Shown: one piece after another, positions 1 through 64,000 of the stretch
Layout of the letters: the number at the start of each line of letters is the position of its first letter
Position numbering within the stretch: the stretch's first letter is position 1
From: a virus
DNA: 64,000 nucleotides
Reading direction: 5' to 3' (one strand)
IMG/VR virus record: IMGVR_UViG_3300037011_001068
Coordinates: 32,001-96,000 of that record
The notes under the pieces: generated by a model
Database searches by the model: none
What the model was told of the DNA's origin: nothing
Seen by the model: only the letters and a program-made list of their open reading frames with translations
Translations under genes and position numbers: made by a program

Positions 1-16
1 CTTTGAGTTTCAGAGG

Positions 17-496
17 TTGGTCTACTTTCAAGCTCGGGCCACTTGGGATCCGCAGCCGGGGGAACCTTACGTGAAGGCGTTGAATCCTCCGGTGCATTCA
101 GGAGGGGCGGGCGCGAAGGATGTGCTCCTGAATTTGGATGTGGCGCGGAATTTTCGCAGGGTGGCGGTGGTGGAAGGGCCCGTGGACGCGATTCATACGG
201 GGCCCTCGGCGGTGGCGACGTTTGGAAAACACATCAGTCCGGCGCAGACGATGAAGCTTCGTCAGGCGGGTGTACGGGCCCTGGACTTGATGTGGGACGG
301 TCCCGGACCAACTGAGCCTATGGGGGCATGGCCGGAGATGATGAAGGCATCCAGGCAGCTTGCAGGGCTCTTTGATGTGCGGTTGGTTTTCCTTCCTCGA
401 GGGGATCCCGGGGAGTATCACCGGGGGGAGCTGGAGTGGTTCCGTCGGTATCACGCGAGGCCTGCAGAGTCGGTGTCGGGGCTCGCGTATCTATAA
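17..496 (+). CDS. DNA primase, C-terminal TOPRIM region (5' part outside the window)
   Basis: VAVVEGPVDA (TOPRIM motif), ATFGK and LMWDG...DPGE; lies next to replication genes. Confidence 0.8.
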   Translation: MVYFQARATWDPQPGEPYVKALNPPVHSGGAGAKDVLLNLDVARNFRRVAVVEGPVDAIHTGPSAVATFGKHISPAQTMKLRQAGVRALDLMWDGPGPTEPMGAWPEMMKASRQLAGLFDVRLVFLPRGDPGEYHRGELEWFRRYHARPAESVSGLAYL

Positions 497-511
497 GGAG
501 AGGAGGATTTT

Positions 512-775
512 ATGGGTAGAGCAGTCAGGGAGCCTTTTTTAGGGGGTGCAGGCCGAAAAAAGACAGACACGCGGATCCCAGAGCCTCTTGTGGAGGTCCT
601 CAAGGAGATAGCGGTGGTCTTGGGAGTTTCGATGAACGCGGTTTTTTGCCTCTCGGTAGCGAATTTTCTTCTGCAGATGGTTCCAGTGCTCCCCGGAAGG
701 AAGCGGGCGGCGGTTTTCAAGGTGCTGGAATCTAATGTCCAGAAATTGCTAGAAGACATTCGATCGAAGCTTTAG
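512..775 (+). CDS. small ribbon-helix-helix-like DNA-binding protein
   Basis: TDTRIPEPLVEVLKEIAVVLGVSMN fits an RHH pattern; GAGGA RBS upstream. Confidence 0.55.
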   Translation: MGRAVREPFLGGAGRKKTDTRIPEPLVEVLKEIAVVLGVSMNAVFCLSVANFLLQMVPVLPGRKRAAVFKVLESNVQKLLEDIRSKL

Positions 776-1017
776 ATATTTCCCAAAAAAAGGCTAGTGT
801 TTCCTTGAGGAAAACGGTTCTTTGATTGTGTACTCTTGAGGCATTTTGCCCTATTTTCATTCTAACCCTCCGATTCTTCATCAAAAAAATTTTTAGAATA
901 TTTTGCTTTACAACTGCTGGGGGGTTCGTTACTGGTAAGGGGCGGGATCGTTTTTGGGATATCGCAGATAGGCATTTTGACCCCCTGCTCCAGGGGGGTC
1001 GGAAAGGGACGTGTGGC

Positions 1018-1527
1018 ATGGAGATTCCATCTTCTATTGAGACTTACATCCGGAAATTGAGTGGGCAGCTTGGATGCTACCTGGGTTTAGATGTTTCGGG
1101 GTGCGATCGAGAGGATTATGAGGCGCGGTTGCGCTTGCACGCTCTCGAGGTCCTTCGCAAAGTGCGTCCAGAAATTGCAGGGGAAGCGCTCGAAAAGTAT
1201 TTGGGGAAGGCGCTGTACTACCGTTCGATGGATTTTTTTCGCGAACGGCGCCGTTTTCCAGCGGCTAAGGATCTTGTGCCAGTTACTGATTTTATCGTGG
1301 GGTATTACGATTCTGTGGCGCGTTTGGATGCGCGGAAGGCCCTAAAAATTCTTCATGAGAATCTTTCTCCAGTGGATTGGCGTCGCCTATGGGCCGTTGC
1401 TCAAGGAGCGACAGCTCAAGAGGCGGCGAGGGGGCGGCTGAGGAGGTTTTCCTTGCAGACTCAGCGAGCCAAAATTCGGGAATCCCGGAGAAAGGCGAAA
1501 AAGATTCTGGATGCTTTTCGATGGTAG
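1018..1527 (+). CDS. sigma-70/ECF-like phage sigma factor
   Basis: DREDY...YLGKALYYRSMDFFR resembles region 2 and LSPVDWRRL...TAQEAA resembles region 4; ATG at 1018 preferred over 826. Confidence 0.5.
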   Translation: MEIPSSIETYIRKLSGQLGCYLGLDVSGCDREDYEARLRLHALEVLRKVRPEIAGEALEKYLGKALYYRSMDFFRERRRFPAAKDLVPVTDFIVGYYDSVARLDARKALKILHENLSPVDWRRLWAVAQGATAQEAARGRLRRFSLQTQRAKIRESRRKAKKILDAFRW

Positions 1528-1566
1528 AGCGTTAAGGTATACAGGAAGGATGAAGTCCAGAAAATC

Positions 1567-2736
1567 GTGGAGGAAAAAATGGGTGCTCAAACCCCCGAAT
1601 GTTACGGAATTCTTTGGGATGGCAGTCCTGAGGGAGAGTGCTTGCGATGCCAAGTCCAGGCAGACTGCTTGGATGTTTTCACTCTCCAGGAGCTTCCAAA
1701 ACTGAAAGCGAAGGCAGGACCTAATTTTTCGGTGGAGAAATTGGCAATGCTGGCGGGGGTGCCTGAGGCGGCAATAGAAATCGCTCTCCAGCGTGAGGCG
1801 CGAGAACCTGTAACTCCCCCAGGATTCGCAGCTCAGCTGGTGGGTCCTACTTCGCCTCTTCCGCACTCGCCAGCATCGTCTCAACGTGTGGATCTCGATT
1901 TTGCTGAAGAGGGATCCGAAGGAGAAGAGGAGCCTGAAGAGGAGCTTGAGGGGGAGGGTGCGCGGGGATTAGAGAAACCAGCGCATCTAGTCATTGAGGC
2001 TTTTCCGGAGAAGCCGGGGGAGCCTGAGGAAACAAAGTTTGTGAAGGAGGAGGTAATGCCCCGTAAAAGAGGGCGCCCGCGAAAGGTGCCACCGACCCCG
2101 CTTCTCGAAAAGAAGGGGGGCAAGAAAGAGAGCCCGCTGAAGCATCTTGCTACGCGGACCCCAGCGTCGGAGCTCCCTCCGGAGCCCAAGAAGTCTGCTC
2201 TGGAGGCTAAGAAGGGTACTCCGGTGGTGGGAAAAGGAAGAAAGAAGGAGCCGGTCAAAAAGCCGGAACAACTTCCCCGCCCTTCGAGGGCCCGATCTGC
2301 CAAGCCTGTGGTGGATCGGGCCGGGGACAGACAGGCATATGCCAGGAGTGTAGCGGAGCTGGCAGAAATAGCACTCAGAAAGAAGGAAGCGATCCCGCAG
2401 TGGGAATGGGGCTCGGATCACGATCAGAGCCGATTTTTTCGGGAACGGAAGAGGAGCCGGATCATTGCCCTCCTGACTCCGGGGATGAAAATCCTCCGGG
2501 AATGGGAGGGGCGGATCTACGAGGTCCTGGTCCAAAAAGACGGATACCGGTTTGCAGGCAAAAAATATCCCACCCTGTATGCAGTCAGGATTGCGATAAC
2601 GGGGAGGCGATGGACCCTGAAACAAACGAGGGATGGGAAGAGGAGCCCGGGTCTTCGCCCGACAGGGAATTGCGGGGCAGTAAGATGGTTCCAGTTGGAG
2701 AAATTTCTGGAGAAGAGAGGAGTTTCTTTGACCTGA
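1567..2736 (+). CDS. protein with N-terminal Cys cluster, AT-hook (KRGRPRK) and C-terminal DUF2924-like domain
   Basis: CYG..C..C.....C at the N-terminus; PGMKILREWEGRIYEVLV..DGYRF.GKKY.TL.A...AITG.RW matches my recollection of the DUF2924 consensus. Confidence 0.6.
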   Translation: MEEKMGAQTPECYGILWDGSPEGECLRCQVQADCLDVFTLQELPKLKAKAGPNFSVEKLAMLAGVPEAAIEIALQREAREPVTPPGFAAQLVGPTSPLPHSPASSQRVDLDFAEEGSEGEEEPEEELEGEGARGLEKPAHLVIEAFPEKPGEPEETKFVKEEVMPRKRGRPRKVPPTPLLEKKGGKKESPLKHLATRTPASELPPEPKKSALEAKKGTPVVGKGRKKEPVKKPEQLPRPSRARSAKPVVDRAGDRQAYARSVAELAEIALRKKEAIPQWEWGSDHDQSRFFRERKRSRIIALLTPGMKILREWEGRIYEVLVQKDGYRFAGKKYPTLYAVRIAITGRRWTLKQTRDGKRSPGLRPTGNCGAVRWFQLEKFLEKRGVSLT

Positions 2737-2970
2737 TCGTGGATTTGCGAAAAGCGCAATTTCAGATCGTGTACTGGCCAGCTTATCCAGCGCTTTTGAC
2801 TTTTGGAAATTGTAGGATTCTTCAAGTAGGCGGTTATAGTGACTATTTCCAAAAGTACGTGAAGCTTGTACCGGAAAAAACAGGGGAGCCGGGTGTCGTT
2901 GAGGTTCTCCTCGAGGAGCTCGCAGCCTTGCCAGGTGCAATAGGTCCGGCTTTAGAGGCTCTTTTCGCGA

Positions 2971-3201
2971 ATGCCCAATCCTTCCTCAAAAAAAGTTAGG
3001 TGGCGCGTCCGGGTTCCAATTGTCGGCCTGGCAGAGGCGGACGTGTGGGCGCGGACGCGAGAAGAAGCGGAAGAGACCCTGCGGGGCACTTCCCCTCTTT
3101 CTGTCCTTCGGGGCTCTCTTTCGCTTCTTCGCTTAGGGTATAATTTCGAGGCGGCAACGGTGGAATGTGCAGGGGGATCTCCTGATGCCGATGCAGATTA
3201 A
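2971..3201 (+). CDS. hypothetical protein
   Basis: Short ORF overlapping both neighbours in an operon-like arrangement. Confidence 0.45.
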   Translation: MPNPSSKKVRWRVRVPIVGLAEADVWARTREEAEETLRGTSPLSVLRGSLSLLRLGYNFEAATVECAGGSPDADAD

Positions 3202-6019
3202 TCCCCATCAATGCACTTCGGGGGCTTTGGACACCGGATCGCCCGATAAGGAAATCGTGTGGCGAATGGATCAGGTTGGGCCGATGGTTCGCTTTCTTCA
3301 GGCGAGCCCCATTTTAATTTTCGATTTTGAGACCTCTGGGCTGGCGTATTTTCGGGATGCTGCGGCTTGTGGCATTGCCTTGGCGGGAGTGGATCAGGAG
3401 GGCCAGAGGCGCTCTTATTATGTGCCTTTCAGGCATGCGACCATTTTTCGCCAGCTCCCTATCGAGGTGGTTTCCCAGGGGGTGGCGCCGCTTCTCGCGG
3501 ATCCGAATAAGCTGAAGATCGCGCACCACATTAAATTCGATGAGCACATGGCGCGGCGGGAAGGATGGCGCGTGGAAGGGAAGCGCTATGACACCATGAT
3601 TGCCGCGCACATTGCGGATGAAAATAAGCCTATAGGATTGAAAAGTCGTGCGATGAGCGATCTGCATCGAAATGATGCAGATTATTGGGAAGGTCGTGTT
3701 GATGCGGAAGTTCGACAGCTCGCAAAAAAAGAAGGTCTTGGGATCGCTGCTTATCGTGAAAAATATGGTTATTCTCAGGTGCCACTTCCGATCGTTGGTC
3801 CATACGCATGCTTGGATGTGGAGCTCACGCATGAGCTCTACAAGCTTTACGAGAAAAATGGGCTTTCTTCTTTTTATGGGCCCATTTTCAGCACTGAATC
3901 CAAGCTCACGGGAATTCTCTGCGAAATGGAGGAGGAGGGCCTTCCCATCGATGTGCCTTACGTCCAGAAATTGAGGGAAAATCTTGTGGCGGTGCAGGCT
4001 CAATTGCTGGATTCTATTTTTCGGATAATTCCTGGGAAGCGTTTTAATTTGGCGTCCGATCAGGAGCTCCGTGATTTTTTGACTTGCGATCTGCGGCTCC
4101 CTCTCCACAAATTAACGGAGAAGGAACAGCTTGCGGTGGATGCGGAGGTCCTCGAGGAATTTTCTGCAGCTCATCCAGCAATTTCATTTATTTTGCAATG
4201 GAGAGAAGCGGAAAAAATTCGGAATACCTACACCACGTCTATCCTCTCTCGGTTGGATCGGAATAATATTCTGCACCCGGATTATCAGCAAGTCGGGACG
4301 GTGACTGGTCGGCTTGCTTGCAAATCCCCGAATTTTCAAAATCAGGTGAGGGATGATGATGATCGAGCAAAGAAGCACAGTGGGAAGGGGCTCAAGGAAG
4401 GGGGTGTGGATCCCTGGTCAGTCCGGAGGGCGTATGTTAATCGTGGGCCCGGTTGGGTGCGGTTATTTTTTGACTATTGTTTACATCCTTCGACGTTAGT
4501 GGAGACGGTTGCGGGAAAGCGGGCTTTGGGAGATCTTAAACCTAGGGATAGGGTTTTCACTTGTCGGAATATGGAGATTTCGAGTGGTGAGGTTTCTCGA
4601 GCAGTTCGGATCGGGAAACTCCCCGCTTACAAGATCAATTTCGATAATGGGGAAAGCGTAATTGCTTCTGTGGATCATGAGTGGCCTGTGGCGATTATAA
4701 AAGGTCAGCAGTTTTATCAGATTAAAAGAAAGACGGAGAATCTTCAGGAGGGCCAGTGGGTATTATCTGCGAAGTTGACTGAAAAGGGATGTATATATGA
4801 TGATAGGGTTAGCTCCATTGAATATGTAGGTTTACAAGAGATGTTTGCGATCACAGTGGAGCCTGATCATAATTATATTCTTGGGTGCGGGGTGGTTACC
4901 TGTAATTCTCAAATCGAATTGAGGGTTTTGGCTCATTATTCTCAGGATCCCACTTTGGTTGAGGCGTATCTTACCGGGGAAGATATTCATTCCAGGACTT
5001 CGATGGAGGTTTTTGGGAATAAGTCTTCTCGCCAGCTCGCGAAGATTCTTAATTTCGGCCTTTGTATTGCTGGTGGGCAGAAGGTCTTGACGCGCCAAGA
5101 TGGCCTTGTGCCGATTGAGCAAGTGCAGGATAGGCATTTTCTCTGGGATGGCGTTGATTGGGTTAGACATGCTGGCCTAGTATGCCGGGGGGAAAAGGGT
5201 GTCGTGACGTATGAGGATCTCACTGCGACGCCAGAGCATTTGGTTTTTTTGAAAGGTGGCCGATCTATTCCGATCGGATGCCTTGCATCCTCTATTAGTT
5301 CTGGGCGTCTTGCTCTTGGCGCGGTTGGAGAGGATCCCGTTAAATATTTTGCAGCTTATGGGCCACACTGGTATGCGATAGAGAATTCAGGTTGTGAGAG
5401 CTGCATGAGTTGTTCGCCATGCTTGAAGACAGCAGTGGTATATGATCTTCTGGATGCTGGCCCGCGAAATAGATTTACGGTTGAGGGGAAAATTGTGTCT
5501 AACTCCTATTGTATGTCGGCGATTGGTTACAGCCGCAACGCCAAGATCCCTCAAGAAGAGGCTGAAAAGCACATGGCTCAGTTTTTTGCTCGGTATAGCG
5601 GTATTAAACCCTTTCGCGAGAAACTATGGGCGGAAGTGCAGAGTCAGCGGGGTTATTTCCAGAATATTTTTGGGCGACCCCGAAGAGTGATCGGAATTCT
5701 TTCTCCGGGACGGCAGGCTGTATCGAGGGCTCGCCGGCAGATTATCTCGACCTTGATTCAAGGTACTGCAGCCGAGCTCACGAAAGAGAGCCTTTGCCGG
5801 ATTCATGATTTTTTGCGAGCAGAGAATATTCCCGCGAAGATTGTTGCGACCGTACATGATGAGATTCAGATTGATTGCCCGGTTGGGTCCTTGTCCAGAG
5901 TCGCGCGTGAGACGAAACGATTGATGGAGGATTTTTCACAGTTTGCTCCGATTCCTATCCTCGTGGATGGGCAATATTCCACGCAGAGCTGGAGCGATAA
6001 GCAATCGCTTCCACTGTGA
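3167..6019 (+). CDS. polA: family A DNA polymerase (3'-5' exonuclease + polymerase) containing two inteins
   Basis: FDFETSG (ExoI), HHIKFD, YACLD, TVTGRL, DY^SQIELR (motif A), AKILNFGL^SY (motif B), IQGTAA, VHDEI (motif C). Confidence 0.95.
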   Translation: MQGDLLMPMQINPHQCTSGALDTGSPDKEIVWRMDQVGPMVRFLQASPILIFDFETSGLAYFRDAAACGIALAGVDQEGQRRSYYVPFRHATIFRQLPIEVVSQGVAPLLADPNKLKIAHHIKFDEHMARREGWRVEGKRYDTMIAAHIADENKPIGLKSRAMSDLHRNDADYWEGRVDAEVRQLAKKEGLGIAAYREKYGYSQVPLPIVGPYACLDVELTHELYKLYEKNGLSSFYGPIFSTESKLTGILCEMEEEGLPIDVPYVQKLRENLVAVQAQLLDSIFRIIPGKRFNLASDQELRDFLTCDLRLPLHKLTEKEQLAVDAEVLEEFSAAHPAISFILQWREAEKIRNTYTTSILSRLDRNNILHPDYQQVGTVTGRLACKSPNFQNQVRDDDDRAKKHSGKGLKEGGVDPWSVRRAYVNRGPGWVRLFFDYCLHPSTLVETVAGKRALGDLKPRDRVFTCRNMEISSGEVSRAVRIGKLPAYKINFDNGESVIASVDHEWPVAIIKGQQFYQIKRKTENLQEGQWVLSAKLTEKGCIYDDRVSSIEYVGLQEMFAITVEPDHNYILGCGVVTCNSQIELRVLAHYSQDPTLVEAYLTGEDIHSRTSMEVFGNKSSRQLAKILNFGLCIAGGQKVLTRQDGLVPIEQVQDRHFLWDGVDWVRHAGLVCRGEKGVVTYEDLTATPEHLVFLKGGRSIPIGCLASSISSGRLALGAVGEDPVKYFAAYGPHWYAIENSGCESCMSCSPCLKTAVVYDLLDAGPRNRFTVEGKIVSNSYCMSAIGYSRNAKIPQEEAEKHMAQFFARYSGIKPFREKLWAEVQSQRGYFQNIFGRPRRVIGILSPGRQAVSRARRQIISTLIQGTAAELTKESLCRIHDFLRAENIPAKIVATVHDEIQIDCPVGSLSRVARETKRLMEDFSQFAPIPILVDGQYSTQSWSDKQSLPL
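4478..4906 (+). mobile_element. mini-intein (143 aa) in PolA motif A
   Basis: Begins CLHPSTLV, has block B ASVDHEW and ends VVTCN followed by Ser; removing it restores DYSQIELR. Confidence 0.9.
5063..5503 (+). mobile_element. mini-intein (147 aa) in PolA motif B
   Basis: Begins CIAGGQKV, has block B TATPEH and ends VYDLL..GPRNRFTVEGKIVSN followed by Ser; removing it restores KILNFGLSY. Confidence 0.9.
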
Positions 6020-6026
6020 GGTGCTC

Positions 6027-6527
6027 ATGCAGAATTCCTTGGATGCGGTGATTTTTCGTCTTTCGAGCCACCCACCGTTTAATATTTATTACGTGGGCGA
6101 TGATGGGATGCCTCGGCCGTGGTTCGAGGTGAAGCCGGGTATTTTGTGGGAGCTTGCGATCCAGCAAATAGGCTTAGCAACCCAGGTTGAAGCGATCGGC
6201 GCTCAGATCATGTTTTGGGGGCGGATGGTCGCGCAGGCAAAGCGTGTTTGGGATGTGGAGCAAAGGCTCTATCGTGTTTGGCGGGATAAGCGTTACCTTG
6301 ATCTTCTGGGAGAGAAGGAGAAAGGGAAAAAGCTTACGCAGGCGAACCTCGATCGGCTCATTCGATCGGAGGCGGTCTACACGGAATTTTATCGAAGGAT
6401 TGAGCGGGCAGAGGAAGCGTACAATGCGGCCGGCGCTGTTTTGGAAGGATTTAGAGCGAAGAAAGATTTGATGAAAACTGCGATTATACGGCAGCATGAG
6501 GACGGTGCTCCGCGTCTCAGCGTGTGA
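6027..6527 (+). CDS. putative UvsY-like recombination mediator
   Basis: Helical protein with KLTQANLDRLIRSE..Y...LEGFRAKKD; sits between the polymerase and SSB/RecA. Confidence 0.45.
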   Translation: MQNSLDAVIFRLSSHPPFNIYYVGDDGMPRPWFEVKPGILWELAIQQIGLATQVEAIGAQIMFWGRMVAQAKRVWDVEQRLYRVWRDKRYLDLLGEKEKGKKLTQANLDRLIRSEAVYTEFYRRIERAEEAYNAAGAVLEGFRAKKDLMKTAIIRQHEDGAPRLSV

Positions 6528-6592
6528 TTGTGCTTTCGCGTTTTTGCGTTTGTACGTTAATTAATAGTGGCGTTTAACTTTGGAGGAAAATC

Positions 6593-8386
6593 ATGTATCC
6601 AGCAAATCCATGGCCACAGCAGGGCCAGCAACCGCAGCAGCCACAGCAATTTCAGCAACCGCAGCAATTTCAGCAACCGCAACAATTTCAGCAACCGCAA
6701 CAATTTCAGCAACCACAGCAGCCACAGCAGCCACAAGCAATTCAGGGTTCAGGGCAATTTGGTTCTCCGGTAGGCCCGATGGCGCCGGCAGGAATTCCCG
6801 ATTTTTTCGCTCCGAATGAGGAGCAGATTCAGGAGGAGTTTCGGCGGGCATCGGCAGAAGATCGGTTTAAAGGTCCACCCTTCGTGAAATTTTTGGGCCC
6901 GCAGGGACAGGCTAGATGGGATAAATCGGTCCCAGTGGGTCATAAAGACGATATTTTTGTGGCTTTTGCGCCTTGTTGGGGTCCTGGAAAGCCCTTGTTC
7001 AAAGTATCTCGGAGTCATTATTGGAAAAGCTTCCAGCATCCCAGAGGAAAATCTATCGGTTGCGCTGGTAAGGAGTGTTTAATTTGTAAAGCGAGGGAAT
7101 TGGCTCTCAATAGCCCGGATAATGCTGTGAAGGAGCGGGCAAAAGATATCGGTAGATCGCGTGTGCAAAATCTCTACAATGTATTTCTCCTTAAGAGTCC
7201 TCAATTGCATCCAGTAGATCCTATCACAGGGCTCATGCGACCGTTCATTCTTGGCGCTGGCAGGAATTTGCACGCTGAAATTTTTAATCTAATCGACGGT
7301 CGGGGGGGTGCAATGGCTCTCATAAATCCCAGCCATCTCCGTCCTGTGCGGATCACAAAAATTAAGAATGGTGAAGACGAGAAGGATGTTGAATATAAGT
7401 TAATTGATTACGATCCTATTGTCCTTCCACGAGAATTTTGGGGAGCACTATCGAATCTTTGGGATTTAGATGCCTTAGAGAAGCTGGTGAGTCCGGAAGA
7501 TCAAATTAAGGTGATCCAGGAGATGCAATTTCCACTTCCTCCCGGGGTTTTTCCAGGCATGTCGGCTCCTCAAGCTCCTCAAGCTCCTTCTGGATGGGCT
7601 CCTCAAGCTCCTCAAGCTCCTCAAGCTCCTTCTGGATGGGCTCCTCAAGCTCCTCAAGCTCCTTCTGGATGGGTTCCTCAAGCTCCTCAAGCTCCTCAAG
7701 CTCCTTCTGGATGGGCTCCTCAAGCTCCTCAAGCTCCTTCTGGATGGGTTCCTCAAGCTCCTCAAGCTCCTCAAGCTCCTCAAGCTCCTTCTGGATGGGC
7801 TCCTCAAGCTCCTCAAGCTCCTCAAGCTCCTTCTGGATGGGCTCCCTCCCAAACTCCTTCCCAAACTCCTTCTCAGGCTCCTTCTGGATGGTCCCCTCAA
7901 GCCCCTTCTGGATGGTCCCCTCAAGCTCCTCAAGCTCCTTCTGGATGGGCTCCTCAAGCTCCTCAAGCTCCTCAAGCTCCCTCTGGATGGGGGGCTCCTG
8001 TTCCTCCTCCAATGACTCCTCCCCCGGTGTCCTCTGGAGGAGGGGCTCCTGGGAGTTATTCTCCCCAGCCCTCGCAGGCAGGGGGGCCTGTTCCGCCGCC
8101 TGCCTACCCTATGCAGTCTCCTGGGGGTTTCGGGGATCCTTTTGCTAGTCAGCAGGCGGCTCTTCCGGGGCAAGCGATTCCGTGGCCTTTTCCTGCGGGT
8201 TTTTCTTTGCCGGACGGCAGAGAGCGTTGTTATAGTCGTTTTCATGCCGAGCATACTTTCTGCCGTCAATGCCCCGGGTGGATTCAGGCGCAATGCCAAT
8301 TGTTGGCTCGGTCTATGCTTGGTTCCGGAGGGGCGCCAAAGCCGACCTTAGAGGCGTTGCAGGCGCAGCTATCCGGCAAGGTATAA
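6593..8386 (+). CDS. gp32-like single-stranded DNA-binding protein with Q/P-rich low-complexity arms and a C-terminal Cys cluster
   Basis: SHYW...CAGKECLICK Zn motif, NLYNV and ITKIKNG...VEY form an OB-type core; directly upstream of recA. Confidence 0.65.
   Translation: MYPANPWPQQGQQPQQPQQFQQPQQFQQPQQFQQPQQFQQPQQPQQPQAIQGSGQFGSPVGPMAPAGIPDFFAPNEEQIQEEFRRASAEDRFKGPPFVKFLGPQGQARWDKSVPVGHKDDIFVAFAPCWGPGKPLFKVSRSHYWKSFQHPRGKSIGCAGKECLICKARELALNSPDNAVKERAKDIGRSRVQNLYNVFLLKSPQLHPVDPITGLMRPFILGAGRNLHAEIFNLIDGRGGAMALINPSHLRPVRITKIKNGEDEKDVEYKLIDYDPIVLPREFWGALSNLWDLDALEKLVSPEDQIKVIQEMQFPLPPGVFPGMSAPQAPQAPSGWAPQAPQAPQAPSGWAPQAPQAPSGWVPQAPQAPQAPSGWAPQAPQAPSGWVPQAPQAPQAPQAPSGWAPQAPQAPQAPSGWAPSQTPSQTPSQAPSGWSPQAPSGWSPQAPQAPSGWAPQAPQAPQAPSGWGAPVPPPMTPPPVSSGGGAPGSYSPQPSQAGGPVPPPAYPMQSPGGFGDPFASQQAALPGQAIPWPFPAGFSLPDGRERCYSRFHAEHTFCRQCPGWIQAQCQLLARSMLGSGGAPKPTLEALQAQLSGKV
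6617..6740 (+). repeat. tandem repeat encoding (Q)PQQF units
   Basis: cagcaaccgcarcaattt units repeated about 4 times, with PQQ flanks. Confidence 0.9.
7565..8000 (+). repeat. coding minisatellite built from gctcctcaa and gctccttctggatgg units (APQ/APSGW)
   Basis: Directly visible tandem repeat of about 430 bp. Confidence 0.95.
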
Positions 8387-9502
8387 TTGATGGGAAAGCA
8401 GAAAAAGATCTCGAGAAAGCCGGTTTGGGCTGGCAAGAAAAATCGGCCTTCTCGAGAGCCCGTAAAATCTGGACCTAAAATTAAGTCAGATCCGCGTAAA
8501 GAATATGATGAGCGGATTAAGAGTGCAGGGGTGCGGGTTTTGGCTTTAGAGGATCCGGACTGTCTAGCGCATGTTCGGGACCATATTTCCACTCAATCTT
8601 TGGAGCTCGATCGGCTGATCAATGGCAAAGGTATTCCCACGGGGAGAGTTACTGAAATATATGGTCCGGCGCATATTGGGAAGAGTACGATAATGGATCA
8701 TATGTTTGCGGAGGTTCAAAGGCGCGATGGGGTTGCCGTGCTTATCGATTCTGAAGGGGCTCGCGATGTGAATTACTCTCGAGCGATCGGCGTGAATCCT
8801 GCAACTTTGAAATACCTGGAATTTGAGCCAGAAAATTTGCATATTGAGGCGGTGATTCAAGCGATTTATGCAACGATTGAATTCTGGTCTTCCAGGGATC
8901 CAGATCGGCTTGTGCTTATTGGCTGGGATGCTCTTGGCGGTACATCTACACGGGATGAGCTTGAAAAGCGTTTGGAGCGAGATTCGAGGCCTGCGATGGC
9001 TGCAAGCATCATGCGAAAGGCTTGCAGGCAGATACCGCCGAAGCTTGGAAACACGCGGATTGCGGTTGTGATCAGCAATCATGAGTATCAGCATCTTGAT
9101 CTAGGTGGACGGGTAGGGGTACGGAGAGAGACCTACGGGGGGGAAGCAGTACGTTTGCTTTCGTCCATCCGGGTTCAGCTTTTTCACGGTGGGTGGATCA
9201 AGCGGTCAGACGGGGTTGTCGTTGGTCGTGAAATCGGTGCGAAACTCATAAAAAATAGGCTAGGGGATCCTTGGGGGGAAGTACGTTTTGCGCTGATTCC
9301 CTCTATTGGAGTGGACAACTTATGGTCCATTTATGAGAGGCTTAAGCACAAGCGCATCATTGAAGTAAAAGGTAGTTGGAGCGCTATTAATTTGGATGGG
9401 AAGGTTATTAATTTCCAAGGTTGGTCCGGCTTGATTGAGCAGTGCAAGGCGGATTCAACCCTTTTTCCGCGGCTGGTATCGGTGTACCGCGCGGCAGGGT
9501 GA
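8387..9502 (+). CDS. recA: RecA/UvsX-family recombinase
   Basis: ISTQSLELD...GIPTGRVTEIYGPAHIGKST (Walker A), IDSE, TYGGEAVR, KLIKNRL. Confidence 0.93.
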   Translation: MMGKQKKISRKPVWAGKKNRPSREPVKSGPKIKSDPRKEYDERIKSAGVRVLALEDPDCLAHVRDHISTQSLELDRLINGKGIPTGRVTEIYGPAHIGKSTIMDHMFAEVQRRDGVAVLIDSEGARDVNYSRAIGVNPATLKYLEFEPENLHIEAVIQAIYATIEFWSSRDPDRLVLIGWDALGGTSTRDELEKRLERDSRPAMAASIMRKACRQIPPKLGNTRIAVVISNHEYQHLDLGGRVGVRRETYGGEAVRLLSSIRVQLFHGGWIKRSDGVVVGREIGAKLIKNRLGDPWGEVRFALIPSIGVDNLWSIYERLKHKRIIEVKGSWSAINLDGKVINFQGWSGLIEQCKADSTLFPRLVSVYRAAG

Positions 9503-9505
9503 TGC

Positions 9506-9757
9506 ATGCCTCTTTATCAGTTTGAGTGCGAGTGCGGAAATTCCTTGGAAGACCTCCGTTCGATGAAGGAGCGAAATGTGCCTATCCTCTGCAAGGAGTG
9601 TGGGCGGGTGATGTCGCGCGTGATGTCCTCGTCGAATTTTGGAAAGCCCGCTTATCGGATGACGGCAATTCTGGAGGACGGGCGGAAGGTGCAGGGAAAC
9701 TTCGGTCAGAGGCCGAAGCTGGAAGCCTCCATGCGATCGAGCTCAAGGGTGAAGTGA
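9506..9757 (+). CDS. FmdB-family zinc-ribbon protein
   Basis: MPLYQFECECG...CKECG..MSRVMS. Confidence 0.8.
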   Translation: MPLYQFECECGNSLEDLRSMKERNVPILCKECGRVMSRVMSSSNFGKPAYRMTAILEDGRKVQGNFGQRPKLEASMRSSSRVK

Positions 9758-10737
9758 TGATGCTTGTATTTTCGGATTTGCATTTGCGGGAAGAGACCGC
9801 AGAAGTTGTCTTTAAATCTGTACTTCCGGGTATCTTGCAGGCTGCAATTAAGCGTAAAATCATGGTTATCGCCTGCTTGGGGGATTTTTATCATCTGCGT
9901 TACCGTATTTCTGTATTTCTGCAAAACAAGGTGGCGGAGTGGCTTCGGGAGACGGGGAAGCGGGGCATTCATGTGGTGCTTCTTCCGGGGAACCATGATC
10001 AAGTGGATAGCCATGGTCGCCATGCGCTCGAGGTGTTCCGAGAATTCCCGCATGTCCATGTGATCGATGAGCCGAAAAGCCGGGATGATGGGCTCTGGAT
10101 TCCTTACCGGCAGGACCCGGAGGAGCTCGAGTGCGCGTTTAAGATCAAGAAGCACCCTTACCAGGACCCGGTAGTGTGGATGCATCATGGGGTTCGAGGG
10201 GCGCTTATGAATGCCAGAAAGAAAGATGAAGATGGGATTGATCCGACGTTTTTTGAGAAGCGTAAAGTTCAAGTGTTTTGCGGGCATTATCACAAAAGGC
10301 AGAAGGTCGGGGTGGTGCAGTACGTTGGAAGCCCCTATCAGACGCGAGCGGATGAGGCGGGGGATCCCAAGGGCTTCATGATCCTTTCCAAGCAGCATGG
10401 GGTTGAATTTGTGGATACTGCTTGGGGACCTCGGTTTCATGTTTTCCGCTTTGAAGCGGGGAAGCCCTTTCTCCTCGAGGGAGTGGCTCCGGGAGATGAA
10501 GTGAGGGCTGTGGCTGGCCCGGGGGTTCTGCCGGAGCAAGTAGGCCAATTTCTTCAGAGTCAAGGAATCCAGAAATTTGTTGTGTCGGCGGAAATGGAGG
10601 CTTCTGGATCTCGGCTGCAGGTACGGCCCGGGGCAACAATCCTGGATTATGCTGAGGCTTACGTCAGGGAATTCCGCGGGCAGTTGGATGCTTCATTTTT
10701 GATGGAGGTGTTGGAGGGATTCGCTCGTGAAATTTGA
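9757..10737 (+). CDS. SbcD/Mre11-like (gp47) metallophosphoesterase nuclease
   Basis: FSDLH, LGDFYH, PGNHD, MHHG, CGHYH, YVGSPYQ. Confidence 0.92.
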   Translation: MMLVFSDLHLREETAEVVFKSVLPGILQAAIKRKIMVIACLGDFYHLRYRISVFLQNKVAEWLRETGKRGIHVVLLPGNHDQVDSHGRHALEVFREFPHVHVIDEPKSRDDGLWIPYRQDPEELECAFKIKKHPYQDPVVWMHHGVRGALMNARKKDEDGIDPTFFEKRKVQVFCGHYHKRQKVGVVQYVGSPYQTRADEAGDPKGFMILSKQHGVEFVDTAWGPRFHVFRFEAGKPFLLEGVAPGDEVRAVAGPGVLPEQVGQFLQSQGIQKFVVSAEMEASGSRLQVRPGATILDYAEAYVREFRGQLDASFLMEVLEGFAREI

Positions 10738-12766
10738 ATACCTGGAGCTCGAGAATTATGGCTCTTTTTTTGGCAAGCATCGGTTGGACCTCGCGGACCG
10801 GGGGCTTCTTCTTGTGTCTGGGGATAACCGGGATGACCCCCGCACCAGTTCCAATGGGGCGGGGAAGAGCACGATCTTCGATGCGCTCGATTGGGCCCTC
10901 TTTGGCGCGGTGCCGCGGGGGGATCGGGTGGAGTCGGTGGTCAATGCCGAGGCTTCTGAGTGTCGGGTGCGGGTCGGGATCAGGACTGATAGTGGTGAGG
11001 CTCTCGTGGTGGAGAGGACACGGGTGGAGGGGGCTACCGGGCTTGCGCTCTGGCAAGGTGGCCAGGAGGTTCGTTGTCTTGATGTCACAGAAACCCAGAA
11101 CGTCCTTGAGCAGAAGCTCGGTCTTGACCGGGAGGTTTTCCACGCCGCTGTTCTCTTTTCCCAGGGCGATCTGACTCATTACGCGGATGAGACGGATGCC
11201 GGGAAGATGGACATCCTCACGCGGATTCTCCAGTTGGGTGTGATTGACCAGTTGCAGGGGGTGGCAAAGAAGCGTCTTGCCGCCTTGGAGGAAGAGCTCC
11301 TGGAAGTTGATCGGGTACTTGTGGATATCCGCGGGCAGATTTCTGGATTGGAGAGTGCTGGAGTGGCAAGCCAGGCGCAGGCCTGGGAAGAGCAGCGGCA
11401 GAAGGAGCTCGCTTTTGTCCGGGCGGAGATAGTTCGCCGGCAGCAAGCCATTCAGCAATTGCCGGTGTCCACCGGTTTGTCCGCGGGGGCCATCCGGGCG
11501 GAAATGGAGGCGCTTCAGAAATCGGGGGCAGCCTACGGTTCGCCGGAAGAGCGTTCGGCGCTTTTGGCGGCCGAGCAGGCGGTGGCGGAGTGGAAGGCGG
11601 AGCTCCGGCAGCGGGACCAGGAGATCGGGATTATCCGGGGCGAGATGGAACGGTTTCGCACTTTCAAGGGGGAGGTTTGCTCTTTATGCGGGCAGCCGGT
11701 GACGCAGGAGCATTTGGGGCGTGAGTATGCCTTGAGAGGGCAGAAGCTCCAGGGCCTCCTGCAAGCTAAGGGGGAGGCCGAGAGTACCCTGGGAGCCTGG
11801 GAAGCCCGCTTGGGGGAGCTCAAGGCTTCAGAGCAGGCAAAGAATCGAGCTTTGCAGGAGAGGATAGCAGCCGAGCGATCGAAGCTCTATGTGCTCCAGG
11901 AATCCCTCCGGAAGGCCGAGGCGCTCGAGCGTGAGGGGATTGAAGCGCAGCGAGCGTTCCAGGCAGAGCGGGACAAGGCGGAGGAGGTTTTCAGGCGGGT
12001 GAATCCTTTCCAGGCGCAGCAGGCGGAGCTCGACAAGAAGCGGCAGGAACTTGAGTGGAGGCTCAAGACTACGGAACATCTTTTGGGGCAACAGATGCTC
12101 CTGAAGGAGCATATCTTCTTTTGGGTGAAAGCCCTCGGCGCTAAGGGGCTCAAGAGTTACATCCTGGACCAACGTCTCCAGGAGCTCTCTGACGCGGTGA
12201 ACGGGTGGCTGGCGCCTTTGACCGGGGGAGCTATGTGGTGTCGGTTCGATAGCACGAAGCAAACGAAGACTCGGGGCGTTCAGAATTCCCCTACTCTCCG
12301 GATTTTTCGGTGGGAGGGCGATGGAGTGGTCGCAGAGCGTGGGTACAAGAGTTGGAGCGGTGGCGAGAAACAGAGGATTTCTTTTGCCGTGGATTTTGGG
12401 CTTTCGCGGCTCCTTGCACGGCGGGCCAGAAATCAGTATGACTTGCTCATTCTTGATGAGGTATTTAAACATCTTGATTCATCGGGGAAAGAAGCGGTAG
12501 TAGAGATGTTGCATGCTATCGCGCAGGAGAAATCGAGCGTTTTTGTTGTTGAGCATGATCACGAGCTACAGGGGAGCTTTGAGCGTGTGATGGTGGTCCA
12601 GAAAATTAAACGTCGCAGTCAGATCAAGGAGGGATCCGATGGGATCCAGATCAAAGCGAAAAAAGCAATCAAAAGAGCGCCCGTCCACCATGTATCTGGT
12701 GAAGCCCTACCAGCGGGAAAATCTTGCAGAGCCCCCCTCCGAAGAGCACCCATTATCGGCGGGTGA
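10727..12766 (+). CDS. SbcC/Rad50-like (gp46) ATPase
   Basis: NGAGKST Walker A, CSLCGQ zinc hook, WSGGEKQR signature, LILDE, VVEH. Confidence 0.93.
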   Translation: MKFEYLELENYGSFFGKHRLDLADRGLLLVSGDNRDDPRTSSNGAGKSTIFDALDWALFGAVPRGDRVESVVNAEASECRVRVGIRTDSGEALVVERTRVEGATGLALWQGGQEVRCLDVTETQNVLEQKLGLDREVFHAAVLFSQGDLTHYADETDAGKMDILTRILQLGVIDQLQGVAKKRLAALEEELLEVDRVLVDIRGQISGLESAGVASQAQAWEEQRQKELAFVRAEIVRRQQAIQQLPVSTGLSAGAIRAEMEALQKSGAAYGSPEERSALLAAEQAVAEWKAELRQRDQEIGIIRGEMERFRTFKGEVCSLCGQPVTQEHLGREYALRGQKLQGLLQAKGEAESTLGAWEARLGELKASEQAKNRALQERIAAERSKLYVLQESLRKAEALEREGIEAQRAFQAERDKAEEVFRRVNPFQAQQAELDKKRQELEWRLKTTEHLLGQQMLLKEHIFFWVKALGAKGLKSYILDQRLQELSDAVNGWLAPLTGGAMWCRFDSTKQTKTRGVQNSPTLRIFRWEGDGVVAERGYKSWSGGEKQRISFAVDFGLSRLLARRARNQYDLLILDEVFKHLDSSGKEAVVEMLHAIAQEKSSVFVVEHDHELQGSFERVMVVQKIKRRSQIKEGSDGIQIKAKKAIKRAPVHHVSGEALPAGKSCRAPLRRAPIIGG

Positions 12767-13208
12767 GCCATTTTTCGTTCGCGGTGAGATCGATGGGGCT
12801 ATTATTGTGAGCGTACCAGAGACTATCAGTAGGTCTTCCGCGGAAAATCTTCATAAGGCGTTTGCAGACACTTTTCCGGGGAAGCCTGTTCTTGTCCTCA
12901 CACACAACGTACAATTTCTTGAATTGCGAAGGCTCACCGAGCAGGAGGAACAAAAGGTCAGGGCTTTCGTCCAAAGGAGCAACTCTGATGCCAGAGGGCT
13001 TGAAAAGAACGCCGATTCCCCTGCAGAAAAAGGATTGGGCGCTCAATCCGTCTCAAGTGGTGCTGGGGATAGACCCGGGCTTCGGGTCGTTGGGGATGGC
13101 GGTTTTGGAGGCGGAGCCCGGGAAGAAGCCTCGAACATTAGCAGCGCGCGTGGTGAGCACGGCGAGGGCGAGCAAGAAGCAAATCAAGGATTTTCGGGTA
13201 ACGAATGA
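12639..13208 (+). CDS. hypothetical protein
   Basis: AAGGAGG RBS; overlaps the end of sbcC and the start of the resolvase. Confidence 0.5.
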   Translation: MGSRSKRKKQSKERPSTMYLVKPYQRENLAEPPSEEHPLSAGEPFFVRGEIDGAIIVSVPETISRSSAENLHKAFADTFPGKPVLVLTHNVQFLELRRLTEQEEQKVRAFVQRSNSDARGLEKNADSPAEKGLGAQSVSSGAGDRPGLRVVGDGGFGGGAREEASNISSARGEHGEGEQEANQGFSGNE

Positions 13209-13647
13209 TGATCAGCGGCGTGTTTCTGAAATTTACTATGCGTTAGAGGGTGTCTACAGCGAATTTCACCCCGGTTCTGTTGGCGTGGAAGCGTATAACC
13301 CTTTTCGGAAGATGGGAAAGGGCGCTGGACCTCGGCAAAGCACAATTTCTGGATGGAAGGCGGGTGGTATTTATTTTGGCGTGAATTTTTGGGCTTTATC
13401 CCGGCATCTTCTCATTACGGCATTTTTGCCGATGGATCTGAAAAAGAGATTTTGTGGGAAAATTTCCGCGTCAAAAGAAGAGGTGGAGAAGGCGCTTTAC
13501 AGCCAGGTGGATGGGCTTTACCCTGTGATCCAGCAATTGCCGGTGACCAAGCGGGAGCACGCAGCAGATGCCGCGGGGCATGCTGTTCTCGTCCTGGAAG
13601 AGGTGTGGCGCATGCGGCAAATGCTTGGTTTAGGAGGTGCCGAGTGA
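12988..13647 (+). CDS. RuvC-like Holliday junction resolvase
   Basis: VLGIDPG, VGVE, ASKEEV, HAADA; AAGGAG RBS before the ATG at 12988. Confidence 0.88.
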   Translation: MPEGLKRTPIPLQKKDWALNPSQVVLGIDPGFGSLGMAVLEAEPGKKPRTLAARVVSTARASKKQIKDFRVTNDDQRRVSEIYYALEGVYSEFHPGSVGVEAYNPFRKMGKGAGPRQSTISGWKAGGIYFGVNFWALSRHLLITAFLPMDLKKRFCGKISASKEEVEKALYSQVDGLYPVIQQLPVTKREHAADAAGHAVLVLEEVWRMRQMLGLGGAE

Positions 13648-13973
13648 TTTTTTTATTGAACACTGAATTGGTCCTGTCTGAAATTTTGGAGCTTGCCTTG
13701 TTGAACGTTTCAAAGGCGCTTGATGTACCGAAATCGAAGGTGCGTATCTCCCTGAATTTCTCGGATGGGAAGCTTGTTCCAGATTTCAGGGTGGACAAGG
13801 ATTTTTCGGATGTGCTCGAGCAGCAGAAGGCGGAAGAGGCGATTCGGGCCATTTGGCTTGAAAATATGAAGCCGGAGCTCACGACGCGATTTCGTGGGCT
13901 TAAGGAGCGGCGTTATGTTGACCGAAGAGACAAAGCCTCGGAGGCGGCGTCCAATCCATCCGCCGAAGGCTAA
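13644..13973 (+). CDS. hypothetical protein
   Basis: GTG start overlapping the previous stop; AGGAGG RBS. Confidence 0.55.
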   Translation: MIFLLNTELVLSEILELALLNVSKALDVPKSKVRISLNFSDGKLVPDFRVDKDFSDVLEQQKAEEAIRAIWLENMKPELTTRFRGLKERRYVDRRDKASEAASNPSAEG

Positions 13974-14706
13974 GGCAGCTCCCAGAGTCACTCTGGCGCC
14001 GGATGCGGTGCTCGAGGCACGCCGGATAACACGGGGCACTCAAGAGCAGCCGGAGTGGGTGCTGGATGGGACCTCGGAGAATCCAGAGGATTCGATTTCC
14101 ACCGCCTGGCTGCGGCAGCTTGCGGGGATCCAATATTCTACTTCGCAGGCGGGAATCACCGTGCCGGAAATGAGTCGTATGCCTCCGTTTGACCATGTGT
14201 CGATTCGGACGCTCGAGGGATGGTGCGCGTATGATCATTGGGAGGATAAGCGGAAAGAGTATTTTGCTCGGCTGCGAGATCAAATTGAGCAGCGGCTCGC
14301 AGCGTCAGTGGTGGAGACGCGTGTCCAGCATTTGCAGCGAATCGACAGCATTGCCGAAGCCATTATAGCTGACATTGAGAGCAAAGAGGTTGGTTACAAG
14401 AGCAGGGAAGGCATGATCACGGCTCTAGTAAAATTGCTGGAGGTTGGGGATCGCATGCGTGAAAAGGTTGCTGCTCGGATAGCTCCTAAGCTCGATTGTG
14501 CGGGTGTCCTCACCCTCACAGCAGAGCTTTCCGAAGATGAAGCTCGTGCTGCAGCCAAGTTGATTATGAAGACTCGGCGAGAGAAGCTTCGGGCGGGGTT
14601 ACCTAGTCCAGAAATTCGAGAGCAGGATTCTGGGGAACCAGGCCGTTCTAAAATGATCCGTCGTCCGGTATGCGATGGTAAGAATAATGGCGAAACGGTG
14701 GAGTAA
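13915..14706 (+). CDS. HTH plus coiled-coil protein, possibly terminase small subunit
   Basis: VSIRTLEGWCAYDHWEDKRKEY resembles the TerS-type HTH ending W....W; the location is atypical. Confidence 0.35.
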   Translation: MLTEETKPRRRRPIHPPKAKAAPRVTLAPDAVLEARRITRGTQEQPEWVLDGTSENPEDSISTAWLRQLAGIQYSTSQAGITVPEMSRMPPFDHVSIRTLEGWCAYDHWEDKRKEYFARLRDQIEQRLAASVVETRVQHLQRIDSIAEAIIADIESKEVGYKSREGMITALVKLLEVGDRMREKVAARIAPKLDCAGVLTLTAELSEDEARAAAKLIMKTRREKLRAGLPSPEIREQDSGEPGRSKMIRRPVCDGKNNGETVE

Positions 14707-15394
14707 AAAGGAAGAGAATCAGTTGTTGCAAGGTGCAGGAGTTTATGGGCTTTCTTGGTTCCAGAGACACACTGAGAGCGCCTACTCCTGGCCGAATGCT
14801 CCGAAAGGAAGATCGTACAAAGCGCTGTACTCTAAGGCTCGCCGGCTTTTTGGTCTTGGCGGATTTTCCAAAGGGAGCTATTCGCTGTCCAAGGCTTGTC
14901 GAATGACGGGATACTCGAAAACGCAATTGCGACGGGCTCAAGCGGCGTTAGGCCAAAAATGGAAGCGGCTGTCTTCCACGGGGAGCTACCTGATTTTTGA
15001 GGAGCAGCTAGGGGAGCTGTCTGATTGGCTGGGGAAAGACTACTGGTATCGGAAGGGGCGTCTTTATTGCTGTTCATGGTGCCACACGGAAAAGAGGGCG
15101 CATAGAAGCCAGGGGCTTTGCTCTAAGTGCTATTCCAAGTATGCAGCGCGGTTACGTCGAATGGGGGTTCCTTTGCGCGCTGAGGATTTGCTGGACTACT
15201 TGAATGCTCATGAGAATGCTGGTAAGGTGCCACAGGCTGTGAAAACAGCGCTGGAGAAGAAAATAGCCATACCGGAGAAGGAGCTTTTGACGTTAATAAA
15301 ATCGTGGAGAAATCATGCTCGTTCACTTGAAGATGGACGATTCGGATTTCGATCTATTGATTCGGGCCTTGAGTGCAGGGAGGTTATCAAGTGA
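14687..15394 (+). CDS. hypothetical DNA-binding protein with Cys/His cluster
   Basis: WSKKEE Myb-like start, YSLSKACRMTGYS HTH, CSWC...H...GLCSKCY. Confidence 0.5.
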   Translation: MAKRWSKKEENQLLQGAGVYGLSWFQRHTESAYSWPNAPKGRSYKALYSKARRLFGLGGFSKGSYSLSKACRMTGYSKTQLRRAQAALGQKWKRLSSTGSYLIFEEQLGELSDWLGKDYWYRKGRLYCCSWCHTEKRAHRSQGLCSKCYSKYAARLRRMGVPLRAEDLLDYLNAHENAGKVPQAVKTALEKKIAIPEKELLTLIKSWRNHARSLEDGRFGFRSIDSGLECREVIK

Positions 15395-15684
15395 TTTTAC
15401 CGAGAGAGAGGCAGCCACGCTCAAAAAACTCGCTGAACGTTTGTTCCAAGAAAAAGAGGCGCAAGAAAATAGATCATTTGGCGATAGCAAGTAAATTTTT
15501 GAATTTATCTTTGCGGGATTTTAGGGATGAAGGGCTGGAGTCTTACGATATAATGCTTATTTTGCATTATGTTTTGAAGTTAGCGCAGGGAAGTTGCCAG
15601 GATCATGCGATGGTAGCAGCGGCGATTATGGAGGTGGAGGCTACCTTTGCGCTTTTCCATAATACGGCGGGAGATCCGGCTTGA
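15373..15684 (+). CDS. hypothetical protein
   Basis: ORF fills the operon gap; start may be the GTG at 15391. Confidence 0.45.
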   Translation: MQGGYQVILPRERQPRSKNSLNVCSKKKRRKKIDHLAIASKFLNLSLRDFRDEGLESYDIMLILHYVLKLAQGSCQDHAMVAAAIMEVEATFALFHNTAGDPA

Positions 15685-16712
15685 GTCTTAGTATCAAAAA
15701 GGCTATACAGCGTGTGTATAAAGTTACTGGAAGCGTGAAAGAAAAAAGTTCCATGTTTCGATGTATGCGATTTCTTCCAGGTTCCGAGAAGAATCCTCCT
15801 TTTTTGTACGGGACAGATGGGTTGATTTTTTCGATTGTTGCCTTGGATAGGAATGTACCCCTTTTGCTTTTGGATGGTCATCTATTAGCGAAAGTGTCAA
15901 AAGATCCTGGAGAGCTAGAGCTTATTGAGACAGGGTATGGTCTTGTTCAGATCAAGAGCTCCACGGCAACGTATGCGCTTGAGAGCATCGATGAAAAGCG
16001 CTATCCTTTTTTTCCTTACTGGCCAGAGAGCGGGTTTGTTTTTATGGAAGCTTGGGATCTCGTTCGGAAAGTATTTTACGCTGCAGCAAAGGCAAAAGAG
16101 GCTTCCCACTTGGCGTTTGTGCATTTTGCTTCCCATTACGTGGAGGCGACAGATCAGGCACGTATCGCGCGGGTGGGTGTCGAATGGCCTTATTCAGGGG
16201 TGGTTCCCTCGGCGGTTTTTCGGTCTTTTCCCGAGGGCTTTGTTCAGGTGGCTTTCACGGAGGAACACGCTTTTTTTTCGGTGGGCGATGAAATGCGAAT
16301 CGCTCCATTATTTCGTGGATCTTTCGTGGTAACGGACAAGCTCTTACCAGCGAATCATGCGGGGGCAAGAGTGCTTCTTTCGACCTCGCAATTTCAGCAT
16401 GTGGTGAGCCAGGGGCAGTTGATTGCTGAGCGTGGTTTTATTCATCTTTACTTCAGTGCAGATTGTGTTAATGCAGAATGCTGGGGACGGGATATCGCAC
16501 GGAAGGTGTTCATCGGATCGCTCCCTGTTTTGCATGCGAAAGACGTGGGGCAGCCAGTGAAGATTCTCGTCGATGGGCGTTACCTGAAAGAGGCTTTGAG
16601 GCCTGTAGAGACTCCCAACGTTCAGATCTGTTTTTCGGAGGATCCTGTGATCCCTTTACGGATCGAGAGTGGTGCTTACGTGGCATGCGTTTGGCAAATG
16701 CTGGACCAGTGA
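15681..16712 (+). CDS. DNA polymerase III beta-like sliding clamp
   Basis: 343 aa; YGTDG, YPFFP, VEATDQARIA, VDGRYLKEAL and PLRI follow the DnaN three-domain pattern. Confidence 0.7.
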   Translation: MSLSIKKAIQRVYKVTGSVKEKSSMFRCMRFLPGSEKNPPFLYGTDGLIFSIVALDRNVPLLLLDGHLLAKVSKDPGELELIETGYGLVQIKSSTATYALESIDEKRYPFFPYWPESGFVFMEAWDLVRKVFYAAAKAKEASHLAFVHFASHYVEATDQARIARVGVEWPYSGVVPSAVFRSFPEGFVQVAFTEEHAFFSVGDEMRIAPLFRGSFVVTDKLLPANHAGARVLLSTSQFQHVVSQGQLIAERGFIHLYFSADCVNAECWGRDIARKVFIGSLPVLHAKDVGQPVKILVDGRYLKEALRPVETPNVQICFSEDPVIPLRIESGAYVACVWQMLDQ

Positions 16713-16726
16713 TTGGAGGCCTAGAA

Positions 16727-17830
16727 ATGGATGCAAAAGAGTTTTTTGGGGAGCTCACGGAATTTTCTAGACGAGTGTTTAAGAAGCTTCGCGTTGGAAA
16801 TCAGAGTCCGTGGGGAGGTGTGCCTATGAAAAATGGCGCACCTAAAGGGGTCATTCTACATGGAACCTCGGCGCCGGAGCCTTTGGGATCGATCGGTTGG
16901 TTCATGAAGCAGGAGCTTCGATCGAATGTTTCTGCTCATGTCGTGATCGGTCAGGATTGGCCGGCTGGCTATCAGGATCTTGCGAAAGATCTTCCTTTAA
17001 TTCATGAGTTGCCGGCCATGATTGTTGAGTGCATGCCGTGGAATCTTGTCGCGCAGCATGCTACCTGGACCAATGCTACCTGCTATGGCGTTGAGCTTGT
17101 GAGTCTCGGAGAAATCCGGAATTTTAGTGGGCAATGGCGCGATTGGCGCGCCAACTGGACGAAACCTTACCCGAGAGAAGATCCCCCGGTTTTTTCTTGC
17201 GGCCGCTATTGGGATCCTTACCCTTTGGGGCAATTTGAAACGACGGTTGCTTTGCTCCGGAACTTGCGAGAGCTTGCACCCTTGGAGGAAGTTTGGGTTC
17301 TCGGTCATGAGCAGGTGCAGGGGGTTTCTACTAACGTGGCTCTTGGGCGGGATAAACGCGATCCAGGGCCCCACTTTAATCTTGCGCTTTTGCGGGGGGC
17401 GGTATTTCACGGCGTTTCTGGAAATCTGGATGACTCGAGCGTGAGCACTCCTTATTTCAGTAGCATGGATAGATATAGGAATCATACGGTATGCTCTTGG
17501 GCGAGAACATATTGGCAGGCGCAGGTAGCAGCGGGAGAGGCATTCGATGGTTTTGTCGAAAGGTGCTGGTGGGAGCTGGAAAGGGAACTTTGGCAACCTG
17601 ATTTTGTGAAAGGTAAACTGTCGTTCACCCCGCTTGGAAGGGTGGCTCTCTCTCTTCTTGGTTATCATGTATATTCGATTCCCGTGCTTGATATGCAGCC
17701 AGAGGATTTAGAATCGGTGCGGATTTTTCAGCGGATGGCTGGATGTACCGTCGATGGGGATCCGGGTTCAGAGACCCGGGAGGCGCTCTTGAGCAGGCTC
17801 CTTGATCGTGGCTGCATCGATCGCAGTTGA
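16727..17830 (+). CDS. N-acetylmuramoyl-L-alanine amidase (Amidase_2) endolysin with C-terminal peptidoglycan-binding domain
   Basis: VILHGT, SAHVVI, AQHA, GVEL, LGHEQ, KRDPGPHF; VRIFQRMAGCTVDGDPGSETREAL. Confidence 0.88.
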   Translation: MDAKEFFGELTEFSRRVFKKLRVGNQSPWGGVPMKNGAPKGVILHGTSAPEPLGSIGWFMKQELRSNVSAHVVIGQDWPAGYQDLAKDLPLIHELPAMIVECMPWNLVAQHATWTNATCYGVELVSLGEIRNFSGQWRDWRANWTKPYPREDPPVFSCGRYWDPYPLGQFETTVALLRNLRELAPLEEVWVLGHEQVQGVSTNVALGRDKRDPGPHFNLALLRGAVFHGVSGNLDDSSVSTPYFSSMDRYRNHTVCSWARTYWQAQVAAGEAFDGFVERCWWELERELWQPDFVKGKLSFTPLGRVALSLLGYHVYSIPVLDMQPEDLESVRIFQRMAGCTVDGDPGSETREALLSRLLDRGCIDRS

Positions 17831-17897
17831 CGAAAAGCTTTCTTCTTTTCAGTACATAAAGAAAAAAAGATTTCTTGATTTCAATGCTTCTTTTTTC

Positions 17898-17926
17898 TTG
17901 ACATAGGAGGCAATTTGCCTCATACT
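17898..17926 (+). promoter_or_regulatory. sigma70-type promoter with palindromic operator in the spacer
   Basis: TTGACA-N17-CATACT containing GAGGCAATTTGCCTC. Confidence 0.8.
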
Positions 17927-17969
17927 GAGATCAAGATCGGAAACAGGGTAAAAACCAAAGGAGAAGAAA

Positions 17970-18365
17970 ATGACGAAGTTCAGTTTGACGTTCAGTATTT
18001 CAGGAATTCCGGCAATCTTTCGGGTGTTGAATCACACATCGCAGAAGGACAAGATCGTGGTCAAGGTTGAGAAGGATCTGGCCATGTATACCCTCGTTAA
18101 GGGTGTCCTTGCGGAAGCGGGGGCCAACTCCATGGCGAGTTGGGAAGGAACCCACTTTTTCATCGTGGAGTACATCCGGGCGGAGTTCTTCCAGGCAATG
18201 GGTCAGATTCAGGAGCGTATGACCCAGCGGGAGGGGTCCCAGGAGCCTCAGGAGACTGAGAAGAAGCCCCAGGAGGCTGGAGAGACCTCGGAAGAGGAGC
18301 CTCAGGAGGCTAGTGGGGTGTCGGCAGAGGAGCCTCTCCTTCTTTCCCCGCCGGGCGATTGCTGA
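17970..18365 (+). CDS. hypothetical early protein with acidic tail
   Basis: AAGGAG RBS downstream of the promoter. Confidence 0.65.
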   Translation: MTKFSLTFSISGIPAIFRVLNHTSQKDKIVVKVEKDLAMYTLVKGVLAEAGANSMASWEGTHFFIVEYIRAEFFQAMGQIQERMTQREGSQEPQETEKKPQEAGETSEEEPQEASGVSAEEPLLLSPPGDC

Positions 18366-18387
18366 AGGGGATGGTAGGGGGGGGTTG

Positions 18388-18407
18388 GGCCCAAGGGGGC
18401 CTTTTTT
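18388..18407 (+). terminator. putative intrinsic terminator
   Basis: GGCCC-AAGG-GGGCC followed by TTTTTT. Confidence 0.5.
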
Positions 18408-18421
18408 GATCGGAGGATATC

Positions 18422-18646
18422 GTGACTTTACGAGAGGCTCTTGAAATGCCAGGAATAGCGGTTCATACCTCGGGGAGGTATCTTTTGGACCGGCAGATTA
18501 TCCCTCGGAGGTACATTTTCCTCGATTACATCGATCCCGAGGGGCCGGGGGGTTGGAGCAGCGCAGAGAATTTCGTCGGGGTTCGTTTCGCGTCAGCTCC
18601 CCCGGAGTTTCCGGAGGAGGACTGGATTCCGATTGATGAGTCATGA
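18422..18646 (+). CDS. hypothetical protein
   Basis: GGAGG RBS and GTG start. Confidence 0.6.
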   Translation: MTLREALEMPGIAVHTSGRYLLDRQIIPRRYIFLDYIDPEGPGGWSSAENFVGVRFASAPPEFPEEDWIPIDES

Positions 18647-18667
18647 CATAAGGGGGATGGAGGCATT

Positions 18668-19627
18668 ATGCTGCGATTAGATCAAGACAAGGTTCGGGGG
18701 GTGGTGTTCGGGGTGGCAGTGGGGGATGCAATCGGATACCCTGTTGAGTTTCTTTCCAGAGATCAAATCCGAGAGGTTTGTGGGGGTTCGCTTCAGGGAT
18801 ACCTTCGTCTGGTGGATGGGGTGGCGGAGTATTCCGACGACACTCAGATGTTTTTGGCTGTTCTCCGAGGCCTTCTGAGGGCTATTGGGGGCAAGCTCTC
18901 GGTGGATTGGGATAGCATCCACCTGGCGGTGGCTGAGGAGCTTATTGCTTGGGGGAAATCTTCAGAGAATAACCGGGCTCCAGGAGCGGCGTGCATGTTC
19001 GGGGTCCATAACCTAGCCACGGGGGTTCATTGGAGGGAGGCTGGGAAGGTGCATGCTGGTGGGTGCGGGGCAGCCATGCGCTCCATGGCCTACGCTCTGG
19101 TATTTGATGTTCAGGCGGCCTGGGAGACCGCCAGGGCGCATGCAGCCATGACCCATAGGTCTCCTTCAGGGGAAGCCTCTTCGGCAGCGGTAGCAGCTAT
19201 CACAGGGCTTCTCCTGCGGGGCAAGAAACCTACGGACGCCTGTCTTCAGGGTCATATTATTGCGCGGCGCATTGATCCTTTGACCGGGCAGCTCATCTGG
19301 GAGGCGATCGAGGCATCGCAGGAGATTCTTGAGGGGTCCTTATCGGGGGTGGGCCCTCGGATGGTGGAGCTCCTGGACAAATGGCGGGGCTGGACGGGCC
19401 ATGAGGCGGTGGCCGCCTCGGTTCTGTGCTTCTTGGTTTCTCGGTCTTACCGCGAGGCTGTTCTGTGGGCGGTGAACAGCTCCGGGGATTCGGATTCTCT
19501 GGGGGCCATAACGGGGGCTTTCGCGGGGGCCCATTGGGGCTTTGCTTCTATCCCGCATGCTTGGGTGGGTAGGATCGAGAATCGATTAGGGTTAGAGAAG
19601 ATAGTGGAGTCCGCTTGTGAGGGGTGA
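18668..19627 (+). CDS. ADP-ribosylglycohydrolase (DraG/ARH family)
   Basis: GVAVGDAIGYPVE, YSDDTQM, GCGAAMR, MTH, GDSDSLGAITGAFAGA. Confidence 0.93.
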   Translation: MLRLDQDKVRGVVFGVAVGDAIGYPVEFLSRDQIREVCGGSLQGYLRLVDGVAEYSDDTQMFLAVLRGLLRAIGGKLSVDWDSIHLAVAEELIAWGKSSENNRAPGAACMFGVHNLATGVHWREAGKVHAGGCGAAMRSMAYALVFDVQAAWETARAHAAMTHRSPSGEASSAAVAAITGLLLRGKKPTDACLQGHIIARRIDPLTGQLIWEAIEASQEILEGSLSGVGPRMVELLDKWRGWTGHEAVAASVLCFLVSRSYREAVLWAVNSSGDSDSLGAITGAFAGAHWGFASIPHAWVGRIENRLGLEKIVESACEG

Positions 19628-19865
19628 CCCTTCTCCTTTTAAATCTTTCCAGAAAGTCCAGAAATACGTTAAATAGGGGTATGGATGTGCTGTGCAAGCA
19701 TTGCGGTAGGCGCGGTATTTTCATTTACTCCACGAGGTTTGGAGGATCTTTTCACCAGGAATGCTGGGAGGAACTTTTGGAAAATTGGAGGCGTGGGGAG
19801 AAAGTCAAAGAGGAGTGGGGGAAAGTGGTTAGGCGTCCAGTCTTGCGGCGGACGCCTGTGGAGAG

Positions 19866-20231
19866 GTGATTGTGGTTAAGGTGCATCCCGAAAAATTTCG
19901 AGTGTCTGTTTATACGGACGGGCATTTTTTTTATTTTTACGAGAGCTCTTTTACATCTGGCTCTGAAGGTTTTCTCGCTCCTTCGGTTGTGCAGCTCGCG
20001 CAATCGATGCGGGTGGAGGGCCTGGATTTAAAGCAGGTGGTGGTGCTCAAGAACAACAGGACGGCGGTTTCATTTTTTTCCTGGTTAGCTGGATTATTGG
20101 AAGAGGCGCTGGGGATTAGCGTTCTTCCGATGCTTGATTCGGGGAGTGCTGATGAACGGTGTAATTGCCCCCAATGCCAAGCGCATTTTGCATCTATGAT
20201 GCGTGGCGTGGGGAATGGCGTAGTGCAGTGA
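19866..20231 (+). CDS. hypothetical protein
   Basis: ORF in a run of small co-oriented genes. Confidence 0.5.
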   Translation: MIVVKVHPEKFRVSVYTDGHFFYFYESSFTSGSEGFLAPSVVQLAQSMRVEGLDLKQVVVLKNNRTAVSFFSWLAGLLEEALGISVLPMLDSGSADERCNCPQCQAHFASMMRGVGNGVVQ

Positions 20232-20238
20232 GTGGAGA

Positions 20239-20493
20239 GTGGATATGCGGGTGGCTGCTCGGAGGGTGCTTATGGGAGAGCTTGAGATAATCGAGATGTC
20301 GGGTCTTCAGGGTGAGCTCATCATGCATGCGTGGGTGGATGATGTGATCTCGCTAGAAGCATGCATCAAGGCGGCCCTCAATAATACACGTCCGAATGGG
20401 CATTTTCGCGTGTTGCTGGATGGGCGAGAGATTACGCAAGATGAGTACGCTCAGTGGCTTTTCCGAGATAGCGCAATGCCTGTTTCCTTTTGA
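20239..20493 (+). CDS. hypothetical protein
   Basis: ORF with GGAG RBS. Confidence 0.5.
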   Translation: MDMRVAARRVLMGELEIIEMSGLQGELIMHAWVDDVISLEACIKAALNNTRPNGHFRVLLDGREITQDEYAQWLFRDSAMPVSF

Positions 20494-20584
20494 GGTTTTC
20501 CGACCCGAGGCGGAACCTTCGGGGTGCTCTTTAAAAATGCTCCATGTTGCACAATCAGCCGTGGCCCCGGGTGACGGGGCATTT

Positions 20585-20664
20585 GTGGGCATGGCTGGCG
20601 CGGCTGACAGGACGGGGAGTGCCCCCTTAATGCAGCCGGAGGGTTCGATTCCCCCCTTGCCCAC
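20585..20664 (+). ncRNA. tRNA-like structured RNA (non-canonical)
   Basis: GTGGGCA/TGCCCAC terminal stem, GGTTCGATTCC T-arm, CGGCTG/CAGCCG stem; no normal D arm or 7-nt anticodon loop. Confidence 0.45.
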
Positions 20665-20824
20665 TGTTGATCCAGAAATTTGAAGGAGGTAGCAAATGAC
20701 CAAGGATAGCAGGGATTCTGAGATACGTTGCTCCGGATGCTATAGCGTTCTTCAGATTGTGCGGGTGGTTTCAGGCGTATCAATTATTCAGCCATGCCCT
20801 GTTTGCTGGGAGAGGTAATCATGC

Positions 20825-21235
20825 ATGGCAGCCGAGGCGCTTGAAAAAATAGATGCTTCTTTGCGAGTGCTTGAAGAGTGCGTGATTTATCGTTGGGCTG
20901 AGATAGAAGGGCTTATCATAGAGGATCTAAGGCGCCAGGGGCTCTCTCTGCTACCTGGCTCGTTTTTTATCATGCAGGGATACCAGCAGATTATGGCGAT
21001 GGTGGCTCCTACGGATCAGCTTAAGGTTAAGGCTATAGATCGGATGCAGGGTATGAGTGTGATTGCAAGTCCAGAAATTGGGTTGGAGGCTTTGCATGCG
21101 GAGCAGGCAACTCCGTTGACGGCAGAAGAGCTGGCGGATGGTCGAAGTGAGGATGAAATGAAGCGTGTAGAAGAGCTGGCGAATTTATTCTGGGATCCAG
21201 AAATGAAGGGAGGAGGCTCCTTTGAAAAATCGTAG
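20825..21235 (+). CDS. hypothetical protein
   Basis: GAGG RBS. Confidence 0.55.
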   Translation: MAAEALEKIDASLRVLEECVIYRWAEIEGLIIEDLRRQGLSLLPGSFFIMQGYQQIMAMVAPTDQLKVKAIDRMQGMSVIASPEIGLEALHAEQATPLTAEELADGRSEDEMKRVEELANLFWDPEMKGGGSFEKS

Positions 21236-21677
21236 TCAGGAGGCTTGTGAAGTATGTGGAATCGATCTTTTGTCGAATGAAAAAAAGAAGTGCTGCATGT
21301 GCCGGCGTGGAGACTCCTACCCACCCGTCATAAAGCCGCTAGTGAATGTTACAGGGCATTTTTCCCTGCAATTTGAGCTACAGGTGCCTGATGGTGTGGA
21401 CGATGAGACGATCCAGCAAATCATCGAAGCGCGTCTCTGCGAGGAGTGGGTGGAATTGCCGAGGGGTGGCGCTTTTGGTTCAGCGAGGCTCCATGTTTTT
21501 CGGCAGGATCCATTTTTGCTGGTGTTGGGTGAGGATGGACGGATGGAGAAGCCGAAAATATGGGAGGATTGCCGATATAGCCGAGCGGTGAAGCGGGCGG
21601 TAGCGCTCTACATGTGGGGGCCTACGTCAGAGGGGATATCGGCGTCTGGAGATCAATCCAGCAATTTGGAAAAATAG
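21222..21677 (+). CDS. hypothetical protein with N-terminal CxxC...CxxC
   Basis: GGAGG RBS and TTG start. Confidence 0.5.
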   Translation: MKNRSQEACEVCGIDLLSNEKKKCCMCRRGDSYPPVIKPLVNVTGHFSLQFELQVPDGVDDETIQQIIEARLCEEWVELPRGGAFGSARLHVFRQDPFLLVLGEDGRMEKPKIWEDCRYSRAVKRAVALYMWGPTSEGISASGDQSSNLEK

Positions 21678-21719
21678 GATTGGTTGAGTGGAAAGTAATT
21701 TCTGGATCGAGGTTGTAGG

Positions 21720-22033
21720 ATGAGCATATCGGCAGTAACAGAAGAGCAGAATGTCGATGAGCTCCTGGAGGTGCTCGAGGCTTCGGAGTCGGAAGGGGTG
21801 GAGACGCCAGAGGAGACGGTGTTTCGGTTTGAGGTGCAGGAGATTGTGCGGAGGGCTATTTTGGATTTGGATTTTCGATCTTGGTACGTGATCGTTAGGA
21901 GGTTTGGAATGTACGGGATGAGGGAGAAGCTCTTGATGTGCAGAAGGCGCGGGTAGCGCAGATCGAAGTCAAAGCATTCCGGTTTCTTAGGTGTCCACAA
22001 CGATCGCGCCCTCTCAGGTGTGTTTTTGAGTAG
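21720..22033 (+). pseudogene. frameshifted stand-alone sigma70 region-4 (RpoD-like) gene
   Basis: First frame gives LDFRSWYVIVRRFG; a second frame continues GEALDVQKARVAQIEVKAFRFLRCPQRSRPLR, similar to RpoD [21 protein letters not shown]. Confidence 0.65.
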
Positions 22034-22059
22034 TCCAGCAATTCAGAAAGGGGCAGTAC

Positions 22060-22329
22060 ATGGAGTTTATTCGTTGTTTTAGGGTAGTTCCTTGAGGGCT
22101 CGAGCCGTTCGAGGCTGTGGAGGAGGATGCGGAATTCGGCTGTGAGGGGGTGATCGATGATGGGGCTCCTGCGGATCTGATAATTCTTGAACGACCCGTT
22201 AATGGGAATATTTGGGAAGAGATATCGAGGAAGGAATTTCTGAATCCGAAAGAGGCCAGCTATTTTTTAATAGAGCTCGTTGCTGGCAAGCGCCTTTGGG
22301 AAGATCAATCCAGCAATTTGAAAAAATAG
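22060..22329 (+). pseudogene. small gene with an in-frame TGA at 22093
   Basis: ATG at 22060 has an RBS-like run and is in frame with ORF 22117..22329. Confidence 0.4.
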
Positions 22330-22338
22330 GAGGTAGCC

Positions 22339-22533
22339 ATGCCGGAAGTAGTGGAAGAGGTGGATTATCTGGATGCGTGCGAGAGCTATCTTGGATGGTG
22401 CAAGGTATGCAAGGCCTTTACACGCTACAATACCGAGCCGGACGCGGGGGATTACGATTGCGAGAAGTGTGGGAACACGGATTCGGTGATCGGGGCTGAG
22501 CAGGCGCTTATCACGGAAGAAATCATTTTTTAG
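22339..22533 (+). CDS. small zinc-ribbon protein
   Basis: GWCKVC...EPDA..YDCEKCG; AGGAGG RBS. Confidence 0.7.
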   Translation: MPEVVEEVDYLDACESYLGWCKVCKAFTRYNTEPDAGDYDCEKCGNTDSVIGAEQALITEEIIF

Positions 22534-22561
22534 TCCAGCAATTTTTACCTAGGAGGCGATT

Positions 22562-22897
22562 ATGGAAGAGCGGAAAAAGGGTTCGTTGACTGAAGCTGGG
22601 GTTTTTCGGATTTTGCGGGATAAGGGTTTGTTGGTTGAAGCCAAAGATTCGCGGATTCCATGGGACGGGGAACTATTGATTGAAGCCAAAGCTGCTTGGA
22701 TTTTGCATGACAGGGATGTTTTAAATTGGCGGGGCAAGCTTGCGCGGAGGCTGCAGTATTTTTTAAAGGAAAATGCCGGGGTGAAAATCAGCTACCGCAT
22801 GGCGGTGCAAGCGCTAGGATCTGTCTTTGGGCTGGACCAGTATTTAAGGAAGGCGATTATTGATCGTCTTCACGAGGCTAAGAAATCCAGCAATTAG
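22562..22897 (+). CDS. hypothetical protein
   Basis: AGGAGG RBS. Confidence 0.6.
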   Translation: MEERKKGSLTEAGVFRILRDKGLLVEAKDSRIPWDGELLIEAKAAWILHDRDVLNWRGKLARRLQYFLKENAGVKISYRMAVQALGSVFGLDQYLRKAIIDRLHEAKKSSN

Positions 22898-22914
22898 TTT
22901 CGTGGGAGGTTTTT

Positions 22915-23139
22915 ATGAAAAGCAGTAGGGTTCAGGATGTGGAGCCAATAGCATGTGATTGGTGCCGTTGGGTAGAGTGATTATCGGGCGGGAAGAATTG
23001 TTGCGAGAAGGTGGAGGGGTGTTGGCTTGAGGATGCTCCCCCACCTTGTGGAGGCAGGTATTTTGATAGCTCCGGAATGTGGGATGATTTACGAAGTTCA
23101 GGGTACATGCGGGATCTTTTATCTCGGATTTTTCGCTAG
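22915..23139 (+). pseudogene. Cys-rich small gene with an in-frame TGA at 22978; related to 26208..26399
   Basis: GGAGG RBS; CDWC...*...NCC...PPPCGG shares the pattern of CLTC...NRC...PPPCGG. Confidence 0.5.
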
Positions 23140-23207
23140 AGAAAAAGAATCCAGCAATTGAATTTTCTAAATCAGGAGTGTGGTCGAATTTTCGATCGGA
23201 AGGTGCG

Positions 23208-23648
23208 ATGCATATCATTGAAAATCCACTAGATGGAAGCGCGGAAATCAAGTTTTTAAGAGCAGAAAATGGTGCCCCAATTACGGATGTTCGCTGTCCG
23301 GTCGGGTGTGGGGATTGCTGCAAGTATTGGGTTGCAATTAAGGAGCTCCAACATTTTGTGGTGGGGGTGTCCATCCGAAAAAATAAATGCCCCGCACTCC
23401 GAAAGTACGGGTGCAGGTTGAAGCGCTCGAAAATGCCACCGGTGTGCCGAGGATACCTCTGTGAGCTCGGGATGCTCGCGTATATGGGGCTTGTGAATCA
23501 AGAGGAGATTTCTCAGACGGTGGCGGCGCATGCTCAGAACAGAGCTGCTCAAGAGCTTAAGAAGGTATTTCCTGTGGAAATGCGGGATATCGCGCGGGGG
23601 GCAATTAGTTTAGATGAGTTACGATCAAAAATACGAGAATATCGGTGA
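23208..23648 (+). CDS. YkgJ-like cysteine-cluster protein
   Basis: CPVGCGDCC...CPAL...GC...PPVCRGYLC. Confidence 0.7.
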   Translation: MHIIENPLDGSAEIKFLRAENGAPITDVRCPVGCGDCCKYWVAIKELQHFVVGVSIRKNKCPALRKYGCRLKRSKMPPVCRGYLCELGMLAYMGLVNQEEISQTVAAHAQNRAAQELKKVFPVEMRDIARGAISLDELRSKIREYR

Positions 23649-23881
23649 GGGAGGAGTGTGCTGTGGAAGAAAGAAATCCAGAAATTGAGGTAGCGACCGA
23701 AGGGAAGAAGCTGCGGACATGCTTTTTGTGCAAGGTGGAAAAGCCTCTCGCTGAATATTATTCCCGCGCGGGGGCGCGGTACGCTTACAGCGTGTGGTGT
23801 AAGAGCTGCAGGCGCGTGAAGGCAGTAGAGTGCGTGAGGCATTTGCGGTTGACCAAAGAGGAGGTGCTCGAATGGACGTGA
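23645..23881 (+). CDS. small zinc-finger protein
   Basis: CFLCKVEKPLAEYY...WCKSC. Confidence 0.6.
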   Translation: MREECAVEERNPEIEVATEGKKLRTCFLCKVEKPLAEYYSRAGARYAYSVWCKSCRRVKAVECVRHLRLTKEEVLEWT

Positions 23882-24363
23882 CTTCAGAGATGCGATGGCG
23901 GCCGATGAGTAAAGCCCCCCGGTCATGCATCTTGCTCGGGTGGGATGGGCTCGTGACGGAAGGGATCCGGGGTGAGGACGGGCGGTGGTGCGTTCGAGGC
24001 GCGTATTTTCCGGAGCAAGAATTTCGGGCTTGGCTGCCTTTCCCAGAGGTCTTTCCTTTTTTTCCATGGGAGCCGGCGCTTGGCATTCAGAAGAGCTCCG
24101 AGCAGCCTGTTTTTATCTCTCTCATCATCGAGGCGTTCTCCCGAGAGCTCCAGGTGCGCTTCAGCGGGAGGGTCCTTGGGATGGTCGTGGAGGAGAGCCT
24201 CTGGGAGAAGCTCCGAGCGGAAATACCAGTGGCTTGCTTGGGGGTGGAGACCCGGGTGAGTATTCGTTCGCCGGTCTCTCTTCTAGAGCTTTCTGGGGTC
24301 CTGATCAATACTGAGGTGGGCCCGGTGCGGGTCGTTCGGGAAAGCGAGGGGAGGTGGCCATGA
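23872..24363 (+). CDS. hypothetical protein
   Basis: WRPMSKAPR N-terminus is common in phage proteins; GAGG RBS. Confidence 0.5.
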   Translation: MDVTSEMRWRPMSKAPRSCILLGWDGLVTEGIRGEDGRWCVRGAYFPEQEFRAWLPFPEVFPFFPWEPALGIQKSSEQPVFISLIIEAFSRELQVRFSGRVLGMVVEESLWEKLRAEIPVACLGVETRVSIRSPVSLLELSGVLINTEVGPVRVVRESEGRWP

Positions 24364-24611
24364 GGTTCACGATTGATGTGGTGGCGAAGTGCTCAGCGTG
24401 CGGGGGGCTCATGGAGGTTCGGGACATGCAGCCGGATATTCAGGGGTGCGCGGTGTTCACGGTGGACAATTGCCAGGTGTGCCGAATCGCGCTGGAAAAA
24501 GAGACACGCGAAGGTGTTATCCAGAAATTTTTTGGTCGTAGGTCTAAGGCTTTGACTAAGGTCTCAACGAAATGCGGTAAGAAGCGGGGAACCAAGCGAG
24601 CGAAAGGATAA
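24354..24611 (+). CDS. small zinc-binding protein
   Basis: CSAC...CQVC. Confidence 0.5.
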   Translation: MAMRFTIDVVAKCSACGGLMEVRDMQPDIQGCAVFTVDNCQVCRIALEKETREGVIQKFFGRRSKALTKVSTKCGKKRGTKRAKG

Positions 24612-24615
24612 TTTC

Positions 24616-24867
24616 ATGGGTGAAAAATTGGGTCCTGGTCCGACAGGTGATTTTTCGGACGGTAAATTACAGGAGGGTGACGAGGGTGGGATTAACCTGA
24701 CGATTGCTGCTTGCAAAGGCAGGGTGCTTCTCGAGTTTGGATGCTCGGTGCAGTGGCTTGGATTTGAGGTACATCAAGCAAGAGAGGTTGCTGAAGCGCT
24801 CTTGAAGCAAGCGGCGAATGCAGAGGATCAGTTGCGGGTGGAGGTGCAACAATGCTTGAGAAATTAG
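24616..24867 (+). CDS. hypothetical protein (paralog of the next gene)
   Basis: GRVLLEFG..VQWLGF...QA..VAEALL. Confidence 0.65.
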   Translation: MGEKLGPGPTGDFSDGKLQEGDEGGINLTIAACKGRVLLEFGCSVQWLGFEVHQAREVAEALLKQAANAEDQLRVEVQQCLRN

Positions 24868-25064
24868 ATGATCAATCCTCTTTCCTTATGGGGGTAAATT
24901 TGCAGGAGGGGAAAATTTGCCTCGATTTTGGGAAGCTTGTTCAGTGCATCGGATTTTATCCAGATCAGGCGGTAGCATTGGCGGATGCGCTGCTTGAAAA
25001 GGTGCAGAAAATAAGGGAATTTGAATGCCCTTCAGTGGAGCAGAAAGGCGGGTTGCTGTCATGA
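24852..25064 (+). CDS. hypothetical protein (paralog of the previous gene)
   Basis: GKICLDFG..VQCIGF...QA..LADALL. Confidence 0.6.
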   Translation: MLEKLDDQSSFLMGVNLQEGKICLDFGKLVQCIGFYPDQAVALADALLEKVQKIREFECPSVEQKGGLLS

Positions 25065-25720
25065 GTGACAACGGGGATAAATTGCTGGATTCAGAGATCA
25101 AGCTTGAGCCTGCGGTGCTGACAAAAGACGGGGGCGTGACGGTTGAGTACATTTACGAGCGGACTTGGACGGCGCTTAATCGTCTGCGGTCATGGGCTCA
25201 GATGATCTCTTGTAAATTGCGCCCCCCTGATAAGGAGGGCAGCGATAAAATTTGTGACGGCATGGAAGATTTTTCGTATATACAAGATTCCATTGATGCG
25301 CTTGCATTATGGGATATTTTTGCTGAGCTCCGTATACATGAGTGTCGTTCTGGGGTTGTGTGGAAGAAAAAAGTGGAAGGTGAGGAAGAGCGAATTTCCG
25401 CTGGGGCTATGGAAAGGCGCATTTCCGAGCTTGCGGCCAAAGGCCCTTGTTCCGATTTTCTCAGATTCGATCTTGAGCAGGAATTTTGGCAGAAAATCCT
25501 TGGTGGGGAAGCGGCCGCGGAATCGGTGCTTCGGGTGTCACGAGCGGCAGTGGACTTTCGATTTGCCATTGAGGCGCTTTGTGCGTCTTCGCGGGAGCGC
25601 TCTCTTGCGATTACTAAGCTCGAGGAGGCGGTTTTGTGGGCGCGAGAATACGTGCTCAAGCGGGCATTGCAGGAGGCTTCATGCGGGGTGCTTCGTGGTC
25701 TATCTTCCCAGAAAAAGTGA
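25061..25720 (+). CDS. protein with a C-terminal Acb2/Tad1-like helical hairpin
   Basis: LCASSRERSLAITKLEEAVLWA. Confidence 0.5.
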   Translation: MSDNGDKLLDSEIKLEPAVLTKDGGVTVEYIYERTWTALNRLRSWAQMISCKLRPPDKEGSDKICDGMEDFSYIQDSIDALALWDIFAELRIHECRSGVVWKKKVEGEEERISAGAMERRISELAAKGPCSDFLRFDLEQEFWQKILGGEAAAESVLRVSRAAVDFRFAIEALCASSRERSLAITKLEEAVLWAREYVLKRALQEASCGVLRGLSSQKK

Positions 25721-25756
25721 GTGGTTCTCTTCGATTGCAATCCAGAAATTTCGGGG

Positions 25757-25785
25757 TTGATTCATGGGGCAATTTGCCTCATAAT
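25757..25785 (+). promoter_or_regulatory. sigma70-type promoter with the shared operator
   Basis: TTGATT-N17-CATAAT containing GGGGCAATTTGCCTC. Confidence 0.7.
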
Positions 25786-25802
25786 TGGGCAGGAGGTTGT
25801 GC

Positions 25803-26192
25803 ATGATACGCTACATTGATCGAGCCGTGATTTATTATCTGGATTGGGTAAGGGCTCAGGTGGAGGTTCCGGAGGCCTTCCAAGAGAGGGGTGTAGAGCC
25901 GCTAGATCCCGTGTTCTATTTTCCGGCGTATGAGGAATTTCCTGGACCGTGGGATATTTTTCTTTATGCAAATAAGATTTTCTCTTTCCTCAGCGATCCC
26001 ATCTACATCAATCCGAGAAAGATTCGATCCATGTCGGTTGGGGATCTGATTGCGCTCAAGTTTCGGAATGGCGAGACGGATGCCTTGCTTTGCGGCCTTA
26101 CCGGGTGGAAATCCCTGGAAGGTAGCGGGTGGTTCGATCGGTTGGCAAATGGCGGTGGATTTAACTCCGCAGATTACGTTTGCACGCTTTGA
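25803..26192 (+). CDS. hypothetical protein with a YodL-like motif
   Basis: IRSMSVGDLIAL; AGGAGG RBS. Confidence 0.55.
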   Translation: MIRYIDRAVIYYLDWVRAQVEVPEAFQERGVEPLDPVFYFPAYEEFPGPWDIFLYANKIFSFLSDPIYINPRKIRSMSVGDLIALKFRNGETDALLCGLTGWKSLEGSGWFDRLANGGGFNSADYVCTL

Positions 26193-26207
26193 AAGTGAGG
26201 TAAGAAG

Positions 26208-26399
26208 ATGTCATTTGAAAGTGAAATTGTGAAGTATTGCTTGACGTGCCAAAATATAATTGCTGGACGCGATGGAAATCGTTGTGCTGTGCATCAAAAT
26301 CTTTTGATTTTTCCTGATGACGCGTTAAAAGTGCCTCCACCTTGCGGTGGAAAAAGCTGGGTGATTCAGTCAGCCTTGGAGCTATTATGGCTAAAATAA
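26208..26399 (+). CDS. small Cys-rich protein
   Basis: CLTC...C..H...PPPCGG; GAGG RBS. Confidence 0.5.
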   Translation: MSFESEIVKYCLTCQNIIAGRDGNRCAVHQNLLIFPDDALKVPPPCGGKSWVIQSALELLWLK

Positions 26400-26701
26400 A
26401 TGTGCTGGTGTTCGAGGTTGGGAGGGTAGGCGTGATTCGGGAGATTGAAAATGAGCTAAGCAGCTATCAGGAGGTGGTTGGGGGAGATATCGAAGGCTGG
26501 GGTTTCCCGGCAGCTATGGGCTACGCGGTGATATGTCGCGATTATGGGCGGTATGAGTGCCCTCCGAATCGGGTGATTCACGGGCTTGACATGATCTATG
26601 GCCCTTTCATGATCGTGAAGGTGGACTCTTCAGGGGACGAGGTTTCTATGAGTAAAACGGAAGCGGTTTTTATCCTGAAGTTTTTTTTACAGGAGGGGTA
26701 A
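26387..26701 (+). CDS. DUF3846-like protein
   Basis: EIENELSSYQEVVGGDIE...PPNR...IYGPFMIV. Confidence 0.7.
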   Translation: MAKINVLVFEVGRVGVIREIENELSSYQEVVGGDIEGWGFPAAMGYAVICRDYGRYECPPNRVIHGLDMIYGPFMIVKVDSSGDEVSMSKTEAVFILKFFLQEG

Positions 26702-26711
26702 GGAGAGGGTC

Positions 26712-27017
26712 ATGCTGAAGGACGCAAGGAAGCATTTAAAGACGTTGGGGGGCCTTCTGGGGGGTCCAAATCATGGTGCTGCGGTTGGCACCATGGCCAT
26801 GGCAATGGAAGAGCTCTTGGAGGCTGTGGAGGCTCAGCAAGCGTTGTATGAGAAGATTTGTAAGGTGGAATTTCTTTTTCAAGACCTCGACCGGCGGGTG
26901 CAGGTACTTGAGAGTGGGGAGCTTGAGGAGGGGATCTGCAAGATAGAGGATAAACTCGTTGCCAGGATCAAGGATCTAGAGCAGCGGTTGGCTGCTCTGG
27001 AAGGTTTGCATATCTAA
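26712..27017 (+). CDS. hypothetical coiled-coil protein
   Basis: AAGGAG RBS; heptad pattern. Confidence 0.6.
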   Translation: MLKDARKHLKTLGGLLGGPNHGAAVGTMAMAMEELLEAVEAQQALYEKICKVEFLFQDLDRRVQVLESGELEEGICKIEDKLVARIKDLEQRLAALEGLHI

Positions 27018-27028
27018 GGAGGTGAGGA

Positions 27029-27418
27029 ATGCTGACGGATAGGCCTAAATGCGTGTACTGTGGGCGTGCTCTCTCCAGGTACACTCGAGGGTGGGTCCTT
27101 CGGGTTAACCGGCAAGAGGATGAGCCGATCGTGGGGCAGCAAGGGGTTCTTGAAATTCTCAAGGTGCGAGAAAATGCCTATGGAAAATTCATACGTTACT
27201 GGAAGGGGGAACACGGTTTTCACGGGGATGGTTATTTTTGCTCTCAAAAATGCTTGCATGCATTTGCTTACGTTCTACTGGAATTTTTGGAAGTCAGCGC
27301 TGGAGATCATGAGTGGGATATTTCACGGGCGCTATTTATCGCGATTCGGGAAAAGCGAATGCCTGAGTTTATTCGGGAGGTTTGCGCTAAGGTGCGGAAG
27401 GAAAAAAATACTCCTTGA
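27029..27418 (+). CDS. hypothetical zinc-binding protein
   Basis: CVYCG...YFCSQKC; AAGGAGG RBS. Confidence 0.6.
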   Translation: MLTDRPKCVYCGRALSRYTRGWVLRVNRQEDEPIVGQQGVLEILKVRENAYGKFIRYWKGEHGFHGDGYFCSQKCLHAFAYVLLEFLEVSAGDHEWDISRALFIAIREKRMPEFIREVCAKVRKEKNTP

Positions 27419-27444
27419 CATCGTAATACGATTCGTAGTATGAT
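27415..27444 (+). promoter_or_regulatory. sigma70-type promoter with its own inverted repeats, upstream of the acrVA2-like operon
   Basis: TTGACA-N18-TATGAT; spacer contains ATCGTA-A-TACGAT and TACGA-T-TCGTA. Confidence 0.65.
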
Positions 27445-27450
27445 TAGATC

Positions 27451-27690
27451 ATGGGTCAAGGAGACCCAAAAAGGAGCGGAAAAATGAAATGCGAATTTTG
27501 CTTGAATAGCGGAAAAATAGACCCTGATGATGCACTAGAGGCCGTTGAGAAGGTGTGGATGCATCGTCCATTCAGCACTCCCGATTGCCGATGGGTGCAT
27601 CTCTGCCAGGAGTGCATGGACCAAGGGGCCGAGGATGAGGTGGACGAGAAATGCCCGTGTGGGCATGACTATAAGGAGGAGGGTCCATGA
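27451..27690 (+). CDS. small acidic Cys-rich protein
   Basis: CEFC...CQEC...CPC; likely start ATG near 27485 after AGGAG. Confidence 0.6.
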   Translation: MGQGDPKRSGKMKCEFCLNSGKIDPDDALEAVEKVWMHRPFSTPDCRWVHLCQECMDQGAEDEVDEKCPCGHDYKEEGP

Positions 27691-28001
27691 CCACAAAAGA
27701 AAAACAGGTCCTATGCAAGGCTGAGGTCGTCTGGACACAGGCCTGCGATGCCTGGGAGGATGCCAGAGTGATATGGCGGCAAGAACGTGCGGACTGGGAT
27801 GAGGCCAGAGTGGTATGGCGGCGAGCACGTTCCGCCAGGAGAGATGCAGGGCCCTGTCTAGAGGCAGAGGCCGCTTGGCGTCTAGCCCGGGGGATTTGGG
27901 CCCAGGTTTGCGACGCTTGGGTTGGAGCTGATGCCGTCTGGATCGAGGCCGAGACTGCCCTGGCCGAGGCCGAGGCCATCTGGATCGGAGCCGTGTTGTG
28001 A
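27687..28001 (+). CDS. Trp-heptad helical repeat protein
   Basis: Trp at 7-residue periodicity; start overlaps the previous stop. Confidence 0.6.
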   Translation: MTTKEKQVLCKAEVVWTQACDAWEDARVIWRQERADWDEARVVWRRARSARRDAGPCLEAEAAWRLARGIWAQVCDAWVGADAVWIEAETALAEAEAIWIGAVL

Positions 28002-28204
28002 CTGCCCGTGACGTGGTATGCGTTCGGCTCTCTTCCAAGGAGCGCTCGATCCTCGAGCGCCACGGGAGACAGCTCGCCGACCAGCTTCGGCGAGATCTCC
28101 ATCTCATTTATGTGATCGAGGAGGCGGAGCGCAAAAAGAAGGAGAAGGGCGCTAGTAAATCGAGTTTGACTATCCAGGAGCTTCGGGATCTCCTGGATTT
28201 TTAG
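27998..28204 (+). CDS. small RHH-like regulator
   Basis: DVVCVRLSSKERSILERH. Confidence 0.5.
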   Translation: MTARDVVCVRLSSKERSILERHGRQLADQLRRDLHLIYVIEEAERKKKEKGASKSSLTIQELRDLLDF

Positions 28205-28219
28205 GAAAAGAGGTGAAGG

Positions 28220-28450
28220 ATGAACACAAAAGCGGAAGGTGACGCTATTGCAGAAGAAAGAGCAGAGTTTTTCAGGAGAGCGGAAGCGGAAGCTATTGCA
28301 GAAGAAAGAGCAGAGTTTTTCCTGAGAGCGGAAGCGGAGTATGACCGCACGCACCCTCCCATTCCCGGGCCGGGTCCGAGGGAGCGGCTCATTGTGGGGC
28401 GTCGTGCGCTCCCTACGGGGGATGGTGTGTCCGCGCAAACGAGGGATTGA
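28220..28450 (+). CDS. small protein with an internal duplication (AIAEERAEFFxRAEAE x2)
   Basis: 48-bp tandem duplication at about 28243-28339. Confidence 0.55.
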   Translation: MNTKAEGDAIAEERAEFFRRAEAEAIAEERAEFFLRAEAEYDRTHPPIPGPGPRERLIVGRRALPTGDGVSAQTRD

Positions 28451-29442
28451 TGGCTATGTCACATACAAGACCAGTTGAGCTCATGCGAGCAATGGCAGAG
28501 AAATATCCCAATGCATGGAAGGAGTATGCGGACTTTCGGGCGCGTAAAGGCTCCCCAGATTTCGATGATTGGCCATCGTGGTGCTGGGTGCCCCTTCATG
28601 GCGCTTATGCGATCATTTCTGGAGGGGGTGATGAAAAAGTGCCAGATACAATGTTAAACGACGTATCAATCCTTGGGGCTGTTGCGGCCTGGAGGCAAAC
28701 CCAAGGTGTTTATCATATTGATGTTGATCTAGCATTAGAGCTTCTTGAAGTTCCATTCTCTGGTGAAATTCCTTCCGAGGTTCTTTTTTGCCTTCCGGAA
28801 TGGTGTGTGTATGTTGAGCTAAGTGAAGAGGTTTCTTTTTTTGCTCATCTCGATTGGGATGTCAGTGAGCAACATGCAGAGTTACGGGTTGTTTTATTGA
28901 GGAGCGATCGTAAACCTATGCCTATTGTTGCTCATATTTATTCTAAATCAACAATTGAGGAAATGGTCATTGGCACGGAGAGAGAAATAGAGAAGTTGGG
29001 TCTCATGGTTGATGCGGTTAGAAATTTACGCGATCACATCATTTGTACTTTGCGTACTATTATTCCTGTGCTTCTTTATCTCTGTTCAGATAAGCCTGAT
29101 ATAATCGATCGTGCTGGAAAGAGGAGAAAGCCGGGTCCTCCTCCACCTGTATCAACCGCTACTGGACATAAGTTCTTTCCGCCTGCAAATCCAACGCAAT
29201 GGGATGTTGGATATAAGGTAGGAGCGGTGTTAAGAAGTCACAAGGCAGCAGAGTCAATTCGAGGAGAGGGAACGCATGCGTCACCGAAGCCCCATGTCAG
29301 GCGAGCGCATTGGCACTCTTACTGGACAGGCCCTCGGGACGATCTTGAGAAGCGAAGTATCGTGCTGAAATGGATACATCCTCTCCTGGTAGGAGGCGAT
29401 AAGATCATTCCCACGGTTTATCAGGTAAAGAAGGATCCTTAG
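28447..29442 (+). CDS. AcrVA2/FinQ-family protein (anti-CRISPR-like)
   Basis: AAWRQTQGVYHID, LPEWCVYVE, LLYLCSDKPDI and PHVRRAHWHSYW follow AcrVA2 GAWRNTLGIYQLD, LPDWCVYVD, LLWLC..PDI and PHIRRGHWHGYW (recalled sequence). Confidence 0.85.
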   Translation: MMAMSHTRPVELMRAMAEKYPNAWKEYADFRARKGSPDFDDWPSWCWVPLHGAYAIISGGGDEKVPDTMLNDVSILGAVAAWRQTQGVYHIDVDLALELLEVPFSGEIPSEVLFCLPEWCVYVELSEEVSFFAHLDWDVSEQHAELRVVLLRSDRKPMPIVAHIYSKSTIEEMVIGTEREIEKLGLMVDAVRNLRDHIICTLRTIIPVLLYLCSDKPDIIDRAGKRRKPGPPPPVSTATGHKFFPPANPTQWDVGYKVGAVLRSHKAAESIRGEGTHASPKPHVRRAHWHSYWTGPRDDLEKRSIVLKWIHPLLVGGDKIIPTVYQVKKDP

Positions 29443-29468
29443 GAGTTTCTGGATCGGGAGCCTAGGGA

Positions 29469-29765
29469 TTAGAGATTCTTTTCCACGATACATTCAATAA
29501 TGGATACCATGGGGACTCCTTTCTCCGCGGCTGCTAAGCGCAGCCGTTTATGGAGCTCGGCAGAGATATCGAGCGTGACCCGGCGGACTTCGCGTTTGCT
29601 GGGTTTTTTTTGTGGAGAAGAATTTATGGACGAGAATTTGACCTCTTCGGGTTTTGCGAGTGCTGCGGGCTCTGCGGGCTCTGCGGTATCCAAGGGAACC
29701 TCGGTGCCTTGCACCCAGGAGTCGGCGGAGGCCTTCGGGGGGATGATGATTTTTTTCTGGGTCAT
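29469..29765 (-). CDS. ParG-like ribbon-helix-helix centromere-binding protein
   Basis: Flexible N-terminus (ADSWV) and C-terminal [23 protein letters not shown]; coupled to parA. Confidence 0.8.
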
Positions 29766-30400
29766 GACATGTACCCTTTCACGATTTCTGAGAGTACGGC
29801 GAGGATTTCTTGGGCGGCCTTGTTGTCGTCGGTCAGCGGTTGCTCCAAGACCGTGCTTCCAGAGCTCGCGGTTTCAGCAAAGCTGACCCGCTGGCAAATA
29901 GAGGCTGCAAGGACAGGGAGCTGGTATTCCGCGAGAGCGCTTGCCACGTCTCGTCCAATTGCGGTTCCGACGATTTTTCTGTTCACCACGAAGGCGCATT
30001 TCATTTTGGGGTTGTAGATGGCTGCTTCTTTGGCGAGATTCACTACGTCCTGAGCGGCCCATACGTCGTAGGGGGAGGGCTGGACGGGGATCAAGATGAG
30101 GGCGGAGGCGAGCATGGCGCTCCGCACAAGTTCTGTGGTCCGTGGGGGTCCGTCCACGATGACGTGATCATACCCTTTTGCGATGCCGTCGAGGTCTCGG
30201 TGGAGGACCGGTCGATCCATCGCGACGACCGAGAAGAGGGGCGCGATTTGGCGGGTGGCGAGCCAATCCCGGGCGCTCCCTTGGGGGTCCGCGTCCACGA
30301 GGAGGACTTTGTGGTGCCGGAGCGCGAGCCCGGTTGCGAGGTGGAGAGCGACGGTGGTTTTTCCGACGCCTCCCTTTTGGTTCAAAATAGCGATGTGCAT
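29762..30400 (-). CDS. parA: ParA/ParF type Ib partition ATPase
   Basis: [32 protein letters not shown]; AGGAG RBS before the ATG at 30400. Confidence 0.93.
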
Positions 30401-30424
30401 GATTACTCCTTTCAGTGGTACAGT

Positions 30425-30455
30425 AAATCCAGAAATCCAGTATTCTGGATTTCCG
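30425..30455. promoter_or_regulatory. repeat/palindrome upstream of parA (candidate operator or centromere)
   Basis: AAATCCAGAAATCCAGTATTCTGGATTT: direct plus inverted copies of AAATCCAG. Confidence 0.6.
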
Positions 30456-30502
30456 GGTGCTAGGTGTATCGGAGCGCGTTCTTGGAAGCAAGGAAATAAT
30501 GC

Positions 30503-30531
30503 TTGACATAGGAGGCAATTTGCCTCATAGT
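30503..30531 (+). promoter_or_regulatory. sigma70-type promoter with the shared operator
   Basis: TTGACA-N17-CATAGT; 28 bp identical to 17897-17924. Confidence 0.8.
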
Positions 30532-30556
30532 GAAGGATGAGGTAAAGGAGGCGACC

Positions 30557-30934
30557 ATGAAGCGGTATCGGACGATTGAAGAGGTGACGGTCCAGCGGTG
30601 GTATTACGTGGCGGATGGCGCTGTGGACCATATCTGTCAGCAGTCGGAAGTGATGGGCCCCTACTCGTGCCGGCCGGACAAGTCGGAAGAGATGGCTATT
30701 CGGTGGGTGGATGCGGATGGGTATCTCTACATTGAGCAACCTCAGTATAAGTGGAGGATCGTGGCTCGTTACAAGCAGTGGATTGGGAAGAGCGATCCAA
30801 GTAATTTTGGACAGTTTTTTGTCTATTCTAATGATCCTTCGTGGTTGCACGAACACGCGAACAAGTTAAAATCTCGCGGACACAAAGTATACCGAATAGA
30901 GAAGGTTCTTTACATAGGAAGAGGTGTTTCATGA
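30557..30934 (+). CDS. hypothetical protein
   Basis: AAGGAGG RBS. Confidence 0.6.
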
Positions 30935-31203
30935 AACGAGAACAGGCGAAAAAGATGTCGGGTGTGCATTTAGAGGAGTATCTGGATGCGTTTCACCAGG
31001 AGACTTCACTGCGATTATCAAAGGCGGAGTTTCAGCGCGTGCTGGAAGAATTCTTTTTCCTAACATTTGATGCTTATGTTGGCGGAGAGGGGGATCGAGC
31101 GGAGGCTTGGGATAAGTTCGAGAAATGGTTATGGGGAAAAAATACGAATATATCGCCGATTGCGGTATTTCGGGCAGTGGATAATGTGGATTCCTACACG
31201 TAA
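30931..31203 (+). CDS. hypothetical protein
   Basis: GAGG RBS; ATGA overlap. Confidence 0.55.
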   Translation: MKREQAKKMSGVHLEEYLDAFHQETSLRLSKAEFQRVLEEFFFLTFDAYVGGEGDRAEAWDKFEKWLWGKNTNISPIAVFRAVDNVDSYT

Positions 31204-31222
31204 AACGTAAAGGAGGTTTCTA

Positions 31223-31471
31223 ATGACATTGAAAGAAATTTTGAAGCACGCACGCATGCTGGCTTTTGCGGGTGCGGAAAGCCTGCAATCGTTGGATGAA
31301 GTTGAGATGCTCGGTGATTAGCATTTGGAAATTTTGGAGCTTGCGGTGGAGGACCTCGGACGCGCGAAGGAGGAAATCGAGGTTCTTCTGGGGAGGATTC
31401 GGAAAGAATGCGAGGGCGCTTTTACCGACGCGGCAACGCGGACTGGAATGTACGATCGCGACGAGGGTTGA
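31223..31471 (+). pseudogene. helical small gene interrupted by an in-frame TAG at 31319
   Basis: Strong AAGGAGG RBS; the frame stays open and protein-like after the TAG until TGA 31469, just before the PHP gene. Confidence 0.5.
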
Positions 31472-31475
31472 GGCT

Positions 31476-32165
31476 ATGCGGATTGATCTTCACATCCACA
31501 CCCAGGGAAGCGATGGCATCGGGAGGCCTTCGGAGATTGCCGAGGCGGCGGTCCGGGCTGGGCTCGAGGGGATTGCCATCACGGACCACCATCGCACACG
31601 GACTAAGGCGGGCGAGCAAGTGGCGGAGGCGTGCCGGGCGCGAGGCCTTCTCGTGGTCCGCGGGGCGGAGTATTCGGCAGCCGAGGGGCATGTTTTGGTT
31701 TTCGGGGTGGCAATGGAGGACCTCGCTTTTGGGTTCTATGCCCCCATGCAGACCGTGATTCAGCGGGCATGGGAAGCCGGTGGGGTGGCTATCCCGGCTC
31801 ACCCCTACCACGGATACCGTTCTTGCCTTGGGAGTGGTCTAGCGGCCCTCTCTGGCCTTGTGGCGGTGGAGACCTTCAACGGCCAGGTGGAGACTCGTTC
31901 CCCGGAGGAAAATTGGATGGCTCGGGTGGCGGCGCAGGCGATGGGCCTTCCAGGGGTGGGCGGGAGCGACGCTCATTTTCCTCTGGCTGTGGGGCGATGC
32001 TTTACCCACTTCCAGGGGCAATTTCTGGACGCTCGGCAGGTAGTGGCGGCACTTCGGGGAGGGCAAGGATTCTTGGCTTGCGCCAGAGTGCTGGACAAGT
32101 CCGCAATTTTGAAGCAAAACAAAAGGTATGGACGTGCAATTCTCAGTAAAAAGAAAGCCAGTTGA
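31476..32165 (+). CDS. PHP-domain metal-dependent phosphoesterase
   Basis: DLHIHT, SDG, AITDH, GAE, GH, AHP, GGSDAH. Confidence 0.9.
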   Translation: MRIDLHIHTQGSDGIGRPSEIAEAAVRAGLEGIAITDHHRTRTKAGEQVAEACRARGLLVVRGAEYSAAEGHVLVFGVAMEDLAFGFYAPMQTVIQRAWEAGGVAIPAHPYHGYRSCLGSGLAALSGLVAVETFNGQVETRSPEENWMARVAAQAMGLPGVGGSDAHFPLAVGRCFTHFQGQFLDARQVVAALRGGQGFLACARVLDKSAILKQNKRYGRAILSKKKAS

Positions 32166-34689
32166 GCGAAGGCCTATTAAGAGGCAGCCTATCCTCGCTC
32201 CAGAGAATTCAGAAAATTCAAAAATAGACCCGCTGGGTAGCCAAAAGCTTCTCCGCGCTTCGTGCGCTTTTTTCGCGCAGGATGTCTTGGGGGGTCCAGC
32301 AATTGCCCCCTACCATGGGCGGTTTCTTGTGAGTGAGCATCACGAGGAATGGGATGACTTGATAGTCCGGTATCTTCGTCTGGTGATTCTCGCTCCTCGG
32401 GACCATGGAAAATGTGGGCGAGGGAATGAGCTTCTGCTCGCGGCGGATGGATCTCGTGTGCGGCTGGATCAGTGGCAGGGGGGTTATCTCTGGGTGTATA
32501 GGGAGCAGGATCAATCTTTCGTTCCGGTGTACGCTCCGAAATCTCGGAGAAATGGAGTGCATCCTGTATACGCCGTGAGAACACGCACGGGGCGAGAGCT
32601 CGTTGTTACGGGCAATCATCGTTTTCTTTTAGAAGACGGTTGGAAGGAGACAGCAGAGCTCCTGGTCGGGGATCGGATTGCATTGGCGCAGAGGATCCCT
32701 TCCCCCAAAGGGCTTCCTTGTTCTAATGCTTGGATTCTTGGGTTGCTGTTAGGAGACAAGGGGATTTTTGGGAAAGAGGTTGCAAGTAAACGTGTTCCAG
32801 CAATTATTTTTCAGGCGCGAAAAACGGATATAGCAGATTTTTTGGGTGGGTATTTTGATTCGAGTGGGGTGCTGAATTTTTATGGCGGAGGGTCGCTTGA
32901 ATTCTGTTCGAGATCAGAAGGATTGCTTCAAGATGTGCAGCATTTGCTTGGTCGTTTTGGCATCATCGCGTCTTTAAGCTCCAAGGTTGAAACGCATATC
33001 GGAGAGTCATACTACTCTTTTCGATTGGTCGTTTGTGGTACTGATGTTTTCCGTTTTGCAGAGGCAATTTCTTTGCAGAGCAGCAAGCGGATGGTACTCA
33101 AAAAGCTTGTGGCGGAGCAAAAGAAACGAGGCATTTCTACTGAGTCTTCCGCTTCTCAATGGAAAGGGGATCAACCTATTTTTTGGGATGAGGTCATGGC
33201 GGTTGAGGCGCAAGCGCCCTGCATGACTTGGGCTCTTCAGGTTCCTGATACCCAGACATACCTAGCGAATGACATCGTAAATCATAATACTTATTTTTTT
33301 GATTTCGCTTACGTTATTTGGAAAGCGTGGAGCAATCCAGGAGGAACAGGGTTCATTTTCTCGGCCACAAAACCGCAAGCAGAGAGAATTTTAGAGGACA
33401 TAAAGAATGAAATTGAGAATAACCCCAAGCTTGCACATCTAGTTCCGAATGAGCAGAAAGGGCGGAAGTGGAGCTCTGGGTACATTCGGCTCTCGAATGG
33501 GCATCGTATTTATGCTAGAGGCTATGGGTCGCGTGTTAGAGGGGCGCACCCTGATTATATAATCGTGGATGATGGGATCAATGATGAATCACTTTACTCA
33601 GAAATGGTCAGAAAAAAGCAATCGGACTATTTCTTTACCGCTATCTCTAACATGATTATCCCCGGTGGACAAATTTTAGTGGTGGGAACGCCTTTTCATT
33701 CAAGCGATCTGTATGGGGAGCTCCAGAGTAACCCGGAGTATGAGTTTCGGAAGTACCCTGCCATCAAATCTGATGGTACACCGCTTTGGCCTGATCGATA
33801 TTCTATTGGGCGACTAGAGGCCAAGAAGAGAGAAATTGGTACAATTCGGTTTACGCGAGAATTCATGGTGGACCCGGTGTCGGACGATATGAGTCTTTTT
33901 CCTATCGGGCTCTTCCGCGGGCAGCAGGTGGAGCTCTTCCATGTACGGCTAGGGATGCCTCTGGATTTCTGGAAGCGGGCTGGTGTGATCCCTTACATGG
34001 CGGCGGATTTCGCGATTTCCTCGAACGTCAAAGCAGACTACTTTGTGATTTTCGTGTTGGGGCTCGACAAGTTTGGCAATCGCTGGATCATCGATATTGC
34101 GCGGCATCATGGGATGTCCTATCAAGATCAGCTCTCCGAGATCAATCGGCTGGGGCGAAAATACGAGCCAGCTCTTATTTTCCTCGAGTCTAATCAAATG
34201 CAGCGAATCTTTGGGGATGAGCTCATTCGGACTACTGATCTTCCGATTCGGAAATTCGAGACCACCGCGGCGAAGAACGCTCTCGATAAGGGGGTGCCTT
34301 CTCTTAGGGTACTCTTGGAGAATGGCAAGGTGCGTATCCCTCGGGGGGACAAGCAATCGGTGGAGCTGACCGATCAGTGGATTGGGGAGATGCACGCCAT
34401 CACTTTTTCTGAGGGCAAGGTGCATAGTACGGCTCCACACGATGATACCGTGATGGCTTTTTGGATTTGTGATCAAGCCATTAGGCACGGAGGGTTTCAG
34501 TTTACGTTTGGCGAGGAGTACGGGGAGCCTACGCAGGAGGGATTTCAGGAGCTCATGCAGGAGCTCACGGGGGAGGACTCTTCCCAGAAAAAGGATGTAG
34601 GAACCCCGGCAGCCGTTTCGACGGTCTCTTTGGTTGACGAGGCGGTGGATATCGAGGCTAGAGGCTATCCAGAATTGGGGTATGTGTAG
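32128..34689 (+). CDS. terL: terminase large subunit with intein
   Basis: APRDHGK^T Walker A, RGAHPDYIIVDD, VGTPFH, AADFAIS, HDDTVMA. Confidence 0.93.
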   Translation: MDVQFSVKRKPVERRPIKRQPILAPENSENSKIDPLGSQKLLRASCAFFAQDVLGGPAIAPYHGRFLVSEHHEEWDDLIVRYLRLVILAPRDHGKCGRGNELLLAADGSRVRLDQWQGGYLWVYREQDQSFVPVYAPKSRRNGVHPVYAVRTRTGRELVVTGNHRFLLEDGWKETAELLVGDRIALAQRIPSPKGLPCSNAWILGLLLGDKGIFGKEVASKRVPAIIFQARKTDIADFLGGYFDSSGVLNFYGGGSLEFCSRSEGLLQDVQHLLGRFGIIASLSSKVETHIGESYYSFRLVVCGTDVFRFAEAISLQSSKRMVLKKLVAEQKKRGISTESSASQWKGDQPIFWDEVMAVEAQAPCMTWALQVPDTQTYLANDIVNHNTYFFDFAYVIWKAWSNPGGTGFIFSATKPQAERILEDIKNEIENNPKLAHLVPNEQKGRKWSSGYIRLSNGHRIYARGYGSRVRGAHPDYIIVDDGINDESLYSEMVRKKQSDYFFTAISNMIIPGGQILVVGTPFHSSDLYGELQSNPEYEFRKYPAIKSDGTPLWPDRYSIGRLEAKKREIGTIRFTREFMVDPVSDDMSLFPIGLFRGQQVELFHVRLGMPLDFWKRAGVIPYMAADFAISSNVKADYFVIFVLGLDKFGNRWIIDIARHHGMSYQDQLSEINRLGRKYEPALIFLESNQMQRIFGDELIRTTDLPIRKFETTAAKNALDKGVPSLRVLLENGKVRIPRGDKQSVELTDQWIGEMHAITFSEGKVHSTAPHDDTVMAFWICDQAIRHGGFQFTFGEEYGEPTQEGFQELMQELTGEDSSQKKDVGTPAAVSTVSLVDEAVDIEARGYPELGYV
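32413..33288 (+). mobile_element. intein (292 aa) with a degenerate LAGLIDADG homing endonuclease, in the TerL Walker A motif
   Basis: Begins CGRGNELL, has TGNH, LGLLLGD and FLGGYFDSSG, and ends IVNHN followed by Thr. Confidence 0.9.
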
Positions 34690-34753
34690 CCTAGCCCTTT
34701 TCTAAATTCTGGATTTTCGGTAAGCTGATCTCATCATTGGAGAGGACAAGGCC

Positions 34754-35785
34754 ATGCCAGTTAACGTCGTCAAGACACCGCGCGATGAACGGCTGTGGGA
34801 CAAAGCAAAAAAGCAAGCGGAAAAGCAGGGGCACACGAAGGATTGGGCTTATGTGATGGGGATTTACCAGCACATGAAGGGGATCTCCAAAAGCGAAGAT
34901 CTCGGTAAGAGTATGGTTCTTCCACGGGCGGCAGAGTACCGCATTCCAGGTCAGGTGCCCACTCAGGCAGCGATTGCTTCCTTGGCCGGGCTCACAGCGA
35001 GGCCCGCGCCTATGAGTGAAGCGCGCTTCCTCGCGCAGAGTGGCCATCATTTTTCGGTCGATTCGGTGGTGCAGGGGCTCGGGTTGAATCTGCAGGGGCA
35101 AGCGTATTGGAAAAAAGCGCTTGAGGACATCATTTATGGAAGTAAAAATGAGCTTGTCCTCAAGCAGCGTTTGATCGAGAGGCTTATCCAAGAAAAGGCT
35201 GATCTCGGACTCCGGAAAGCGCTTTATGAGCGCGCGGTGATTCACTGGAAGGACACGATCCAGAAATCGCTTGTTCAGGTGGTGCCTGTGGAGGAGCTTC
35301 AGGGGGAGGTACTCGAGAAGGCGGAGCCGCGGGGCGGGCAATATCATAAGCGCATTCCTCGAGGAGACGGTGGGTACACATACATCTATGATCCAGCAAA
35401 ATACCAGGCGCGGAAGGATGCCCATGTGGACGGAAAAGAAGCGCGGAAGGGCCATATTATAAGGCATATTGAGAAGCGGGTGCGGCGTGCAGGAAAGAAT
35501 GGACTCCATATTTCGGAGCTCGCGGACTTGAGCACTAAGCATGGTGCGGATGCGGTCGCCGAGGTGCTGAAGGATCATTGTGACCGAGGTGTATTCGCGT
35601 TTGAGAAGGGGAGCGGGACTTTCACGCGAGCGCGCAATCGCTTTGTTGAGCGGCGGGGTCCGGTCGTGATCAATCTGGACAAAAAGAATCCCCGAAAGGG
35701 GAAAGGCGAGAAGCTACCGAAACCGACAACCAATTTGCCGGGGAGCAAGCCTGAAAATGCGAGCCAGTATAAACCGAAAATTTGA
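34754..35785 (+). CDS. putative virion-associated protein
   Basis: In the head cluster; several xK(S/A) motifs; LEKA followed by GGQYHKRIP..GGYTYIY. Confidence 0.55.
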   Translation: MPVNVVKTPRDERLWDKAKKQAEKQGHTKDWAYVMGIYQHMKGISKSEDLGKSMVLPRAAEYRIPGQVPTQAAIASLAGLTARPAPMSEARFLAQSGHHFSVDSVVQGLGLNLQGQAYWKKALEDIIYGSKNELVLKQRLIERLIQEKADLGLRKALYERAVIHWKDTIQKSLVQVVPVEELQGEVLEKAEPRGGQYHKRIPRGDGGYTYIYDPAKYQARKDAHVDGKEARKGHIIRHIEKRVRRAGKNGLHISELADLSTKHGADAVAEVLKDHCDRGVFAFEKGSGTFTRARNRFVERRGPVVINLDKKNPRKGKGEKLPKPTTNLPGSKPENASQYKPKI

Positions 35786-38700
35786 GAAGTTTGTCCTTGC
35801 CAAGTGGAAGCAGCAGATCCCCGGTGGTCGCTCGAGTGGCAAGACGCCAGAGGATTTCGACCGGGAGCAGCTCGACGCTGGCCGGAAGGTGGAGATGGAG
35901 CACACGCGGGACCCGAAGCTTGCTACCGAGATTGCGATGGATCACTTGGCCGAGGATAAGGACTACTACCGGAAGTTGAAGGTCATGGAAGCGAAAAAAT
36001 CGGAGGATTCTAGCTTGCAGGGTGCGCTTGAGCGCTCTCTCGCGCAGCCGGTGGAATTTCTGGATGGCTGGAGGGAGCTCGTGCCGGAGCTCGGGGCGGT
36101 GGTGTGGGGGGAATTCCAGAAGGCCTTCGGGCCGACAGCGGGAGCCGGGCCCGCGGCCGGGGGTGGAGCGCGGTCGCACAAGTATCTGAAGCGGGTTCCG
36201 TACAATTCCCCTGATGGGAAGCGTCATTATCGCTATTTTTACAAGGAGAGCGGTATGACGCGGGAGACGGAAGCCGGGAGCGATGTGAAGCTCGGGCAGG
36301 GCATGGTGCATGTTCAGGCGGTGACTCCGGAAGGTCACGTTACGGTACAGGAGGAGGGGCAAGAAGCGCGGCAAATCAAGAGCCACGAGTGGCATGAGAC
36401 GCTTGCGAAGCACTACGGGGAAGGCTATTTGAAGTCGGCCGAGAAGCGGGCCCGGCAGGTAATGAATGCGGTGCTCCGGCAGGTGCCGCGGAAGCTCCTC
36501 CAGGATCTTTTGGGCGAGACCGATGAAGCGCGGCTCGAGGATTTGAAGAAACGAGTGCCGGAGGTGTATCAGCGGCTCGATGAGTCTTTCAAGCGTGCAG
36601 GGATCTCTATTTTCCGGGCGAAGGAAATTCTGGGTGATGTTCTGCAGCGGCGGGGTTGGGAGCCGGATGCGCGGGCGGTAGTGATCGGGGCGGTGCTCAC
36701 TGAGCAGGGCGTTAAGGCGGCAAGTGGGTATCGGAGCACCATGCGGGCGGCCGAGAATTTGGCCGGCGACGGGCCGGTCCATGCTCAGCATGTCCAGGCG
36801 GCGCTTGAGCTCTGGGAATCCCCGGAGCCGAAGATTGAGGAACAGGCGACTCAAGAAGTAGGGCAGCTCCAGGCGCTCATGAAGGAGGCTTTCCAGGGAG
36901 GTGACCGGGCCAAAATAGCGGCGGTGCTCGCGCAGGCTTTGGCTTTTTCCTCGGAAGCTCTCCAGCAATTGTCCGCGGCAGGAATTGCTTACCCTGGCCT
37001 TTTGCAGGACCCGGTTATCAAAAAGGTGAGGGAAGCGCTCCTCCAGGTGCCGGCGGTAGCTCCGAAGGAAGCTCCCAGCTCGGATGGATCGGCGACGACG
37101 GTGTTCCTGGCTGGCGAGGGCGGGCAGGCGAAGGGCATGAAAGCCCACTACAAGCTCATGGAGGCCGAGGAAGCGATTGCCAGCCATGATCCCTCCAACG
37201 GGTTCAAGGTGAATTCCAAGTACCCTGAGGGTGTCCAGGAACGCGCGTATCACCGGGATTTTGGAGAACAGGATAAGGTGCGGCGAAATGCCAAGCGGCT
37301 TGAGCCGGCTTTTCTGGTTAACACGAATCCAGATGCGGTAAATGGGCCCCCGCTGATCACTCATGATGGGATAGTCCTCGGCGGGAACAGCAGGACCATG
37401 AGCATGCAGCTCGCTTACCAGGAGCAGCCGGACCGGGCCGAGGCTCTTAAAAAGTACCTCGGGGAGCACGCTCATGAGGTGGGTCTCCAAGCGGAGGATG
37501 TCCAGAAATTCAAGAATCCAATTTTGGTCCGTCAGCTTGAGCCTGCGAATTGGAGCAAGGAAGAGCTGCAATCGTTGGTCCGGAAGGCAAATGAATCTTT
37601 CACCCAGGCTATGGATCCGAGGGCGATGCAGGTAGCGCTCGCGAGAAAATTGGATGACAAGGCGGTGGAGGCGCTATCGAGCGCGATGAACGAGGAGGAG
37701 ACGCTTTCGGCGTTCCTTTCGAGCAAACGCGCAGAGCCTTTTCTAAAAAACCTCCGGCGAGTCGGTGTGATCGATGAGAGAAATGCTAATCAGTTTTTCT
37801 CTAGTAAAGGGGACAAACTGAACGAAGATGGAAAAACGCTCATCACGTGGATTCTGGTTGGGCGGATGGTGCCGGACGGGGACCTCCTGAATGAGACTCG
37901 CCCGAAGCTCATGGAGTCGGTCGCGCAGGCGGTTCCGAGCATGATCCACGCGATTGGGTTCGGCAAGGGTTATGACCTATCTGCATCTCTCCAGACGGCT
38001 ATTCATGCGTACAATCGGATTCAGGATAAGATCGACAATGGAATTTTGAAGCCGTTAGATCCGGGCATGAGTGACAAAGACGTGAAGGTGATTCTGGACA
38101 ACTATTTTTCGGATATGTTTGGCGAGAAGCACCCTATCCTTTCGGACGATCGCGCGCAGGAGCTCTTCAAGGTGTTCATTCGGAAGGCGGGCCCCAAGCA
38201 AATGGCCGGGGTGTTTCGAGAGTACGCGGACCTTGCTTCCAAAAATCCTGAAGGGCAGAAGCAGCTTTTGGGGGAGAATCTGTCTCCGGCTGAGGTGTTC
38301 AAGCGATCGATCGCTCTGGCATCGAAGAAGGAAAGCAAAGTGCAAAAGGCTTTATCTGGTGTACGCTTCATTTTAAAGAAGGCAGCGGGGCCTTTTATTG
38401 GCCCGCGCGGGGGCAAATGGGAAGATGCAGAGCACAAGATTTCCTGGAAGGATCGAGCGGATTATCACGATAGGGAAGTCCAGAAAATTAAACGGCGGTT
38501 GAGAGAGCGGCATGGTGGCGTTTTTTCCGAGTACGATGGATTGGGCGCGACAACCCCGAATAAATTGTTGATCGAGCGCGTTAAGCATAATGTCGCGGCA
38601 ATGGCAGCGAGGAATTATCAGCGGGAGCCAACAAAAGAAGAGGTGGATTCCGCTGTAAAAGAAGCCACTAAGAAATGGGCCCCGCATAATCGAAGACTCC

Positions 38701-41700
38701 ACGGGGTTGAAAAGAGCTTGACGAAGGCTGGTGGTCCTTATATTGGGCCCAAGGGTGGGAAGTGGGCGGACGTGAAGCATACCCAGCATTGGGATCCGGA
38801 CGCTCCCAAGAGTGAGAAGAAAATCTATGTAATCGACGCTACAAAGAAAAAGGAGGAGGCGAAGCCGGCGGAACCAGAGAAAAAGCCAGAGAAGAAAGAG
38901 GAGCTGAAGGGTGAGGAGAAGGGAAAGACTCGCCAGCAAATGCTTCTTTTTTCAAAGCCTACGGCGGCTAAGCCTAAGGAAGAGCCAAAGGTGCAGACTA
39001 TCCAGGAGAAGGCCGCGGAGCTCGGCGTGAAAGCTAAGGCGGCAGGCCTTCCGGGGAGCCCGGGAAAAGATGGGGAGCTTATGAAGCTTGTGGAGAAGCT
39101 ATCCAGCAAAGAAACCCAGGATGCTCTTGTCGCTTGGATGGGCGCGCATGAGAAGACCCCAGCGAAGTCTATAGAGAAGCCAAAGGAGGAACCTGAGAAG
39201 CCCAAAGAAGCCCCCGCGCCGGAACCGAAGGCGGAGGAGCCTGAGAAGCCGAAGTTCACGCTGGTCGCTCCCTCGGAGAAGGCGGAGGTGAAGGACAACA
39301 TGACGGCAGCGGACGAGAAGATCGCGCAAGAGGTTGGAGAGCACGTCTGGGGTGCGCGGAAAGATCTCTGGGTAGCGCGAACCTCTGCAGACCTTCAGAA
39401 GCTCACCCCAGAAGAGCAGAGCAAAATCTCGACTAAAAAGAATCTCCTTCCGAAATGGGAGACGGATACTTTGCTGGATGATGGGTGGGAGCCTGAAGCG
39501 ATCGTGATGCGGCACGCGATCGAGAGCCTTGTTCAGAATGCACCTGGGAATACTTTGGAAGCGCGACAAGCGTACATGGACGGCATTGATTTTTTGGCGA
39601 AGAGCTTGGAAGAGTGCAGGACGCTCGAGGATATCAAGGGCTTTCTGGCTGATTGGGAGCATCTCCTTTTGAGGCAACGACGTGAAGCTACCCTGTCTAT
39701 CGATGAGGCAGGGAAAGCGGTGGATGATTATTTTGAACATAAGCTAGGTAAGAAGCCTCCCAAAAATTACAAAGAGCGGAAGGAGCTTGATGATCGTTTT
39801 CGAGAGGCAAGAAGCAATAAATATCATGCGGCGTCTGTTGGGGACGCTGATTGGAATAAATGGCTTATTAAAGAGCAGGAAATTGATAAAGAGAGGCGGG
39901 AAGCTCTCGATAATCAAAAATTTCAGATTGATGACGTGGTGGCTTGGAAGCTTAATTTGCCCAAGCATGATCTCACTCTTCGGTTTGAGGAGAACGGGAT
40001 CACAACCGTTTATCGGGCAGATCCAGAAATTGCGAAAGGGAAGGATAATCCCTACGCGCTAATGGCGGCGGCGCTCGGGGAACGGGTTGTGAAAGGGCTA
40101 GTGCGTAAATATCAAATAACGCGGCCGAAAGCGCTCATGGATGCAGAGCGTAGGGTTCGGAAGATGCAGGAGCTCGGGAGCGAGGAAAAGGAAAAGGAGC
40201 TTTTCGAGCACCTTCAGCAAAAGCAGCGGAAGGGCGGCCAGAGAATGAAGCCCTTCAAGTGGGAGCGGAATGTCCCTGGGGAGGTGGATCGTAAAGGTGG
40301 AAAGCCTGTCACTGCGGCAGATCCAAAAGCGCTTGCTTCGGATTTCAAATTCAAAAACGTGCAATTCGGGAATTGGGTGAACGAACAAGATGCGGAAAGC
40401 CACCTAAAAGGGGCGCATGGAGCGCTCTTTGACTTGTCCGATGTGCTCGGGATTTCCCCAGAGGTGATTTCTTTGGGTGGTCGATTATCGATTGCCTTCG
40501 GTGCTCGAGGAAGTGGGAATGCTCTCGCGCACTACGAGACCATGGGAAAAATCATTAACCTCACGAAGATAAAGGGCTGCGGATCCCTCGCGCATGAGTG
40601 GGGTCATGCGCTCGATAATCTCTTGACCGTGATGGGTAACCCGCAAGGAACAGCGGCTCATCAATTTATCTCTGGCGGTGTGACAGCGGGTGTTCCTCAG
40701 GCGGTATCGGATGCCATGGAAGGGGTGATGGGGGCGATCCACTACAAGGATCCCTCGGTTCTTCAAAAGCGAAATAGAGCGCAGGATATGACGCAGCGGT
40801 GGGATTCTCTGAGCTACAAGGAGCGCCAGGAGCTCCGGCAGTTGCATAAAGAAATTGGGGCAGCCGAGCAGAGCCGTTATTTTCAAGACGCTTCCGTGTT
40901 TTCCAAGGCTCCGAATAGTTATTGGACGCGCCCGCACGAGCTTTTTGCGCGTGCTTTTGAGTCTTACGTGGAAGATACGCTTGTGGAAGCGAATCGAAAA
41001 TCAAGTTACTTGGTCTCCGGGACTCGGGATCCTTATGAGACTGGGCGGCACAGCGCGGCATCGGGGGAGGAACACGCGCAAACCTTTCCTCAAGGGGAGG
41101 AGCGCAAGGGCATCAACAAAGCAATCCAGAAATTGATCGGTGTGCTCAAGCAAGAGAAAGCGCTCGAGAAGGCCTTACAGGCGCTTGAGGCGCAAGAAAG
41201 GAACTGTGCTATGAGTAGGATACTTTCCATTGATGAGTACCTTGCGAAGGCCGAGCAGGGGCTTCCCAAGGGGGAGCCAGGGTTGACGGACAGCGAGAAG
41301 GACGGAGGTGAGCTCGCGGGAGTCGGCCAGGCGTCTGGAGCGACGAGCGGGAGCGCGGGGAGTGAAATCGGTGCGCCTGTCCCGAAGACCAAAAAGCTCT
41401 CCGAGGATGACGAGGAAGACGAGGAACAAATGAAGCCGGGCAAGAAGCCTCTGGAGGCCTCGGTGGGGAAGTCCATGGCGGTTCCCCAGCATCAGCGGGA
41501 TCTGGTAGCGCATGAGAACGCGCAGGTGGTCTCCCAGCTCCGGAAGGGCGAGGAGGATATCGTGGTCGGTATGGGGCAGGTGCTTCCGGAGGAGCTGGCG
41601 CCGGAGGGCGAGAAGACGAAATTCTGGACCCAGGGAGAAAAGGCCATGATCGTATACTCGAACGCGCTCGACATCCGGACCGAGAAGCTTCTGAAGGGGG

Positions 41701-41963
41701 ATGCCTTCTATGCGAATGGCGAGCCCTCGGTGGGCATGGGTAATGCACTCATGGCTTCTCATCGACGGTGCTCTCAGTGCGAGCGGATGCTTTTGAAGAG
41801 CCTTTCTGCGTGCCCACACTGTGGGTTTGGCGCGCAGCTCCTCGCGGTGCAGCCAATGGCATTTGAGGGCCGATCGCGAATCGAGAAGGGAATACATCCG
41901 TTGCAGCCGGCGCGGCATGAAGCGGATCTTGTGCTCCCTCAGGGGACCAAAGTGGCGAGGTGA
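35757..41963 (+). CDS. giant polyvalent protein (DUF5661-like, ddrB-like ParB, LPD5-like, HExxH metallopeptidase, LPD1); DarA/DdrB-like
   Basis: KVEMEH..IAMDHLAEDKDYY; ASHD...QERAY...GPPLI..GIVLGGNSR; GEHVWGARKDLW; VQFGNW...AFGARG..AHYE...AHEWGHALD; YW..PHELFARAFESYV. Confidence 0.8.
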   Translation: MRASINRKFEKFVLAKWKQQIPGGRSSGKTPEDFDREQLDAGRKVEMEHTRDPKLATEIAMDHLAEDKDYYRKLKVMEAKKSEDSSLQGALERSLAQPVEFLDGWRELVPELGAVVWGEFQKAFGPTAGAGPAAGGGARSHKYLKRVPYNSPDGKRHYRYFYKESGMTRETEAGSDVKLGQGMVHVQAVTPEGHVTVQEEGQEARQIKSHEWHETLAKHYGEGYLKSAEKRARQVMNAVLRQVPRKLLQDLLGETDEARLEDLKKRVPEVYQRLDESFKRAGISIFRAKEILGDVLQRRGWEPDARAVVIGAVLTEQGVKAASGYRSTMRAAENLAGDGPVHAQHVQAALELWESPEPKIEEQATQEVGQLQALMKEAFQGGDRAKIAAVLAQALAFSSEALQQLSAAGIAYPGLLQDPVIKKVREALLQVPAVAPKEAPSSDGSATTVFLAGEGGQAKGMKAHYKLMEAEEAIASHDPSNGFKVNSKYPEGVQERAYHRDFGEQDKVRRNAKRLEPAFLVNTNPDAVNGPPLITHDGIVLGGNSRTMSMQLAYQEQPDRAEALKKYLGEHAHEVGLQAEDVQKFKNPILVRQLEPANWSKEELQSLVRKANESFTQAMDPRAMQVALARKLDDKAVEALSSAMNEEETLSAFLSSKRAEPFLKNLRRVGVIDERNANQFFSSKGDKLNEDGKTLITWILVGRMVPDGDLLNETRPKLMESVAQAVPSMIHAIGFGKGYDLSASLQTAIHAYNRIQDKIDNGILKPLDPGMSDKDVKVILDNYFSDMFGEKHPILSDDRAQELFKVFIRKAGPKQMAGVFREYADLASKNPEGQKQLLGENLSPAEVFKRSIALASKKESKVQKALSGVRFILKKAAGPFIGPRGGKWEDAEHKISWKDRADYHDREVQKIKRRLRERHGGVFSEYDGLGATTPNKLLIERVKHNVAAMAARNYQREPTKEEVDSAVKEATKKWAPHNRRLHGVEKSLTKAGGPYIGPKGGKWADVKHTQHWDPDAPKSEKKIYVIDATKKKEEAKPAEPEKKPEKKEELKGEEKGKTRQQMLLFSKPTAAKPKEEPKVQTIQEKAAELGVKAKAAGLPGSPGKDGELMKLVEKLSSKETQDALVAWMGAHEKTPAKSIEKPKEEPEKPKEAPAPEPKAEEPEKPKFTLVAPSEKAEVKDNMTAADEKIAQEVGEHVWGARKDLWVARTSADLQKLTPEEQSKISTKKNLLPKWETDTLLDDGWEPEAIVMRHAIESLVQNAPGNTLEARQAYMDGIDFLAKSLEECRTLEDIKGFLADWEHLLLRQRREATLSIDEAGKAVDDYFEHKLGKKPPKNYKERKELDDRFREARSNKYHAASVGDADWNKWLIKEQEIDKERREALDNQKFQIDDVVAWKLNLPKHDLTLRFEENGITTVYRADPEIAKGKDNPYALMAAALGERVVKGLVRKYQITRPKALMDAERRVRKMQELGSEEKEKELFEHLQQKQRKGGQRMKPFKWERNVPGEVDRKGGKPVTAADPKALASDFKFKNVQFGNWVNEQDAESHLKGAHGALFDLSDVLGISPEVISLGGRLSIAFGARGSGNALAHYETMGKIINLTKIKGCGSLAHEWGHALDNLLTVMGNPQGTAAHQFISGGVTAGVPQAVSDAMEGVMGAIHYKDPSVLQKRNRAQDMTQRWDSLSYKERQELRQLHKEIGAAEQSRYFQDASVFSKAPNSYWTRPHELFARAFESYVEDTLVEANRKSSYLVSGTRDPYETGRHSAASGEEHAQTFPQGEERKGINKAIQKLIGVLKQEKALEKALQALEAQERNCAMSRILSIDEYLAKAEQGLPKGEPGLTDSEKDGGELAGVGQASGATSGSAGSEIGAPVPKTKKLSEDDEEDEEQMKPGKKPLEASVGKSMAVPQHQRDLVAHENAQVVSQLRKGEEDIVVGMGQVLPEELAPEGEKTKFWTQGEKAMIVYSNALDIRTEKLLKGDAFYANGEPSVGMGNALMASHRRCSQCERMLLKSLSACPHCGFGAQLLAVQPMAFEGRSRIEKGIHPLQPARHEADLVLPQGTKVAR

Positions 41964-43744
41964 TAAGCATGAGCTTTTTCGAGGACTTCACGGGGTTCGG
42001 GCTGACCACGCTCGGGGCCCTGGGTGGCATGGTGCAGGAGTGGGCGCAAGGCGCGTTATTAAAAGGTCCGGAAGGATCGGATGAAGAAGAAAAGCGCAGC
42101 TCGCAAGGCTCGGATACTGCCCCCGGCGGTAAGCGAGCGGACAGCGCGGAGTCAAATCCTGTTCCAGAGGAGAAGGCCTCAAGCGACCCAAAGGCGCTTT
42201 TTTGGGATCCCTTCGCGATTATTGAGCAGTTGGGCTACAAGGACAGGCCTTCGCAAATCAGCTATGGAACGCTGAAAGCGATGGCCTGGAAAACCCCTAT
42301 CGCGCACGCGGTCATCCAGACACGGGTGAATCAAATTTCTGGATTTAGTCATGTGCAACATGATCGGTATCAGATGGGTTTTCGGATTAAAACCCGTGAG
42401 ACTGAGAAAGAGCCCACGAAGGCGGAGCGAAAATGGATCCAGCAAATGGAATCTGTGATATTGCGGACAGGTGTCACGGATCATCCGAGGGGGCGAGACG
42501 GCTTCAAAGAGTTTCTCAAAAAAGTTACCTGGGATTCCCTTGTGTACGATCAAATGTGCTTTGAAATCGTGCAGAATCGCAAAGGGCAGCCGGCGGAGTG
42601 GTATGCGGTGGACGGTGCCACCATTCGGCGGGCCGACACGGCGAGTACCTTCACGGACGAGGATCATACGAAGGCTATCCGGTATGTGCAGATCTACGAC
42701 GGACTTGTAATCGCGGAGTACACTCAGGATGAACTATGTTTCGCAATTCGGAATCCCAGGACGGATATTCGGCTTTTTGGGTATGGCATTTCTGAGCTTG
42801 AAATGCTTGTGCCGGCGGTAACCTGTATCCTCTATGCCTGGGAGTACAATCAGCGTTTTTTCAGCCAGGGGTCAGCGGCGAAGGGAATCATTAACTTCAA
42901 GGGTGCGGTTCCAGAAAAGCAACTGCAGTCTTTTCGCCGCCACTGGTATCAAATGATTTCAGGCGTTGAAAATGCATGGAGAACGCCTGTCACAAATGCC
43001 GAGGATCTCCAGTACATTAATCTCCAGCAATCCAGCCGGGACATGGAGTACAATTCTTGGATGGATTTTTTGATCAAGGTGGTTTGCGCGATGTATGCCA
43101 TGGATCCGGCAGAGCTCAATTTCAAGTACGGGAACGTTGGGCAGCGTGGAGGGCTTCAGGAGAGCTCCAATCGGGAGAAAATTACGGAGAGCAAAGAGCG
43201 GGGTCTCAGGCCGCTTCTCCGGTTCATCGCGGATGCCATCAATTTGCACCTTATCTGGCCCATCAACGAAAATTTTGAATTTGATTTTGTGGGCCTGGAC
43301 GCGCAAACCAAGGATGAAATGGCCGAGCTTTCTGCAAAGCAGGTGCGCGTATATAAAACTGTGGATGAGATTCGCGCGCAGGACGATCTTCCTCCACTTC
43401 CGGATGGCCTCGGAGAAGTGCTGCTCGACCCCACGTGGTATCAGTACGCTCAGCAAAAGCAGGCGCAGGCGCAGCAAGCAGAGAACCCCCAGGGACAAAT
43501 GGGGGAAGGTGAGCCAGAGGGCGGAGCTCCTGGCGGGGAGCAGGGCGGTGAAGAGCAGGGAGGGGGAATGGACTTCAAAAAGCTCCTCCAGCAGTACGGG
43601 CAAGGCGGGGGAGAGAAGCCGGAGGGCGGGAGCAAGAATGCGGTAGAGCCTGCGAAGCCTGCGGTTCCGGCTAAGGCAGCAGCTCCTCAAGTAGCGAAGA
43701 GCTTCGGGCAAGGCAAGAAAATTTTTATCGATCTAACCCTGTGA
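41960..43744 (+). CDS. portal protein
   Basis: DSLVYDQMCFEIV, AVDGATI, GYGISELE, YNQRFFSQG, DMEYNSW, SKERGLRPLL, TVDEIRA. Confidence 0.92.
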   Translation: MISMSFFEDFTGFGLTTLGALGGMVQEWAQGALLKGPEGSDEEEKRSSQGSDTAPGGKRADSAESNPVPEEKASSDPKALFWDPFAIIEQLGYKDRPSQISYGTLKAMAWKTPIAHAVIQTRVNQISGFSHVQHDRYQMGFRIKTRETEKEPTKAERKWIQQMESVILRTGVTDHPRGRDGFKEFLKKVTWDSLVYDQMCFEIVQNRKGQPAEWYAVDGATIRRADTASTFTDEDHTKAIRYVQIYDGLVIAEYTQDELCFAIRNPRTDIRLFGYGISELEMLVPAVTCILYAWEYNQRFFSQGSAAKGIINFKGAVPEKQLQSFRRHWYQMISGVENAWRTPVTNAEDLQYINLQQSSRDMEYNSWMDFLIKVVCAMYAMDPAELNFKYGNVGQRGGLQESSNREKITESKERGLRPLLRFIADAINLHLIWPINENFEFDFVGLDAQTKDEMAELSAKQVRVYKTVDEIRAQDDLPPLPDGLGEVLLDPTWYQYAQQKQAQAQQAENPQGQMGEGEPEGGAPGGEQGGEEQGGGMDFKKLLQQYGQGGGEKPEGGSKNAVEPAKPAVPAKAAAPQVAKSFGQGKKIFIDLTL

Positions 43745-43751
43745 GGATCCC

Positions 43752-44138
43752 ATGCGAATCAAGGATAAAGTGAACATCCGCATTGCGAAAGAAGCTGAAT
43801 TTAAGAACATTTTATTCGGCCCGGACGATGCGCTTGCTGAGCGGGTGGTGGACTCGTGGGCAAGATACGCTTCAGGAAATCTTTCCATCGACGCCGGGGA
43901 GACTGAATCTCTCTCCTTTGGGGATGTGACCACGGTCAAGGGGATGTACCTGGAGGTGACCGGGGAATGCCAGCTCGTGATCAATGGAGCGGATCCCATC
44001 CAACTGCGAAAGAGCGGGACGGATGCGGCTCTGATTGCGAAAGTCTTTATCGAGGCGGATATCTCTTCGGTTACGCTCACGGCTCCCCTTACGGTAGCGG
44101 TGACGGGGATCTATTGCTTTTGGGGCGATAGTGTTTGA
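43752..44138 (+). CDS. small beta-rich hypothetical (possibly structural) protein
   Basis: GAGGA RBS; directly follows the portal gene. Confidence 0.55.
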   Translation: MRIKDKVNIRIAKEAEFKNILFGPDDALAERVVDSWARYASGNLSIDAGETESLSFGDVTTVKGMYLEVTGECQLVINGADPIQLRKSGTDAALIAKVFIEADISSVTLTAPLTVAVTGIYCFWGDSV

Positions 44139-44151
44139 TGGAGGATAAGTT

Positions 44152-47100
44152 ATGCGGCTGCAGCTCGAGGCTACCGCGGAAGAGCTTTCCACAAAGAGCG
44201 AGGATCTCTTAGAGGCAATCCAGCAATTGGTTAGGCCTTATTCGGAAGATCTTGCCGACAAGCTTGAGAAGGCGCTTCCGGAGAAAGAAGAGAGTCTCAA
44301 ATTTCCTGTGCTGCAGGAGCTAGAAAATCGAGTTGAAAACCTGTATAAAGAGCATGTGGGGGCGATGATCGAGGAGATTTTTGCTGTGCTGCAGGACAAT
44401 GCTAAAAAAAGCGAAGGGGGGCTTGAGAAGGCGGGAGGTCCATTTATTGGACCCAAGGGGGGCATGTGGGCTGATCCAGAGCACACAGAGCACTGGGATC
44501 CGGATGCGAAGCATGAAAGTGGGGGCGAAAAAAAGCCTGAGCACAAAAAGGCAGAAGAGAAGGTGCCGGAATTTTATTCGGATGATGTCGCAACAAAGAA
44601 GCTAGAAGAAATCGGCGATTCTCTTTATGACATGCAGACGGATATGCATGATGTTCTCGACAAGACGGGTCTCTCTTTGCATGATTACACTGCATGGGCT
44701 TCTGTTAAAGGTAACTTGAACAAGATGAAGTTTCTCTTGTCCAAGTACAAGAAGCAAATCAGCTATGGTTGGGGAGAAGAGGAATACCACAAACTTGGCC
44801 TCGGGCAAGCCCCCCTGGGTTCCGAGGTAAAGCCATTTTATCAGCAGAATTACGGGTCTCTTTCTCTTCCGGTGAACGGATTTATTCAGAAGCCTGCATT
44901 CAAAGATTATCTTGCTTACCACCAGGCGCTCAAGTCCAAAGGGTTTGTAAGCTACGATGGAACCGCCTGGTTCATTTATAAGAAGCGTCTTGCTGATTTT
45001 CCTTGGAAAGAATACGTCCAGAAAATGGCGGAATTTGGCATCAAGGTGCCGGAGAAGATGCCAGAGCCGCCACCACAAAAAGAATTCCCGAAGGATCCAG
45101 CAATTGGGCTCTCGGTCAGTGGAAGCACGGTTGATCAAGTTATCGCGGGAATATTGCACAAGCAGGTGCATGACAAGCTCGCGGTCAAACGAAGCAAGGA
45201 TGGAAAATTCTCTTTCTACTACCCTTACACCCCAGCGCTGAATGATTTATTTTCCAATAAAGCTGGGAATCTCACGGGAATCACGAAGTACAATCCAGAA
45301 AATCATGCACGAGAGACTTTCCAGCTCGAGCTTGTAGAAGAGGCGATTGAGAAGATCAAGAAGCTTGCTCCTGAGCTAGAAATTGTGACTGAAGGCGTCT
45401 CTGAAGCGCGAATCGAGAAGGATGCGGAAATTGCTGAGCTCCAGAAGCCTATCCCGGAGGTAGCGAAGCTCATCAATCCAAAATATAAGCTGTATCCCTA
45501 CCAGAATGAATGCGTGCGATTTCTGGACAAGGCAAAGGGGAATGCGCTTATCGGAGATGAGATGGGGCTCGGGAAGACGCTCGAGACGCTCGCGTGGTGT
45601 GCAAAAAACGGAAAAAAGGTTGTGGTAGTTACTCCCCGAGTCGTTCGGCGGACGTGGCTCCAAGAATCCGTGAAATTCTTTCCTGGGTATTTCAAGGGCG
45701 TTGAGCTTGTCTCTTCCGACATCAAGAAGGGGAAGGTTCCGGACCTTTCCGATGCGAATATAGTGACTGTTAATTATGAGAGCCTCAGCAAGTTTCTTCC
45801 GCAGATTCAAGCTGCGGGGTTTGATACTATTATAGTTGATGAATCTCATCGCATGAAGAACCCAAAAGCAAAGGCGACGCAATCTATTCAGGCGGTCGCC
45901 AAGCTTCCGACCATGAAGCATCGCATTTTGCTCTCTGGTACAGCCATCAAGAACAAAAAGGAGGAGCTTTATACTCAGTTGGGTCTGGTCGCTCCCGGGA
46001 AGTTTTCTAAGGAGGCGCTCAAGTACGGGACGATCGGCGGTCTCTGGATGGACATGCGCTCTGTCTACTTGGCCCGGCAGAAGAGCCTTGTCCTGAAGGA
46101 TCTCCCGGAAAAAACCACTCAGATCATTGAGCACCCCTCGAAAAAAGGAGTACCGGATCTAGATGAGCTGGCAGATCTTTCTCCTCAGGAAAAGATCGGT
46201 CGATTTTCTCAAATGAAAGCGGAGATTGCGGTTCATAAGGCGCCAGAGACGCTTGAATTCGTGAAGGAGATTCTGGAGAGCTCGGATTCAAAGGTCGTTC
46301 TCTTCTCCGATTCGGTGGAAGCGGCACACTACCTGGCTGATCAACTGGGGGACGTGGCGCTCCTCCACACGGGGGAGATGAGCCTCGACAAGCAGGAGGC
46401 GCTCAAAAAGGAATTTGAGCGGCAGGATGAGGAGGGGAATTTCATCTCTCCGAAGCGCGTTTTTGTCGCGACGCGGCAGTCTCTCGCGGTAGGGGCGACG
46501 TTGGTTGCGGCCGATAAGGTGGTGTTCAACGATTTGCCCTGGACCACCGCGGATATCCGGCAGGCGGAGGATCGGTGTCATCGGATCGGCCAGAAAAATG
46601 CGGTGACGGTTTATTGGTCAAAGCTCGGGGGCAACGCATTTGACGAGAACATCATTAGTATCCTGAAGAGGAAGTTTGAGCTCTCCAAGAAGGTGAACCA
46701 AGGCCAACAACTGACCAAGGAAGAAGTCGCCTGGCAAAATAAGTCCATCACACTGAACGAGGTGCTCGCGCAGTACCAGGGCGACAAGGCCGGGCCCGGG
46801 AAGACTTCTTCGCTGGGTCCTTCCCTCCCAGAATTGGGAGAACAGGGGGAGATTCTTCCCCCAGTCAAGGAGAAGGCCTTGGAGGCGCTTCCCGTGCCCG
46901 TGGAGGAGCCTAAGCTTTCAAAGCCGGGGGTGAATACCCCCCAGAAGATGGAAGCTCCCAAAGAGGCTCCTAAGGCTCCTCCGGCGATTTCTGTGGGGAC
47001 GCTTGATCCTCTGGTGCTGGGAGCTGGTGGGAAGATCGAAGAGAGCAAGATCAATCCAGCAAATTATGACATTAAAATACCCAAGGGAAAGCCCGAGGTG

Positions 47101-47562
47101 ATGGCAGAAATTCAGGATTCTTTCGAGCTGCATGCAAAGGTGCGGGAAGACGGGGAGCACTTGATCGTCACGGTTCCTAAAAGTGCCATCATCAAGTTTT
47201 TGACAGGATCGGATATTCTGAAGGCGCTTTTAGAGGAGGGCTCAGATGTCGTCTACTCTAGCGGAGGAACATGGGCTGACAGCGGAGGAGTCGAATCAGG
47301 GGAAGCTCCTCAATCTGAAGGGGCAACCGATCACGCGGGAGATGATCAAGAAAGCGATTCAGCAAGCGCTGGAAGCGGACAAGGTTTTTCTGATGTCACA
47401 AAGCAGGTTTTCGATCAAGAAAACCTAGCTTATAAGCGGACCAAGAAAGTGCTCATAAAACTTGGCTGGAAAGAGACCGATTTTTTGGACGGTGGTCCTC
47501 TTTATGGGTGGAGCACGAACCAGTTGATTGACCTTGTGCGGGAGAGTAGGAATGCAAATTGA
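44152..47562 (+). CDS. SNF2-family helicase fused to N-terminal modules (probably virion-associated)
   Basis: LYPYQ, GDEMGLGKT, DESH, LSGT, QAEDRCHRIGQ. Confidence 0.9.
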   Translation: MRLQLEATAEELSTKSEDLLEAIQQLVRPYSEDLADKLEKALPEKEESLKFPVLQELENRVENLYKEHVGAMIEEIFAVLQDNAKKSEGGLEKAGGPFIGPKGGMWADPEHTEHWDPDAKHESGGEKKPEHKKAEEKVPEFYSDDVATKKLEEIGDSLYDMQTDMHDVLDKTGLSLHDYTAWASVKGNLNKMKFLLSKYKKQISYGWGEEEYHKLGLGQAPLGSEVKPFYQQNYGSLSLPVNGFIQKPAFKDYLAYHQALKSKGFVSYDGTAWFIYKKRLADFPWKEYVQKMAEFGIKVPEKMPEPPPQKEFPKDPAIGLSVSGSTVDQVIAGILHKQVHDKLAVKRSKDGKFSFYYPYTPALNDLFSNKAGNLTGITKYNPENHARETFQLELVEEAIEKIKKLAPELEIVTEGVSEARIEKDAEIAELQKPIPEVAKLINPKYKLYPYQNECVRFLDKAKGNALIGDEMGLGKTLETLAWCAKNGKKVVVVTPRVVRRTWLQESVKFFPGYFKGVELVSSDIKKGKVPDLSDANIVTVNYESLSKFLPQIQAAGFDTIIVDESHRMKNPKAKATQSIQAVAKLPTMKHRILLSGTAIKNKKEELYTQLGLVAPGKFSKEALKYGTIGGLWMDMRSVYLARQKSLVLKDLPEKTTQIIEHPSKKGVPDLDELADLSPQEKIGRFSQMKAEIAVHKAPETLEFVKEILESSDSKVVLFSDSVEAAHYLADQLGDVALLHTGEMSLDKQEALKKEFERQDEEGNFISPKRVFVATRQSLAVGATLVAADKVVFNDLPWTTADIRQAEDRCHRIGQKNAVTVYWSKLGGNAFDENIISILKRKFELSKKVNQGQQLTKEEVAWQNKSITLNEVLAQYQGDKAGPGKTSSLGPSLPELGEQGEILPPVKEKALEALPVPVEEPKLSKPGVNTPQKMEAPKEAPKAPPAISVGTLDPLVLGAGGKIEESKINPANYDIKIPKGKPEVMAEIQDSFELHAKVREDGEHLIVTVPKSAIIKFLTGSDILKALLEEGSDVVYSSGGTWADSGGVESGEAPQSEGATDHAGDDQESDSASAGSGQGFSDVTKQVFDQENLAYKRTKKVLIKLGWKETDFLDGGPLYGWSTNQLIDLVRESRNAN

Positions 47563-47672
47563 GCAATTAAAGCGGTATCAGCGTATAAACAGCGCGAAAC
47601 GCTTTTTGATAGTTTGTAAAACCTGCATGTATCAAGAGGCATGCCAGGATCGAATGGGTTGGAATTTTCGAG

Positions 47673-47942
47673 ATGACATGCCTTGCGTCTATCATCCAAG
47701 CCGGTGGAAAAAGCGTTTGGAAAGGGATGCTCGTGCACTCGAGACAGCCCCGTCGGAGTTTGTTGGGTGAGCTTCACGCTGAATGCCCCCTTTGTGGTGG
47801 GGCGCCTGTTTTTTGGAGCCCGTGTCGATGTTTCGTTCTCGTTTGCGAGCAAGGCCATTATTGGTACGGGTCAGATTATGGTCGGAAATTTGAGTTTCAT
47901 GGACCCTTAGGGCGAGAGGAGCCTGAGCATGTACATGGATGA
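47673..47942 (+). CDS. small Cys-rich protein (start probably near 47760); paralog of the next gene
   Basis: CPLCGG...C.C....CEQGHYWY...GRKF..HG. Confidence 0.5.
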   Translation: MTCLASIIQAGGKSVWKGMLVHSRQPRRSLLGELHAECPLCGGAPVFWSPCRCFVLVCEQGHYWYGSDYGRKFEFHGPLGREEPEHVHG

Positions 47943-48135
47943 GCCAGGATTCCAGAGTACATGCCCCCAATGCGGGGGAGTGGCTGTCACGCGATGCCAA
48001 TGCCCTTGCGCGATTTCTATCTGCTCAGAGGGACACACATGGTACGCGAGCGCGTGGGGAAGAAAATATCGAGTGCATGGTAGCGCTGAAAAAGCGGAAA
48101 AGTCTATCGAGGTGCCGGATGCTCCTAAGTCCTAG
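47929..48135 (+). CDS. small Cys-rich protein
   Basis: CPQCGG...CQC....CSEGHTWY...GRKY..HG. Confidence 0.55.
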   Translation: MYMDEPGFQSTCPQCGGVAVTRCQCPCAISICSEGHTWYASAWGRKYRVHGSAEKAEKSIEVPDAPKS

Positions 48136-51100
48136 ACAGCTTCAAGAGATCCAGAAAATAATTCAGACCTACCATGAGGCGTTCATCGTGAACGCGATAT
48201 CAGTTGAAGCGGTGGCTCCAGAAATTTTGGAGAAGCTCAAGAAAAAGGGTCTCGTGCATGCCACGGTGAAATCGATCGAGGAGGCGTATCTTTATGGGCA
48301 GCTCCTCGCGCTACTCGAGAACCCCAAGGTCGCCAAAATGTCTTACGAGGATTTTAAAAAGTATCTCCGGAAGCACCCTATTCCGCTGACGCCGGTGGAG
48401 CGGCAGGGGATTCAAATGGCTATCCAGAGTGCGGGGCAATATTGTCGCGGCTTGGGGAACAAGGTCAACCTTGCGACCGGGGCGGTGCTCATCGAGGCAG
48501 ATCAAAAGCTCCGGGCGAAGATGGTGGGAGTCATCCAGAACAAGGTCGCTGAGAACATCATGAAGCGGCAAACCATCCAAGATCTTCGGAGTGACCTCGG
48601 GTGGGCGACGGGGGATTGGGCCCGAGACTTTCATCGAATCGCGGTGACCGAGAAGCAAGCGGCCATGCTCGAGGGGCAGGCGAATCACATCCAGAAAAGG
48701 CATGGCCCCGAGGCTTGGATTGCAAAGAGACCCATGCCGGGCGCTTGCGAGCGGTGCAAGGCCTTGTACCTCGGGCCCGATAGCCATCCGAGGATTTTCA
48801 AGCTCACCACCCTGGCGGCGCACGGGACAAACGCGGGCCGGAAGGCTTCGGAGTGGCTTCCGACCGTGGGCCCGATTCATCCAAACTGCCAATGCGTTAT
48901 GACGCGTGTCCCGCAGGGGTGGGGGTTCAATGAGGAGGGGCAACTGATCCCGGGCGGGGCCGGCGGGAAGCATTATGAGGATGAGGGGAAGCTCCAGCTT
49001 GCTATGCTCCGCGAAGCTGATCTCCGAAAATCCTATCAATTCGATCGAGATTTCGATTTTCAGGGAATCCCCATCGTAATCGAGAACCATGTTGGGAGCA
49101 TGAGAACCTGGCGTGCTGCGAACGGGGAGACCGGGACTACTGAGATGCTCCATGCCTACGGCTACATCCCGGGGACCACCGGGGCAGACCAGGATGAGAT
49201 TGACGTATTTCTGGGGCCGGACCCGGAGGCGGAATATGCTTTTCTCGTCCACCAGCAGAACCCGGAGAATGGTCTTTACGATGAAGAGAAGGTGATGCTC
49301 GGCTTCTCGAACCAGGAGCTCGCTGAGGAGGCTTATCGCCAGCACTACACCCACCCGGATACCTACCTCCTGACCGTGAGCCCGATGGACATTGAAGCCT
49401 TCAAGCGTTGGATTCTCATGACCCGCCCGGTGGAGGGGTTCCAGAAATCAGGGCTTCGGCTTGTTCTCCCGCTCGAGAAGGCCAGAGGGCCTTTCATCGG
49501 TCCTCGGGGCGGTCTATGGGCGGATCCAGAGCACAAGGAGCATTGGGATCCAGAAGCACAGAAAAATGTAAGCACAGAAGAAAAGGAATCTGGAAATCCA
49601 GAAAAAAAGGAAGAAATGGACGAAAAGGAAACGTGGAAGATAACGGCAGTTGAAGACCTTCGCCCTATCGATTGGGTGTCGGGGAAGAGAGCGCCTTTGC
49701 ACGCTGGAGAAGGGAACACTTGCGACCGATGCGGGAAAGAGCACGCGATAATTTACCACATGCAATCGAGCTCTGGGAAAGTGCTGGCAGTGGGGAGCGG
49801 GTGTGGCCCGAGGCTTGTCGGCGGCGCGGGGTTAATCGACAAGGAGAGCAAGAAGAAAGCGGAGAAAGATCTCAAAGCGCGGGAAGTGCGGATCGCAGAG
49901 AACATGGTTTCCGGATGGTTCCTTCGGGGCCTGCAGGAGCTCGATAAGGTGGCCCCATTCTCAAAGCTCACCTTGAAAGAAATCCCAGTGGATGCGGATG
50001 CTATCAGCTTCCACCTGAACAAGATCAAAACCCGATGGATAGCATTAGATGAAGCGGGGAAAGAGTGGGCTAGGCAGCGGGGGATAGTGCAGACGTCTGA
50101 AGATATCGAAGGGCTTGCAAGTGAAGAGAGAATTCGTTTTGAAGTGACGAGGGTGCTTGATACGTTGAAAGTGCCTGTTACTAAGGAGTGGAAATGGGAT
50201 ATCGAATTCCCATTTGAGTCTCCTGGGTATTGGGTAAGAGACCGTCTGCACGAGCGGCTTACAAGCTACCTTGCGCGCCGTCTTCTTTCTCCGCTTCATC
50301 CAGGCCTTCGCCTTCTTGCGAAGCACGATTTATTTACAGCGGAGAAGCTCCAGGAGATGAAGGAACGCGCCATGGAATTTGAGGCTTTCCCTCAAGGGAG
50401 ACCCCTTGAGAAGGGTGGAACAGATTCTATGATCAGCGTGGGGGACAGCCAGTGGGAAAATCGGAACGTAGTTTCTGGACACGCGGTTAATTTTATCATG
50501 CGGTCTCCAAAGAACCACAAGAAAACCGATCCTATCACCATGCAGGACTACTTTCCGACGCTTGATGAGTTTGCCCATGAGCACATGGAAAACGAGATGT
50601 GGAGGCGAGATCCAAAGGTGTACGAGGTTGAGGAGCCCGTGCCTCGGCAAGTGCGGCCGGTGAAAGTGACCTCGGGGCAGAAGCCCGAGACAGAGGAAGA
50701 GGTGACTCGTCGAAAAAAGAAGCTCATTCAGCGGTTCGTCATGAATATGGGGCGGCCGAAAAATACTCCCCTTGAAAAAGCTCTTCCCCCGACCATCAAG
50801 AAAATCGGTGTTCATGGCGGAAAAATCATTGGCTGGGGCCGTGGAATGAAACCCATTTATTTGGGGCAAGGAGGGCAGGATAAGCGAAGCGCTGTTCATA
50901 CTTGGGCTGAATCTCATGGGGGAAAAGTTTCTCCTGTTCGGGGGCAGGAAGAGCATCCAGATCCAGAAGCGCTGGTCATCAAGGTTCCCCCTCATAAAGT
51001 TCAGCACCTCGAGCAATTCAAAGAGGAGCATGGAATTCCTGGGTCCACTTTTGGGGGTGAGACTTATCGGATGCTGGTGGTTCCCAAGGAGCATTGGATA

Positions 51101-52471
51101 GCAGCCAGCGAGAAGCTCGAGGGAGGAATCCCTGTGGCTTCAGAATTTACTCCGAGCGCACCTTTACCGGCAGCGCAAGAAATTGCAGAAGACGGGACGG
51201 TAGTATTCGCAGATCTTTCCACGGTAAAGCAGCTTTCGATCTTGCAAGGCGCTTCCAAGGCATCTTTGAAGGTGCCTTCAAAGGCGAAAGATGTGATCCA
51301 GCAGGGCCAGGTGGTGGAAGCTATTTTTCATGATGGGAGTTCCGGGGAAGGCAAAGTAGTGGGAACGGATCCTCGAGGAGATTTTTTGGTTCAGCGTAAT
51401 GGCGTGAAGCTTGCCCGTAAAAGTAATGTGAAGCGAAAGGGCAAAGAGGAGTACAAATCGGTTTATGAGGGCGTGAGCGAGAAAAACATTTTTAAGCCTT
51501 CTCCACGGCAACAAACGCTCCTTCGGCAGTTGTTGACCGAAGAAAAAGTCGTCGGTGAGCATGTGGCTCAAGAGTACCTTGATTGGCTGTGGAACCACGG
51601 GCACGAAGCGTTTGTCGTCGGCGGCGTTGTGCGGGATATGTTGCACGGGACAATTTCTGGATCAGACTTGAGCGATAAGCAGGTGTTCGAGAGCATGAAG
51701 GACGTGGATCTCGTAACGTCGGCGAGCCCACCGGAGATAAAAAGGATGTTCGAGGAGATCAATAAAGAATTTGGAGATCTTTCTGTGACCGTGGATGCTC
51801 ATCCTTGGGGCGTTTATTGCCATCAAGGTGCGGGCCTTGGGTTGGATGTGAGCTCCATGGTACATTCCGGGACCAATGATTTTCATCGTGCGAATATAAA
51901 AGAACACGCGCTTTATCCCAACGAAAAAATCAAAATCGAACCCCCCTCGATTTTCGATCACAAGCTGCTCAAGGATATGATGCGTCGGGATGCGGCATGC
52001 AATTCCCTTTATTACGATGCTCAGAATGAGGTGATCGTGGATCCTTCGGGGCATGGAGTGATGGACGCTGAAAATGGGGTAGCAAGGATTGAGGGGTCTA
52101 GGGAAGATCATCAGGACAATCGACCAATTCTTTTTCGTTTCTTGAAGCTCATCGAAAAGGGAGCTATCCCGGATAAAAAGTCTTGGGATATGGCTCGTGA
52201 GGTTTTCAAAGATCAAATGATTCATATGACCCCTTTGCAGAGAGCTCATATTATTTATCAGGTATGGGGTAAAAAAGAAGGCGTGACTGCCAAAGATGCG
52301 CTTGAGAAATGCATCAAGGCTTGTAAGGCAGGTGGATGCTATGTGCTCTTCCGAGAATTTTTTAAAAATGATGCTTTCACGCTTCTCATTCTTGCGGAGA
52401 AAATTAAATCATATCAAGATGCCAAAGAAGAGGTGCGTGCTAGAGTGAAGAAAGCGGTGATGCATGTTTAA
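48119..52471 (+). CDS. MuF-like head morphogenesis protein fused to an inorganic pyrophosphatase-like domain and a CCA/poly(A) polymerase-type nucleotidyltransferase
   Basis: RIAVTE...ACERC...HPNCQC; IVIEN..GS.R...YGYI.GT.GADQDEIDVFLG...DEEKVMLGF; VGGVVRD...DVDL...RRD..CNSLYYD. Confidence 0.82.
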   Translation: MLLSPRQLQEIQKIIQTYHEAFIVNAISVEAVAPEILEKLKKKGLVHATVKSIEEAYLYGQLLALLENPKVAKMSYEDFKKYLRKHPIPLTPVERQGIQMAIQSAGQYCRGLGNKVNLATGAVLIEADQKLRAKMVGVIQNKVAENIMKRQTIQDLRSDLGWATGDWARDFHRIAVTEKQAAMLEGQANHIQKRHGPEAWIAKRPMPGACERCKALYLGPDSHPRIFKLTTLAAHGTNAGRKASEWLPTVGPIHPNCQCVMTRVPQGWGFNEEGQLIPGGAGGKHYEDEGKLQLAMLREADLRKSYQFDRDFDFQGIPIVIENHVGSMRTWRAANGETGTTEMLHAYGYIPGTTGADQDEIDVFLGPDPEAEYAFLVHQQNPENGLYDEEKVMLGFSNQELAEEAYRQHYTHPDTYLLTVSPMDIEAFKRWILMTRPVEGFQKSGLRLVLPLEKARGPFIGPRGGLWADPEHKEHWDPEAQKNVSTEEKESGNPEKKEEMDEKETWKITAVEDLRPIDWVSGKRAPLHAGEGNTCDRCGKEHAIIYHMQSSSGKVLAVGSGCGPRLVGGAGLIDKESKKKAEKDLKAREVRIAENMVSGWFLRGLQELDKVAPFSKLTLKEIPVDADAISFHLNKIKTRWIALDEAGKEWARQRGIVQTSEDIEGLASEERIRFEVTRVLDTLKVPVTKEWKWDIEFPFESPGYWVRDRLHERLTSYLARRLLSPLHPGLRLLAKHDLFTAEKLQEMKERAMEFEAFPQGRPLEKGGTDSMISVGDSQWENRNVVSGHAVNFIMRSPKNHKKTDPITMQDYFPTLDEFAHEHMENEMWRRDPKVYEVEEPVPRQVRPVKVTSGQKPETEEEVTRRKKKLIQRFVMNMGRPKNTPLEKALPPTIKKIGVHGGKIIGWGRGMKPIYLGQGGQDKRSAVHTWAESHGGKVSPVRGQEEHPDPEALVIKVPPHKVQHLEQFKEEHGIPGSTFGGETYRMLVVPKEHWIAASEKLEGGIPVASEFTPSAPLPAAQEIAEDGTVVFADLSTVKQLSILQGASKASLKVPSKAKDVIQQGQVVEAIFHDGSSGEGKVVGTDPRGDFLVQRNGVKLARKSNVKRKGKEEYKSVYEGVSEKNIFKPSPRQQTLLRQLLTEEKVVGEHVAQEYLDWLWNHGHEAFVVGGVVRDMLHGTISGSDLSDKQVFESMKDVDLVTSASPPEIKRMFEEINKEFGDLSVTVDAHPWGVYCHQGAGLGLDVSSMVHSGTNDFHRANIKEHALYPNEKIKIEPPSIFDHKLLKDMMRRDAACNSLYYDAQNEVIVDPSGHGVMDAENGVARIEGSREDHQDNRPILFRFLKLIEKGAIPDKKSWDMAREVFKDQMIHMTPLQRAHIIYQVWGKKEGVTAKDALEKCIKACKAGGCYVLFREFFKNDAFTLLILAEKIKSYQDAKEEVRARVKKAVMHV

Positions 52472-52721
52472 TCAGCCAATGTTCATGCTCAATCCTGCCG
52501 AGGATGGTATCTTTGACGTGCTGTACTATCCGCCTTCGTTGGGGGTGGAGTATTCGGATTTTGAAAATGAGCTGCGGTTGGATCGATGCGTGGAAATGCA
52601 AGCCAAGGTCCGGTACAAGGATCAGGTTTTTGTTACCGTGATCGTAAAGCAAATTCTTTTTCCTGGAGCTGATGAATATTGGCTTCGTCAAAGGGATCTC
52701 GAAAATGCTATACCTGCTTAA
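52464..52721 (+). CDS. hypothetical protein
   Basis: Overlaps the previous stop. Confidence 0.45.
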   Translation: MFNQPMFMLNPAEDGIFDVLYYPPSLGVEYSDFENELRLDRCVEMQAKVRYKDQVFVTVIVKQILFPGADEYWLRQRDLENAIPA

Positions 52722-52920
52722 GTTGAAAAAAGCGCGGCCGGTTGAAAAGGAAGAGGGGGTGCTCACCCGGACAGGGCGGCGCATAGCGGTAGCTTACGCT
52801 CGGAAGTGGGTAGCACAGGTTCGAGCCCTCGATCTTGAGCGGGCCTACCCTTCCCTGCAAAGCCTATTTTTGGACATCCGGCGGGATTCAGCTCTCGCTC
52901 GTGAATACGAAAAGGACTAG
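52705..52920 (+). CDS. hypothetical protein
   Basis: Coupled ORF containing LKKA. Confidence 0.45.
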   Translation: MLYLLKLKKARPVEKEEGVLTRTGRRIAVAYARKWVAQVRALDLERAYPSLQSLFLDIRRDSALAREYEKD

Positions 52921-52922
52921 CA

Positions 52923-55900
52923 ATGCTCGCTACACAGCTCACGGCTCCTAAATGGGTCCATACGTCTTTTCAGAAGGCTGGCGTGAAAACCAAGCCCATG
53001 AAACTCGGGTTGGGAAGCTGGAAAGGCTTGAGCATCATTGCCATTGGGCCCAAAGGGGGCCGTATCATTGGGTATGGGCGTTTCCACAAGGCCATTTATG
53101 CTGGTAGTGCTATCGCCGAGCATTTGGTCGCTTTGCGAGAAGAGGCGGCTGCTTCCAAAAAGTGGACCCCCAGCACAGAAATCCAGAAATTAGTGGAGTG
53201 GCTTACTGAGCTCGGGATTGACGGGAAGGCCTTTAAGGATCGGGTGGAGGTGGAGGAGGACGCTGGAAAGCTTCTCGGTCAGTCTTTCAGTGTTTACGGA
53301 AATACTGAACCTGGAAAGAAGCTCAGCTTCAAGGTAGCAGAGCTCCTCCCGCATATCGGTGAGCCCTTGAAGCCCGCTGAGAATGAAGCGCTCTCCTACG
53401 CGGCCGAGGTGGCGAGTGGGCAGTTCCAGGAGGAGAAGCTCTTCCCGGATCTGAAGACGCTTGAGCCCGTGCCTCTTGAGGGGGTGTATGCGAAATATGC
53501 TGGGAGCCACGGGAACAAGCTCTTTCGGGATCCAGAGGAAAGGCTCTGGATTTTCAAGGCCGCGAACCCCATTATCGCTCGAGCAGAGGAGGCAGCTAAT
53601 CGGGTTGGGCGACACATCCTCGGGGACAAGTTTCCGCCCGCCAAGTACGTCCAGCTCGGAGGCAAGGATGGTGTCTTGATCGGGGAAATGCTCGGCGAGG
53701 TATGGCAGGAATCGAGCGCCATGCATTCTCACCCCCCTCTGAATCTTCTCAAAGAACATCGGCTTGAAGTGCTCCAGCATGAAATTCTGGATTGGTTGCT
53801 CGCGAACCACGATAGTCACGCCGGCCAGTTCCTTTCGCATGAAGGGGAGCTCATTGCAATCGACAAAGGGCAGGCCTGGAAATGGATCGGTGAGGACACT
53901 TTTCATCCTGGGTTCAAGGGGCAGAATCCAAGCGATCCGATTTACAAGAAATTTTGGGAGCAGGTGAAGTCTGGGAAGATTTCGAGCGAAGGTTTCGTGG
54001 AGGCGGCGCTCGAGGTTATTGAGCGATGGCGGCAGATCCCTGTAGAGCAGTTTCGCTCGATCGTCGCTCCTTACGTGGTTACCTTGGCAGGGGGGACGCA
54101 CAAGGAGCCCGAAGAAATCGCTAAGAAGCTTGAGGCTCGCTTCCTGTCCTTGGCGAAGGACGTGGAGGGGTTTTTGAGCGGGCAGCTCGGGCAAGTAGTC
54201 TCCTTCGGGGGCGTGCAGCCTATCGAGCCTACGACCGAGACTCTGCCTTCCCCTCTGAAGCTTGCACCCTCTCCCAAAGAGCCGGAATTGCCCATTCAAG
54301 CGATTCCAAAGCCCCCCCTGGCTGGACCCCTCTCCGTGGCAATAGAGCCCTCCTCTGCCCTTTCCGTGGCTTCTCAGTGGCCCATCACGAAAGGCAACGA
54401 AAAGGGGAAGGTGACTGTGACTTCTCCGGGCGTGAAGCCTCCTGCGAGCTGGCCGGCGGGAATCCCGGGGGCAGGGTTTATGCAGGACATCGTTTACAAA
54501 AAGGAGGCCTACAAGCTTTCCATTTTCGAGAAAGGCGGGAAGGTATCCTTCTTGATTCAGTACCCTGACGGCACGTCGAATACGTGGCCTTCCATCAATC
54601 AGGCAGGGGATTCTTTGTACCTGTACGCGAATAAGCTTCCCATTTCCATGGGGGCCAAGGATAAAAAAGAGAAGGGGATTTCTCTGGGTTCCAAGGTCTT
54701 TCGGTTCGAGCAATTCAAGGCGGAGCTCGAGGCTGCTTATGGAATGCCTTCCGTGGCGGTGGAGAGCCCCCCTTCCAAGGCGAAAAGCATAAAGCCGCTT
54801 GCGGAGTCGATTACGGTCCAGACCCCCAAAGAGCTTGAGCAGGCGAATATCATTGAACCGGGGCAAAAGAATCTCCCCTTTTATGAAGTGGCAGAGAAAC
54901 TTCCCGCGTGGGAAGAAGTCGATCCTTCGGTGATGCCTCCAGAGGTACAGGAATTGATCGATCAAATGGATGCGAGTATAACCTCTTATCCTGATGTCTG
55001 GGATGCAGCGATCTTTCCTGGAAAAGTGGTTAAGATTTTATTGAATACTACGGGAAAGCCAGGGTTCTTAATTGGGGATGTAAAGCAAGGAAAGCCTGTT
55101 TATCATATTTATAAGCAAGATCCCCAGGGGAACTATACGATAGGCTCTCCGATGAACGCGGAAATTTACGATACTGGCTTTGATTTGTATTCAAAGCTTG
55201 GATCGAAAGGGCTAGAAGAGGAACCTTATGATCCGTTGAAGGTGCTTATGGAAGGACCAAAGGCAGGGAAGGAAAAACCTTCGGAAGATAATTTTGAGAC
55301 TATGCCGGAAAAAGAAGCGCAGCCGATCCAATTTTCTGGAAAGACGGCAAATGAACACATGAAGGTCGCGGTAGCGTTACCGGCCGGGACGATTATAACG
55401 CTCACTCCAGCAAAATGGCCGGATGTACCTACAGTGAATTTCGTCAAGAATGAAAAGGGATCGTGGCACCCTTTTGATACGGCAACGCAGGCTCCACTGG
55501 AAAAAGAAATTTTTTCATCCAATATGATTGGAGTAATTGTCAATAGCATGCTCAAGAATGGCGGCTTGGTTGTGCATTCTATGGGTGCTATCAAGAAGCC
55601 CGCACCCAGCAACTTTGAGACTATGCCTGAATCTGTGTATCAGCCAAAAGCTGGAGTGCCGAAGCTTGCAGATATAGAGTCGGCGGAAGAGGGGGCGGAG
55701 ATCAAGTTACAAACAGAAGGGCAGGATGCTCCCACGGTTTTTACTAAGACCCAGGGAGAGTGGTGGGTATTGAATCCTGGAGCCAATAAGCATGAGAAGG
55801 TGACTTTTTCGGAGGTGTTCCTAGCGGATGTTTTGGACACGGCGAGTCAGAATTCCAATATTACAGTCAAAGGAATGAGTTTAGGGCAGGAAAAGAAGCC

Positions 55901-58900
55901 TGCTCCGGATAACTTTGAGACCATGCCGGAAGGGTTGCCTACTGAATTTAAACCAAATAAATGGAAAAATTCTCAAAAAATAGTAAATGCTCTTTTGCTC
56001 GCTCCTCTTGATACTAAGCTTGAAACGAGTAAGTATATCGCTACGCTTGTTCCTACACTGGGTGGAGGAAATGTTTGGTATATAAAATATAAAGATGCTG
56101 CTTACGGAGAGGATGTTACAAGTTCCCATTCTTCGATGGCATGGGATATTTCTATTCTTAAAGAACCTATGAAAGTTATTCTTCCGGAAAAAGTAGAAGA
56201 GCTTCCTGAATTGAAGACCATGGAAGAAAAACAAAATTTTTGGAAAGATCAACCATGGGGTGGAACGTTGGAAGTTTGGTCTGTAAATCCTTCTGGAGAT
56301 CTTTTTTCTTATGCACCGCTCGGGACCGCTATTGCCGCTCCAAAGCCGGGGGATGCTTCAGGCATGGCTTTAACAATTTGGCATAAAGGTAAAGGTGACC
56401 ACTGGTATACTATAGGTTATGCAATAAGCTCACAGGCACTTTCTACACTACTCCAACCTATTGTAAAAGCAAAAAAGAAGGCTCTCATCCTAAAAGGAGC
56501 TCCTGCTATTGCTGGCCTTATTAAAGATTGGCCCAATATTCAGAACATCACGCAAGACATTCCAATCAAGAATCCCTCGAAAATATTTCCAGGATTTTTG
56601 AGTGTAGCTCCTTTGGGAGCTCGCCTTACTTCTTATAAGCTCTCTACTGGCGGGAAAGTGGAGAGTCAGATGTTTGTAAAAGAAGATGGGGAAAATTGGA
56701 AAAATATCTTTACGCAAGATATTATAAATAACTATTTTGTAACTCAGCTCATGAATACGCAGGATGAAGTTTTTATTTATCTAGGAGGTATTCCTGGGAG
56801 CACTCCAAAGCCAACAATAAAAAAACTTGTACCTAAGCTCGTGCATGCCAAGGATGCAATAAAAATGCATGAGGCAATCAAAGCTTCAGGTGGTACGCTC
56901 AAGATCAAACCTAACTCCACTGATTCAACGGTGGCCTATGTTTGTTTGGACAACGTGATAGAGGGAGATGCGGCAAAAATACTGAATTCTGCGCTTTTGG
57001 AATTAAACCTTTCCCAGCATGTCTTGAATTTTCAGCAGTATCCTAAAACGAATAAATTCGGTGCTTTTGTGGCGATTCCTTTTTCCCATCTAGAAAATCC
57101 CGTGGAGATACAGGTGGAGGAGGGTGAACAAGTTCCTTCTGAACCGCCTGATCAAGTGGAGGAAAAGCCCCAGAAAAAAAAGCCTAAGAAGCTCTCCAAA
57201 AAAGAAATCCAGAAAATGGCTGCAGCAAAGCAAAAAATCGAAGAGCAGAAGGTATGGGCAATAGCGCACCCGACGGTGAAGGATCCAGAAACCTTCCTTC
57301 TCCTCGCGCACTTCCAGAAGCACATGGATAAGTGGTTTTCTGAAAGTCCCTGGTATGCGCGGGTGGAAAACGAAGGGGAGACCATCTTCCTGCAGCCGAA
57401 GAGCTTCCCTGAAGATTTTCCGGCGGTCATGAAAAAGCAGTTCCCTCTTGCGGAACAGGTGGAGACCATCCATGGGCCCATGATGCGGGTCTCTCTCCAG
57501 TCGCTCCGGGATCGCTATCCCGAGGCGCTCCCCGTAAAAGGCCCGGATGGTAAGCTCTATCCTGTGGGGACCACTTTCCAGACTGAAAAGACTTCGGTGA
57601 CCGTGGGGGACCTTTTAAAAACCGAGCCTGGATTCCATAGCATGGTCCCGCATACCTCTATGCCGGATTACATGGTGCTCAAAGTGGCTGGAACGGGAGC
57701 GAGCCAAAAAGAGCAGCTACATGCTATCGTCCAGAAATTTGGGTTACACCCACTTTTCACAGAGCCGAAACAAACATCGAGCTCCTGGATGCATTATTTT
57801 CTCAAGAAAGAGATCGATAATTCATGGAAAGAGGAGGAGAAGCTCGTGGTGCTCCCTGGGGAATCCCCCTCTCCCCTTCGCCTGGCTCCTTTGCCCTCGG
57901 GGACGACCACCACGGAGCATTGGGGGGAAGTGGGGGATAATCGTGCGGAGCTCGGGTTGTTGGAAGCTGTGAAAATTCCTTTGTACGGACACGTAATTCG
58001 GATTGGCAAACCGGGGATACTGACAGATTTTCAGGTGAACATCCGAAAAGTGAAGACCCTTTCAGGGGATCTTGTTTACGAGGTGACAGGAGATCTTCTC
58101 GAGTTCAAGGCTCAGTCCAGCAAATTGAATCCTACCTCTAGTATTCCTCTGACTTCGGCAGCTTCGCAATTGTTCGCGCCTTTGGGAAAATTAAAGACCA
58201 TTGAATACGATGCAGAGACCGGGGTGCATGACGAAAGCAAGAGCCCTGGGGAGATCATGAGCCTCTCTGGTTTTCAAGGAACCGTGCGTGATGGAAAAAC
58301 CGTGGTCCAGGTGATTCAAGATCCTTCTCAGCAAACCATGAATGGCACTTTCAAGGTGCGAATCCCGGTGGGGGATAATGTGGAGGAAGCACTCGGCGAA
58401 GCTTTTGAAGCGATGGGTTACAACGCCGCGGAGGCACTCTCCCCTATCGATGAAAAAAGCGATCGGATTTTTAAAAAGTGGTCTATCCTTCGCTCGACAT
58501 TAGGACCATTGGCTTTTGGGCAGTCCGATGCTGCTATACCACGGAAGCAGCGGCATGATGAGAAGTACCTGGATACACAACTTGATAAACTCGGCGTCCA
58601 GAAATTGGTTCCTACCGCGAAGGTACAGCGGATTTTTCAAAGCAAAGTCACGGTAACGGTAGCGGGTGAAGAGCATTTCAAGGAGCATTGGTCTTGCCCT
58701 TATGTGGGAACAAAATTTCCTTCCGTCATAATTCAGCTCGCGCAGGGTGCTGGGTGGGCAAGTCGAAAAGAGCGTTATCTGAAGGGTGTAGATACGGATG
58801 GAAAAAGTAAAGGTGAGGATTTTCAGACTGGCGGGGCTGCGGGTGTTTTTTGCCGTATCGCTGGGTCACAGGCAAAGATCAATCCAGCGTATGCTTATAA

Positions 58901-59273
58901 TGTAGTATTCCATCCTCGCTTGTTTAGACGAACAGACTGGTATCACTATAATGATGATCATTTTGGCGTGATTGCTCCTAATACCTTCAACACCATGGGT
59001 CCGCAGAAGGGAAGGTTGAGTGCAGGACCTATCACTAGCGTAGGAAATGAGATCATCTTTCAAGGGGGTATGGACATTCGAGATATCGTAGGAATCATGT
59101 GTACGAGCCCTGAATCGGCAACTTCTTTGAAAGAGAAGCTTATCAGCATGGGAATAACAGAGATCAATGGGGCTTCATTAGATGCTGCAATTAAGTACAT
59201 TCCGCCGTATGAAACAACAGGCAGCAAATTTTTAAAGGTATTTCACATCAAAGAAGATCCAGAGGAGGCATGA
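52923..59273 (+). CDS. giant polyvalent protein with a HipA/PI3-4-kinase-like domain, tandem small domains and a possible C-terminal ART-like domain
   Basis: GSHG...WIFK...AEEAA...DWLLANHDSHAGQFL...IAIDKG kinase motifs; three NFETMPE linkers. Confidence 0.7.
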   Translation: MLATQLTAPKWVHTSFQKAGVKTKPMKLGLGSWKGLSIIAIGPKGGRIIGYGRFHKAIYAGSAIAEHLVALREEAAASKKWTPSTEIQKLVEWLTELGIDGKAFKDRVEVEEDAGKLLGQSFSVYGNTEPGKKLSFKVAELLPHIGEPLKPAENEALSYAAEVASGQFQEEKLFPDLKTLEPVPLEGVYAKYAGSHGNKLFRDPEERLWIFKAANPIIARAEEAANRVGRHILGDKFPPAKYVQLGGKDGVLIGEMLGEVWQESSAMHSHPPLNLLKEHRLEVLQHEILDWLLANHDSHAGQFLSHEGELIAIDKGQAWKWIGEDTFHPGFKGQNPSDPIYKKFWEQVKSGKISSEGFVEAALEVIERWRQIPVEQFRSIVAPYVVTLAGGTHKEPEEIAKKLEARFLSLAKDVEGFLSGQLGQVVSFGGVQPIEPTTETLPSPLKLAPSPKEPELPIQAIPKPPLAGPLSVAIEPSSALSVASQWPITKGNEKGKVTVTSPGVKPPASWPAGIPGAGFMQDIVYKKEAYKLSIFEKGGKVSFLIQYPDGTSNTWPSINQAGDSLYLYANKLPISMGAKDKKEKGISLGSKVFRFEQFKAELEAAYGMPSVAVESPPSKAKSIKPLAESITVQTPKELEQANIIEPGQKNLPFYEVAEKLPAWEEVDPSVMPPEVQELIDQMDASITSYPDVWDAAIFPGKVVKILLNTTGKPGFLIGDVKQGKPVYHIYKQDPQGNYTIGSPMNAEIYDTGFDLYSKLGSKGLEEEPYDPLKVLMEGPKAGKEKPSEDNFETMPEKEAQPIQFSGKTANEHMKVAVALPAGTIITLTPAKWPDVPTVNFVKNEKGSWHPFDTATQAPLEKEIFSSNMIGVIVNSMLKNGGLVVHSMGAIKKPAPSNFETMPESVYQPKAGVPKLADIESAEEGAEIKLQTEGQDAPTVFTKTQGEWWVLNPGANKHEKVTFSEVFLADVLDTASQNSNITVKGMSLGQEKKPAPDNFETMPEGLPTEFKPNKWKNSQKIVNALLLAPLDTKLETSKYIATLVPTLGGGNVWYIKYKDAAYGEDVTSSHSSMAWDISILKEPMKVILPEKVEELPELKTMEEKQNFWKDQPWGGTLEVWSVNPSGDLFSYAPLGTAIAAPKPGDASGMALTIWHKGKGDHWYTIGYAISSQALSTLLQPIVKAKKKALILKGAPAIAGLIKDWPNIQNITQDIPIKNPSKIFPGFLSVAPLGARLTSYKLSTGGKVESQMFVKEDGENWKNIFTQDIINNYFVTQLMNTQDEVFIYLGGIPGSTPKPTIKKLVPKLVHAKDAIKMHEAIKASGGTLKIKPNSTDSTVAYVCLDNVIEGDAAKILNSALLELNLSQHVLNFQQYPKTNKFGAFVAIPFSHLENPVEIQVEEGEQVPSEPPDQVEEKPQKKKPKKLSKKEIQKMAAAKQKIEEQKVWAIAHPTVKDPETFLLLAHFQKHMDKWFSESPWYARVENEGETIFLQPKSFPEDFPAVMKKQFPLAEQVETIHGPMMRVSLQSLRDRYPEALPVKGPDGKLYPVGTTFQTEKTSVTVGDLLKTEPGFHSMVPHTSMPDYMVLKVAGTGASQKEQLHAIVQKFGLHPLFTEPKQTSSSWMHYFLKKEIDNSWKEEEKLVVLPGESPSPLRLAPLPSGTTTTEHWGEVGDNRAELGLLEAVKIPLYGHVIRIGKPGILTDFQVNIRKVKTLSGDLVYEVTGDLLEFKAQSSKLNPTSSIPLTSAASQLFAPLGKLKTIEYDAETGVHDESKSPGEIMSLSGFQGTVRDGKTVVQVIQDPSQQTMNGTFKVRIPVGDNVEEALGEAFEAMGYNAAEALSPIDEKSDRIFKKWSILRSTLGPLAFGQSDAAIPRKQRHDEKYLDTQLDKLGVQKLVPTAKVQRIFQSKVTVTVAGEEHFKEHWSCPYVGTKFPSVIIQLAQGAGWASRKERYLKGVDTDGKSKGEDFQTGGAAGVFCRIAGSQAKINPAYAYNVVFHPRLFRRTDWYHYNDDHFGVIAPNTFNTMGPQKGRLSAGPITSVGNEIIFQGGMDIRDIVGIMCTSPESATSLKEKLISMGITEINGASLDAAIKYIPPYETTGSKFLKVFHIKEDPEEA

Positions 59274-59608
59274 TGGACTTGTCCAAGGTCTATGAAATTC
59301 AGGTGCCTCGTGGGAAACCCTTCGGTCCACTAATTGCCGAGGTGAGTCAGAAGCCCGGGGGCCTTGAGCTTCTTACCGAGAATGGAATTCGATTTCTGGA
59401 TTTCGAGGACATCGATGAGCAGCTTATCGACGATGAAGCGCAAGGGGTAATCGAGATTCACTACCCAGATCGCCGGGTGGTACTTCAGAAAATCACCCTT
59501 GCCACTTGGGCGGACGTGGATCCTTTTTTGGGAAGAAAATTTCCGCTTGTGACCTCGGATGAAGCGCTCACCCAGGAGCTCCGAGAGTGGCTGGAGGATT
59601 CTCCATGA
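59270..59608 (+). CDS. small acidic hypothetical protein (possible partner of the upstream protein)
   Basis: GGAGG RBS; ATGA overlap. Confidence 0.55.
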   Translation: MMDLSKVYEIQVPRGKPFGPLIAEVSQKPGGLELLTENGIRFLDFEDIDEQLIDDEAQGVIEIHYPDRRVVLQKITLATWADVDPFLGRKFPLVTSDEALTQELREWLEDSP

Positions 59609-59811
59609 GATGCCCTCATTGTAAAAATCATGTGCTTCAGAAGAGCGGAGAGCGCACAAAACTGCGGATCCAGGGCCCCGTATTTTTCGATCGGCAGGGG
59701 AAGTGCAAAGCTACCTGTTTCTGGTGCAAAAGTGAAGTGGAGCTTCCCCTTCGGCTGCTCGGGGGAGTGCCTATCGAGAGCGAGACCTTTTTGCTTCCGA
59801 CAAGAGGTTGA
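59605..59811 (+). CDS. zinc-ribbon protein
   Basis: MRCPHC...CFWCK. Confidence 0.65.
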   Translation: MRCPHCKNHVLQKSGERTKLRIQGPVFFDRQGKCKATCFWCKSEVELPLRLLGGVPIESETFLLPTRG

Positions 59812-59836
59812 CAGATTTCTGGACCTTTTTTATTCT
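59808..59836 (+). promoter_or_regulatory. putative promoter for the protease-scaffold-capsid operon
   Basis: TTGACA-N17-TATTCT; the spacer contains GATTTCTGGA, the reverse form of the recurrent motif. Confidence 0.55.
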
Positions 59837-59945
59837 AAGGGCAGATTAAGGAATAGCTGTACGGTTGGCCCGGGTAGGATCCGTGAGGGATCGGTAGGGG
59901 CAAGCGATAGTATCGTTTGCCCCTTTGCCGTTTCGAGGTGGAAAA

Positions 59946-60803
59946 ATGGAAGGTGAGCTCCCGTTCGATGTCGAATTTCCCTTCTCCGTTTTTGAAAAAG
60001 CGGATGAAGAGCCAGGGAAGAGAAAACGAATCGGCGGTATTGCCTCGATCGAGACCCGGGACCGGCAGGAGGAGACCGTTCTTCAGAGAGGTTTGGATTT
60101 TTCAGATTTCGCGAAAAATGGTTGGTTCAACGATAATCACTCCAAAGATACCGCGGGAGTCGTAGGATATCCCGATGGATCTACTGAATTTTTTCGCAAA
60201 GGTCAGCGATTACCTAGCGGAGAAATCGCGAAAGCTTCCGGGCATTGGGTGGAGGGTTATTTGCTGGATACTCCGCGGGCCAATGCGATCTGGGAGCTCG
60301 GAAAAGCACTCCAGAAAACGCAACGTCGGCTTGGTCTTTCGGTGGAGGGAAAAATTCTGCAAAGAACCGGGCCACAGTTAAAGACGATTGCGAAGGCCCT
60401 GGTCCGAAATGTGGCTATCACGAATTGCCCCGTAAATACTTCCGCGCGCATGGAAATTCTGGCTAAGAGCCTTAAAGCCGCGGAGCAATGCGAAAGCGAT
60501 CTGGCCAAGACCCTGGGTATGGGTGTTCCAGCAATTGGGGCTGGGGGCGGAGTGGTTCCACCGGCCAGCATGGGGCCTCAAACGGGTATGGGTGCAGGGC
60601 AGGTGATTGCCCGGGAATCGCTCGAGAGCAAGCAGCACCCGCCAAAGAAGATCGGAAAGAAAAAAAAGATTAAATTCCGGAAGTCTTTTTCGCATATCGA
60701 AGCGATCCATTGGCTTCGCGCTCAACTTCCGCATGCTTCGGCGGAACAAATCGAGCGCTTGCTAGAAACCACCCGGCGACTAAAAAGCGCTGGAAAACTG
60801 TAA
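59946..60803 (+). CDS. prohead protease
   Basis: IGGIASIETRDRQEE, FNDNH, VGYP, LGLSVEG, NVAITNCPVN (SPO1-like protease pattern). Confidence 0.88.
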   Translation: MEGELPFDVEFPFSVFEKADEEPGKRKRIGGIASIETRDRQEETVLQRGLDFSDFAKNGWFNDNHSKDTAGVVGYPDGSTEFFRKGQRLPSGEIAKASGHWVEGYLLDTPRANAIWELGKALQKTQRRLGLSVEGKILQRTGPQLKTIAKALVRNVAITNCPVNTSARMEILAKSLKAAEQCESDLAKTLGMGVPAIGAGGGVVPPASMGPQTGMGAGQVIARESLESKQHPPKKIGKKKKIKFRKSFSHIEAIHWLRAQLPHASAEQIERLLETTRRLKSAGKL

Positions 60804-60813
60804 GGAGCGCCGA

Positions 60814-61725
60814 ATGAAAAATCAAAAACCGAATTCTGAAGAGAAAAACAGGCCTGGATTTCCGCCCCCCGGTGCGCCGAGCCCAATGACCAAGGCCAAA
60901 AAATCGAATGGAGAAGAGGGGGACGAAGGCAGGGGTGAAGAGGAAGACGAGGAGGACGAGGACGAGGAGGGCGATGGTGGGGAGGAAGACGAGAACGAAG
61001 CTGAAAAAGGCTGCACGAAAAGCCTTTCTCGTGAGGACCTCGAGAAGAGCCTAAGCCGCTTGAACGAGCTCGCGACAGAAGATGATCCGGCGGCGAGGAA
61101 AGAGGTGCTGCTCAAAAAAGCCCTTATCGAGGAGCTTTCCAAGGGAGAGCAGGAGGAGCTTCATCAGATTCTCGGGGGTGTCACTGAGCCGACCTCGAGT
61201 CGCCTGTCTGATGATGTTCGGAAGGGTTTTGGCGAAAATGAGACCCTGCAGAAGGCTCTTGACGTGAGCGACTACCTCCAGGAGAACAATAACGAGCTTC
61301 TGAAGAGCTTGGATACCTTGTCCAAGGCGATCGAAGCTTCGGACAGCCGGCAGCACGAATTCAACCTCGTGCTTGCCAAGGCAGTCTCAGACATCGGACG
61401 CGCTACCATGGCCATGAGCTCGAGGCTCGGTGTGATCGAGGCACAGCCGGCGAGGGCTCCGAAGTCTCGGGGCATTCACGCGCCTCTCGAGAAAGGATTC
61501 CAGGGTTCGGATCGCGCTCCCGACGGTTTGTCGAAATCTGAAATTCTGGATGCGCTGGAAGAGATGGCCGAAGATAGCATTAACAAAGGCCTCGGCGGCG
61601 TGATGGAAGATGGGGGAGATATTGCGCTTGCGATCAGCAAGTATGAACAATTCAACATGATCTCCCCAAGCCTCTTGAAGACGGTTCAGGGTCATATTCA
61701 GTCAAGGCGAGCCTCTGCCCACTAG
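60814..61725 (+). CDS. capsid scaffold-like protein
   Basis: Acidic and coiled-coil; lies between protease and capsid; about 15 xxK(A/S/G) motifs. Confidence 0.7.
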   Translation: MKNQKPNSEEKNRPGFPPPGAPSPMTKAKKSNGEEGDEGRGEEEDEEDEDEEGDGGEEDENEAEKGCTKSLSREDLEKSLSRLNELATEDDPAARKEVLLKKALIEELSKGEQEELHQILGGVTEPTSSRLSDDVRKGFGENETLQKALDVSDYLQENNNELLKSLDTLSKAIEASDSRQHEFNLVLAKAVSDIGRATMAMSSRLGVIEAQPARAPKSRGIHAPLEKGFQGSDRAPDGLSKSEILDALEEMAEDSINKGLGGVMEDGGDIALAISKYEQFNMISPSLLKTVQGHIQSRRASAH

Positions 61726-61784
61726 AGGGCGTGGGCCTTTTGCGGTTAACGGAAACCCCATACAGTGGGTAGGAGGATTCGGAA

Positions 61785-63218
61785 ATGTTTGGGAATGCAA
61801 ACATGGTGTCCTGGAAGGACTACGAGGGAGTAGAAGGATTCCAGGTTGGATCTCAGCAAGAAGTCGATCAGCTCAACAAAGCTCTGGCGGCCGGCCAAAG
61901 CATCAATCCCCCGGGGAGTGCCACCGCGGGAGATGGTTTCAGTTTACGCGTGGAAAGTTTGGAACGTACACTTAAGGTGACTACGTTCAAAATGGAACAC
62001 ATCAAATTCTGGAAACAAATTCCCAAGCTCGCAGCTTGGAACACAGTGGAAGAACACAATGCTCTGCATTCATACGGTCAAAATCCTGATGCCGGGTTTA
62101 TCGCGGAAGGCGATCTTCCGGGTGAAGACGACTCGACCTATGAAAGGCAGTTCGCAATCATCAAGTTTTTGGGGACCACACGCCGAGTGACTCACCCCAT
62201 GAGCTTGATCAAGCCGGCTCACGGAAATGTCATTTCAATGGAAACCGTGAATGGCACGATCCACTTGCTGCGGATCCTAGAACGGGCGCTTTTCTTTGGT
62301 GATAGCGCACTGTGCGCTTTGCAGTTCGATGGATATGCGAAACAGCTTCAGGCGAAGAGCAACGTGATCGATCTTCGAGGACAACCGCTGAGTGAAGACG
62401 TTCTCACCGATTCCTGCTTGACCGCGTTTGATGCCCCCAATTACGGCATGATCACTGATATCTATCTCAATCCGAAGGTCAAAGCAGACCTCGTGAAGAC
62501 GTTCTTCCCGAAGGAACGCCATCCAACCAACGTTGGGGACATGAGCAAAGTCGGCTTGGACATTAAGGGGTTCACTTCCCCCGCCGGCGATGTGATGTTT
62601 CAGCCGGATGTGTTCATTACGGATGGTGGCGGCGTGACCACAGCAGTCGGCGACGCAACCAAACGGCCAGCAACCCCGACCATCTCCACTCCTTGCACAA
62701 CCCCTGGTCCGGAGGCTCTCTCGAAATTTGGCGCCTTAGATGCTGGCGATTATCGTCTCCAGATCCAGGCCTGCAATCGCTATGGGCGAAGCGCCCCGGT
62801 AGCGGTGGATGCAGGCGCGGTGACCATCGGAGCAGCCGAAAAATTCACCTTCGGCGCGACCCCCGGTGGATCTACCACGGTTGAATGGTGGGAGCTTTTC
62901 CGAACAAAAAAAAACGGCGCGCTGGGGACCGAGCGTTTGGTTCTCCGGGTCGCTAATGCGGCCGGCGCAGCGGAAAGTATCATCTCTGAATACAACGACC
63001 AGATCCCCGGGTGCTACTATGGCTTTGGGTTCCAGCTCAATCTGGAAAACTTGTCATTCAAGCAACTTGCGCCTATGGTAAAAATACCACTGGCGACAAT
63101 AGACAGCAGTATCAGGTGGATGCAGCTTCTCTATGGGGTGCCTGTTCTTTACACTCCTGGAAAGAACATCCTTTTCAAGAACATAGGGCGGGCTCTCGGC
63201 TACGTCGGCAACCCCTGA
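61785..63218 (+). CDS. major capsid protein (SPO1/Herelleviridae-like)
   Basis: LNKA, LRVESLERTLK, TVEEH, IKFLGTTRRV, ERALFFGD, LQFDG, IDLRG, LAPMVKIPLA. Confidence 0.92.
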   Translation: MFGNANMVSWKDYEGVEGFQVGSQQEVDQLNKALAAGQSINPPGSATAGDGFSLRVESLERTLKVTTFKMEHIKFWKQIPKLAAWNTVEEHNALHSYGQNPDAGFIAEGDLPGEDDSTYERQFAIIKFLGTTRRVTHPMSLIKPAHGNVISMETVNGTIHLLRILERALFFGDSALCALQFDGYAKQLQAKSNVIDLRGQPLSEDVLTDSCLTAFDAPNYGMITDIYLNPKVKADLVKTFFPKERHPTNVGDMSKVGLDIKGFTSPAGDVMFQPDVFITDGGGVTTAVGDATKRPATPTISTPCTTPGPEALSKFGALDAGDYRLQIQACNRYGRSAPVAVDAGAVTIGAAEKFTFGATPGGSTTVEWWELFRTKKNGALGTERLVLRVANAAGAAESIISEYNDQIPGCYYGFGFQLNLENLSFKQLAPMVKIPLATIDSSIRWMQLLYGVPVLYTPGKNILFKNIGRALGYVGNP

Positions 63219-63341
63219 CAGCGTTGAGCTCTTGAGGTAGGGGTAAAAGCGAATAAGTATGGGGCGGTGACAAGAAGCTCTTAACACCCCCCGAGGATCT
63301 TCTGTCACCGTCCCGTGTTCGTGGGGGCAAAGGAGAAAATC

Positions 63342-63950
63342 GTGGAGCACACTTTATCTGATGCGGAAAAAGGAAGGCTTCCAACACCCTCGGAAGAAGA
63401 GACGCTAGATATTCTCACCGCAGGCTGCATTCCCGCCTACATGGGCGCTCCCATTGCGGTGGATGATGACCGGATAGTGGTGTCTGCGGATTGGGCGGAT
63501 GGTGCGCTTACCGTCGCCGCGCAGCCGGACGTGCCTCGAAATCTGACCGCGGTATTGACCGACGCAAACGCCAGCATCACAGCGGGCCTCTTGACCCTCA
63601 CCGGCCTGGACGCGCAGGGAAGGGTCGTCTCCGAAGTGATGGACATCACCGCAGGGCTTTCCTGGGTCGGGACCAAAATCTTCGCCAAGGTGACTAGCGC
63701 GGTCATTTCTGGAACAGCCGGGACCCCGGCAGCCGGAACGGACGTTGTGAAGGTCGGCGTGGGTAACGTTATTGGGACATGCGTGGACCTCGTGAAGGCT
63801 ACTGAGGTAGTGCATTGCTATTTGGGAACGCTAGTCACTCCGACAGCGATCGCTGTCGGGGAATCCAAGAGCGGTATCAACGCCAGCGGTTCGACGTACA
63901 ATGGAACCAAAGTGCTCTGGGCGCTTTTGCGGCCCGCAAAAAATGCGTGA
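63342..63950 (+). CDS. putative head decoration/structural protein
   Basis: A/T/G/V-rich beta protein with QPDVPRNL, after the capsid gene; AGGAG RBS. Confidence 0.6.
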   Translation: MEHTLSDAEKGRLPTPSEEETLDILTAGCIPAYMGAPIAVDDDRIVVSADWADGALTVAAQPDVPRNLTAVLTDANASITAGLLTLTGLDAQGRVVSEVMDITAGLSWVGTKIFAKVTSAVISGTAGTPAAGTDVVKVGVGNVIGTCVDLVKATEVVHCYLGTLVTPTAIAVGESKSGINASGSTYNGTKVLWALLRPAKNA

Positions 63951-64000
63951 AGTCGATTGAGGGCAAGAAGGGGAACGAAAATGGACCTACTGAACATCCT

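Follow-up and report, generated by a model that had tools for sequence, protein, structure and literature searches.

A near-saturating TCCAGA-type word in an uncultured sediment phage and its relatives, and a DUF2924 protein as its predicted reader

Why would a ten-base word recur dozens of times, inside genes as well as between them, in the genome of a phage? The question is raised by the 105,756-bp virus record of an uncultured sediment phage (G000), of which bases 32001–96000 form the 64,000-nucleotide stretch analysed here (the window, whose numbering is used for feature coordinates). The original prediction, made by eye, was that TCCAG(A/C)AATT (TCCAGMAATT) is over-represented, with about 40 copies. 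This is borne out by 42 exact copies within 738–60536, 31 on the plus and 11 on the minus strand, whereas 100 dinucleotide-preserving shuffles of the window average 0.69 copies and never exceed 4. All the copy positions listed originally are correct, and a single minus-strand copy at 26258 had been missed. The whole genome holds 64 copies (44 plus, 20 minus), nested within 139 copies of the shortest enriched core, TCCAGMAA; neither TCCAG[AC]A[CGT] nor TCCAG[GT] is enriched in the genome. The edges of the word are sharp, as nearly all one-mismatch neighbours of TCCAGMAATT occur 0–3 times genome-wide, the exceptions being TCCAGAAAAT (13/3), TCCAGAAATC (4/9), TCCAGAATTT (0/6) and TCCAGAAATG (1/3). 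Both orientations are enriched, and copies are spaced randomly (Poisson-like, CV 0.99), with a 10-mer every 1.65 kb and an 8-mer every 0.76 kb.

The word is real and is under selection at the DNA level, as had been proposed. Fifty-eight of the 64 genomic copies are coding and six are intergenic, and the coding copies occupy all three frames, sense and antisense. The enrichment persists under codon-preserving shuffling, which had been named as a check: shuffling synonymous codons within genes leaves 9.3 ± 1.7 copies and shuffling codon order leaves 6.6 ± 0.8, totals that both include the six unshuffled intergenic copies, such that the 58 coding copies compare with ~3 and ~0.6, respectively. Of the positions at which a synonymous choice would give the 10-mer, 74% (sense) and 40% (antisense) carry it, compared with 3–5% for control words and 2–6% in a distant relative without the word. 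At orthologous positions in relative G001, which shares 54% nucleotide identity, 9 of 39 sites are kept, vs. 2.0% of background 8-nt windows (p = 6e-8). This phage and its relatives place a TCCAGA-type word in genes almost wherever the protein sequence permits.

The word is also private to phages and dialectal. Syntenic relatives with GC contents of 43–66%, which probably have different hosts, bear dialects around TCCAGA: TCCAGAAA(TT) in G001, TTCCAGAAA in G008 and G010, GTCCAGCAA in G011, and TTTCCAGA in L001, L075 and L097. The complete syntenic relative G008 exceeds this phage in word density, with 112 copies of TTCCAGAAA that use 92% (sense) and 68% (antisense) of its opportunities, and 8-mer density among the relatives reaches 148 per 109 kb. 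Each genome uses the dialect of the other at only 14–22% of opportunities. No enriched word was found in G009 despite its DnaB, its PolA and an orthologous primase (44% identity).

The threefold plus-strand skew in the original prediction holds for the window (31:11), and the genome-wide ratio is 44:20, but the skew is not conserved across the clade. In G000, the 8-mer is distributed 11+/19− to the left and 58+/22− to the right of an ori-like region (Fisher p = 0.0008), an origin assignment inferred from skew and AT content only, and the cumulative minimum of word strand along G000 (25,190) lies beside the GC3-skew minimum (26,177). G000 and G001 share a bias of ~70% towards the presumptive lagging-strand template on either side of this region. 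Among other relatives, G008 shows no such polarity (78:70, p = 0.43), G010 only a weak one, and in G011 it lies elsewhere. A strand reversal in the tail region vanishes once normalised by synonymous opportunities (0.29 vs. 0.28), and the skew follows, in part, the number of protein-permitted sites. G010 and G008 have direct box arrays with 11-bp spacing (four and two boxes, respectively) ahead of the helicase gene, where AT content peaks and the GC skew is at its minimum, while the AT-rich ori-like region of G000 contains no exact boxes (3.6 expected).

Conserved box clusters are found ahead of one gene of the replication module (1579–2736, plus strand), which encodes a 385-aa protein. An N-terminal Cys4 and HTH-like domain is joined by a basic linker, which contains the AT-hook KRGRPRK, to a C-terminal DUF2924 domain, whose predicted fold is SAND-like or CcrM-C-terminal-like. 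Just upstream of the gene are two facing boxes (1507–1565), namely CTGGA at 1507–1511 and TCCAGAAAAT at 1556–1565, the second of them 13 nt from the ATG. In relatives G008 and G010, four boxes occupy the same place, directly upstream of their DUF2924 genes, ordered as two inverted boxes, ~30 bp, two direct boxes, then the ribosome-binding site and ATG, and the spacers between boxes have diverged between the two genomes. This upstream region is the single top rank among ~100 genes in each of these two relatives. By density alone such clusters have P ~0.002–0.003 per gene, and the argument for an operator is made because they recur at the same gene in two relatives. The model of the N-terminal domain has pLDDT above 90, and its alignments are almost exclusively to HTH DNA-binding domains (best match 8x6g_H, with Z 5.9 and rmsd 2.7 over 52 aligned residues). 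For the C-terminal domain, the matches are to the SAND domain of MPND (7ydt_A; Z 5.2, rmsd 3.5, 72 aligned) and the C-terminal DNA-binding domain of CcrM (6pbd_B; Z 5.1, rmsd 3.6, 71 aligned), although the alignment tool itself grades matches at Z ~5 as possibly just a common arrangement. The CcrM C-terminal domain has been described as SAND-like and DNA-binding (PMC6787082). A DUF2924 gene, in two frames and with five AT-hooks, is present in G009, yet this genome has no enriched word, while G011 bears the word without boxes before its DUF2924 gene. Possession of the gene is therefore not sufficient, and autoregulation is not universal.

Boxes also accompany a run of small accessory genes (20671–23159, plus strand), where plus-oriented copies, mostly TCCAGCAATT, sit at gene junctions, immediately ahead of the ribosome-binding site and 15–20 nt from the start codon that follows. 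This run is the densest stretch of the genome, with 14 copies in ~5 kb, and includes one inverted pair (21657/21697); two unrelated ORFs end in the same ~30-bp sequence.

The original suggestion of a binding or recognition site stands insofar as selection acts on the DNA and a putative phage DNA-binding protein most likely recognises the word, but not in naming ribbon-helix-helix (RHH) proteins as the reader, for which the DUF2924 protein is a better candidate. Alternatively, as also suggested originally, the word may be a packaging or nucleoid-organising site. The explanation we tentatively favour, at somewhat less than an even chance, is that TCCAGMAATT is one dialect of a clade-private TCCAGA word, that the DUF2924 protein is its reader, and that the genome-wide copies mark or load the chromosome; the protein reader, its identity and the role of these copies are all things that we infer. 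The word would be read on double-stranded DNA by a phage-encoded, sequence-specific protein, with the 385-aa HTH-like/AT-hook/SAND-like DUF2924 protein as the best candidate. The clustered boxes could act as an operator ahead of the candidate reader's own gene, and in relatives, where they lie in AT-rich DNA ahead of the replication genes, as an iteron-like array; in this phage, boxes would also serve ahead of accessory genes and at the parA promoter. Single boxes in coding sequences would have been pushed to near saturation by selection on DNA. A DNA-binding regulator does not by itself account for up to 92% filled synonymous opportunities, and the most likely role of the genome-wide boxes would be to mark the entire phage chromosome, or to load it, in a replication-linked or protective function.

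Two alternatives are set against the distribution of the word among genomes. The word could simply be abundant in the host, where it would serve in uptake, as Chi or in DNA architecture, and be mirrored by the phage, as HIP1 is in cyanophages and uptake sequences are in phages of competent bacteria. The core is, however, constant across relatives of widely different GC, and the bacterial MAG G006 (6.6 Mb), a single candidate bin that bears related phage contigs and may not be the host of this phage, holds 343 word copies vs. 184 for a reversed control. These are concentrated on two phage contigs (at least 27 copies in 17 kb and at least 15 in 14 kb), which total 31 kb and account for 42 of the first 100 matches listed. 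The host-abundance check raised originally thus points away from a host signature in this one bin and indirectly indicates that the word belongs to the phage clade; we consider mirroring very improbable. The same holds for a distributed centromere, the idea behind the earlier proposal of dispersed partition sites, in which the boxes would be bound by the RHH protein encoded beside ParA, with the dispersed copies serving partition of a plasmid-prophage. Both domains are present in a minus-strand cassette (29469–30400; ParA-like ATPase 29762–30400, 98-aa RHH protein 29469–29765), and the divergent promoter region upstream of parA (30420–30455) has three core boxes, ATCCAGAA, ATCCAGTA and an inverted copy that reads TTCTGGAT on the plus strand, in a direct-direct-inverted arrangement with 8-bp spacing. 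This resembles type Ib partition systems, in which RHH proteins such as TP228 ParG and pSM19035 omega bind repeated short boxes. The cassette is nevertheless missing from G008, which is complete and has more word copies, and from 79 of 79 TerL-anchored relatives, including word-bearing ones that span the syntenic region, and viral contigs yielded no close relative of this ParA. It follows that the word is older than the cassette and independent of it, and the distributed centromere is largely refuted.

The remaining alternatives concern how the word might be used or maintained. The phage's DnaG/TOPRIM-like primase could preferentially start at, or recognise, the word or part of it on single-stranded template, at a density that would let lagging-strand and recombination-dependent replication start about every kilobase. 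The primase, a rival reader candidate, is encoded at genome 31483–32496 (plus strand; its C-terminal part at 2–496) and is coupled to a DnaB-like helicase upstream, and Okazaki fragment lengths span the spacing of both the 10-mer and the 8-mer. The lagging-strand-template bias in G000 and G001 agrees with priming, and primases with longer template words exist, one report giving 5'-(G/C)GGA-3' for the AtTwinkle primase (PMC5737085) and the recognition sites of the NrS-1 primase-polymerase being the subject of another (PMC8718748). Against this stand the inconstant polarity in G008, G010 and G011, the loss of the tail-region reversal on normalisation, the wordless G009 with its orthologous primase, and the clusters of inverted and direct boxes ahead of a single gene, which priming leaves unaccounted for. 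A word of 8–10 nt also exceeds what DnaG-type zinc fingers read (~3 nt), and we regard priming as rather unlikely. A little less probable is a Chi-like self mark that attenuates or redirects a nuclease or recombination machine, either host RecBCD/AddAB or the phage SbcCD/UvsX set, sparing or recombining copy-rich DNA. A UvsX-like recombinase, SbcC, SbcD and a RuvC-like resolvase are among the phage's own proteins; saturation would follow because more copies are better; boxes at accessory-cassette junctions and the shared ~30-bp ending are expected from exchange at the word, and the ~70% strand bias of G000 and G001 is of Chi-like size. Yet a host Chi should abound in the host, and G006 shows nothing beyond phage contigs; the core is unchanged across relatives of GC 43–66% with probably different hosts, polarity is not conserved, and we know of no sequence-recognising nuclease among SbcCD or gp46/47-type enzymes. 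Improbable, too, is molecular drive, in which biased repair or gene conversion (of the very-short-patch type, or by word-favouring recombination) turns near-matches into matches with no reader-dependent benefit, the way in which HIP1 and uptake sequences are thought to accumulate. Extreme saturation, sharp edges, dialect changes between lineages and the highest density in the newest (accessory) DNA speak for it, but a candidate enzyme was not found, and the retention of orthologous sites and the ordered intergenic clusters point to use by a factor. The chance-level frequency of one-mismatch neighbours is neutral in this respect.

Among known systems, the word, with the DUF2924 protein as its proposed reader, can be compared with the stoperators and operators of Cluster A mycobacteriophages, the asymmetric ~10–13 bp sites of the L5 gp71 repressor, which occur in dozens of copies with lineage-specific variants, some of them at short gene junctions and co-oriented with transcription. 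The asymmetric dispersed word, its lineage variants and the junction array at 20671–23159, co-oriented with transcription, are similar. Unlike stoperators, 58 of the 64 copies here are intragenic, in all frames and both orientations; the word is much denser (reaching 148 8-mers per 109 kb, with 74–92% of synonymous opportunities used); the replication module encodes the candidate reader, an HTH and SAND-like protein; and neither a repressor nor an integrase-type lysogeny module was identified in the phage. DnaA boxes and plasmid iterons share the short asymmetric word, the direct arrays in an AT-rich GC-skew minimum beside replication genes (G008, G010), and the combination of boxes before one replication-module gene with many dispersed single copies. 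They differ in that nothing homologous to DnaA or Rep proteins was found here and in that the ori-like region of G000 is without exact boxes; dispersed DnaA boxes are, to our knowledge, not driven to saturation in coding sequence.

One protein acting at many dispersed sites on a replicon, some in promoters, is also seen with the KorB OB operators of RK2 and with ParB/Noc-type sites, and one candidate DNA-binding protein is likewise proposed here. The sites in those systems are palindromic, range from about a dozen to ~70, lie mainly between genes and are bound by HTH proteins of the ParB family, whereas the word described here is mostly asymmetric, intragenic and several times more frequent; the sole ParB-like domain found in this phage lies in a 2068-aa polyvalent protein, with no link to the word. 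Chi, uptake sequences (USS/DUS) and HIP1 are similarly 8–10-base words that occur about once per kilobase in coding sequence, in several frames, and are maintained at the DNA level. They are properties of cellular genomes that phages mirror, unlike this word, which is private to a phage clade, is not enriched in the one candidate host bin (G006) and has dialects that differ between sister phages. The dispersed 17-bp dyad repeats of Cluster O mycobacteriophages, reportedly palindromic, present in ~30 copies and of unexplained function, are likewise phage-private and number in the tens, while the word described here is asymmetric, shorter and much denser.

The word TCCAGMAATT (M = A or C) is written 42 times in the window, against 0.69 copies expected from dinucleotide shuffles, and 64 times genome-wide, which bears out the over-representation claimed in the original prediction. 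The accompanying claim of selection at the DNA level withstood codon-preserving shuffles: 58 coding copies were observed, compared with approximately 3 after synonymous-codon shuffling and approximately 0.6 after shuffling of codon order. The edges of the word are sharp, with almost every single-mismatch neighbour present at 0–3 copies. Its shortest enriched core is the 8-mer TCCAGMAA (139 copies); TCCAG[AC]A followed by any base other than A, and TCCAG[GT], occur at background level only. The copies (hereafter boxes) are found in all three reading frames, sense and antisense, with 58 of the 64 located in coding sequence and 20 of the 64 antisense. Both orientations are enriched, the antisense equally so, even though nearly all genes are carried by the + strand. 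Opportunity was measured as every position at which synonymous codons could spell the word with the protein unchanged; by this measure, the 10-mer is written at 74% of sense and 40% of antisense opportunities, compared with 3–5% for control words. No preferred distance between neighbouring cores was found, the gaps being Poisson-like and not evenly spaced. Within positions 20001–40000 of the window, strain differences hit none of the boxes, with only about one hit expected.

The source of the window is a tailed phage, whose 105,756-bp record shares a repeat of about 125 bp between both ends. Its DNA is present as contigs in three sediment metagenomes, and a megablast search of 20 kb against GenBank phages returned no match. 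Both its family A DNA polymerase (window 3167–6019) and its large terminase, TerL (window 32134–34689), carry intein signatures (Intein_splicing, Hint, LAGLIDADG); the related contigs L001 and L062 align with TerL without the insert. The phage also encodes a portal protein, SbcC, an SNF2 helicase, and a replication and recombination set comprising a DnaB-like helicase, a UvsX-like recombinase, SbcD, a RuvC-like resolvase and a clamp-like factor. Giant virion proteins of the polyvalent type are encoded near the portal gene (window 35757–41963, 48119–52471 and 52923–59273). One of 2068 aa has ddrB-like ParB and LPD1 domains typical of polyvalent proteins, one of 1450 aa has inorganic pyrophosphatase-like and poly(A)-polymerase head domains, and one of 2116 aa has no family match whatsoever. 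Behind the polymerase, a 597-aa ORF (window 6593–8386) contains a tandem array with a 9-bp period (window 7568–7980; CCTCAAGCTCC 24 times on the + strand), which should encode a tripeptide repeat. Comparison of the 597-aa protein and of the primase encoded at genome 31483–32496 with PDB sequences gave nothing useful. A protein of 219 aa that contains an Acb2/Tad1 hairpin domain (E = 2e-7), likely a sponge for defence signalling nucleotides, is encoded in the accessory small-gene region (window 25061–25720). There is also an ADP-ribosylglycohydrolase-like gene (window 18668–19627), homologues of which were found among TerL-anchored loci only in the word-bearing L092, L132 and L097, and also in the related phage G008; this co-occurrence with the word may be a sampling coincidence.

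Relatives were gathered by portal- and TerL-anchored searches. Those that are syntenic, with proteins 40–70% identical and GC contents of 43 to 66%, use their own versions of the word, or dialects, built on TCCAGA. The related phage G001 writes TCCAGAAA(TT) (40 copies in 51 kb), G008 and G010 share TTCCAGAAA, G011 has GTCCAGCAA, the loci L001, L075 and L097 have TTTCCAGA, and L063 has CGTCCAGAA. The genome of G008 holds 112 copies of its 9-mer, and TCCAGAA occurs in it 198 times, compared with 7 occurrences of the reversed sequence used as control. Its own 9-mer is used at 92% of sense and 68% of antisense opportunities and the 10-mer of our phage at only about 20%; the converse is true for our phage. 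Comparison of our phage with G001 places 9 of 39 sites at exactly orthologous positions, as opposed to 2.0% of other 8-nt windows (p = 6e-8), and the aligned codons of G001 share merely 54% nucleotide identity with those of our phage. No such enriched word was found in G009, L100 or L102, and L137 and L138 have a GAGCTC-type word instead. TerL as a single-protein anchor retrieved one short divergent contig (L062), which has neither the word nor par genes. GAGCTC occurs 119 times in our phage and is among its commonest hexamers. Palindromes of the CGAGCTCG type are strongly enriched in some relatives without the TCCAGA word (among L137, L138, L081 and L123); L137 has 29 copies of GAGCTCGA against 2.2 expected in 21.5 kb. 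These GAGCTC-type palindromes may be the separate private word of a sister lineage. The distant 124-kb relative G003 (L041–L047) has about 18 copies of an element of about 19 bases, CAGCCGCTACAAATACGGG, on one strand only, which is a different kind of repeat from the TCCAGA word in being longer and strictly one-stranded.

The skew of about 3:1 towards the + strand, part of the original prediction, is present in our phage but is not general in the clade. Coding 8-mers number 11+/19− over the first 25 kb and 58+/22− over the 65 kb that follow (Fisher p = 0.0008), whereas codon-order shuffles expect an orientation ratio of about 1:1.2; expectations from synonymous shuffles are circular, as the real sites partly re-create themselves. 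The minimum of cumulative orientation (25,190) adjoins the GC3-skew minimum (26,177) and the largest, AT-rich intergenic region, which directly precedes the genes for the helicase, DnaB and the primase. Together with the same split in G001 (p = 0.01), this suggested a replication-polar signal, which was later not upheld. There is no polarity in G008 (78:70), only a weak trend in G010 and a differing pattern in G011, and the signal shrinks after normalisation for opportunity. The tail-gene region of our phage has more antisense opportunities, with equal realised fractions (0.29 vs 0.28); a two-fold sense preference persists in the middle region after this normalisation. As polarity does not recur in G008, G010 or G011, we treat the skew as a feature of the lineage and not as a defining one. 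The possibility that the word is a primase recognition or priming site is weakened by this lack of conservation: lagging-strand placement fits our phage and G001 and does not fit G008, G010 or G011. Furthermore, G009 encodes an orthologous primase (44% identity), DnaB and PolA, yet has no enriched word. A Chi-like mark of self is possible; orientation bias of the Chi type is seen in our phage and in G001, is absent in G008 and is different in G011.

Dispersed partition sites, which would be read by the ParA/RHH cassette (window 29469–30400, − strand), had also been proposed. Three core boxes indeed lie upstream of parA (window 30420–30455), beside the genes for a ParA-like ATPase and an RHH protein. 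However, neither the complete relative G008 nor any of the 79 TerL-anchored loci has a homologue of ParA or RHH. Many of these loci are word-bearing, and several with the word span the syntenic region. A search of viral contigs with ParA as the anchor found no relative, and the cassette is part of accessory DNA, a block of about 12 kb without a counterpart in relatives. Because the cassette is missing from word-bearing relatives, the word is older than and independent of it, and a distributed centromere is largely refuted. In our reading, the parA boxes would be an acquired promoter now under the resident reader of the word, or would have been filled by the same force, and would not be the source of the system. 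Pure molecular drive is possible as an explanation of the word. That the word is instead a signature of the host is largely refuted by the Gemmatimonadaceae MAG G006, which contains related phage contigs. One of 17 kb carries 27 copies and one of 14 kb carries 15, and 42 of the first 100 places listed in the MAG fall on the two phage contigs; the 6.6 Mb as a whole contain 343 copies, and the reversed control is found 184 times. As the word is concentrated on the phage contigs, it is a property of the phage clade and not of this bin, binning being no proof of host identity. The relative G010 is labelled "provirus" in IMG/VR, but its homology to our phage reaches both contig ends, so that it has no host flank.

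Cores were counted in the 120 nt ahead of every gene, and the genes were ranked by this count. The orthologue of the gene at window 1579–2736 (+ strand), which encodes a 385-aa DUF2924 protein in the replication module, was the single top gene in G008 and in G010. In both genomes, the order is two inverted boxes 8 bp apart, about 30 bp, two direct boxes 10–11 bp apart, a ribosome-binding site and the ATG, and the sequences between the boxes have diverged. Our phage has two facing boxes in the same place (1507–1511 and 1556–1565). Four cores in 120 nt have a chance of about 0.002–0.003 per gene, and it is the recurrence at the same gene that makes the cluster convincing. No boxes were found ahead of the DUF2924 gene in G011 or G009. 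A further array in G010 consists of four direct boxes with 8/11/11-bp spacing, upstream of the helicase gene, where that genome is richest in AT and close to its GC-skew minimum; G008 has two direct boxes at 11-bp spacing in the equivalent region, and the equivalent AT-rich region of our phage contains no exact boxes. The largest intergenic region of our phage (genome 26,740–27,385, ahead of the window; L061:2740–3385) is AT-rich, with long A/T runs, two copies of the GGGTAAAATTTCTCGA element and GCGCGC-rich repeats. Its position at the GC-skew minimum, directly before the genes for the helicase, DnaB and the primase, makes it a candidate replication origin, and in G008 and G010 AT content is highest at the syntenic location. 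In the accessory small-gene array, a + oriented box precedes successive start codons by 15–20 nt. Owing to this array, + copies are in excess in the 60 nt before gene starts, but only two-fold, and a general promoter- or RBS-linked reading was therefore dropped. Two unrelated small ORFs share an ending of about 30 bp that includes a box (window 21651–21680 and 22303–22332; GATCAATCCAGCAATTTG.AAAAATAGGA), which would fit gene cassettes joined or exchanged at the box.

The DUF2924 protein is our candidate reader of the word. Pfam DUF2924 matches its C-terminus, and it has 614 relatives in a library of 1.8 billion proteins. AlphaFold models contain two confident domains with a long disordered basic linker between them. 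In the N-terminal domain, three helices come after four conserved cysteines, and the model of this domain aligns almost only with helix-turn-helix (HTH) DNA-binding domains (sigma factor, DeoR, IclR, MarR, Fis and NtrC), the best match being 8x6g_H (Z 5.9, rmsd 2.7, 52 residues aligned). The top two C-terminal matches belong to one fold class, with modest Z scores below the safe level of the tool: 7ydt_A, the SAND domain of MPND (Z 5.2, rmsd 3.5, 72 residues aligned), and 6pbd_B, the C-terminal DNA-binding domain of CcrM on DNA (Z 5.1, rmsd 3.6, 71 residues aligned). The CcrM C-terminal domain has been described as SAND-like and DNA-binding (PMC6787082). Foldseek of the DUF2924 model against the PDB gave nothing at E ≤ 0.001, the ESM Atlas had no usable match, and a word-index homology search recovered nothing beyond the query protein. 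The linker carries an AT-hook (KRGRPRK) in our phage and five in G009, where the orthologue (L150:9619–11049) has them in tandem (KRGRGRPPK) and its DUF2924 part lies in a different frame from the N-terminal part, through either a programmed frameshift or an assembly error in the repeats. The number of AT-hooks showed no clean covariation with the AATT tail of the dialects, as G009 has five and no word. A comparison of gene presence and absence between word-bearing and word-free relatives was uninformative, since a contig end in G009 causes the missing block and the DUF2924 gene is present. Against the candidate, G009 has the DUF2924 gene yet no word, and G011 has the word yet no boxes before the gene.

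These observations would be fitted best by a phage protein that recognises the word in double-stranded DNA, because both orientations are enriched, because boxes form ordered direct and inverted intergenic clusters that are kept while the spacers diverge, and because the product of the gene that follows the best cluster has two folds of DNA-binding appearance. Our preferred guess is that the single boxes, at near saturation, would mark the phage chromosome, or load it, for a role that is either protective or linked to replication. In its fullest form, which we put forward tentatively and consider rather unlikely as a whole, a clade of phages of about 100 kb would run a self-marking system: a private word of 8–10 bases, written at up to 92% of permitted places, would be read by a dedicated DUF2924 protein with HTH, AT-hook and SAND-like parts that also acts on these boxes to control its own gene and the origin region. 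With such a mark, the phage machinery for replication, recombination or protection would be able to distinguish the phage chromosome from host DNA, and the dialects would drift between sister lineages. If the word is a landing site, one phage protein would have about 140–200 sites per 100-kb chromosome, among the densest sequence-specific protein–DNA networks known, and this network would be powerful enough to dictate codon choice in most genes. The finding gives DUF2924, a widespread uncharacterised domain, a testable function. The lineage dialects provide a series of natural experiments on the recognition code, and they also serve as an easy sequence marker by which metagenomic contigs can be placed in the clade. 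Strong private-word signals in phages should not be taken for host signatures.

The word was also compared with several known systems. Short repeated boxes beside a par operon, as in type Ib centromeres, are present upstream of parA, but the word and the gene for its supposed binding protein do not occur together across relatives. Stoperators are mostly found in short intergenic gaps and share one orientation relative to transcription, and only the array at 20671–23159 fits this layout; the genome-wide set is not confined to short intergenic gaps or a single orientation (58/64 coding, 20/64 antisense). Stoperators are bound by an immunity repressor, and none was identified in our phage. Iteron or initiator-box systems have direct repeats grouped in an AT-rich origin region and further boxes in the promoter of the gene for the binding protein. 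Direct repeats near the putative origin were seen in G010 and G008 but not, as exact boxes, in our phage, and boxes ahead of the gene for the candidate reader were seen in G008, G010 and our phage but not in G011 or G009. Neither the excess in the host chromosome expected of Chi nor the thousands of copies across the host genome expected of USS/DUS was found in G006, a bin not proven to be the host. The nick-associated motifs of T5, tf and phiKMV-type phages are one-strand sites, whereas the word is on both strands. Searching the literature for the word in four spellings yielded nothing but primers and unrelated sequences. None of the papers searched describes a private word that occupies most of the synonymous opportunities in a 100-kb genome and has dialects in sister lineages; dispersed operator networks in phages are already known.

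Follow-up and report, generated by a model that had tools for sequence, protein, structure and literature searches.

Our analysis suggests that the region from 27404 to 29442 of the window (the whole 64,000-nucleotide stretch of viral DNA that was analysed) is a mosaic accessory operon, in which an imported cassette forms the front and ORF4 and an AcrVA2/FinQ-family gene form the back; the probability of this reading is put at roughly 0.6. The front half would be a self-contained unit made up of a sigma-70 promoter, a private palindrome in the promoter spacer, a leader hairpin, a cargo slot and ORF3, and the slot would be occupied here by two genes, the zinc-ribbon-like ORF1 and ORF2 with its Trp-ladder helical hairpin. 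The promoter/leader sequence (27404-27489) and ORF3 are also present, at approximately 90% DNA identity, in a viral contig (L085) that is otherwise unrelated to the phage. The phage has a ~106-kb (105.8-kb) genome from a sediment metagenome and carries parA and a parG-like gene, both of which lie directly downstream of the operon on the opposite strand. The features are listed in Table 1.

Table 1. Features of the accessory operon and its surroundings, in window coordinates.
Feature	Position	Strand	Description
Conserved non-coding block	27404..27489	+	Promoter, operator-like spacer, leader, ribosome-binding site and start codon; common to L085
Sigma-70-type promoter	27415..27444	+	TTGACA-18 nt-TATGAT; consensus at 11/12 positions; same hexamers in L085
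Operator-like triple half-site	27421..27437	.	TCGTA-A-TACGA-T-TCGTA; fills the promoter spacer
Leader hairpin	27452..27468	+	UGGGUC-AAGGA-GACCCA; RNAfold -9.4 kcal/mol; predicted mRNA 5′ end; identical in L085
ORF1	27484..27690	+	68 aa; Cys-rich, zinc-ribbon-like; cargo slot position 1; gene call in source collection
ORF2	27687..28001	+	104 aa; Trp-heptad helical hairpin; cargo slot position 2; probable gene
ORF3	27998..28204	+	68 aa; conserved anchor; candidate autoregulator, Aca-like by position
Hairpin + T5	28172..28203	+	At ORF3 end, before ORF4; possible leaky terminator/attenuator
ORF4	28220..28450	+	76 aa; duplicated acidic helix (AIAEERAEFF x2) and Pro/Gly-rich tail; gene call in source
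AcrVA2/FinQ-family gene	28447/28450..29442	+	331 aa from TTG 28447; 330 aa from ATG 28450
Terminator-like hairpin + T8	29577..29615	+	Past the operon; lies within the convergent parG-like gene

Layout and transcription of the operon

Five tightly packed plus-strand genes lie behind the promoter, each with a ribosome-binding site. The ORF1/ORF2, ORF2/ORF3 and ORF4/AcrVA2-family gene junctions are ATGA, GTGA and TGATG, respectively, and a 15-nt gap separates ORF3 from ORF4. The strong promoter with spacer palindromes that had been proposed at the head of the operon was borne out, as the promoter is the top-scoring site of the region in the promoter scan and its spacer holds the triple half-site. 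The 105.8-kb genome contains this triple half-site only once; of 100 shuffled versions of the genome, 13 contain such a site at any position. Two long minus-strand ORFs (27572-28438 and 27535-28107) were rejected as genes, since the GC-rich stretch that they occupy encodes ORF3, which is conserved and under selection, on the other strand.

The composition of the operon is mosaic and changes sharply along its length. In agreement with the AT-richer last gene of the original prediction, the AcrVA2-family gene has a GC content of 0.466 (GC3 0.39), compared to 0.56-0.62 for ORF2-4 and 0.517 for the genome. The hairpin at the end of ORF3 was folded by RNAfold into a 9-bp outer stem that is followed by UUUUU (-13.0 kcal/mol), and the terminator scan concurs. 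Together with its T5 run, this hairpin may halt most transcripts short of ORF4 and the AcrVA2-family gene. The promoter scan returned no promoter-like site on the plus strand between 27445 and 29442, and since the back half has no promoter of its own, ORF4 and the lower-GC AcrVA2/FinQ-family gene would probably be expressed via read-through past the hairpin and T-run. Read-through from an upstream promoter near 25757 could add to the expression of the operon. Downstream of the operon, the terminator scan detected a 12-pair stem followed by TTTTTTGT, and this hairpin folds within a structure that spans 29440-29620 (-71.8 kcal/mol).

It is possible, although short of probable, that these genes form two expression units, in which the promoter, ORF1, ORF2, ORF3 and terminator make up the cassette, and ORF4 and the AcrVA2 gene are an older or separate insertion that receives weak read-through and whose association with the cassette is accidental. 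The hairpin and T5 at the end of ORF3 are consistent with such an arrangement, as are the homology to L085, which stops at this hairpin, the sharp change in composition, and the different upstream sequence of the closest homolog of the last gene (P0002, 77% identical, on a 136.5-kb contig). However, the distance between ORF3 and ORF4 is just 15 nt and no promoter-like site serves ORF4, and therefore ORF4 and the AcrVA2 gene depend on upstream transcription anyway.

The promoter, ORF3 and the exchangeable cargo

The front of the operon, where the cargo between a conserved promoter and ORF3 appears to be exchangeable, is the new result of this analysis. By blastn, the DNA that L085 (59% GC) has in common with the phage (51.7% GC) is limited to the promoter/leader block (86 nt, 91% identity to L085:7695-7778) and ORF3 (88%). 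In L085 these two elements flank another cargo gene, which encodes 76 aa and lies at L085:7774-8004, and no AcrVA2 gene follows; the two known instances of the cassette are those in the window and in L085. In an independent 34.6-kb contig from one sequencing run (X3), the stretch from 27472 to 27999 is swapped for 239 other letters, and a run from another study (X2) contains fragments identical to the phage across 28003-28249 and 28535-29279. Related sequence was not found in the genome contigs searched, where neither the leader probe nor the profile of ORF3 had a match; the ParA search of viral contigs found no relative, and the sole result of the TerL search, a 5.6-kb fragment, does not extend to the operon locus.

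In the alignment to L085, the -10 element, the leader hairpin and everything between them are identical, and the leader is more conserved than the synonymous sites of ORF3. The operator-like core GTAATACGAT is kept in L085, and the two outer half-sites are degenerate there. Because the cassette has only two instances, the putative operator assignment leans on this conserved 10-nt core. The phage's own accessory promoters (at ~17898, 25757 and 30503) resemble the cassette promoter in having a -35 element, a palindrome that fills the spacer, a -10 element and a block of small genes, and placing a repressor site within the spacer is therefore the local design rule. Their palindrome (GGCAAnTTGCC) is unlike that at 27421-27437, so the 27415 promoter would answer to another protein, presumably a different repressor. 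In addition, only the 27415 promoter is common to a foreign element, whereas the others were not found there.

ORF3 is 77% identical to its L085 homolog (P0122, L085:8001-8216), and the codon changes between the two comprise 19 synonymous and 4 non-synonymous differences, which indicates purifying selection. Conservation covers residues 1-45 and, at the C-terminus, LTIQELR(D/E)LLD, whereas the linker between them is variable. ORF3 had been described as RHH-like, and this fold was not supported by the profile searches, the AF2 monomer model or the fold searches. No match was obtained to DNA-binding families among the Pfam, PHROG, NCBIfam and PDB profiles, and no RHH profile matched at E<=0.1, while the neighbouring parG-like gene does match RHH models. 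The AF2 monomer, which is indecisive for an obligate dimer, has an extended segment at residues 1-12 and a continuous helix at 13-49 and is not strand-helix-helix. Fold searches returned generic helical matches only (Z<=4.8), and the neighbours of ORF3 in the Atlas are all without names.

In terms of regulation, the proposed Aca-like role was upheld in part, in that ORF3 travels with the promoter/leader while the cargo differs, but no recognisable DNA-binding domain was matched. The similarity to acr-aca operons lies in the strong promoter with inverted repeats, the tightly packed genes, and the co-inheritance of a small conserved gene with the promoter between unrelated elements while the small cargo varies. 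By analogy with this anchor-plus-variable-cargo layout, ORF3 is a plausible autoregulator of the cassette; it would most likely bind the spacer palindromes and, following an initial burst of expression, repress the promoter from which it is transcribed. The known Aca proteins belong to recognisable DNA-binding families, mostly of the helix-turn-helix type. ORF3, in contrast, matches no such family, its anchor position is in the middle of the operon and not at the end, and the cargo genes here are candidates.

A different role for ORF3 is somewhat unlikely: it may be a conserved effector, for example in anti-defence or host takeover, with the palindromes bound by a factor of the host, by another phage factor or by nothing. 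The searches that recovered no DNA-binding family or fold for ORF3 and the outer half-sites not kept in L085 would fit this view. However, across otherwise unrelated genomes the promoter/leader is the single non-coding element with which ORF3 was co-inherited; its N-terminal 45 residues, which would read the DNA, are 93% identical to those of the L085 homolog; the operator core is conserved; and the phage's own promoters show spacer palindromes acting as operators.

For ORF1, the start at 27484, which follows the ribosome-binding site, is favoured, and a 79-aa version from 27451 is less likely. Ten homologs were found at E<1e-3, among which C3, E4, C6, W25, H27, C41 and C44 are invariant. The AF2 model of ORF1 (pLDDT 84.7) had no counterpart in Foldseek at E<=0.001 or in VIA at Z>=2, and the phage and plasmid isolate records that were searched contained no match. 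ORF2 carries 11 Trp residues on a heptad grid and internal 42-nt repeats; its start follows a GGAGG and overlaps the stop of ORF1, and its stop overlaps the start of ORF3. The sequence of ORF2 is present in the ESM Atlas, where it is modelled as a helical hairpin (pLDDT 0.87), and homologs were found neither in a search of 5.8 billion proteins nor in viral contigs. ORF2 has no gene call in the source collection, and its codon usage is non-discriminating, so that its coding status is not confirmed by codon statistics. ORF4 contains a 48-nt tandem repeat at 28231-28338 (2.2 copies, 91%), and its in-frame codon score is the highest of the six frames. The earlier descriptions of the small ORFs thus held for the Cys-rich ORF1, the Trp-heptad ORF2 and the duplicated acidic helix of ORF4, but the RHH-like label of ORF3 was left without tool support. 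Nothing credible was found for ORF1-4 in Pfam, PHROGs, NCBIfam or PADLOC; KdpD-like and DUF5490 rows for the small ORFs were weak, far under the cut-offs, and were discarded. No match to anti-defence families was obtained for the small ORFs. It is reasonable to regard ORF1 and ORF2 as plausible anti-defence candidates on the basis of their place in the variable cargo slot.

The AcrVA2/FinQ-family gene and its target

Judged by its sequence, the last gene is a true and ordinary member of the AcrVA2/FinQ family, which is already catalogued and widespread on mobile elements. Its start is more likely the ATG at 28450 (330 aa) than the TTG at 28447 (331 aa), and the numbers of residues H282, R284 and H287 below are counted from the ATG. 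The AcrVA2 homology that had been proposed was confirmed at the level of HMM-type searches, in which the gene is a full-length family member, with E=4.8e-53 to phrog_6160 (residues 8-318 versus profile positions 7-319 of 322) and E=5e-21 to AcrVA2 (PDB 7ci1_A). At E<1e-10 there are 996 homologs, all with a precomputed PF26125 assignment, and the gene is present as a single copy in the genome. The alignment to 7ci1 covers residues 68-127 and 201-301, and the N-terminal and middle parts are unaligned. Within it the predicted AcrVA2 blocks, including PHxRRxHWH, are seen: PHVRRAHWH aligns to PHIRRGHWH (HxRxxH; AcrVA2 H286, R288 and H291), and AAWRQTQGVYHID aligns to GAWRNTLGIYQLD, the region of AcrVA2 W79 and D89. 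Equivalents of all five of these residues are present, and a set of 25 divergent homologs shows no variation at W81, R82, H282, R284, H287 and H289.

AcrVA2 itself is the anti-CRISPR of a Moraxella bovoculi prophage (PDB 7CI1/7CI2). The two proteins are of similar length (331 versus 323 aa), are both carried by mobile elements, and are similar in two blocks, which include the AWR...Y..D block, the PEWCVY block, and the PHxRRxHWH motif with the H/R/H residues of mRNA knock-down. They differ in that identity is ~35-40% in the aligned blocks only, with ~67 N-terminal and ~70 middle residues unaligned, and in that the homolog here does not adjoin acrVA1 and is the last gene of a five-gene operon. 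Another named relative is FinQ of IncI/F-like plasmids.

Each protein of this family shuts off a single chosen gene through destruction of the mRNA; the founding member acts against Cas12a, FinQ lowers the mRNA of F-plasmid transfer genes, and AcrVA2 homologs typically occur where Cas12a is absent (bioRxiv 10.1101/2022.11.29.518452). The functional residues of AcrVA2 are W79, D89, H286, R288 and H291, of which the last three are needed for mRNA knock-down, while mutation of W79 and D89 results in a moderate loss of function (bioRxiv 10.1101/2022.11.29.518452). The background on which the original prediction drew, namely the loss of cas12a mRNA and the spread of homologs on mobile elements, is stated in the same paper. 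Since every residue needed in AcrVA2 is kept, the homolog most likely works the same way. From its family membership, it would most likely bind the nascent N-terminal peptide of one specific protein of the host or of a rival element, and this binding would lead to the loss of the target's mRNA during translation. Given the published distribution of the family, the target is more likely not Cas12a.

The four upstream ORFs had been put forward as anti-defence candidates through guilt by association with the AcrVA2 gene, and this argument was considerably weakened. ORF1-4 are present at none of 83 other AcrVA2-homolog loci, and they were therefore ruled out as conserved AcrVA2 partners. Each neighbour family is seen in 7 of these 83 loci at most, and the association of the small ORFs with the AcrVA2 gene is thus a local one. 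Moreover, the cassette occurs without an AcrVA2 gene in L085, the upstream sequence of P0002 differs, and a hairpin and T-run stand between ORF3 and ORF4. P0002 was absent from the matches in the viral and metagenome scans. The variable cargo slot provides a better argument for ORF1 and ORF2 than does association with AcrVA2.

An unlikely explanation is that the AcrVA2 homolog acts, like FinQ, in the rivalry between mobile elements and not in anti-defence, that it silences a gene belonging to a competing plasmid or phage, and that the small ORFs are unrelated accessories. The mechanism would be shared, and this explanation therefore differs only in the target. A phage with partition genes may live as a plasmid-prophage, and the parA and parG-like genes beside the operon favour this explanation, as do the effect of FinQ on F-plasmid transfer-gene mRNA (bioRxiv 10.1101/2022.11.29.518452), the plasmid records with AcrVA2 homologs, of which 514 of 554 are conjugative, and the absence of conserved partner genes next to AcrVA2 homologs. 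On the other hand, a protein with an Acb2/Tad1 hairpin is encoded 1.7 kb upstream of the operon, which points to an anti-defence setting, and no rival element was identified from the data here. It is very unlikely that the homolog is a true anti-Cas12a protein against a type V-A system of the host, because homologs typically occur where Cas12a is absent (bioRxiv 10.1101/2022.11.29.518452) and the part of the protein that can be aligned to AcrVA2 is limited to residues 68-127 and 201-301, even though the founding AcrVA2 has this activity and its functional residues are all kept here.

Implications for the family and for phage cassettes

With the assignment of the last gene, a family that is already catalogued gains a further member. 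Since its H/R/H motif is intact, the published approach in which inactive mutants trap the bound target (bioRxiv 10.1101/2022.11.29.518452) is applicable to the homolog here. A more far-reaching and rather improbable view is that ORF3 and the promoter/leader anchor an undescribed family of self-regulated anti-defence cassettes that moves between unrelated phages, in which the ORF1 family, ORF2 and the 76-aa gene of L085 would be new inhibitors of bacterial defence; the gene silenced by the AcrVA2 homolog would then also be a defence gene, though not cas12a. The promoter-plus-ORF3 anchor with exchangeable cargo offers three or four small candidate anti-defence proteins, and ORF3 and the spacer palindromes represent a candidate new regulator-operator pair.

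Operon layout and the AcrVA2/FinQ-family gene

The locus consists of a real, ordinary AcrVA2/FinQ-family gene together with a horizontally mobile cassette of promoter, cargo and anchor gene. The original prediction had described a strong promoter with spacer palindromes, then small ORFs and an AT-richer, AcrVA2-like gene carrying PHxRRxHWH, and all of these sequence features were found. Five plus-strand genes lie downstream of the promoter. The last has a GC content of 0.466 (GC3 0.39), compared to 0.56-0.62 for ORF2-4 and 0.517 for the genome. The start of ORF1 is most likely the one behind AAGGAG, and the resulting 68-aa form is the gene call of the source collection. ORF1 and ORF2 overlap by ATGA and ORF2 and ORF3 by GTGA, a 15-nt gap separates ORF3 from ORF4, and the stop of ORF4 overlaps the start of the last gene.

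Features of the locus and its surroundings (window coordinates)
Feature	Position	Strand	Details
Promoter	27415-27444	+	TTGACA, 18 nt, TATGAT; 11/12 positions match
Leader hairpin	27452-27468	+	-9.4 kcal/mol
ORF1	27484-27690	+	
ORF2	27687-28001	+	
ORF3	27998-28204	+	
ORF4	28220-28450	+	
AcrVA2/FinQ-family gene	28447/28450-29442	+	331/330 aa
Acb2/Tad1 hairpin domain protein	25025-25720	+	231 aa; PF24729, E=2.3e-7, 31.4 bits (cut-off 27)
DUF3846 protein	26342-26701	+	E=2.5e-14
ADP-ribosylglycohydrolase, full length	18668-19627	+	PF03747, E=9e-61; accessory region
Intein-like insertions, family A DNA polymerase and large terminase	3167-6019 and 32128-34689		Hint/intein-splicing domains; LAGLIDADG additionally in terminase

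The 331-aa protein matched the solved AcrVA2 structure 7ci1_A in two blocks (E=5e-21) and phrog_6160 over its full length (E=4.8e-53), and all of its homologs at E<1e-10 (996/996) carried the precomputed family PF26125. All five residues reported for AcrVA2 were present in the 7ci1_A alignment (AAWR...YHID, PHVRRAHWH), and the W, H, R and H positions were invariant across 25 divergent homologs. In AcrVA2, H286, R288 and H291 are required for knock-down and dispensable for binding, with a contribution from W79 and D89; FinQ is among the homologs, which occur widely on plasmids and megaphages, the host usually being without Cas12a (Marino et al., bioRxiv 10.1101/2022.11.29.518452). Judged from these matches and the conserved functional residues, membership of the AcrVA2/FinQ family is secure; the family is already catalogued, and the window's member is unremarkable. 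The alignment to AcrVA2 itself is limited to residues 68-127 and 201-301, so the regions that would be expected to determine the target differ from those of AcrVA2.

A hairpin (-13 kcal/mol) followed by T5 is found at the end of ORF3, and no promoter-like site was found ahead of ORF4. Expression of ORF4 and the AcrVA2-family gene therefore probably depends on read-through and may be lower; a promoter near 25757 could also be a source of read-through.

The small ORFs and the AcrVA2-family gene

The four small ORFs had been regarded as anti-defence candidates by association with the AcrVA2-family gene, and this partnership was rejected. No relatives of ORF1-4 were detected by tblastn in 83 other loci with AcrVA2 homologs, and when all neighbouring ORFs at AcrVA2-homolog loci were clustered, each family recurred in at most 7 loci. 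At the closest homolog, P0002 (77% identity, 136.5-kb contig), the upstream position of ORF4 is taken by an unrelated Cys-rich in-frame sequence. AcrVA2-family genes act as free-standing cargo. As called, P0002 carries 85 additional N-terminal aa, with CxxCxxCC and other Cys motifs, in frame with the AcrVA2-like body; this extension reflects either a genuine fusion or a gene call that starts too early, and a Pfam search of it gave no match.

ORF1 belongs to a small Cys-rich family and has 10 homologs, with invariant C3, E4, C6, W25, H27, C41 and C44; its structure model is confident and gave no fold or family match. ORF2 contains 11 Trp at seven-residue spacing in two runs, with internal 42-nt repeats. 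No homologs of it were found, and the ESM Atlas holds it, modelled as a long helical hairpin. Codon statistics do not discriminate coding from non-coding for ORF2, which is a probable gene because its start and stop are coupled to the adjacent ORFs and its protein sequence is periodic. ORF4 contains a 48-nt unit in 2.2 copies (91% identity), scores best in its own frame and is a gene call in the source collection.

A cassette shared with an unrelated viral contig

One homolog of ORF3 was found: P0122 (77% identity), on the 34.8-kb IMG/VR contig L085. On this contig the promoter, the core of the spacer, the leader and the ribosome-binding site recur ahead of a single unrelated 76-aa gene whose stop overlaps the ORF3 homolog by ATGA. 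Homology ends after the ORF3 homolog, at the hairpin and T5 of the window, and no AcrVA2 gene lies behind it. Genome-wide, the only similarity between the two viruses lies in one block of 86 nt (91% identity) and one of 130 nt (88%), and their GC contents are 59% for L085 and 51.7% for the window phage. Directly after the ORF3 homolog, L085:8290-8420 holds a direct-repeat array of ~20-25 nt units, GGTCTCCGGAGTTTCC-like, that resemble iterons or binding sites.

The independent assemblies agree with the cassette reading. In sequencing run X3, a 34.6-kb contig has 239 other nucleotides in place of 27472 to 27999, and the run also contains low-depth fragments that match the window phage exactly. 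In run X2, from another study, identical fragments cover the AcrVA2 gene as well as the junction of ORF3 and ORF4.

ORF3 is under purifying selection, with 19 synonymous versus 4 non-synonymous codon differences over the conserved N-terminal 45 codons and a C-terminal block, the GTG/ATG start-codon difference, scored as non-synonymous, being set aside. The non-coding stretch that begins with the -10 element and runs to the end of the leader hairpin is identical in the two sequences and is thus more constrained than the synonymous sites of ORF3.

Both loci have the layout of acr-aca loci, in which variable cargo is enclosed by a conserved promoter and a small anchor gene. The predicted Aca-like regulator stands in part: ORF3 travels with the promoter and leader, and it matched no RHH or other DNA-binding profile at E<=0.1. 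Unlike ORF3, the parG-like neighbour matches RHH models. A profile search of solved structures found nothing for ORF3, Foldseek and VIA searches returned generic helical matches only, and its Atlas neighbours are without names. In the AF2 monomer model (pLDDT 85), the N-terminus is extended and residues 13-49 form a single continuous helix; the protein may be an obligate dimer, for which a monomer is not decisive. ORF3 is a candidate regulator on the basis of the architecture of the locus.

Promoter palindromes and the host phage

The promoter spacer contains TCGTA-A-TACGA-T-TCGTA, in which two 11-bp palindromes overlap. The genome has this triple half-site only once, and it appeared somewhere in shuffled genomes in 13/100 trials; its placement exactly within the 18-nt spacer is thus not due to chance. 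GGCAAnTTGCC occurs in the spacer of four promoter-like sites, near 17898, 25757 and 30503 in the window and at genome position 31891, 109 nt ahead of the window. Two of the four are identical, as TTGACATAGGAGGCAATTTGCCTCATA. The sites resemble a regulon that serves accessory-gene blocks of the phage itself, one of these blocks being divergent from parA. As all of these accessory promoters carry the palindrome, placing one in the spacer is the local way of making a promoter repressible. The palindrome at 27415 differs from GGCAAnTTGCC, which is consistent with a cassette that was imported together with a regulator of its own.

The IMG/VR virus record, from sediment metagenomes, is 105,756 bases long with an estimated completeness of 98%, and the window covers its positions 32001-96000. 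Among the window's products are an intein-bearing PolA, an SbcC-like ATPase, an amidase, an ADP-ribosylglycohydrolase, a PHP protein, a portal protein and several giant proteins; ParA and its small RHH partner are encoded on the minus strand. From this gene content, the virus is a large phage that may have a plasmid-like lifestyle. The ADP-ribosylglycohydrolase could reverse host ADP-ribosylation, and the DUF3846 gene lies in the block between the promoter near 25757 and that at 27415. The Acb2/Tad1 hairpin protein, whose gene lies 1.7 kb upstream of the operon, may act as a sponge that sequesters cyclic nucleotides used in defence signalling. Because ORF1 and ORF2 occupy a variable cargo slot and an Acb2/Tad1-like gene is nearby, an anti-defence role for these two ORFs would be a reasonable reading.

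Follow-up and report, generated by a model that had tools for sequence, protein, structure and literature searches.

The minus strand of the window, by which we mean the whole 64,000-nucleotide stretch of viral DNA analysed here (positions 32,001 to 96,000 of IMGVR_UViG_3300037011_001068; genome positions refer to the whole record), carries two overlapping genes, one for a small ParA ATPase and one for a ribbon-helix-helix (RHH) protein, with an array of short boxes just upstream of the pair and a single box just past it (Table 1). Both genes are intact and translationally coupled. A GGAG ribosome-binding site lies 6 nt upstream of parA, and the array ends at this site; no sigma-70-like promoter for parA passed a consensus scan. 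The single box (TTTCTGGAT) sits in the 26-nt gap between the stop codon of the RHH gene and that of a convergent plus-strand gene. An earlier note on this DNA had described the gene pair, the upstream repeats and the site past the second gene, and each of these was found in place, the array being longer than described and regularly phased. Its statement that the two genes are the only credible ones on the minus strand stands in part: the gene set of the phage is almost unidirectional, and among the long open reading frames, to which the check applied, nearly all are on the plus strand.

Table 1. Coordinates of the partition cassette, its candidate operator and related sequences (window positions unless marked genome)
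Feature	Position	Strand	Description
parA	30400..29762	-	212-aa type Ib partition ATPase; NCBIfam NF041546
RHH gene	29765..29469	-	ParG-like candidate centromere-binding protein, 98 aa; start overlaps parA stop as ATGA
Candidate operator and centromere	30412..30456	.	six tetramer boxes, 8-bp phase, 4-bp AT-rich spacers
Boxes of the array (starts)	30412, 30420, 30429, 30437, 30445, 30453		TCAG, ACAG, CCAG, CCAG, CTGG, CCGG, in this order
Spacers between the boxes			GGTA-like, TAAA, AAAT, TATT, ATTT
Array core	30425-30452		AAATCCAG-AAATCCAG-TATT-CTGGATTT; two direct repeats, then one inverted
Palindrome to which the array core belongs	30429-30456		12-nt arms
Motif copy inside the operator, box 1	30428..30437	+	TCCAGAAATC; 10/10 to TCCAGMAAWY
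Single box past the RHH stop	29446..29454	-	ATCCAGAAACT on the minus strand; 9/10 to TCCAGMAAWY
Dispersed double box	33961..33973	-	TCCAGAAATCCAG; inside the terminase gene
Dispersed double boxes outside the window	genome 21123 and 6641		TCCAGAAATCCAG
Variant double box	43023..43035	+	TCCAGCAATCCAG
Candidate origin	genome 26.74-27.39 kb		AT-rich 650-bp non-coding stretch

Several lines of comparison place the ATPase. Its score on the NCBIfam equivalog ParA_partition is 259.8 bits (cut-off 180); it matches PHROG 164 ('ParA-like partition protein') at 4e-47, and it has ParF of TP228 (PDB 4dzz, 1.6e-23) as its closest solved structure. The deviant Walker A (KGGxGK[ST]), A' and Walker B (VIVDGPP) motifs are present, and all invariant columns of the family alignment (A3) are kept, among them K9, G10-G13, K14, T15, D36, D38 and D83. 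The protein is of the short form: its Pfam ATPase domains span residues 3-184, and the N-terminal DNA-binding domain found in type Ia is absent. It shares 57-67% identity with thousands of ParAs (209-211 aa) from plasmids and metagenomes; a locus search among viral contigs with this ParA as the sole query returned nothing. The closest annotated plasmid ParAs, from Xanthomonas and Aeromonas, are followed by a ParG or hypothetical gene of 77-78 aa with an equal 4-nt overlap, in phiHAP-1 a small gene overlaps the end of parA, and an RHH gene lies directly downstream of parA in most of the 75 viral loci that we compared.

The RHH partner was characterised mainly through its family and its predicted fold. 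The AlphaFold model has a tail without secondary structure, disordered and of low pLDDT up to residue 58, and an RHH domain (residues 59-98) composed of an extended strand and helices 69-82 and 86-97, with a pLDDT of about 90. Its top Foldseek match is ParG (rmsd 1.0 Å over 37 columns, E 0.14), followed by CopG, Arc and omega; that no structure was matched at E 0.001 or better is because the domain is short (40 residues). Searched against the PDB, the family profile found ParG (1P94, 6.7e-5) ahead of omega, the third-best match, and ParD, and 5 of the 14 family members match Pfam ParG at E <= 0.01. The 98-aa protein itself stays below the gathering score of PF09274 (ParG) and hits only RHH_10 and HicB in Pfam, both below their cut-offs. 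It aligns to the ParG of Xanthomonas (E 2e-6) and to the Aeromonas partner protein (2e-5). Such proteins are rare: 1.8 billion representatives yielded only 15 relatives at E <= 0.001, and a word-indexed protein search yielded none. The tail follows the family motif KK[VI]..P.K...D.WV, and K4 is invariant throughout an eight-member alignment (A2). A modelled complex of the ParA dimer, ATP and RHH residues 1-50 gave a score of 0.11 (mark 0.32), which counts neither for nor against binding. Judged by sequence and predicted fold, the two genes encode a type Ib ParA and a ParG-like RHH partner, as the earlier note had proposed, and form a cassette ordinary for its kind.

The array upstream of parA fits this assignment. 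The ParG operator consists of 4-bp boxes separated by 4-bp AT-rich spacers in direct and inverted orientation; one ParG dimer binds each box, and the same array serves as operator and centromere (PMC3130281). In its layout, the candidate array of the phage equals this description of O_F/parH, with three perfect and three degenerate boxes. It is the sole place in the 105,756-bp genome at which at least three ATCCAG words occur within 40 bp.

The likeness to TP228 ParF/ParG extends from the genes to the DNA. Both systems have a small ParA (about 206-212 aa) with the partner gene directly downstream, a partner that combines a disordered tail with a C-terminal RHH domain, and upstream tetramer boxes of mixed orientation in 8-bp phase with 4-bp AT-rich spacers. 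The differences lie in the boxes themselves (CCAG/CTGG instead of ACTC), in their number (three perfect and three degenerate ones, against 20 in TP228), and in the partner, which is about 26-27% identical to ParG in the folded domain, misses the Pfam ParG cut-off, and carries an invariant lysine in the tail where ParG has an arginine finger that has been shown to act as such. Unlike TP228, moreover, the phage system is phage-borne, and about 109 copies of its box with spacer are scattered over the replicon. A second point of comparison is pSM19035, whose RHH protein omega is at once the centromere binder and the regulator at several promoters, acting through short repeats in a pattern of two direct copies and one inverted copy. 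The array core of the phage likewise comprises two direct repeats and one inverted repeat, but omega has heptad arrays at three promoters, whereas the phage has about 109 isolated and mostly intragenic sites, and the omega-epsilon-zeta context of pSM19035 is absent.

Is the box peculiar to this phage? We fetched 80 viral contigs with a homologous ParA and recognised the RHH subtype by its strand signature, [KR]RxTx[DE]x. Within 120 bp upstream of parA, the 11 other viral loci with this signature have 0.73 CAGAAA per locus, where the remainder of these loci gives an expectation of 0.08, whereas the 52 loci with other RHH types have 0.12 against 0.11. Some of the sequences had been viewed by eye before the test was framed, so the P value for CAGAAA should be taken loosely and more weight falls on the control group. 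Since CAGAAA(T) is typical of this RHH subtype elsewhere, the operator is not simply built from a foreign motif. The upstream regions of parA in Aeromonas and Xanthomonas plasmids have other repeats (TTACA type), which implies that the wider family has no universal box.

The cassette belongs to an uncultivated phage of roughly 105.6 kb, recorded as one 105,756-bp contig with an estimated completeness of 98%, and terminase, baseplate and tail genes lie on this single contig together with parA and the RHH gene. The phage also encodes PolA (with an intein), a DnaB-like helicase, RecA, an SbcCD-like pair, RuvC and an amidase. The combination of PolA, DnaB-like helicase, RecA, SbcCD-like proteins and RuvC is also typical of virulent phages. 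Searches of isolate genomes found no relatives of the phage, and a DNA search with the 3.8-kb cassette region found no match to phage DNA; a hint at Gemmatimonadota as candidate hosts comes from how two metagenomic relatives, L093 and L094, were binned. With a GC3 of 71%, parA stands above each of the 57 phage genes with which it was compared, a hint that it is of foreign origin. The GC skew of its coding strand is -0.147, lower than in any of the 80 homologues (mean +0.07), and equals, with opposite sign, the strong top-strand G excess of the phage; this match is read as long residence in inverted orientation.

The earlier note had envisaged a plasmid prophage and had named circularity, a replication initiator and the lack of an integrase as the points on which to judge it, and these came out unevenly. 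Neither tyrosine (PF00589) nor serine recombinases (PF00239) were matched at E <= 1 in the 98%-complete record, so the expected lack of an integrase was borne out for these two families. The first 126 nt of the contig are repeated at its end, which points to a molecule that is either circular or terminally redundant; the contig assembles as a circle. The source database classes the record as linear despite this overlap. A plasmid-type replication initiator did not turn up among the roughly 35 proteins scanned, and the AT-rich stretch listed in Table 1 is a candidate origin. Neither an XRE-type HTH repressor (PF01381) nor a ParB (PF02195) was detected in the 98%-complete record.

An intact, well-formed partition cassette in a phage without an integrase is most economically read as a sign of plasmid-like carriage, and we regard this phage as a probable phage-plasmid, its lysogenic or plasmid state being deduced from the cassette and the absent integrase. 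The episomal Hapunavirus phages phiHAP-1, VP882 and vB_VpaM_MAR offer a parallel, as the ParAs of these plasmid prophages are homologous to that of the phage (43-47% identical). They and N15 persist as linear plasmids of about 40 kb and possess a protelomerase.

How might the cassette promote inheritance of the phage? By analogy with TP228 and pSM19035, we envision that RHH dimers would load cooperatively onto the CAG-type tetramer boxes that stand in phase directly in front of parA, and that this loading would both repress the parA-RHH operon and form the partition complex. The disordered, lysine-bearing N-terminal tail of the RHH protein might then stimulate the ATPase of ParA on the nucleoid, and copies of the phage DNA would thereby be spread to the daughter cells in a plasmid-like state, be it lysogenic or a carrier state. 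We consider it likely that the phage, devoid of a recognisable integrase, bears a working cassette of the ParF/ParG type, with DNA binding, autoregulation, partition and plasmid-like carriage as its presumed activities.

The array also has a counterpart in the rest of the genome. The word TCCAGMAATT, which the earlier note had described as genome-wide, occurs 42 times in the window, where 0.69 are expected, and 64 times in the genome. From one-mismatch counts we defined the motif more broadly as R-TCCAG-M-A-A-W-Y; TCCAGMAAWY is found at 109 sites in the genome (71 on the plus and 38 on the minus strand), against 6.3 expected from a third-order and 3.9 from a second-order Markov model. Motif copies occur in all three reading frames, so the signal is one of the DNA and not of a repeated peptide. 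They are evenly distributed (2-9 per 5 kb) and 87% of them are intragenic, the enrichment in intergenic DNA being weak (12.8% versus 8.0%, P 0.07). In a sequence logo the dispersed sites appear isolated, without a conserved neighbouring box.

The earlier note had held that the operator is built from the core of this motif, and the comparison upheld it. A box of the operator together with its spacer (CCAGAAAT) equals the core of TCCAGMAAWY; box 1 is a full copy, and the remaining boxes agree at 8-9 of 10 positions. Three further copies of the 13-mer double box TCCAGAAATCCAG exist in the genome, against an expectation of about 0.003. When 75 ParA-bearing viral loci were put through one pipeline, only in this phage was the repeated word upstream of parA strongly enriched in the flanks (21 versus 4.0, P 2e-9); the next-best locus, with an AT-rich word, reached 3e-5. 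This unique dispersal and the recurring double box argue that the sequence link is real and unusual, and since box plus spacer coincide with the motif core, the RHH protein is expected to have some affinity for the roughly 109 sites. The reader of these sites may, however, well be another protein altogether.

The distribution of the motif among relatives bears on this point. Relatives were found by terminase searches at 60-65% identity (L004/L009, L010, L011, L012 and L093), with L094 and L095 being more distant; their fragments are incomplete and cover 3-21 kb around the terminase. TCCAGA-type words are enriched in four of them: TCCAGAAAWY in L012 (4 in 3.2 kb, about 0 expected), TTCCAGAA in L093 (5 versus 0.1) and L011 (9 versus 0.7), and TCCAGACT in L004 (28 versus 0.6, the word arising partly from a repeated KSLE peptide). 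The enrichment is weak in L010, and L094, L095 and L005 have none. The flanks of the words differ between close relatives. A parA or RHH gene near the terminase was found in none of the fragments of L004, L010, L011, L012 and L093-L095, in a search that included, for L010 and L011, the 10 kb that precede the terminase and, for L012 and L093, the PHP-terminase neighbourhood. A weak RHH-like tblastn match in L004 was rejected, as it runs antisense inside a 1407-aa gene. Enrichment of the motif in fragments without the cassette suggests that the motif may predate the cassette or be independent of it, and, as far as these partial fragments go, the motif family appears to be a trait of the clade and the cassette an accessory. 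This accessory standing counts against the explanation of the cassette given above, as do the scores of the RHH protein below the Pfam gathering cut-offs, its few relatives, the small number of boxes, a replication gene set also typical of virulent phages, and the failure to recognise a plasmid-type replication initiator or a repressor.

The motif may accordingly have another reader, either a factor that the clade conserves or one supplied by the host, and act as a stoperator-like site, as a polar signal akin to Chi or KOPS, or as a packaging or recombination signal, a reading to which we give slightly less than an even chance. The par operator would then overlap the motif by chance, through the family box CAGAAAT, or through later tuning. 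Apart from the relatives, the foreign origin hinted at by the GC3 of parA favours such a separate reader, as does the orientation of the sites: 71 of the 109 lie on the coding (plus) strand, and the bias flips in the tail-gene block (genome 5.5-21.4 kb), where 8 of 10 strict TCCAGMAATT copies are on the minus strand. Cluster A mycobacteriophages provide a precedent, having many asymmetric repressor sites genome-wide, with a consensus that drifts between relatives, and a swappable inheritance module that is either int or parABS (PMC6550527). Their stoperators number 20-30, follow the direction of transcription and are the targets of an HTH repressor. The changing flanks of the phage motif resemble this drift. 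However, the par system of Cluster A is ParA/ParB and not ParA with an RHH partner, and with 65% of the phage sites co-oriented with transcription and most of them inside genes, the sites are not predominantly co-oriented in the manner of stoperators. Against a separate reader also stands the estimated chance of about 5e-4 that an imported box of 7-8 nt would coincide with the top motif of the phage, and no candidate binder was identified.

Alternatively, the RHH protein itself may bind the approximately 109 dispersed RTCCAGMAAWY sites in addition to the operator, which would then function as a distributed centromere or be the targets of a global regulator or silencer of the omega or KorB kind. 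We regard this as rather unlikely, and it is equally doubtful, from the sequence evidence, that a ParG-like protein uses so many single-box sites and its operator such that the 106-kb genome is coated as a centromere or silenced. Ownership of the motif by a clade-wide reader, with the par operator merely overlapping it, is at least as likely as a distributed centromere. What speaks for the RHH protein as reader is the close match of the operator boxes to the motif, the three further copies of the 13-mer, the occurrence of CAGAAA(T) boxes at other loci with the same RHH subtype, the dispersal unique among the 75 loci, the even spacing of the sites, and the fact that no other repressor was detected in the phage. 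In addition, 5 of the 109 sites, against 0.56 expected, have another CCAG at a distance of exactly 8 bp on the downstream side of the motif copy. The difficulties arise from the sites themselves. Most lack phased neighbours and lie within genes, and each is a single box with 10 specified bases, which exceeds the 4-bp box and AT flank that are bound by each ParG dimer. Moreover, the operator contains nothing that corresponds to the TCCAGCAATT variant of the motif (28 copies), and the motifs of L012, L093, L011 and L004 occur in fragments without the cassette. In N15, four centromere sites are reportedly spread over the genome, but these are palindromic sites of a type Ia SopAB system, and the phage has about a hundred. 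We know of no type Ib system or phage in which one protein has been described as both partition adaptor and master repressor.

That the cassette serves lytic growth, by positioning replicating DNA or by interfering with the partition of the host or its plasmids, or is a decaying passenger, would suit its location in a variable region and a large, near-unidirectional gene set self-sufficient in replication and recombination, with no repressor or integrase found, but we deem it improbable, as the genes are intact and coupled and keep the invariant residues of the family, the operator is well formed, homologous phage ParAs are found in known plasmid prophages, and the amelioration of the skew suggests long retention.

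The probable phage-plasmid comes from an uncultivated sediment lineage and enlarges the set of phages with a probable plasmid-like existence by a large one that has its own replisome, which matters for our view of their inheritance and for calling them temperate or virulent. Among the 75 ParA-bearing viral loci, only here is the operator word also the dominant dispersed motif of the genome. If the RHH protein reads the dispersed sites, a protein of 98 residues would provide a simple genome-wide centromere or silencer; if it does not, the motif would still mark a clade-wide DNA signal with another reader. A cluster of TTCTGGAT words at window positions 7588-7983, considered as a further array of boxes, proved to be a coding repeat (APQAPQAPSGW).

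The region upstream of parA might harbour the binding site of a further transcription factor. The near-palindrome GGCAATTTGCC has exactly three occurrences. At two of them, window positions 30514 and 25768, it separates the -35 hexamer from the -10 hexamer of a sigma-70-like promoter on the + strand, and the promoter at 30514 is the one divergent from parA. A second regulator may use GGCAATTTGCC as its operator. Within the cassette, read-through from the convergent upstream operon could be stopped by a terminator-like hairpin lying antisense within the RHH coding region, bearing in mind that matches of this type are found at a frequency near the chance rate.

Features of the phage genome discussed here (window positions unless indicated)
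Feature	Position	Strand	Remarks
GGCAATTTGCC near-palindrome copies	30503-30531, 25757-25785, 17909-17919		
Terminator-like hairpin with T-run	29577-29613	+	antisense within RHH gene
Non-coding AT-rich stretch, ~650 bp	genome 26,740-27,390		outside window
Large terminase with LAGLIDADG intein	32128-34689		
PolA with intein or Hint insert	3167-6019		
597-aa protein	6593-8386		Q/P-rich N-terminus; ~14 tandem APQAPQAPSGW-type repeats

How is the dispersed motif arranged along the genome? Its orientation is reversed at genome 5.5-21.4 kb, a region outside the window that encodes tail and baseplate proteins: the strict form TCCAGMAATT lies on the minus strand in 8 of 10 copies here versus 12 of 54 elsewhere, even though the genes of this region remain on the + strand. 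GC skew is lowest in two stretches of the genome, 14-20 kb and 86-105 kb. Two convergent motif pairs, at window positions 3963/4002 and 21657/21697, share the same start-to-start spacing of 39-40 bp.

The AT-rich non-coding stretch directly precedes the helicase and replication genes and contains a palindrome flanked by TTAATTAA, GC-rich GCGCGC repeats and two copies of GGGTAAAATTTCTCGA. We consider it a candidate for an origin, an early promoter region or a genome end. The termini of the record (genome 1-126 and 105,629-105,754) overlap by 126 identical nucleotides, save for a single mismatch within the final two. Such an overlap points to a circular assembly; in the source database the record is listed as linear.

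Both the large terminase and PolA carry insertions. In each of the five close relatives the terminase exteins follow one another without a break, so the terminase intein is absent from them. Terminase relatives, among them the close L093 and the more distant L094, are encoded on genome contigs assigned to MAGs of Gemmatimonadaceae/Gemmatimonadetes and, in one case, of Lentisphaeria, which hints weakly at the hosts that the clade may infect. The repeat-containing 597-aa protein has no match in Pfam.

Follow-up and report, generated by a model that had tools for sequence, protein, structure and literature searches.

The window, a stretch of 64,000 nucleotides from an uncultivated phage of ~106 kb, holds a head module whose large multi-domain genes lie between the terminase gene and the genes for the prohead protease, scaffold and major capsid protein, flanking the portal gene (Table 1). 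The module is of the Herelleviridae type, since its portal, prohead protease and major capsid protein all have homologues there: identity of the capsid protein to those of Herelleviridae is 25-40%, and the protease belongs to the A511 gp84-like family, with a weak S78 match.

Unrelated effector domains occur together in one polypeptide both in the 2068-aa protein, whose zincin motif is HEWGH and CLCA_X-like, and in the 1510-aa protein, which combines InPase with a PolyA_pol/CCA-type nucleotidyltransferase. This domain content and the position of the genes are as in the class of polyvalent proteins. The SNF2 helicase core of the 1136-aa protein comprises residues 444-813. In the N-terminal part of the 1510-aa protein, residues 190-327 match phrog_595 (E 3.8e-6) and carry CxxC...HPNCQC; this part is possibly MuF-like, with no Pfam hit at E<=0.5 and no significant BLASTP match to SPP1 gp7. 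The 2116-aa protein has no sequence match in the PDB, and the ESM Atlas, at scores below 0.9, gives a mere hint of a 'head morphogenesis protein'. The sequence-only reading of this DNA had spoken of about 20 kb of enzymes: enzyme domains are present in the large proteins, but the total takes in the 2116-aa protein, in which none is recognisable.

Table 1 Genes, tags and candidate cleavage sites of the head module (positions in the window; the arrow marks the candidate cut).
Feature	Position	Strand	Remarks
Terminase	32128-34689		upstream of the tagged genes
343-aa protein	34754..35785	+	next after terminase; conserved in 16 related loci
Variant tag 2	35312..35395	+	LEK↓A, then PRGGxYHKRIP...G.Y.Y.Y
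2068-aa polyvalent protein	35757..41963	+	DUF5661, DdrB-like ParB, two tags, zincin, LPD1, C-terminal zinc ribbon
Variant tag 2	36114..36248	+	after FQK↓A (HKYLKRVPY...GKRHYRYFY), inside the 2068-aa gene
Tag copy A with site LKK↓A	38373..38447	+	2068-aa gene
Tag copy B with site LTK↓A	38718..38792	+	2068-aa gene; second site VEK↓S four residues upstream
Portal protein	41960..43744	+	Phage_portal; ~42% identical to SPO1-like Bacillus phage portals
1136-aa SNF2 protein	44152..47562	+	helical N-terminal segment, site and tag, SNF2 core, low-complexity tail
Tag copy C with site LEK↓A	44422..44496	+	1136-aa SNF2 gene
1510-aa protein	47939..52471	+	InPase, site and tag, Cys-motif segment, variant tag 3, nucleotidyltransferase
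Tag copy D with site LEK↓A	49472..49546	+	1510-aa gene; second site FQK↓S 11 residues upstream
Variant tag 3	50771..50890	+	after LEK↓A (IGVHGGKIIGWGR...PIYLG), 1510-aa gene
2116-aa protein	52923..59273	+	no known domain; homologues at the same position in related phages
Variant tag 3 at N-terminus of the 2116-aa protein	52968..53108	+	after FQK↓A (AIGPKGGRIIGYGR...AIYAG)
Prohead protease	59946..60803	+	phrog_1028; 31% identical to A511 gp84
Scaffold protein	60814..61725	+	12 site motifs in 303 residues
Major capsid protein	61785..63218	+	phrog_752; sole site motif LNK↓A at 61872-61883

The sequence-only reading had reported a conserved peptide after LKKA, LTKA, LEKA and LEKA, and all four copies were found where it had placed them, spread over three head-module genes. 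Each copy stands right behind L-x-K-A, and the four share the consensus GP[FY]IGP[RK]GGxW(A/E)D..H...W; the wider consensus of this tag (tag 1) is 20 residues long, GP[FY]IGP[RK]GGKWAD[PA]xH[TK]IPW. A profile of the four copies detected no further significant copy in the six frames of the window, and its sole extra match in the whole 105,756-bp genome, to the terminase, is weak (E 0.03) and probably due to chance. Third-codon positions differ at most sites among the four DNA copies while the residues are retained, which indicates selection on the protein and speaks against both recent duplication and conservation at the DNA level. The tag is predicted to form a compact hairpin: in the AlphaFold2 model, pLDDT is ~90 over the tag (copy C) and ~69 over the site region. 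Foldseek found no match in the PDB for the tag model, and Pfam returned nothing for the four tag segments at E<=10. DNA binding by the tag, as had been suggested, finds no support in its composition: its net charge is about zero, and the linker behind it is only slightly Lys-rich (11.2% vs 9.1%).

Two divergent variants of the tag mark the large head-module proteins other than those that carry the main tag. The tag 2 motif stands behind [LF]xK[AGS] in 20 of 201 related proteins, and the N-terminal tag 3 of the 2116-aa protein is kept in its homologues in three related loci (L014, L030 and L055).

The residues ahead of the tags have the form of a candidate cleavage site. [LIVFM]xK[AGS] with P1' 2-9 residues before the tag precedes 91% of 267 tags (6% expected); Leu occupies P3 in 70%, and P1' is always one of A, G and S. 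Most tags follow the site at a distance of 3-4 residues, with a full range of 2 to 17. The 10 residues upstream contain 0.98 sites per tag, the 40 residues downstream ~0, and sites are depleted from +20 to +100 behind the tag (73 observed vs 166 expected, z -7.5). Control motifs downstream of the tags are unchanged or down only ~25%. Low-complexity composition explains this depletion only in part: general hydrophobic-x-K patterns fall by ~25%, the site motif by 56%. Such purging of sites points to selection that keeps the tag joined to its cargo. Over the whole length, the motif is not enriched in the SNF2 protein (8 vs 6.9 expected) or the InPase protein (7 vs 6.6); in these it is concentrated beside the tags.

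The same motif recurs in the head-assembly proteins. FEKA, LAKS and FRKS are present in the protease as described, within a total of seven matches (1.7 expected), and alignment with A511 gp84 pairs its terminal sites FEK↓A and LAK↓S with LEK↓S and FMK↓S. The scaffold is strongly enriched (1.4 expected from shuffles, P<0.0005), if with fewer motifs than the ~15 first counted. Across 13 scaffolds, 133 sites stand against 15.2 expected (~9-fold, z 31), and control motifs are near expectation, which rules out helical periodicity as the source. Clade proteases are enriched ~5-fold (70 vs 14 expected), terminases contain 24 sites (32 expected) and the 343-aa protein has 6 (2.0 expected). In the capsid protein, the LNK↓A noticed near the N-terminus is the only match (residues 30-33). 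It aligns with the annotated K23↓S24 mat_peptide boundary of A511 Cps, where the site reads A-L-K↓S and thus lacks a hydrophobic P3 in this register. Of 12 clade sequences, 11 keep LNK↓A, and in one clade capsid protein the site Lys is replaced by N. The motif is no rarer than expected in mature capsid proteins (27 vs 16.9), which suggests that context decides which sites are cut. Because of the alignment with the A511 capsid site, the enrichment in scaffolds and proteases and the purging downstream of tags, we regard xK↓(A/S/G) as very probably the prohead-protease site.

The tag family was taken as 187 word-sharing proteins and, in metagenomes, at least 808 clusters at 50% identity (E<=1e-3); a single protein carries 2-5 tags. 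In 71 of 74 IMG/VR loci, a homologue of the portal, terminase, protease or capsid gene lies within 10 kb of the tag, nearly always on the same strand. In every case examined, tagged genes sit between the terminase and protease/capsid genes, in one clade with SPO1/A511-like head genes, and each of five complete ~108-kb genomes has all its tags in one cluster directly upstream of the sole protease homologue. These related loci and complete genomes bear out the claim that the tag is confined to head-module genes. The 343-aa protein is fused to tagged polyvalent ORFs in some related loci. Tag 1 and both tag-2 segments are absent from isolate phages (tblastn, 50,697 records, Herelleviridae included); among bacterial genomes the tag occurs on three MAG contigs only, and a full-text literature search for tag strings returned irrelevant matches only. 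The motifs, their linkage, their distribution and the signatures of selection on them are all direct observations.

Within the family the tag is always at the head of modules, not at their end. It is N-terminal in 55 of 201 proteins, in 53 of these behind a 3-25-residue leader ending in K[AGS]; two proteins begin directly at the tag, without L-x-K. Fewer than 60 residues follow the last tag in only 2 of 120 proteins, and the distance from tag to tag is typically 140-425 residues. Architectures are highly mosaic, with tags at module boundaries: the cargo domains of the window and its relatives include DdrB-ParB, DarA_C, LPD1, InPase, ART-PolyVal, SAM lyase and Zeta toxin, as well as RelA/SpoT, TopoIB, SNF2, GGDEF and ADP-ribosyltransferases. 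Comparison across the family upholds the view that cargo modules with nothing else in common begin with the same tag. Their domains are known from proteins of the head-packaged or polyvalent kind (PMC5512222; PMC9024508).

We think it probable, though far from certain, that a head module with SPO1/A511-like portal, protease and capsid encodes polyvalent cargo marked by site plus tag, and that the prohead protease cuts this cargo so that the tag is retained. Cleavage by the prohead protease and packaging of the cargo into the head are well supported but indirectly so; these, and a partner of the tag, we infer from the patterns described above. The module would encode five large cargo proteins of polyvalent kind, each of their modules prefixed by a cassette of site and tag, in which the tag begins 2-7 residues behind the site. 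Their precursors would be incorporated into the procapsid, and the prohead protease would take off capsid residues 1-32, shred the scaffold and trim itself. The same protease would cut the sites ahead of the tags and turn the polyproteins into separate enzymes, such as the DdrB-ParB, zincin/LPD1, SNF2 helicase, InPase and nucleotidyltransferase parts, with every fragment bearing the tag as its new N-terminus. Most likely, the tag would then dock on a conserved component within the head, be it the inner face of the capsid, the portal or the core, and hold the released fragment there, and perhaps also order the exit of fragments with the DNA. More tentatively, and with doubts that outweigh our confidence, we propose that the tag and its two variants are a plug-and-play cargo signal of a large uncultivated clade, which the protease exposes and which may dock enzymes at a conserved place in the head (inner face of the capsid, or portal) and govern their retention and ordered ejection. 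If so, any enzyme cassette that acquires site plus tag would become an injected effector, and the signal would be a phage counterpart to encapsulin loading peptides, coupled with polyprotein processing.

Alternatively, the tag and L-x-K could together be a repeated structural or interaction module between the domains of proteins that stay full length, as the N4 virion RNA polymerase does, with no cut at the junctions. We consider this unlikely. The compact motif predicted by AlphaFold2 would suit such a module, the usual close spacing could mean that L-x-K partly belongs to the tag's own fold, and unprocessed delivery is known for some polyvalent proteins (PMC5512222). However, the spacing can be as short as 2 or as long as 17 residues, two proteins have the tag at their start and lack L-x-K, and the homologous site of capsid maturation has the same motif, which is also ~9-fold enriched in scaffolds, as specific controls confirm. 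Nor does a structural module predict the specific purge of the motif in the 80 residues behind the tag.

It is similarly improbable, in our estimate, that cleavage and packaging take place as proposed while the tag works after injection, binding a host component or incoming DNA to localise effectors, and is no loading or ejection signal. Tag identity is 70-80% across phages with strongly diverged capsid and portal proteins, and this conservation could equally reflect a target in the host or on DNA, a partner that does not co-evolve with the head. The tag would remain on the cargo, and it is found on every module although one loading signal per polyprotein would be enough. Against this, the tag has no similarity to known host-hub binding motifs, neither it nor its linker is more than slightly basic, and it is limited to head-module genes of one head-gene lineage.

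The enzyme that cuts the junctions could also be the polyvalent proteins' own zincin metallopeptidase, in line with the model of Iyer et al. 2017, in which an MPTase is put forward as the processing enzyme (PMC5512222). The 2068-aa protein does have the HEWGH motif, the CLCA_X-like match and LPD1. Yet no CLCA_X-like or MPTase-PolyVal domain is detectable in two of the five complete tag-bearing genomes, whereas the prohead protease is present in all five, and the junction motif is common to capsid, scaffold and protease; we hold this reading to be very unlikely. Finally, the highly mosaic architectures with tags at module boundaries would agree with a DNA-level recombination joint at which phages exchange cargo cassettes, but third-codon positions vary freely among the four copies with the amino acids kept, and there is hardly any chance that this explanation holds.

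Proteins that phages inject are decisive in the first minutes of infection, the time of anti-restriction and host takeover, and to our knowledge T4 and, in part, P1 are the only phages in which the loading of diverse enzymes into heads is understood. Loading and release of injected enzymes by prohead-protease cleavage at a site followed by a tag, our preferred reading, suggests a previously undescribed way of achieving this. The sequence-defined cassette stands on hundreds of unrelated enzyme modules of an abundant environmental phage clade and would give a direct route to listing candidate injected effectors from metagenomes. It would also make the prohead protease, not an in-built zincin, the splitter of polyvalent proteins. 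Because sites are purged between tag and cargo, the hypothesis is directly testable, and the tag may be portable enough for loading foreign proteins into capsids.

The T4 prohead protease gp21 cuts after Glu in (L/I)xE, a consensus also used in the T4 scaffold and capsid proteins; the targeting leader is discarded and no common sequence is left on the cargo. T4 internal proteins are packed in the head and injected, and they resemble the tagged proteins in that an N-terminal leader ending in the prohead-protease consensus, here a probable one, precedes diverse cargo. Here, in contrast, P1 is Lys, the protease is gp84-like, the conserved tag lies behind the site and would remain on the fragments, and several cargos are strung on one polyprotein. 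The tag is thus poorly described as a capsid-targeting sequence of the T4 kind, as had been claimed; by analogy, the short leader before the site is closer to the T4 signal than the tag is. A511 and other Herelleviridae have homologous portal, protease and capsid proteins, and the A511 capsid maturation site, after Lys and before a small residue, aligns with the candidate site of the clade; but the genes for portal, protease, scaffold and capsid directly adjoin one another in A511, whose scaffold contains just 2 site motifs.

For the polyvalent proteins that phages and conjugative elements encode, it has been predicted that they are packaged, injected and cut by proteolysis into units (Iyer, Burroughs, Anand, de Souza, Aravind 2017, PMC5512222). 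The likeness is close: they are giant multi-domain proteins encoded beside portal and terminase genes, and share the signature domains LPD1, DdrB-ParB, InPase, ART-PolyVal, DarA, RelA/SpoT, SNF2 and zincin. That work, however, has their own MPTase as processor, and describes neither a 20-residue tag nor a prohead-protease site as module delimiter (PMC5512222). In the P1 Dar system (DarA, DarB, DdrA, DdrB, Hdf, Ulx), DdrB-ParB and DarA_C are homologous to cargo of the window and its relatives; the Dar proteins are head-internal anti-restriction proteins, DarA is processed, and a stretch of 30 residues at the N-terminus of DarB is enough to target the capsid (PMC9024508). They differ in being separate proteins of another head-gene lineage that are loaded stepwise, without a shared repeated tag (PMC9024508). 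In phiKZ and SPN3US, the prohead protease processes many proteins inside the head, some of them at several sites, and the resulting pieces are retained there and later ejected (PMC5694885, PMC10052503). Cutting of these inner-body and ejection proteins at a simple consensus would be a trait in common, but they are cut at (S/A/G)-x-E, their sites lack a conserved peptide behind them, and most of the cargo is non-enzymatic or of unknown function. Encapsulin cargo-loading peptides are alike in concept, as a short conserved peptide steers unrelated enzymes into an HK97-fold shell, but they are mostly C-terminal, unrelated in sequence and coupled to neither proteolysis nor injection; a resemblance of the tag to them is a functional speculation. 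On these comparisons, we would rate site plus tag as a variant of polyvalent or capsid-targeted cargo systems.

The repeated tag is a real and statistically overwhelming observation, and far broader than the window alone shows. Both a regular-expression search and a profile made from its copies place exactly four copies in the window, each directly behind L-x-K-A, which confirms the count of the sequence-only reading. The remainder of the IMG/VR virus record (105,756 bp, completeness estimate 98%, with the window at bases 32001-96000) holds no additional copy beyond one weak match towards the N-terminal end of the terminase. When the four coding stretches are aligned, third-codon positions vary freely while the residues are kept: the repeat is thus maintained by selection on the protein, and recent duplication or a DNA-level signal is ruled out as its origin. 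The terminase stretch (GGPAIAPYHGRF...HHEEW, window 32290-32358, E 0.03 in the genome search) is probably a chance match rather than a fifth copy.

The tag is an unnamed element of wide distribution. Pfam contains no model that matches it, even at E≤10, a full-text literature search for its characteristic strings gave no relevant occurrence, and it is absent from all isolate phage genomes searched (50,697 records). In 5.8 billion proteins searched by word index, 187 relatives were found; an exhaustive comparison of the profile with 1.84 billion cluster representatives yielded 808 proteins at E≤1e-3, 589 of them at E≤1e-10. The 120 best proteins contain 275 copies, mostly 2-5 apiece, and the consensus of 267 distinct copies, G-P-[YF]-I-G-P-[RK]-G-G-K-W-A-D-[PA]-x-H-[TK]-I-P-W-[K]-[E], is 85-100% conserved at most positions. 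Tag-encoding stretches number 136 in IMG/VR; 74 loci were retrieved, and in 71 of them at least one homologue of the portal, terminase, protease or capsid protein of the window is encoded within 10 kb, almost always on the same strand. In five complete genomes (107-110 kb), all tags lie in a single cluster just upstream of the sole protease homologue. The tag is restricted to a single phage lineage and, within it, to head modules; it does not occur mainly in non-virion proteins, and among 185,579 species-representative prokaryotic genomes it was found on three MAG contigs only. One copy (locus L081, 3093-3173) lies less than 11 kb from the end of a 469-kb Acidimicrobiia MAG contig, CAWAEN010000015.1; it could represent a prophage or a mis-join, and is the sole host lead.

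The peptide profile also bears out the proposal that tags adjoin xK[AGS] in head-cluster genes. For 91% of 267 tags, the P1' residue of a site ([LIVFM]xK[AGS], putatively cut after Lys) lies 2-9 residues ahead of the aromatic residue of the tag; motif density within the same tag-bearing proteins would predict 6%. At these pre-tag sites P3 is Leu in 70%, and P1' is Ala (60%), Gly (24%) or Ser (16%). The spacing is variable (2, 3, 4, 5, 6, 7, occasionally 9-17 residues), which argues for site and tag being two separate elements, and in about 40% of cases a further site stands another 10-20 residues upstream. Across 446 distinct tags, site density is 0.98 per tag in the ten residues ahead of the tag and 0.34 in the preceding ten (background 5-7 per 1000 residues), and sites are essentially absent over the 40 residues downstream. 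Between residues +20 and +100 after the tag we counted 73 sites where composition-controlled shuffling predicts 166 (z about -7.5), with control motifs unchanged or down by only about a quarter; from +100 to +180 the count is at expectation. A motif favoured before the tag and disfavoured between tag and cargo is what would be expected if cleavage really took place there and the product had to keep the tag.

The sequence-only reading was also right about the motif itself: hydrophobic-x-K/[AGS] (slash, putative cut) is very probably the prohead-protease site, as judged from alignment and enrichment. GenBank annotates the mature capsid protein of Listeria phage A511 from Ser24, preceded by ...ALK, and in a multiple alignment this K/S shares a column with LNK/A (residues 30-33) of the window capsid protein; (D/E)L(N/R)K/AL is kept in 11 of 12 clade capsid sequences. 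Aligned with the A511 protease gp84, the window protease places FEK/A on LEK/S and LAK/S on FMK/S, one at either end of the catalytic domain. Site motifs are in excess in the window scaffold (12 vs 1.4 expected) and protease (7 vs 1.7); no excess was seen in the window portal, terminase or capsid protein. The same holds across the clade, with 133 motifs in 13 scaffolds (15.2 expected, z 31), 70 in proteases (14 expected) and 24 in terminases (32 expected). Scaffold controls (reversed motif, Arg or Glu for Lys, acidic or amide P1', shifted spacing) are near expectation.

Positions of head-module features in the window and inferred fragments of the precursors (residues)
Feature	Position	Strand	Remarks
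Large terminase	32128-34689	+	intein-interrupted
343-aa protein	34754-35785	+	
Tag 2, in 343-aa protein	35312-35395		LEK/A then PRGGxYHKRIP...G.Y.Y.Y
2068-aa protein	35757-41963	+	1-875, DUF5661, tag 2, DdrB-ParB; 876-990, small module; 991-2068, long Lys/Glu/Pro linker, zincin, LPD1, zinc ribbon
Tag 2, in N-terminal part of 2068-aa protein	36114-36248		FQK/A then HKYLKRVPY...YRYFY
Site and tag 1	38373-38447		
Site and tag 1	38718-38792		
Portal	41960-43744	+	
128-aa protein	43752-44138	+	no family match
1136-aa SNF2 protein	44152-47562	+	short N-terminal pieces, then 94-1136, SNF2 helicase
Site and tag 1	44422-44496		
1510-aa protein	47939-52471	+	1-514, possible MuF-like part and InPase; 515-947, Cys-motif segment; 948-1510, nucleotidyltransferase
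Site and tag 1	49472-49546		
Tag 3, in 1510-aa protein	50771-50890		recurs behind LEK/A
2116-aa protein	52923-59273	+	
Tag 3, at start of 2116-aa protein	52968-53108		FQK/A then AIGPKGGRIIGYGR...IYAG
112-aa protein	between 2116-aa gene and protease	+	
Prohead protease	59946-60803	+	
Scaffold	60814-61725	+	
Major capsid protein	61785-63218	+	

The window portal is ~42% identical to those of SPO1-like Bacillus phages, the capsid protein 25-40% to Herelleviridae capsid proteins, and the protease 31% to A511 gp84. For the protease, a start at ATG 59946 is more likely than TTG at 59925. A ~340-bp gap (59609-59945) separates the 112-aa gene from this start, and a 108-aa ORF there (59630-59956), whose translation is Cys/Arg/Ser-rich and not protein-like, is probably no gene. 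In 22 related loci, as in the window, the portal is followed by the 128-aa protein, which is a conserved component of the head module and a candidate tag partner. Portal ORFs of three related loci (L019, L055, L066) span 900-1030 residues against the window's 594, which suggests fusions to extra domains. The terminase intein (Intein_splicing and LAGLIDADG_3, residues 144-387) is flanked by the matches to Terminase_6N and Terminase_6C; among relatives, inteins (PF14890/PF13403) are likewise found within tagged polyvalent proteins, e.g. P0054 and P0105.

The window's large proteins carry domains defined for polyvalent proteins: the 2068-aa protein has DUF5661, DdrB-like ParB, LPD1 and a HEWGH zincin motif (CLCA_X-like match), the 1136-aa protein a SNF2 core, and the 1510-aa protein InPase together with a nucleotidyltransferase of the PolyA_pol/CCA type. 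Iyer et al. (PMC5512222) proposed processing by zincin domains within polyvalent proteins. A zincin of either kind tested went undetected in two of the five complete tag-bearing genomes, the prohead protease adjoins the tag cluster in all five, and the junction motif before tags is shared with the scaffold and capsid protein, which makes the prohead protease the more economical candidate for the cutting enzyme. DUF5661 repeatedly ends directly at a site or site-plus-tag junction (window 35859-35996; residues 583-647 of the related protein P0004; locus L063, 9227-9424), and might serve the tag system as pro-domain or targeting domain. The 2116-aa protein has no match in Pfam, PHROG, NCBIfam or PDB and contains zero L.K[AGS] motifs where 3.7 are expected (P 0.017), as would suit a protein that has to stay whole in the presence of the protease once its short leader is lost.

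The tag acts as a shared module prefix, as had been suggested. Inter-tag distances are typically 140-425 residues, the size of a domain, with recognised Pfam domains in between; all but 2 of 120 proteins extend at least 60 residues beyond the last tag (median remainder 354). The architectures are extremely mosaic: the cargo includes S-adenosylmethionine lyase, DarA_C, DdrB-ParB, ART-PolyVal, Zeta toxin/AAA_33, RelA/SpoT, GGDEF, GNAT, phosphatases, topoisomerase IB, SNF2, InPase and LPD1. A leader of 3-25 residues, then site, then tag begins 55 of 201 proteins, and two start directly with the tag, so leader and L-x-K are dispensable for the tag fold. AlphaFold2 (137 aligned copies) predicts a compact, hairpin-like tag (pLDDT about 90) with lower confidence in the site region (about 69), and Foldseek found no structural relative of the tag model.

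The two large proteins of the head module that lack tag 1 are no exceptions, as they carry variant tags. The tag 2 motif stands behind [LF]xK[AGS] in 20 of 201 relatives, and tag 3 at the start of the 2116-aa protein is kept in homologues from three loci. All three types share the core (I)GP[KR]GG[KR]-aromatic/aliphatic or PRGGK-aromatic, and may be diverged versions of one hairpin element, a reading based on motif similarity and not on statistically supported homology.

Packaging of the tagged cargo into the head is plausible. One loading signal per polyprotein would suffice, yet every module keeps its own tag, which suggests that each fragment needs it after cleavage; it may hold the fragment on a conserved surface within the head, order its exit by way of portal and tail, or act in the infected cell. 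DNA binding, which had been considered, finds little support: the tag is about neutral in net charge and the linker behind it only slightly Lys-enriched (11.2% vs 9.1%). Nor is the tag a targeting sequence of the T4 type, as had been thought, since it is retained on the cargo; the closer analogue of the T4 sequence is the discarded leader. The site-motif enrichment described above is a hallmark known from the T4 scaffold and internal proteins, whose motif is (L/I)xE. The nearest parallels from experiment are the P1 Dar proteins, of which DarB carries a 30-residue capsid-targeting signal (PMC9024508), and the 1715-aa virion helicase of Thermus phage Lalka27a, encoded among structural genes (bioRxiv 10.64898/2026.04.20.719267). 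Polyvalent proteins and protease-processed, capsid-targeted cargo are kinds already known; what is new is a precisely defined sequence element, which makes the cargo model open to experimental test.
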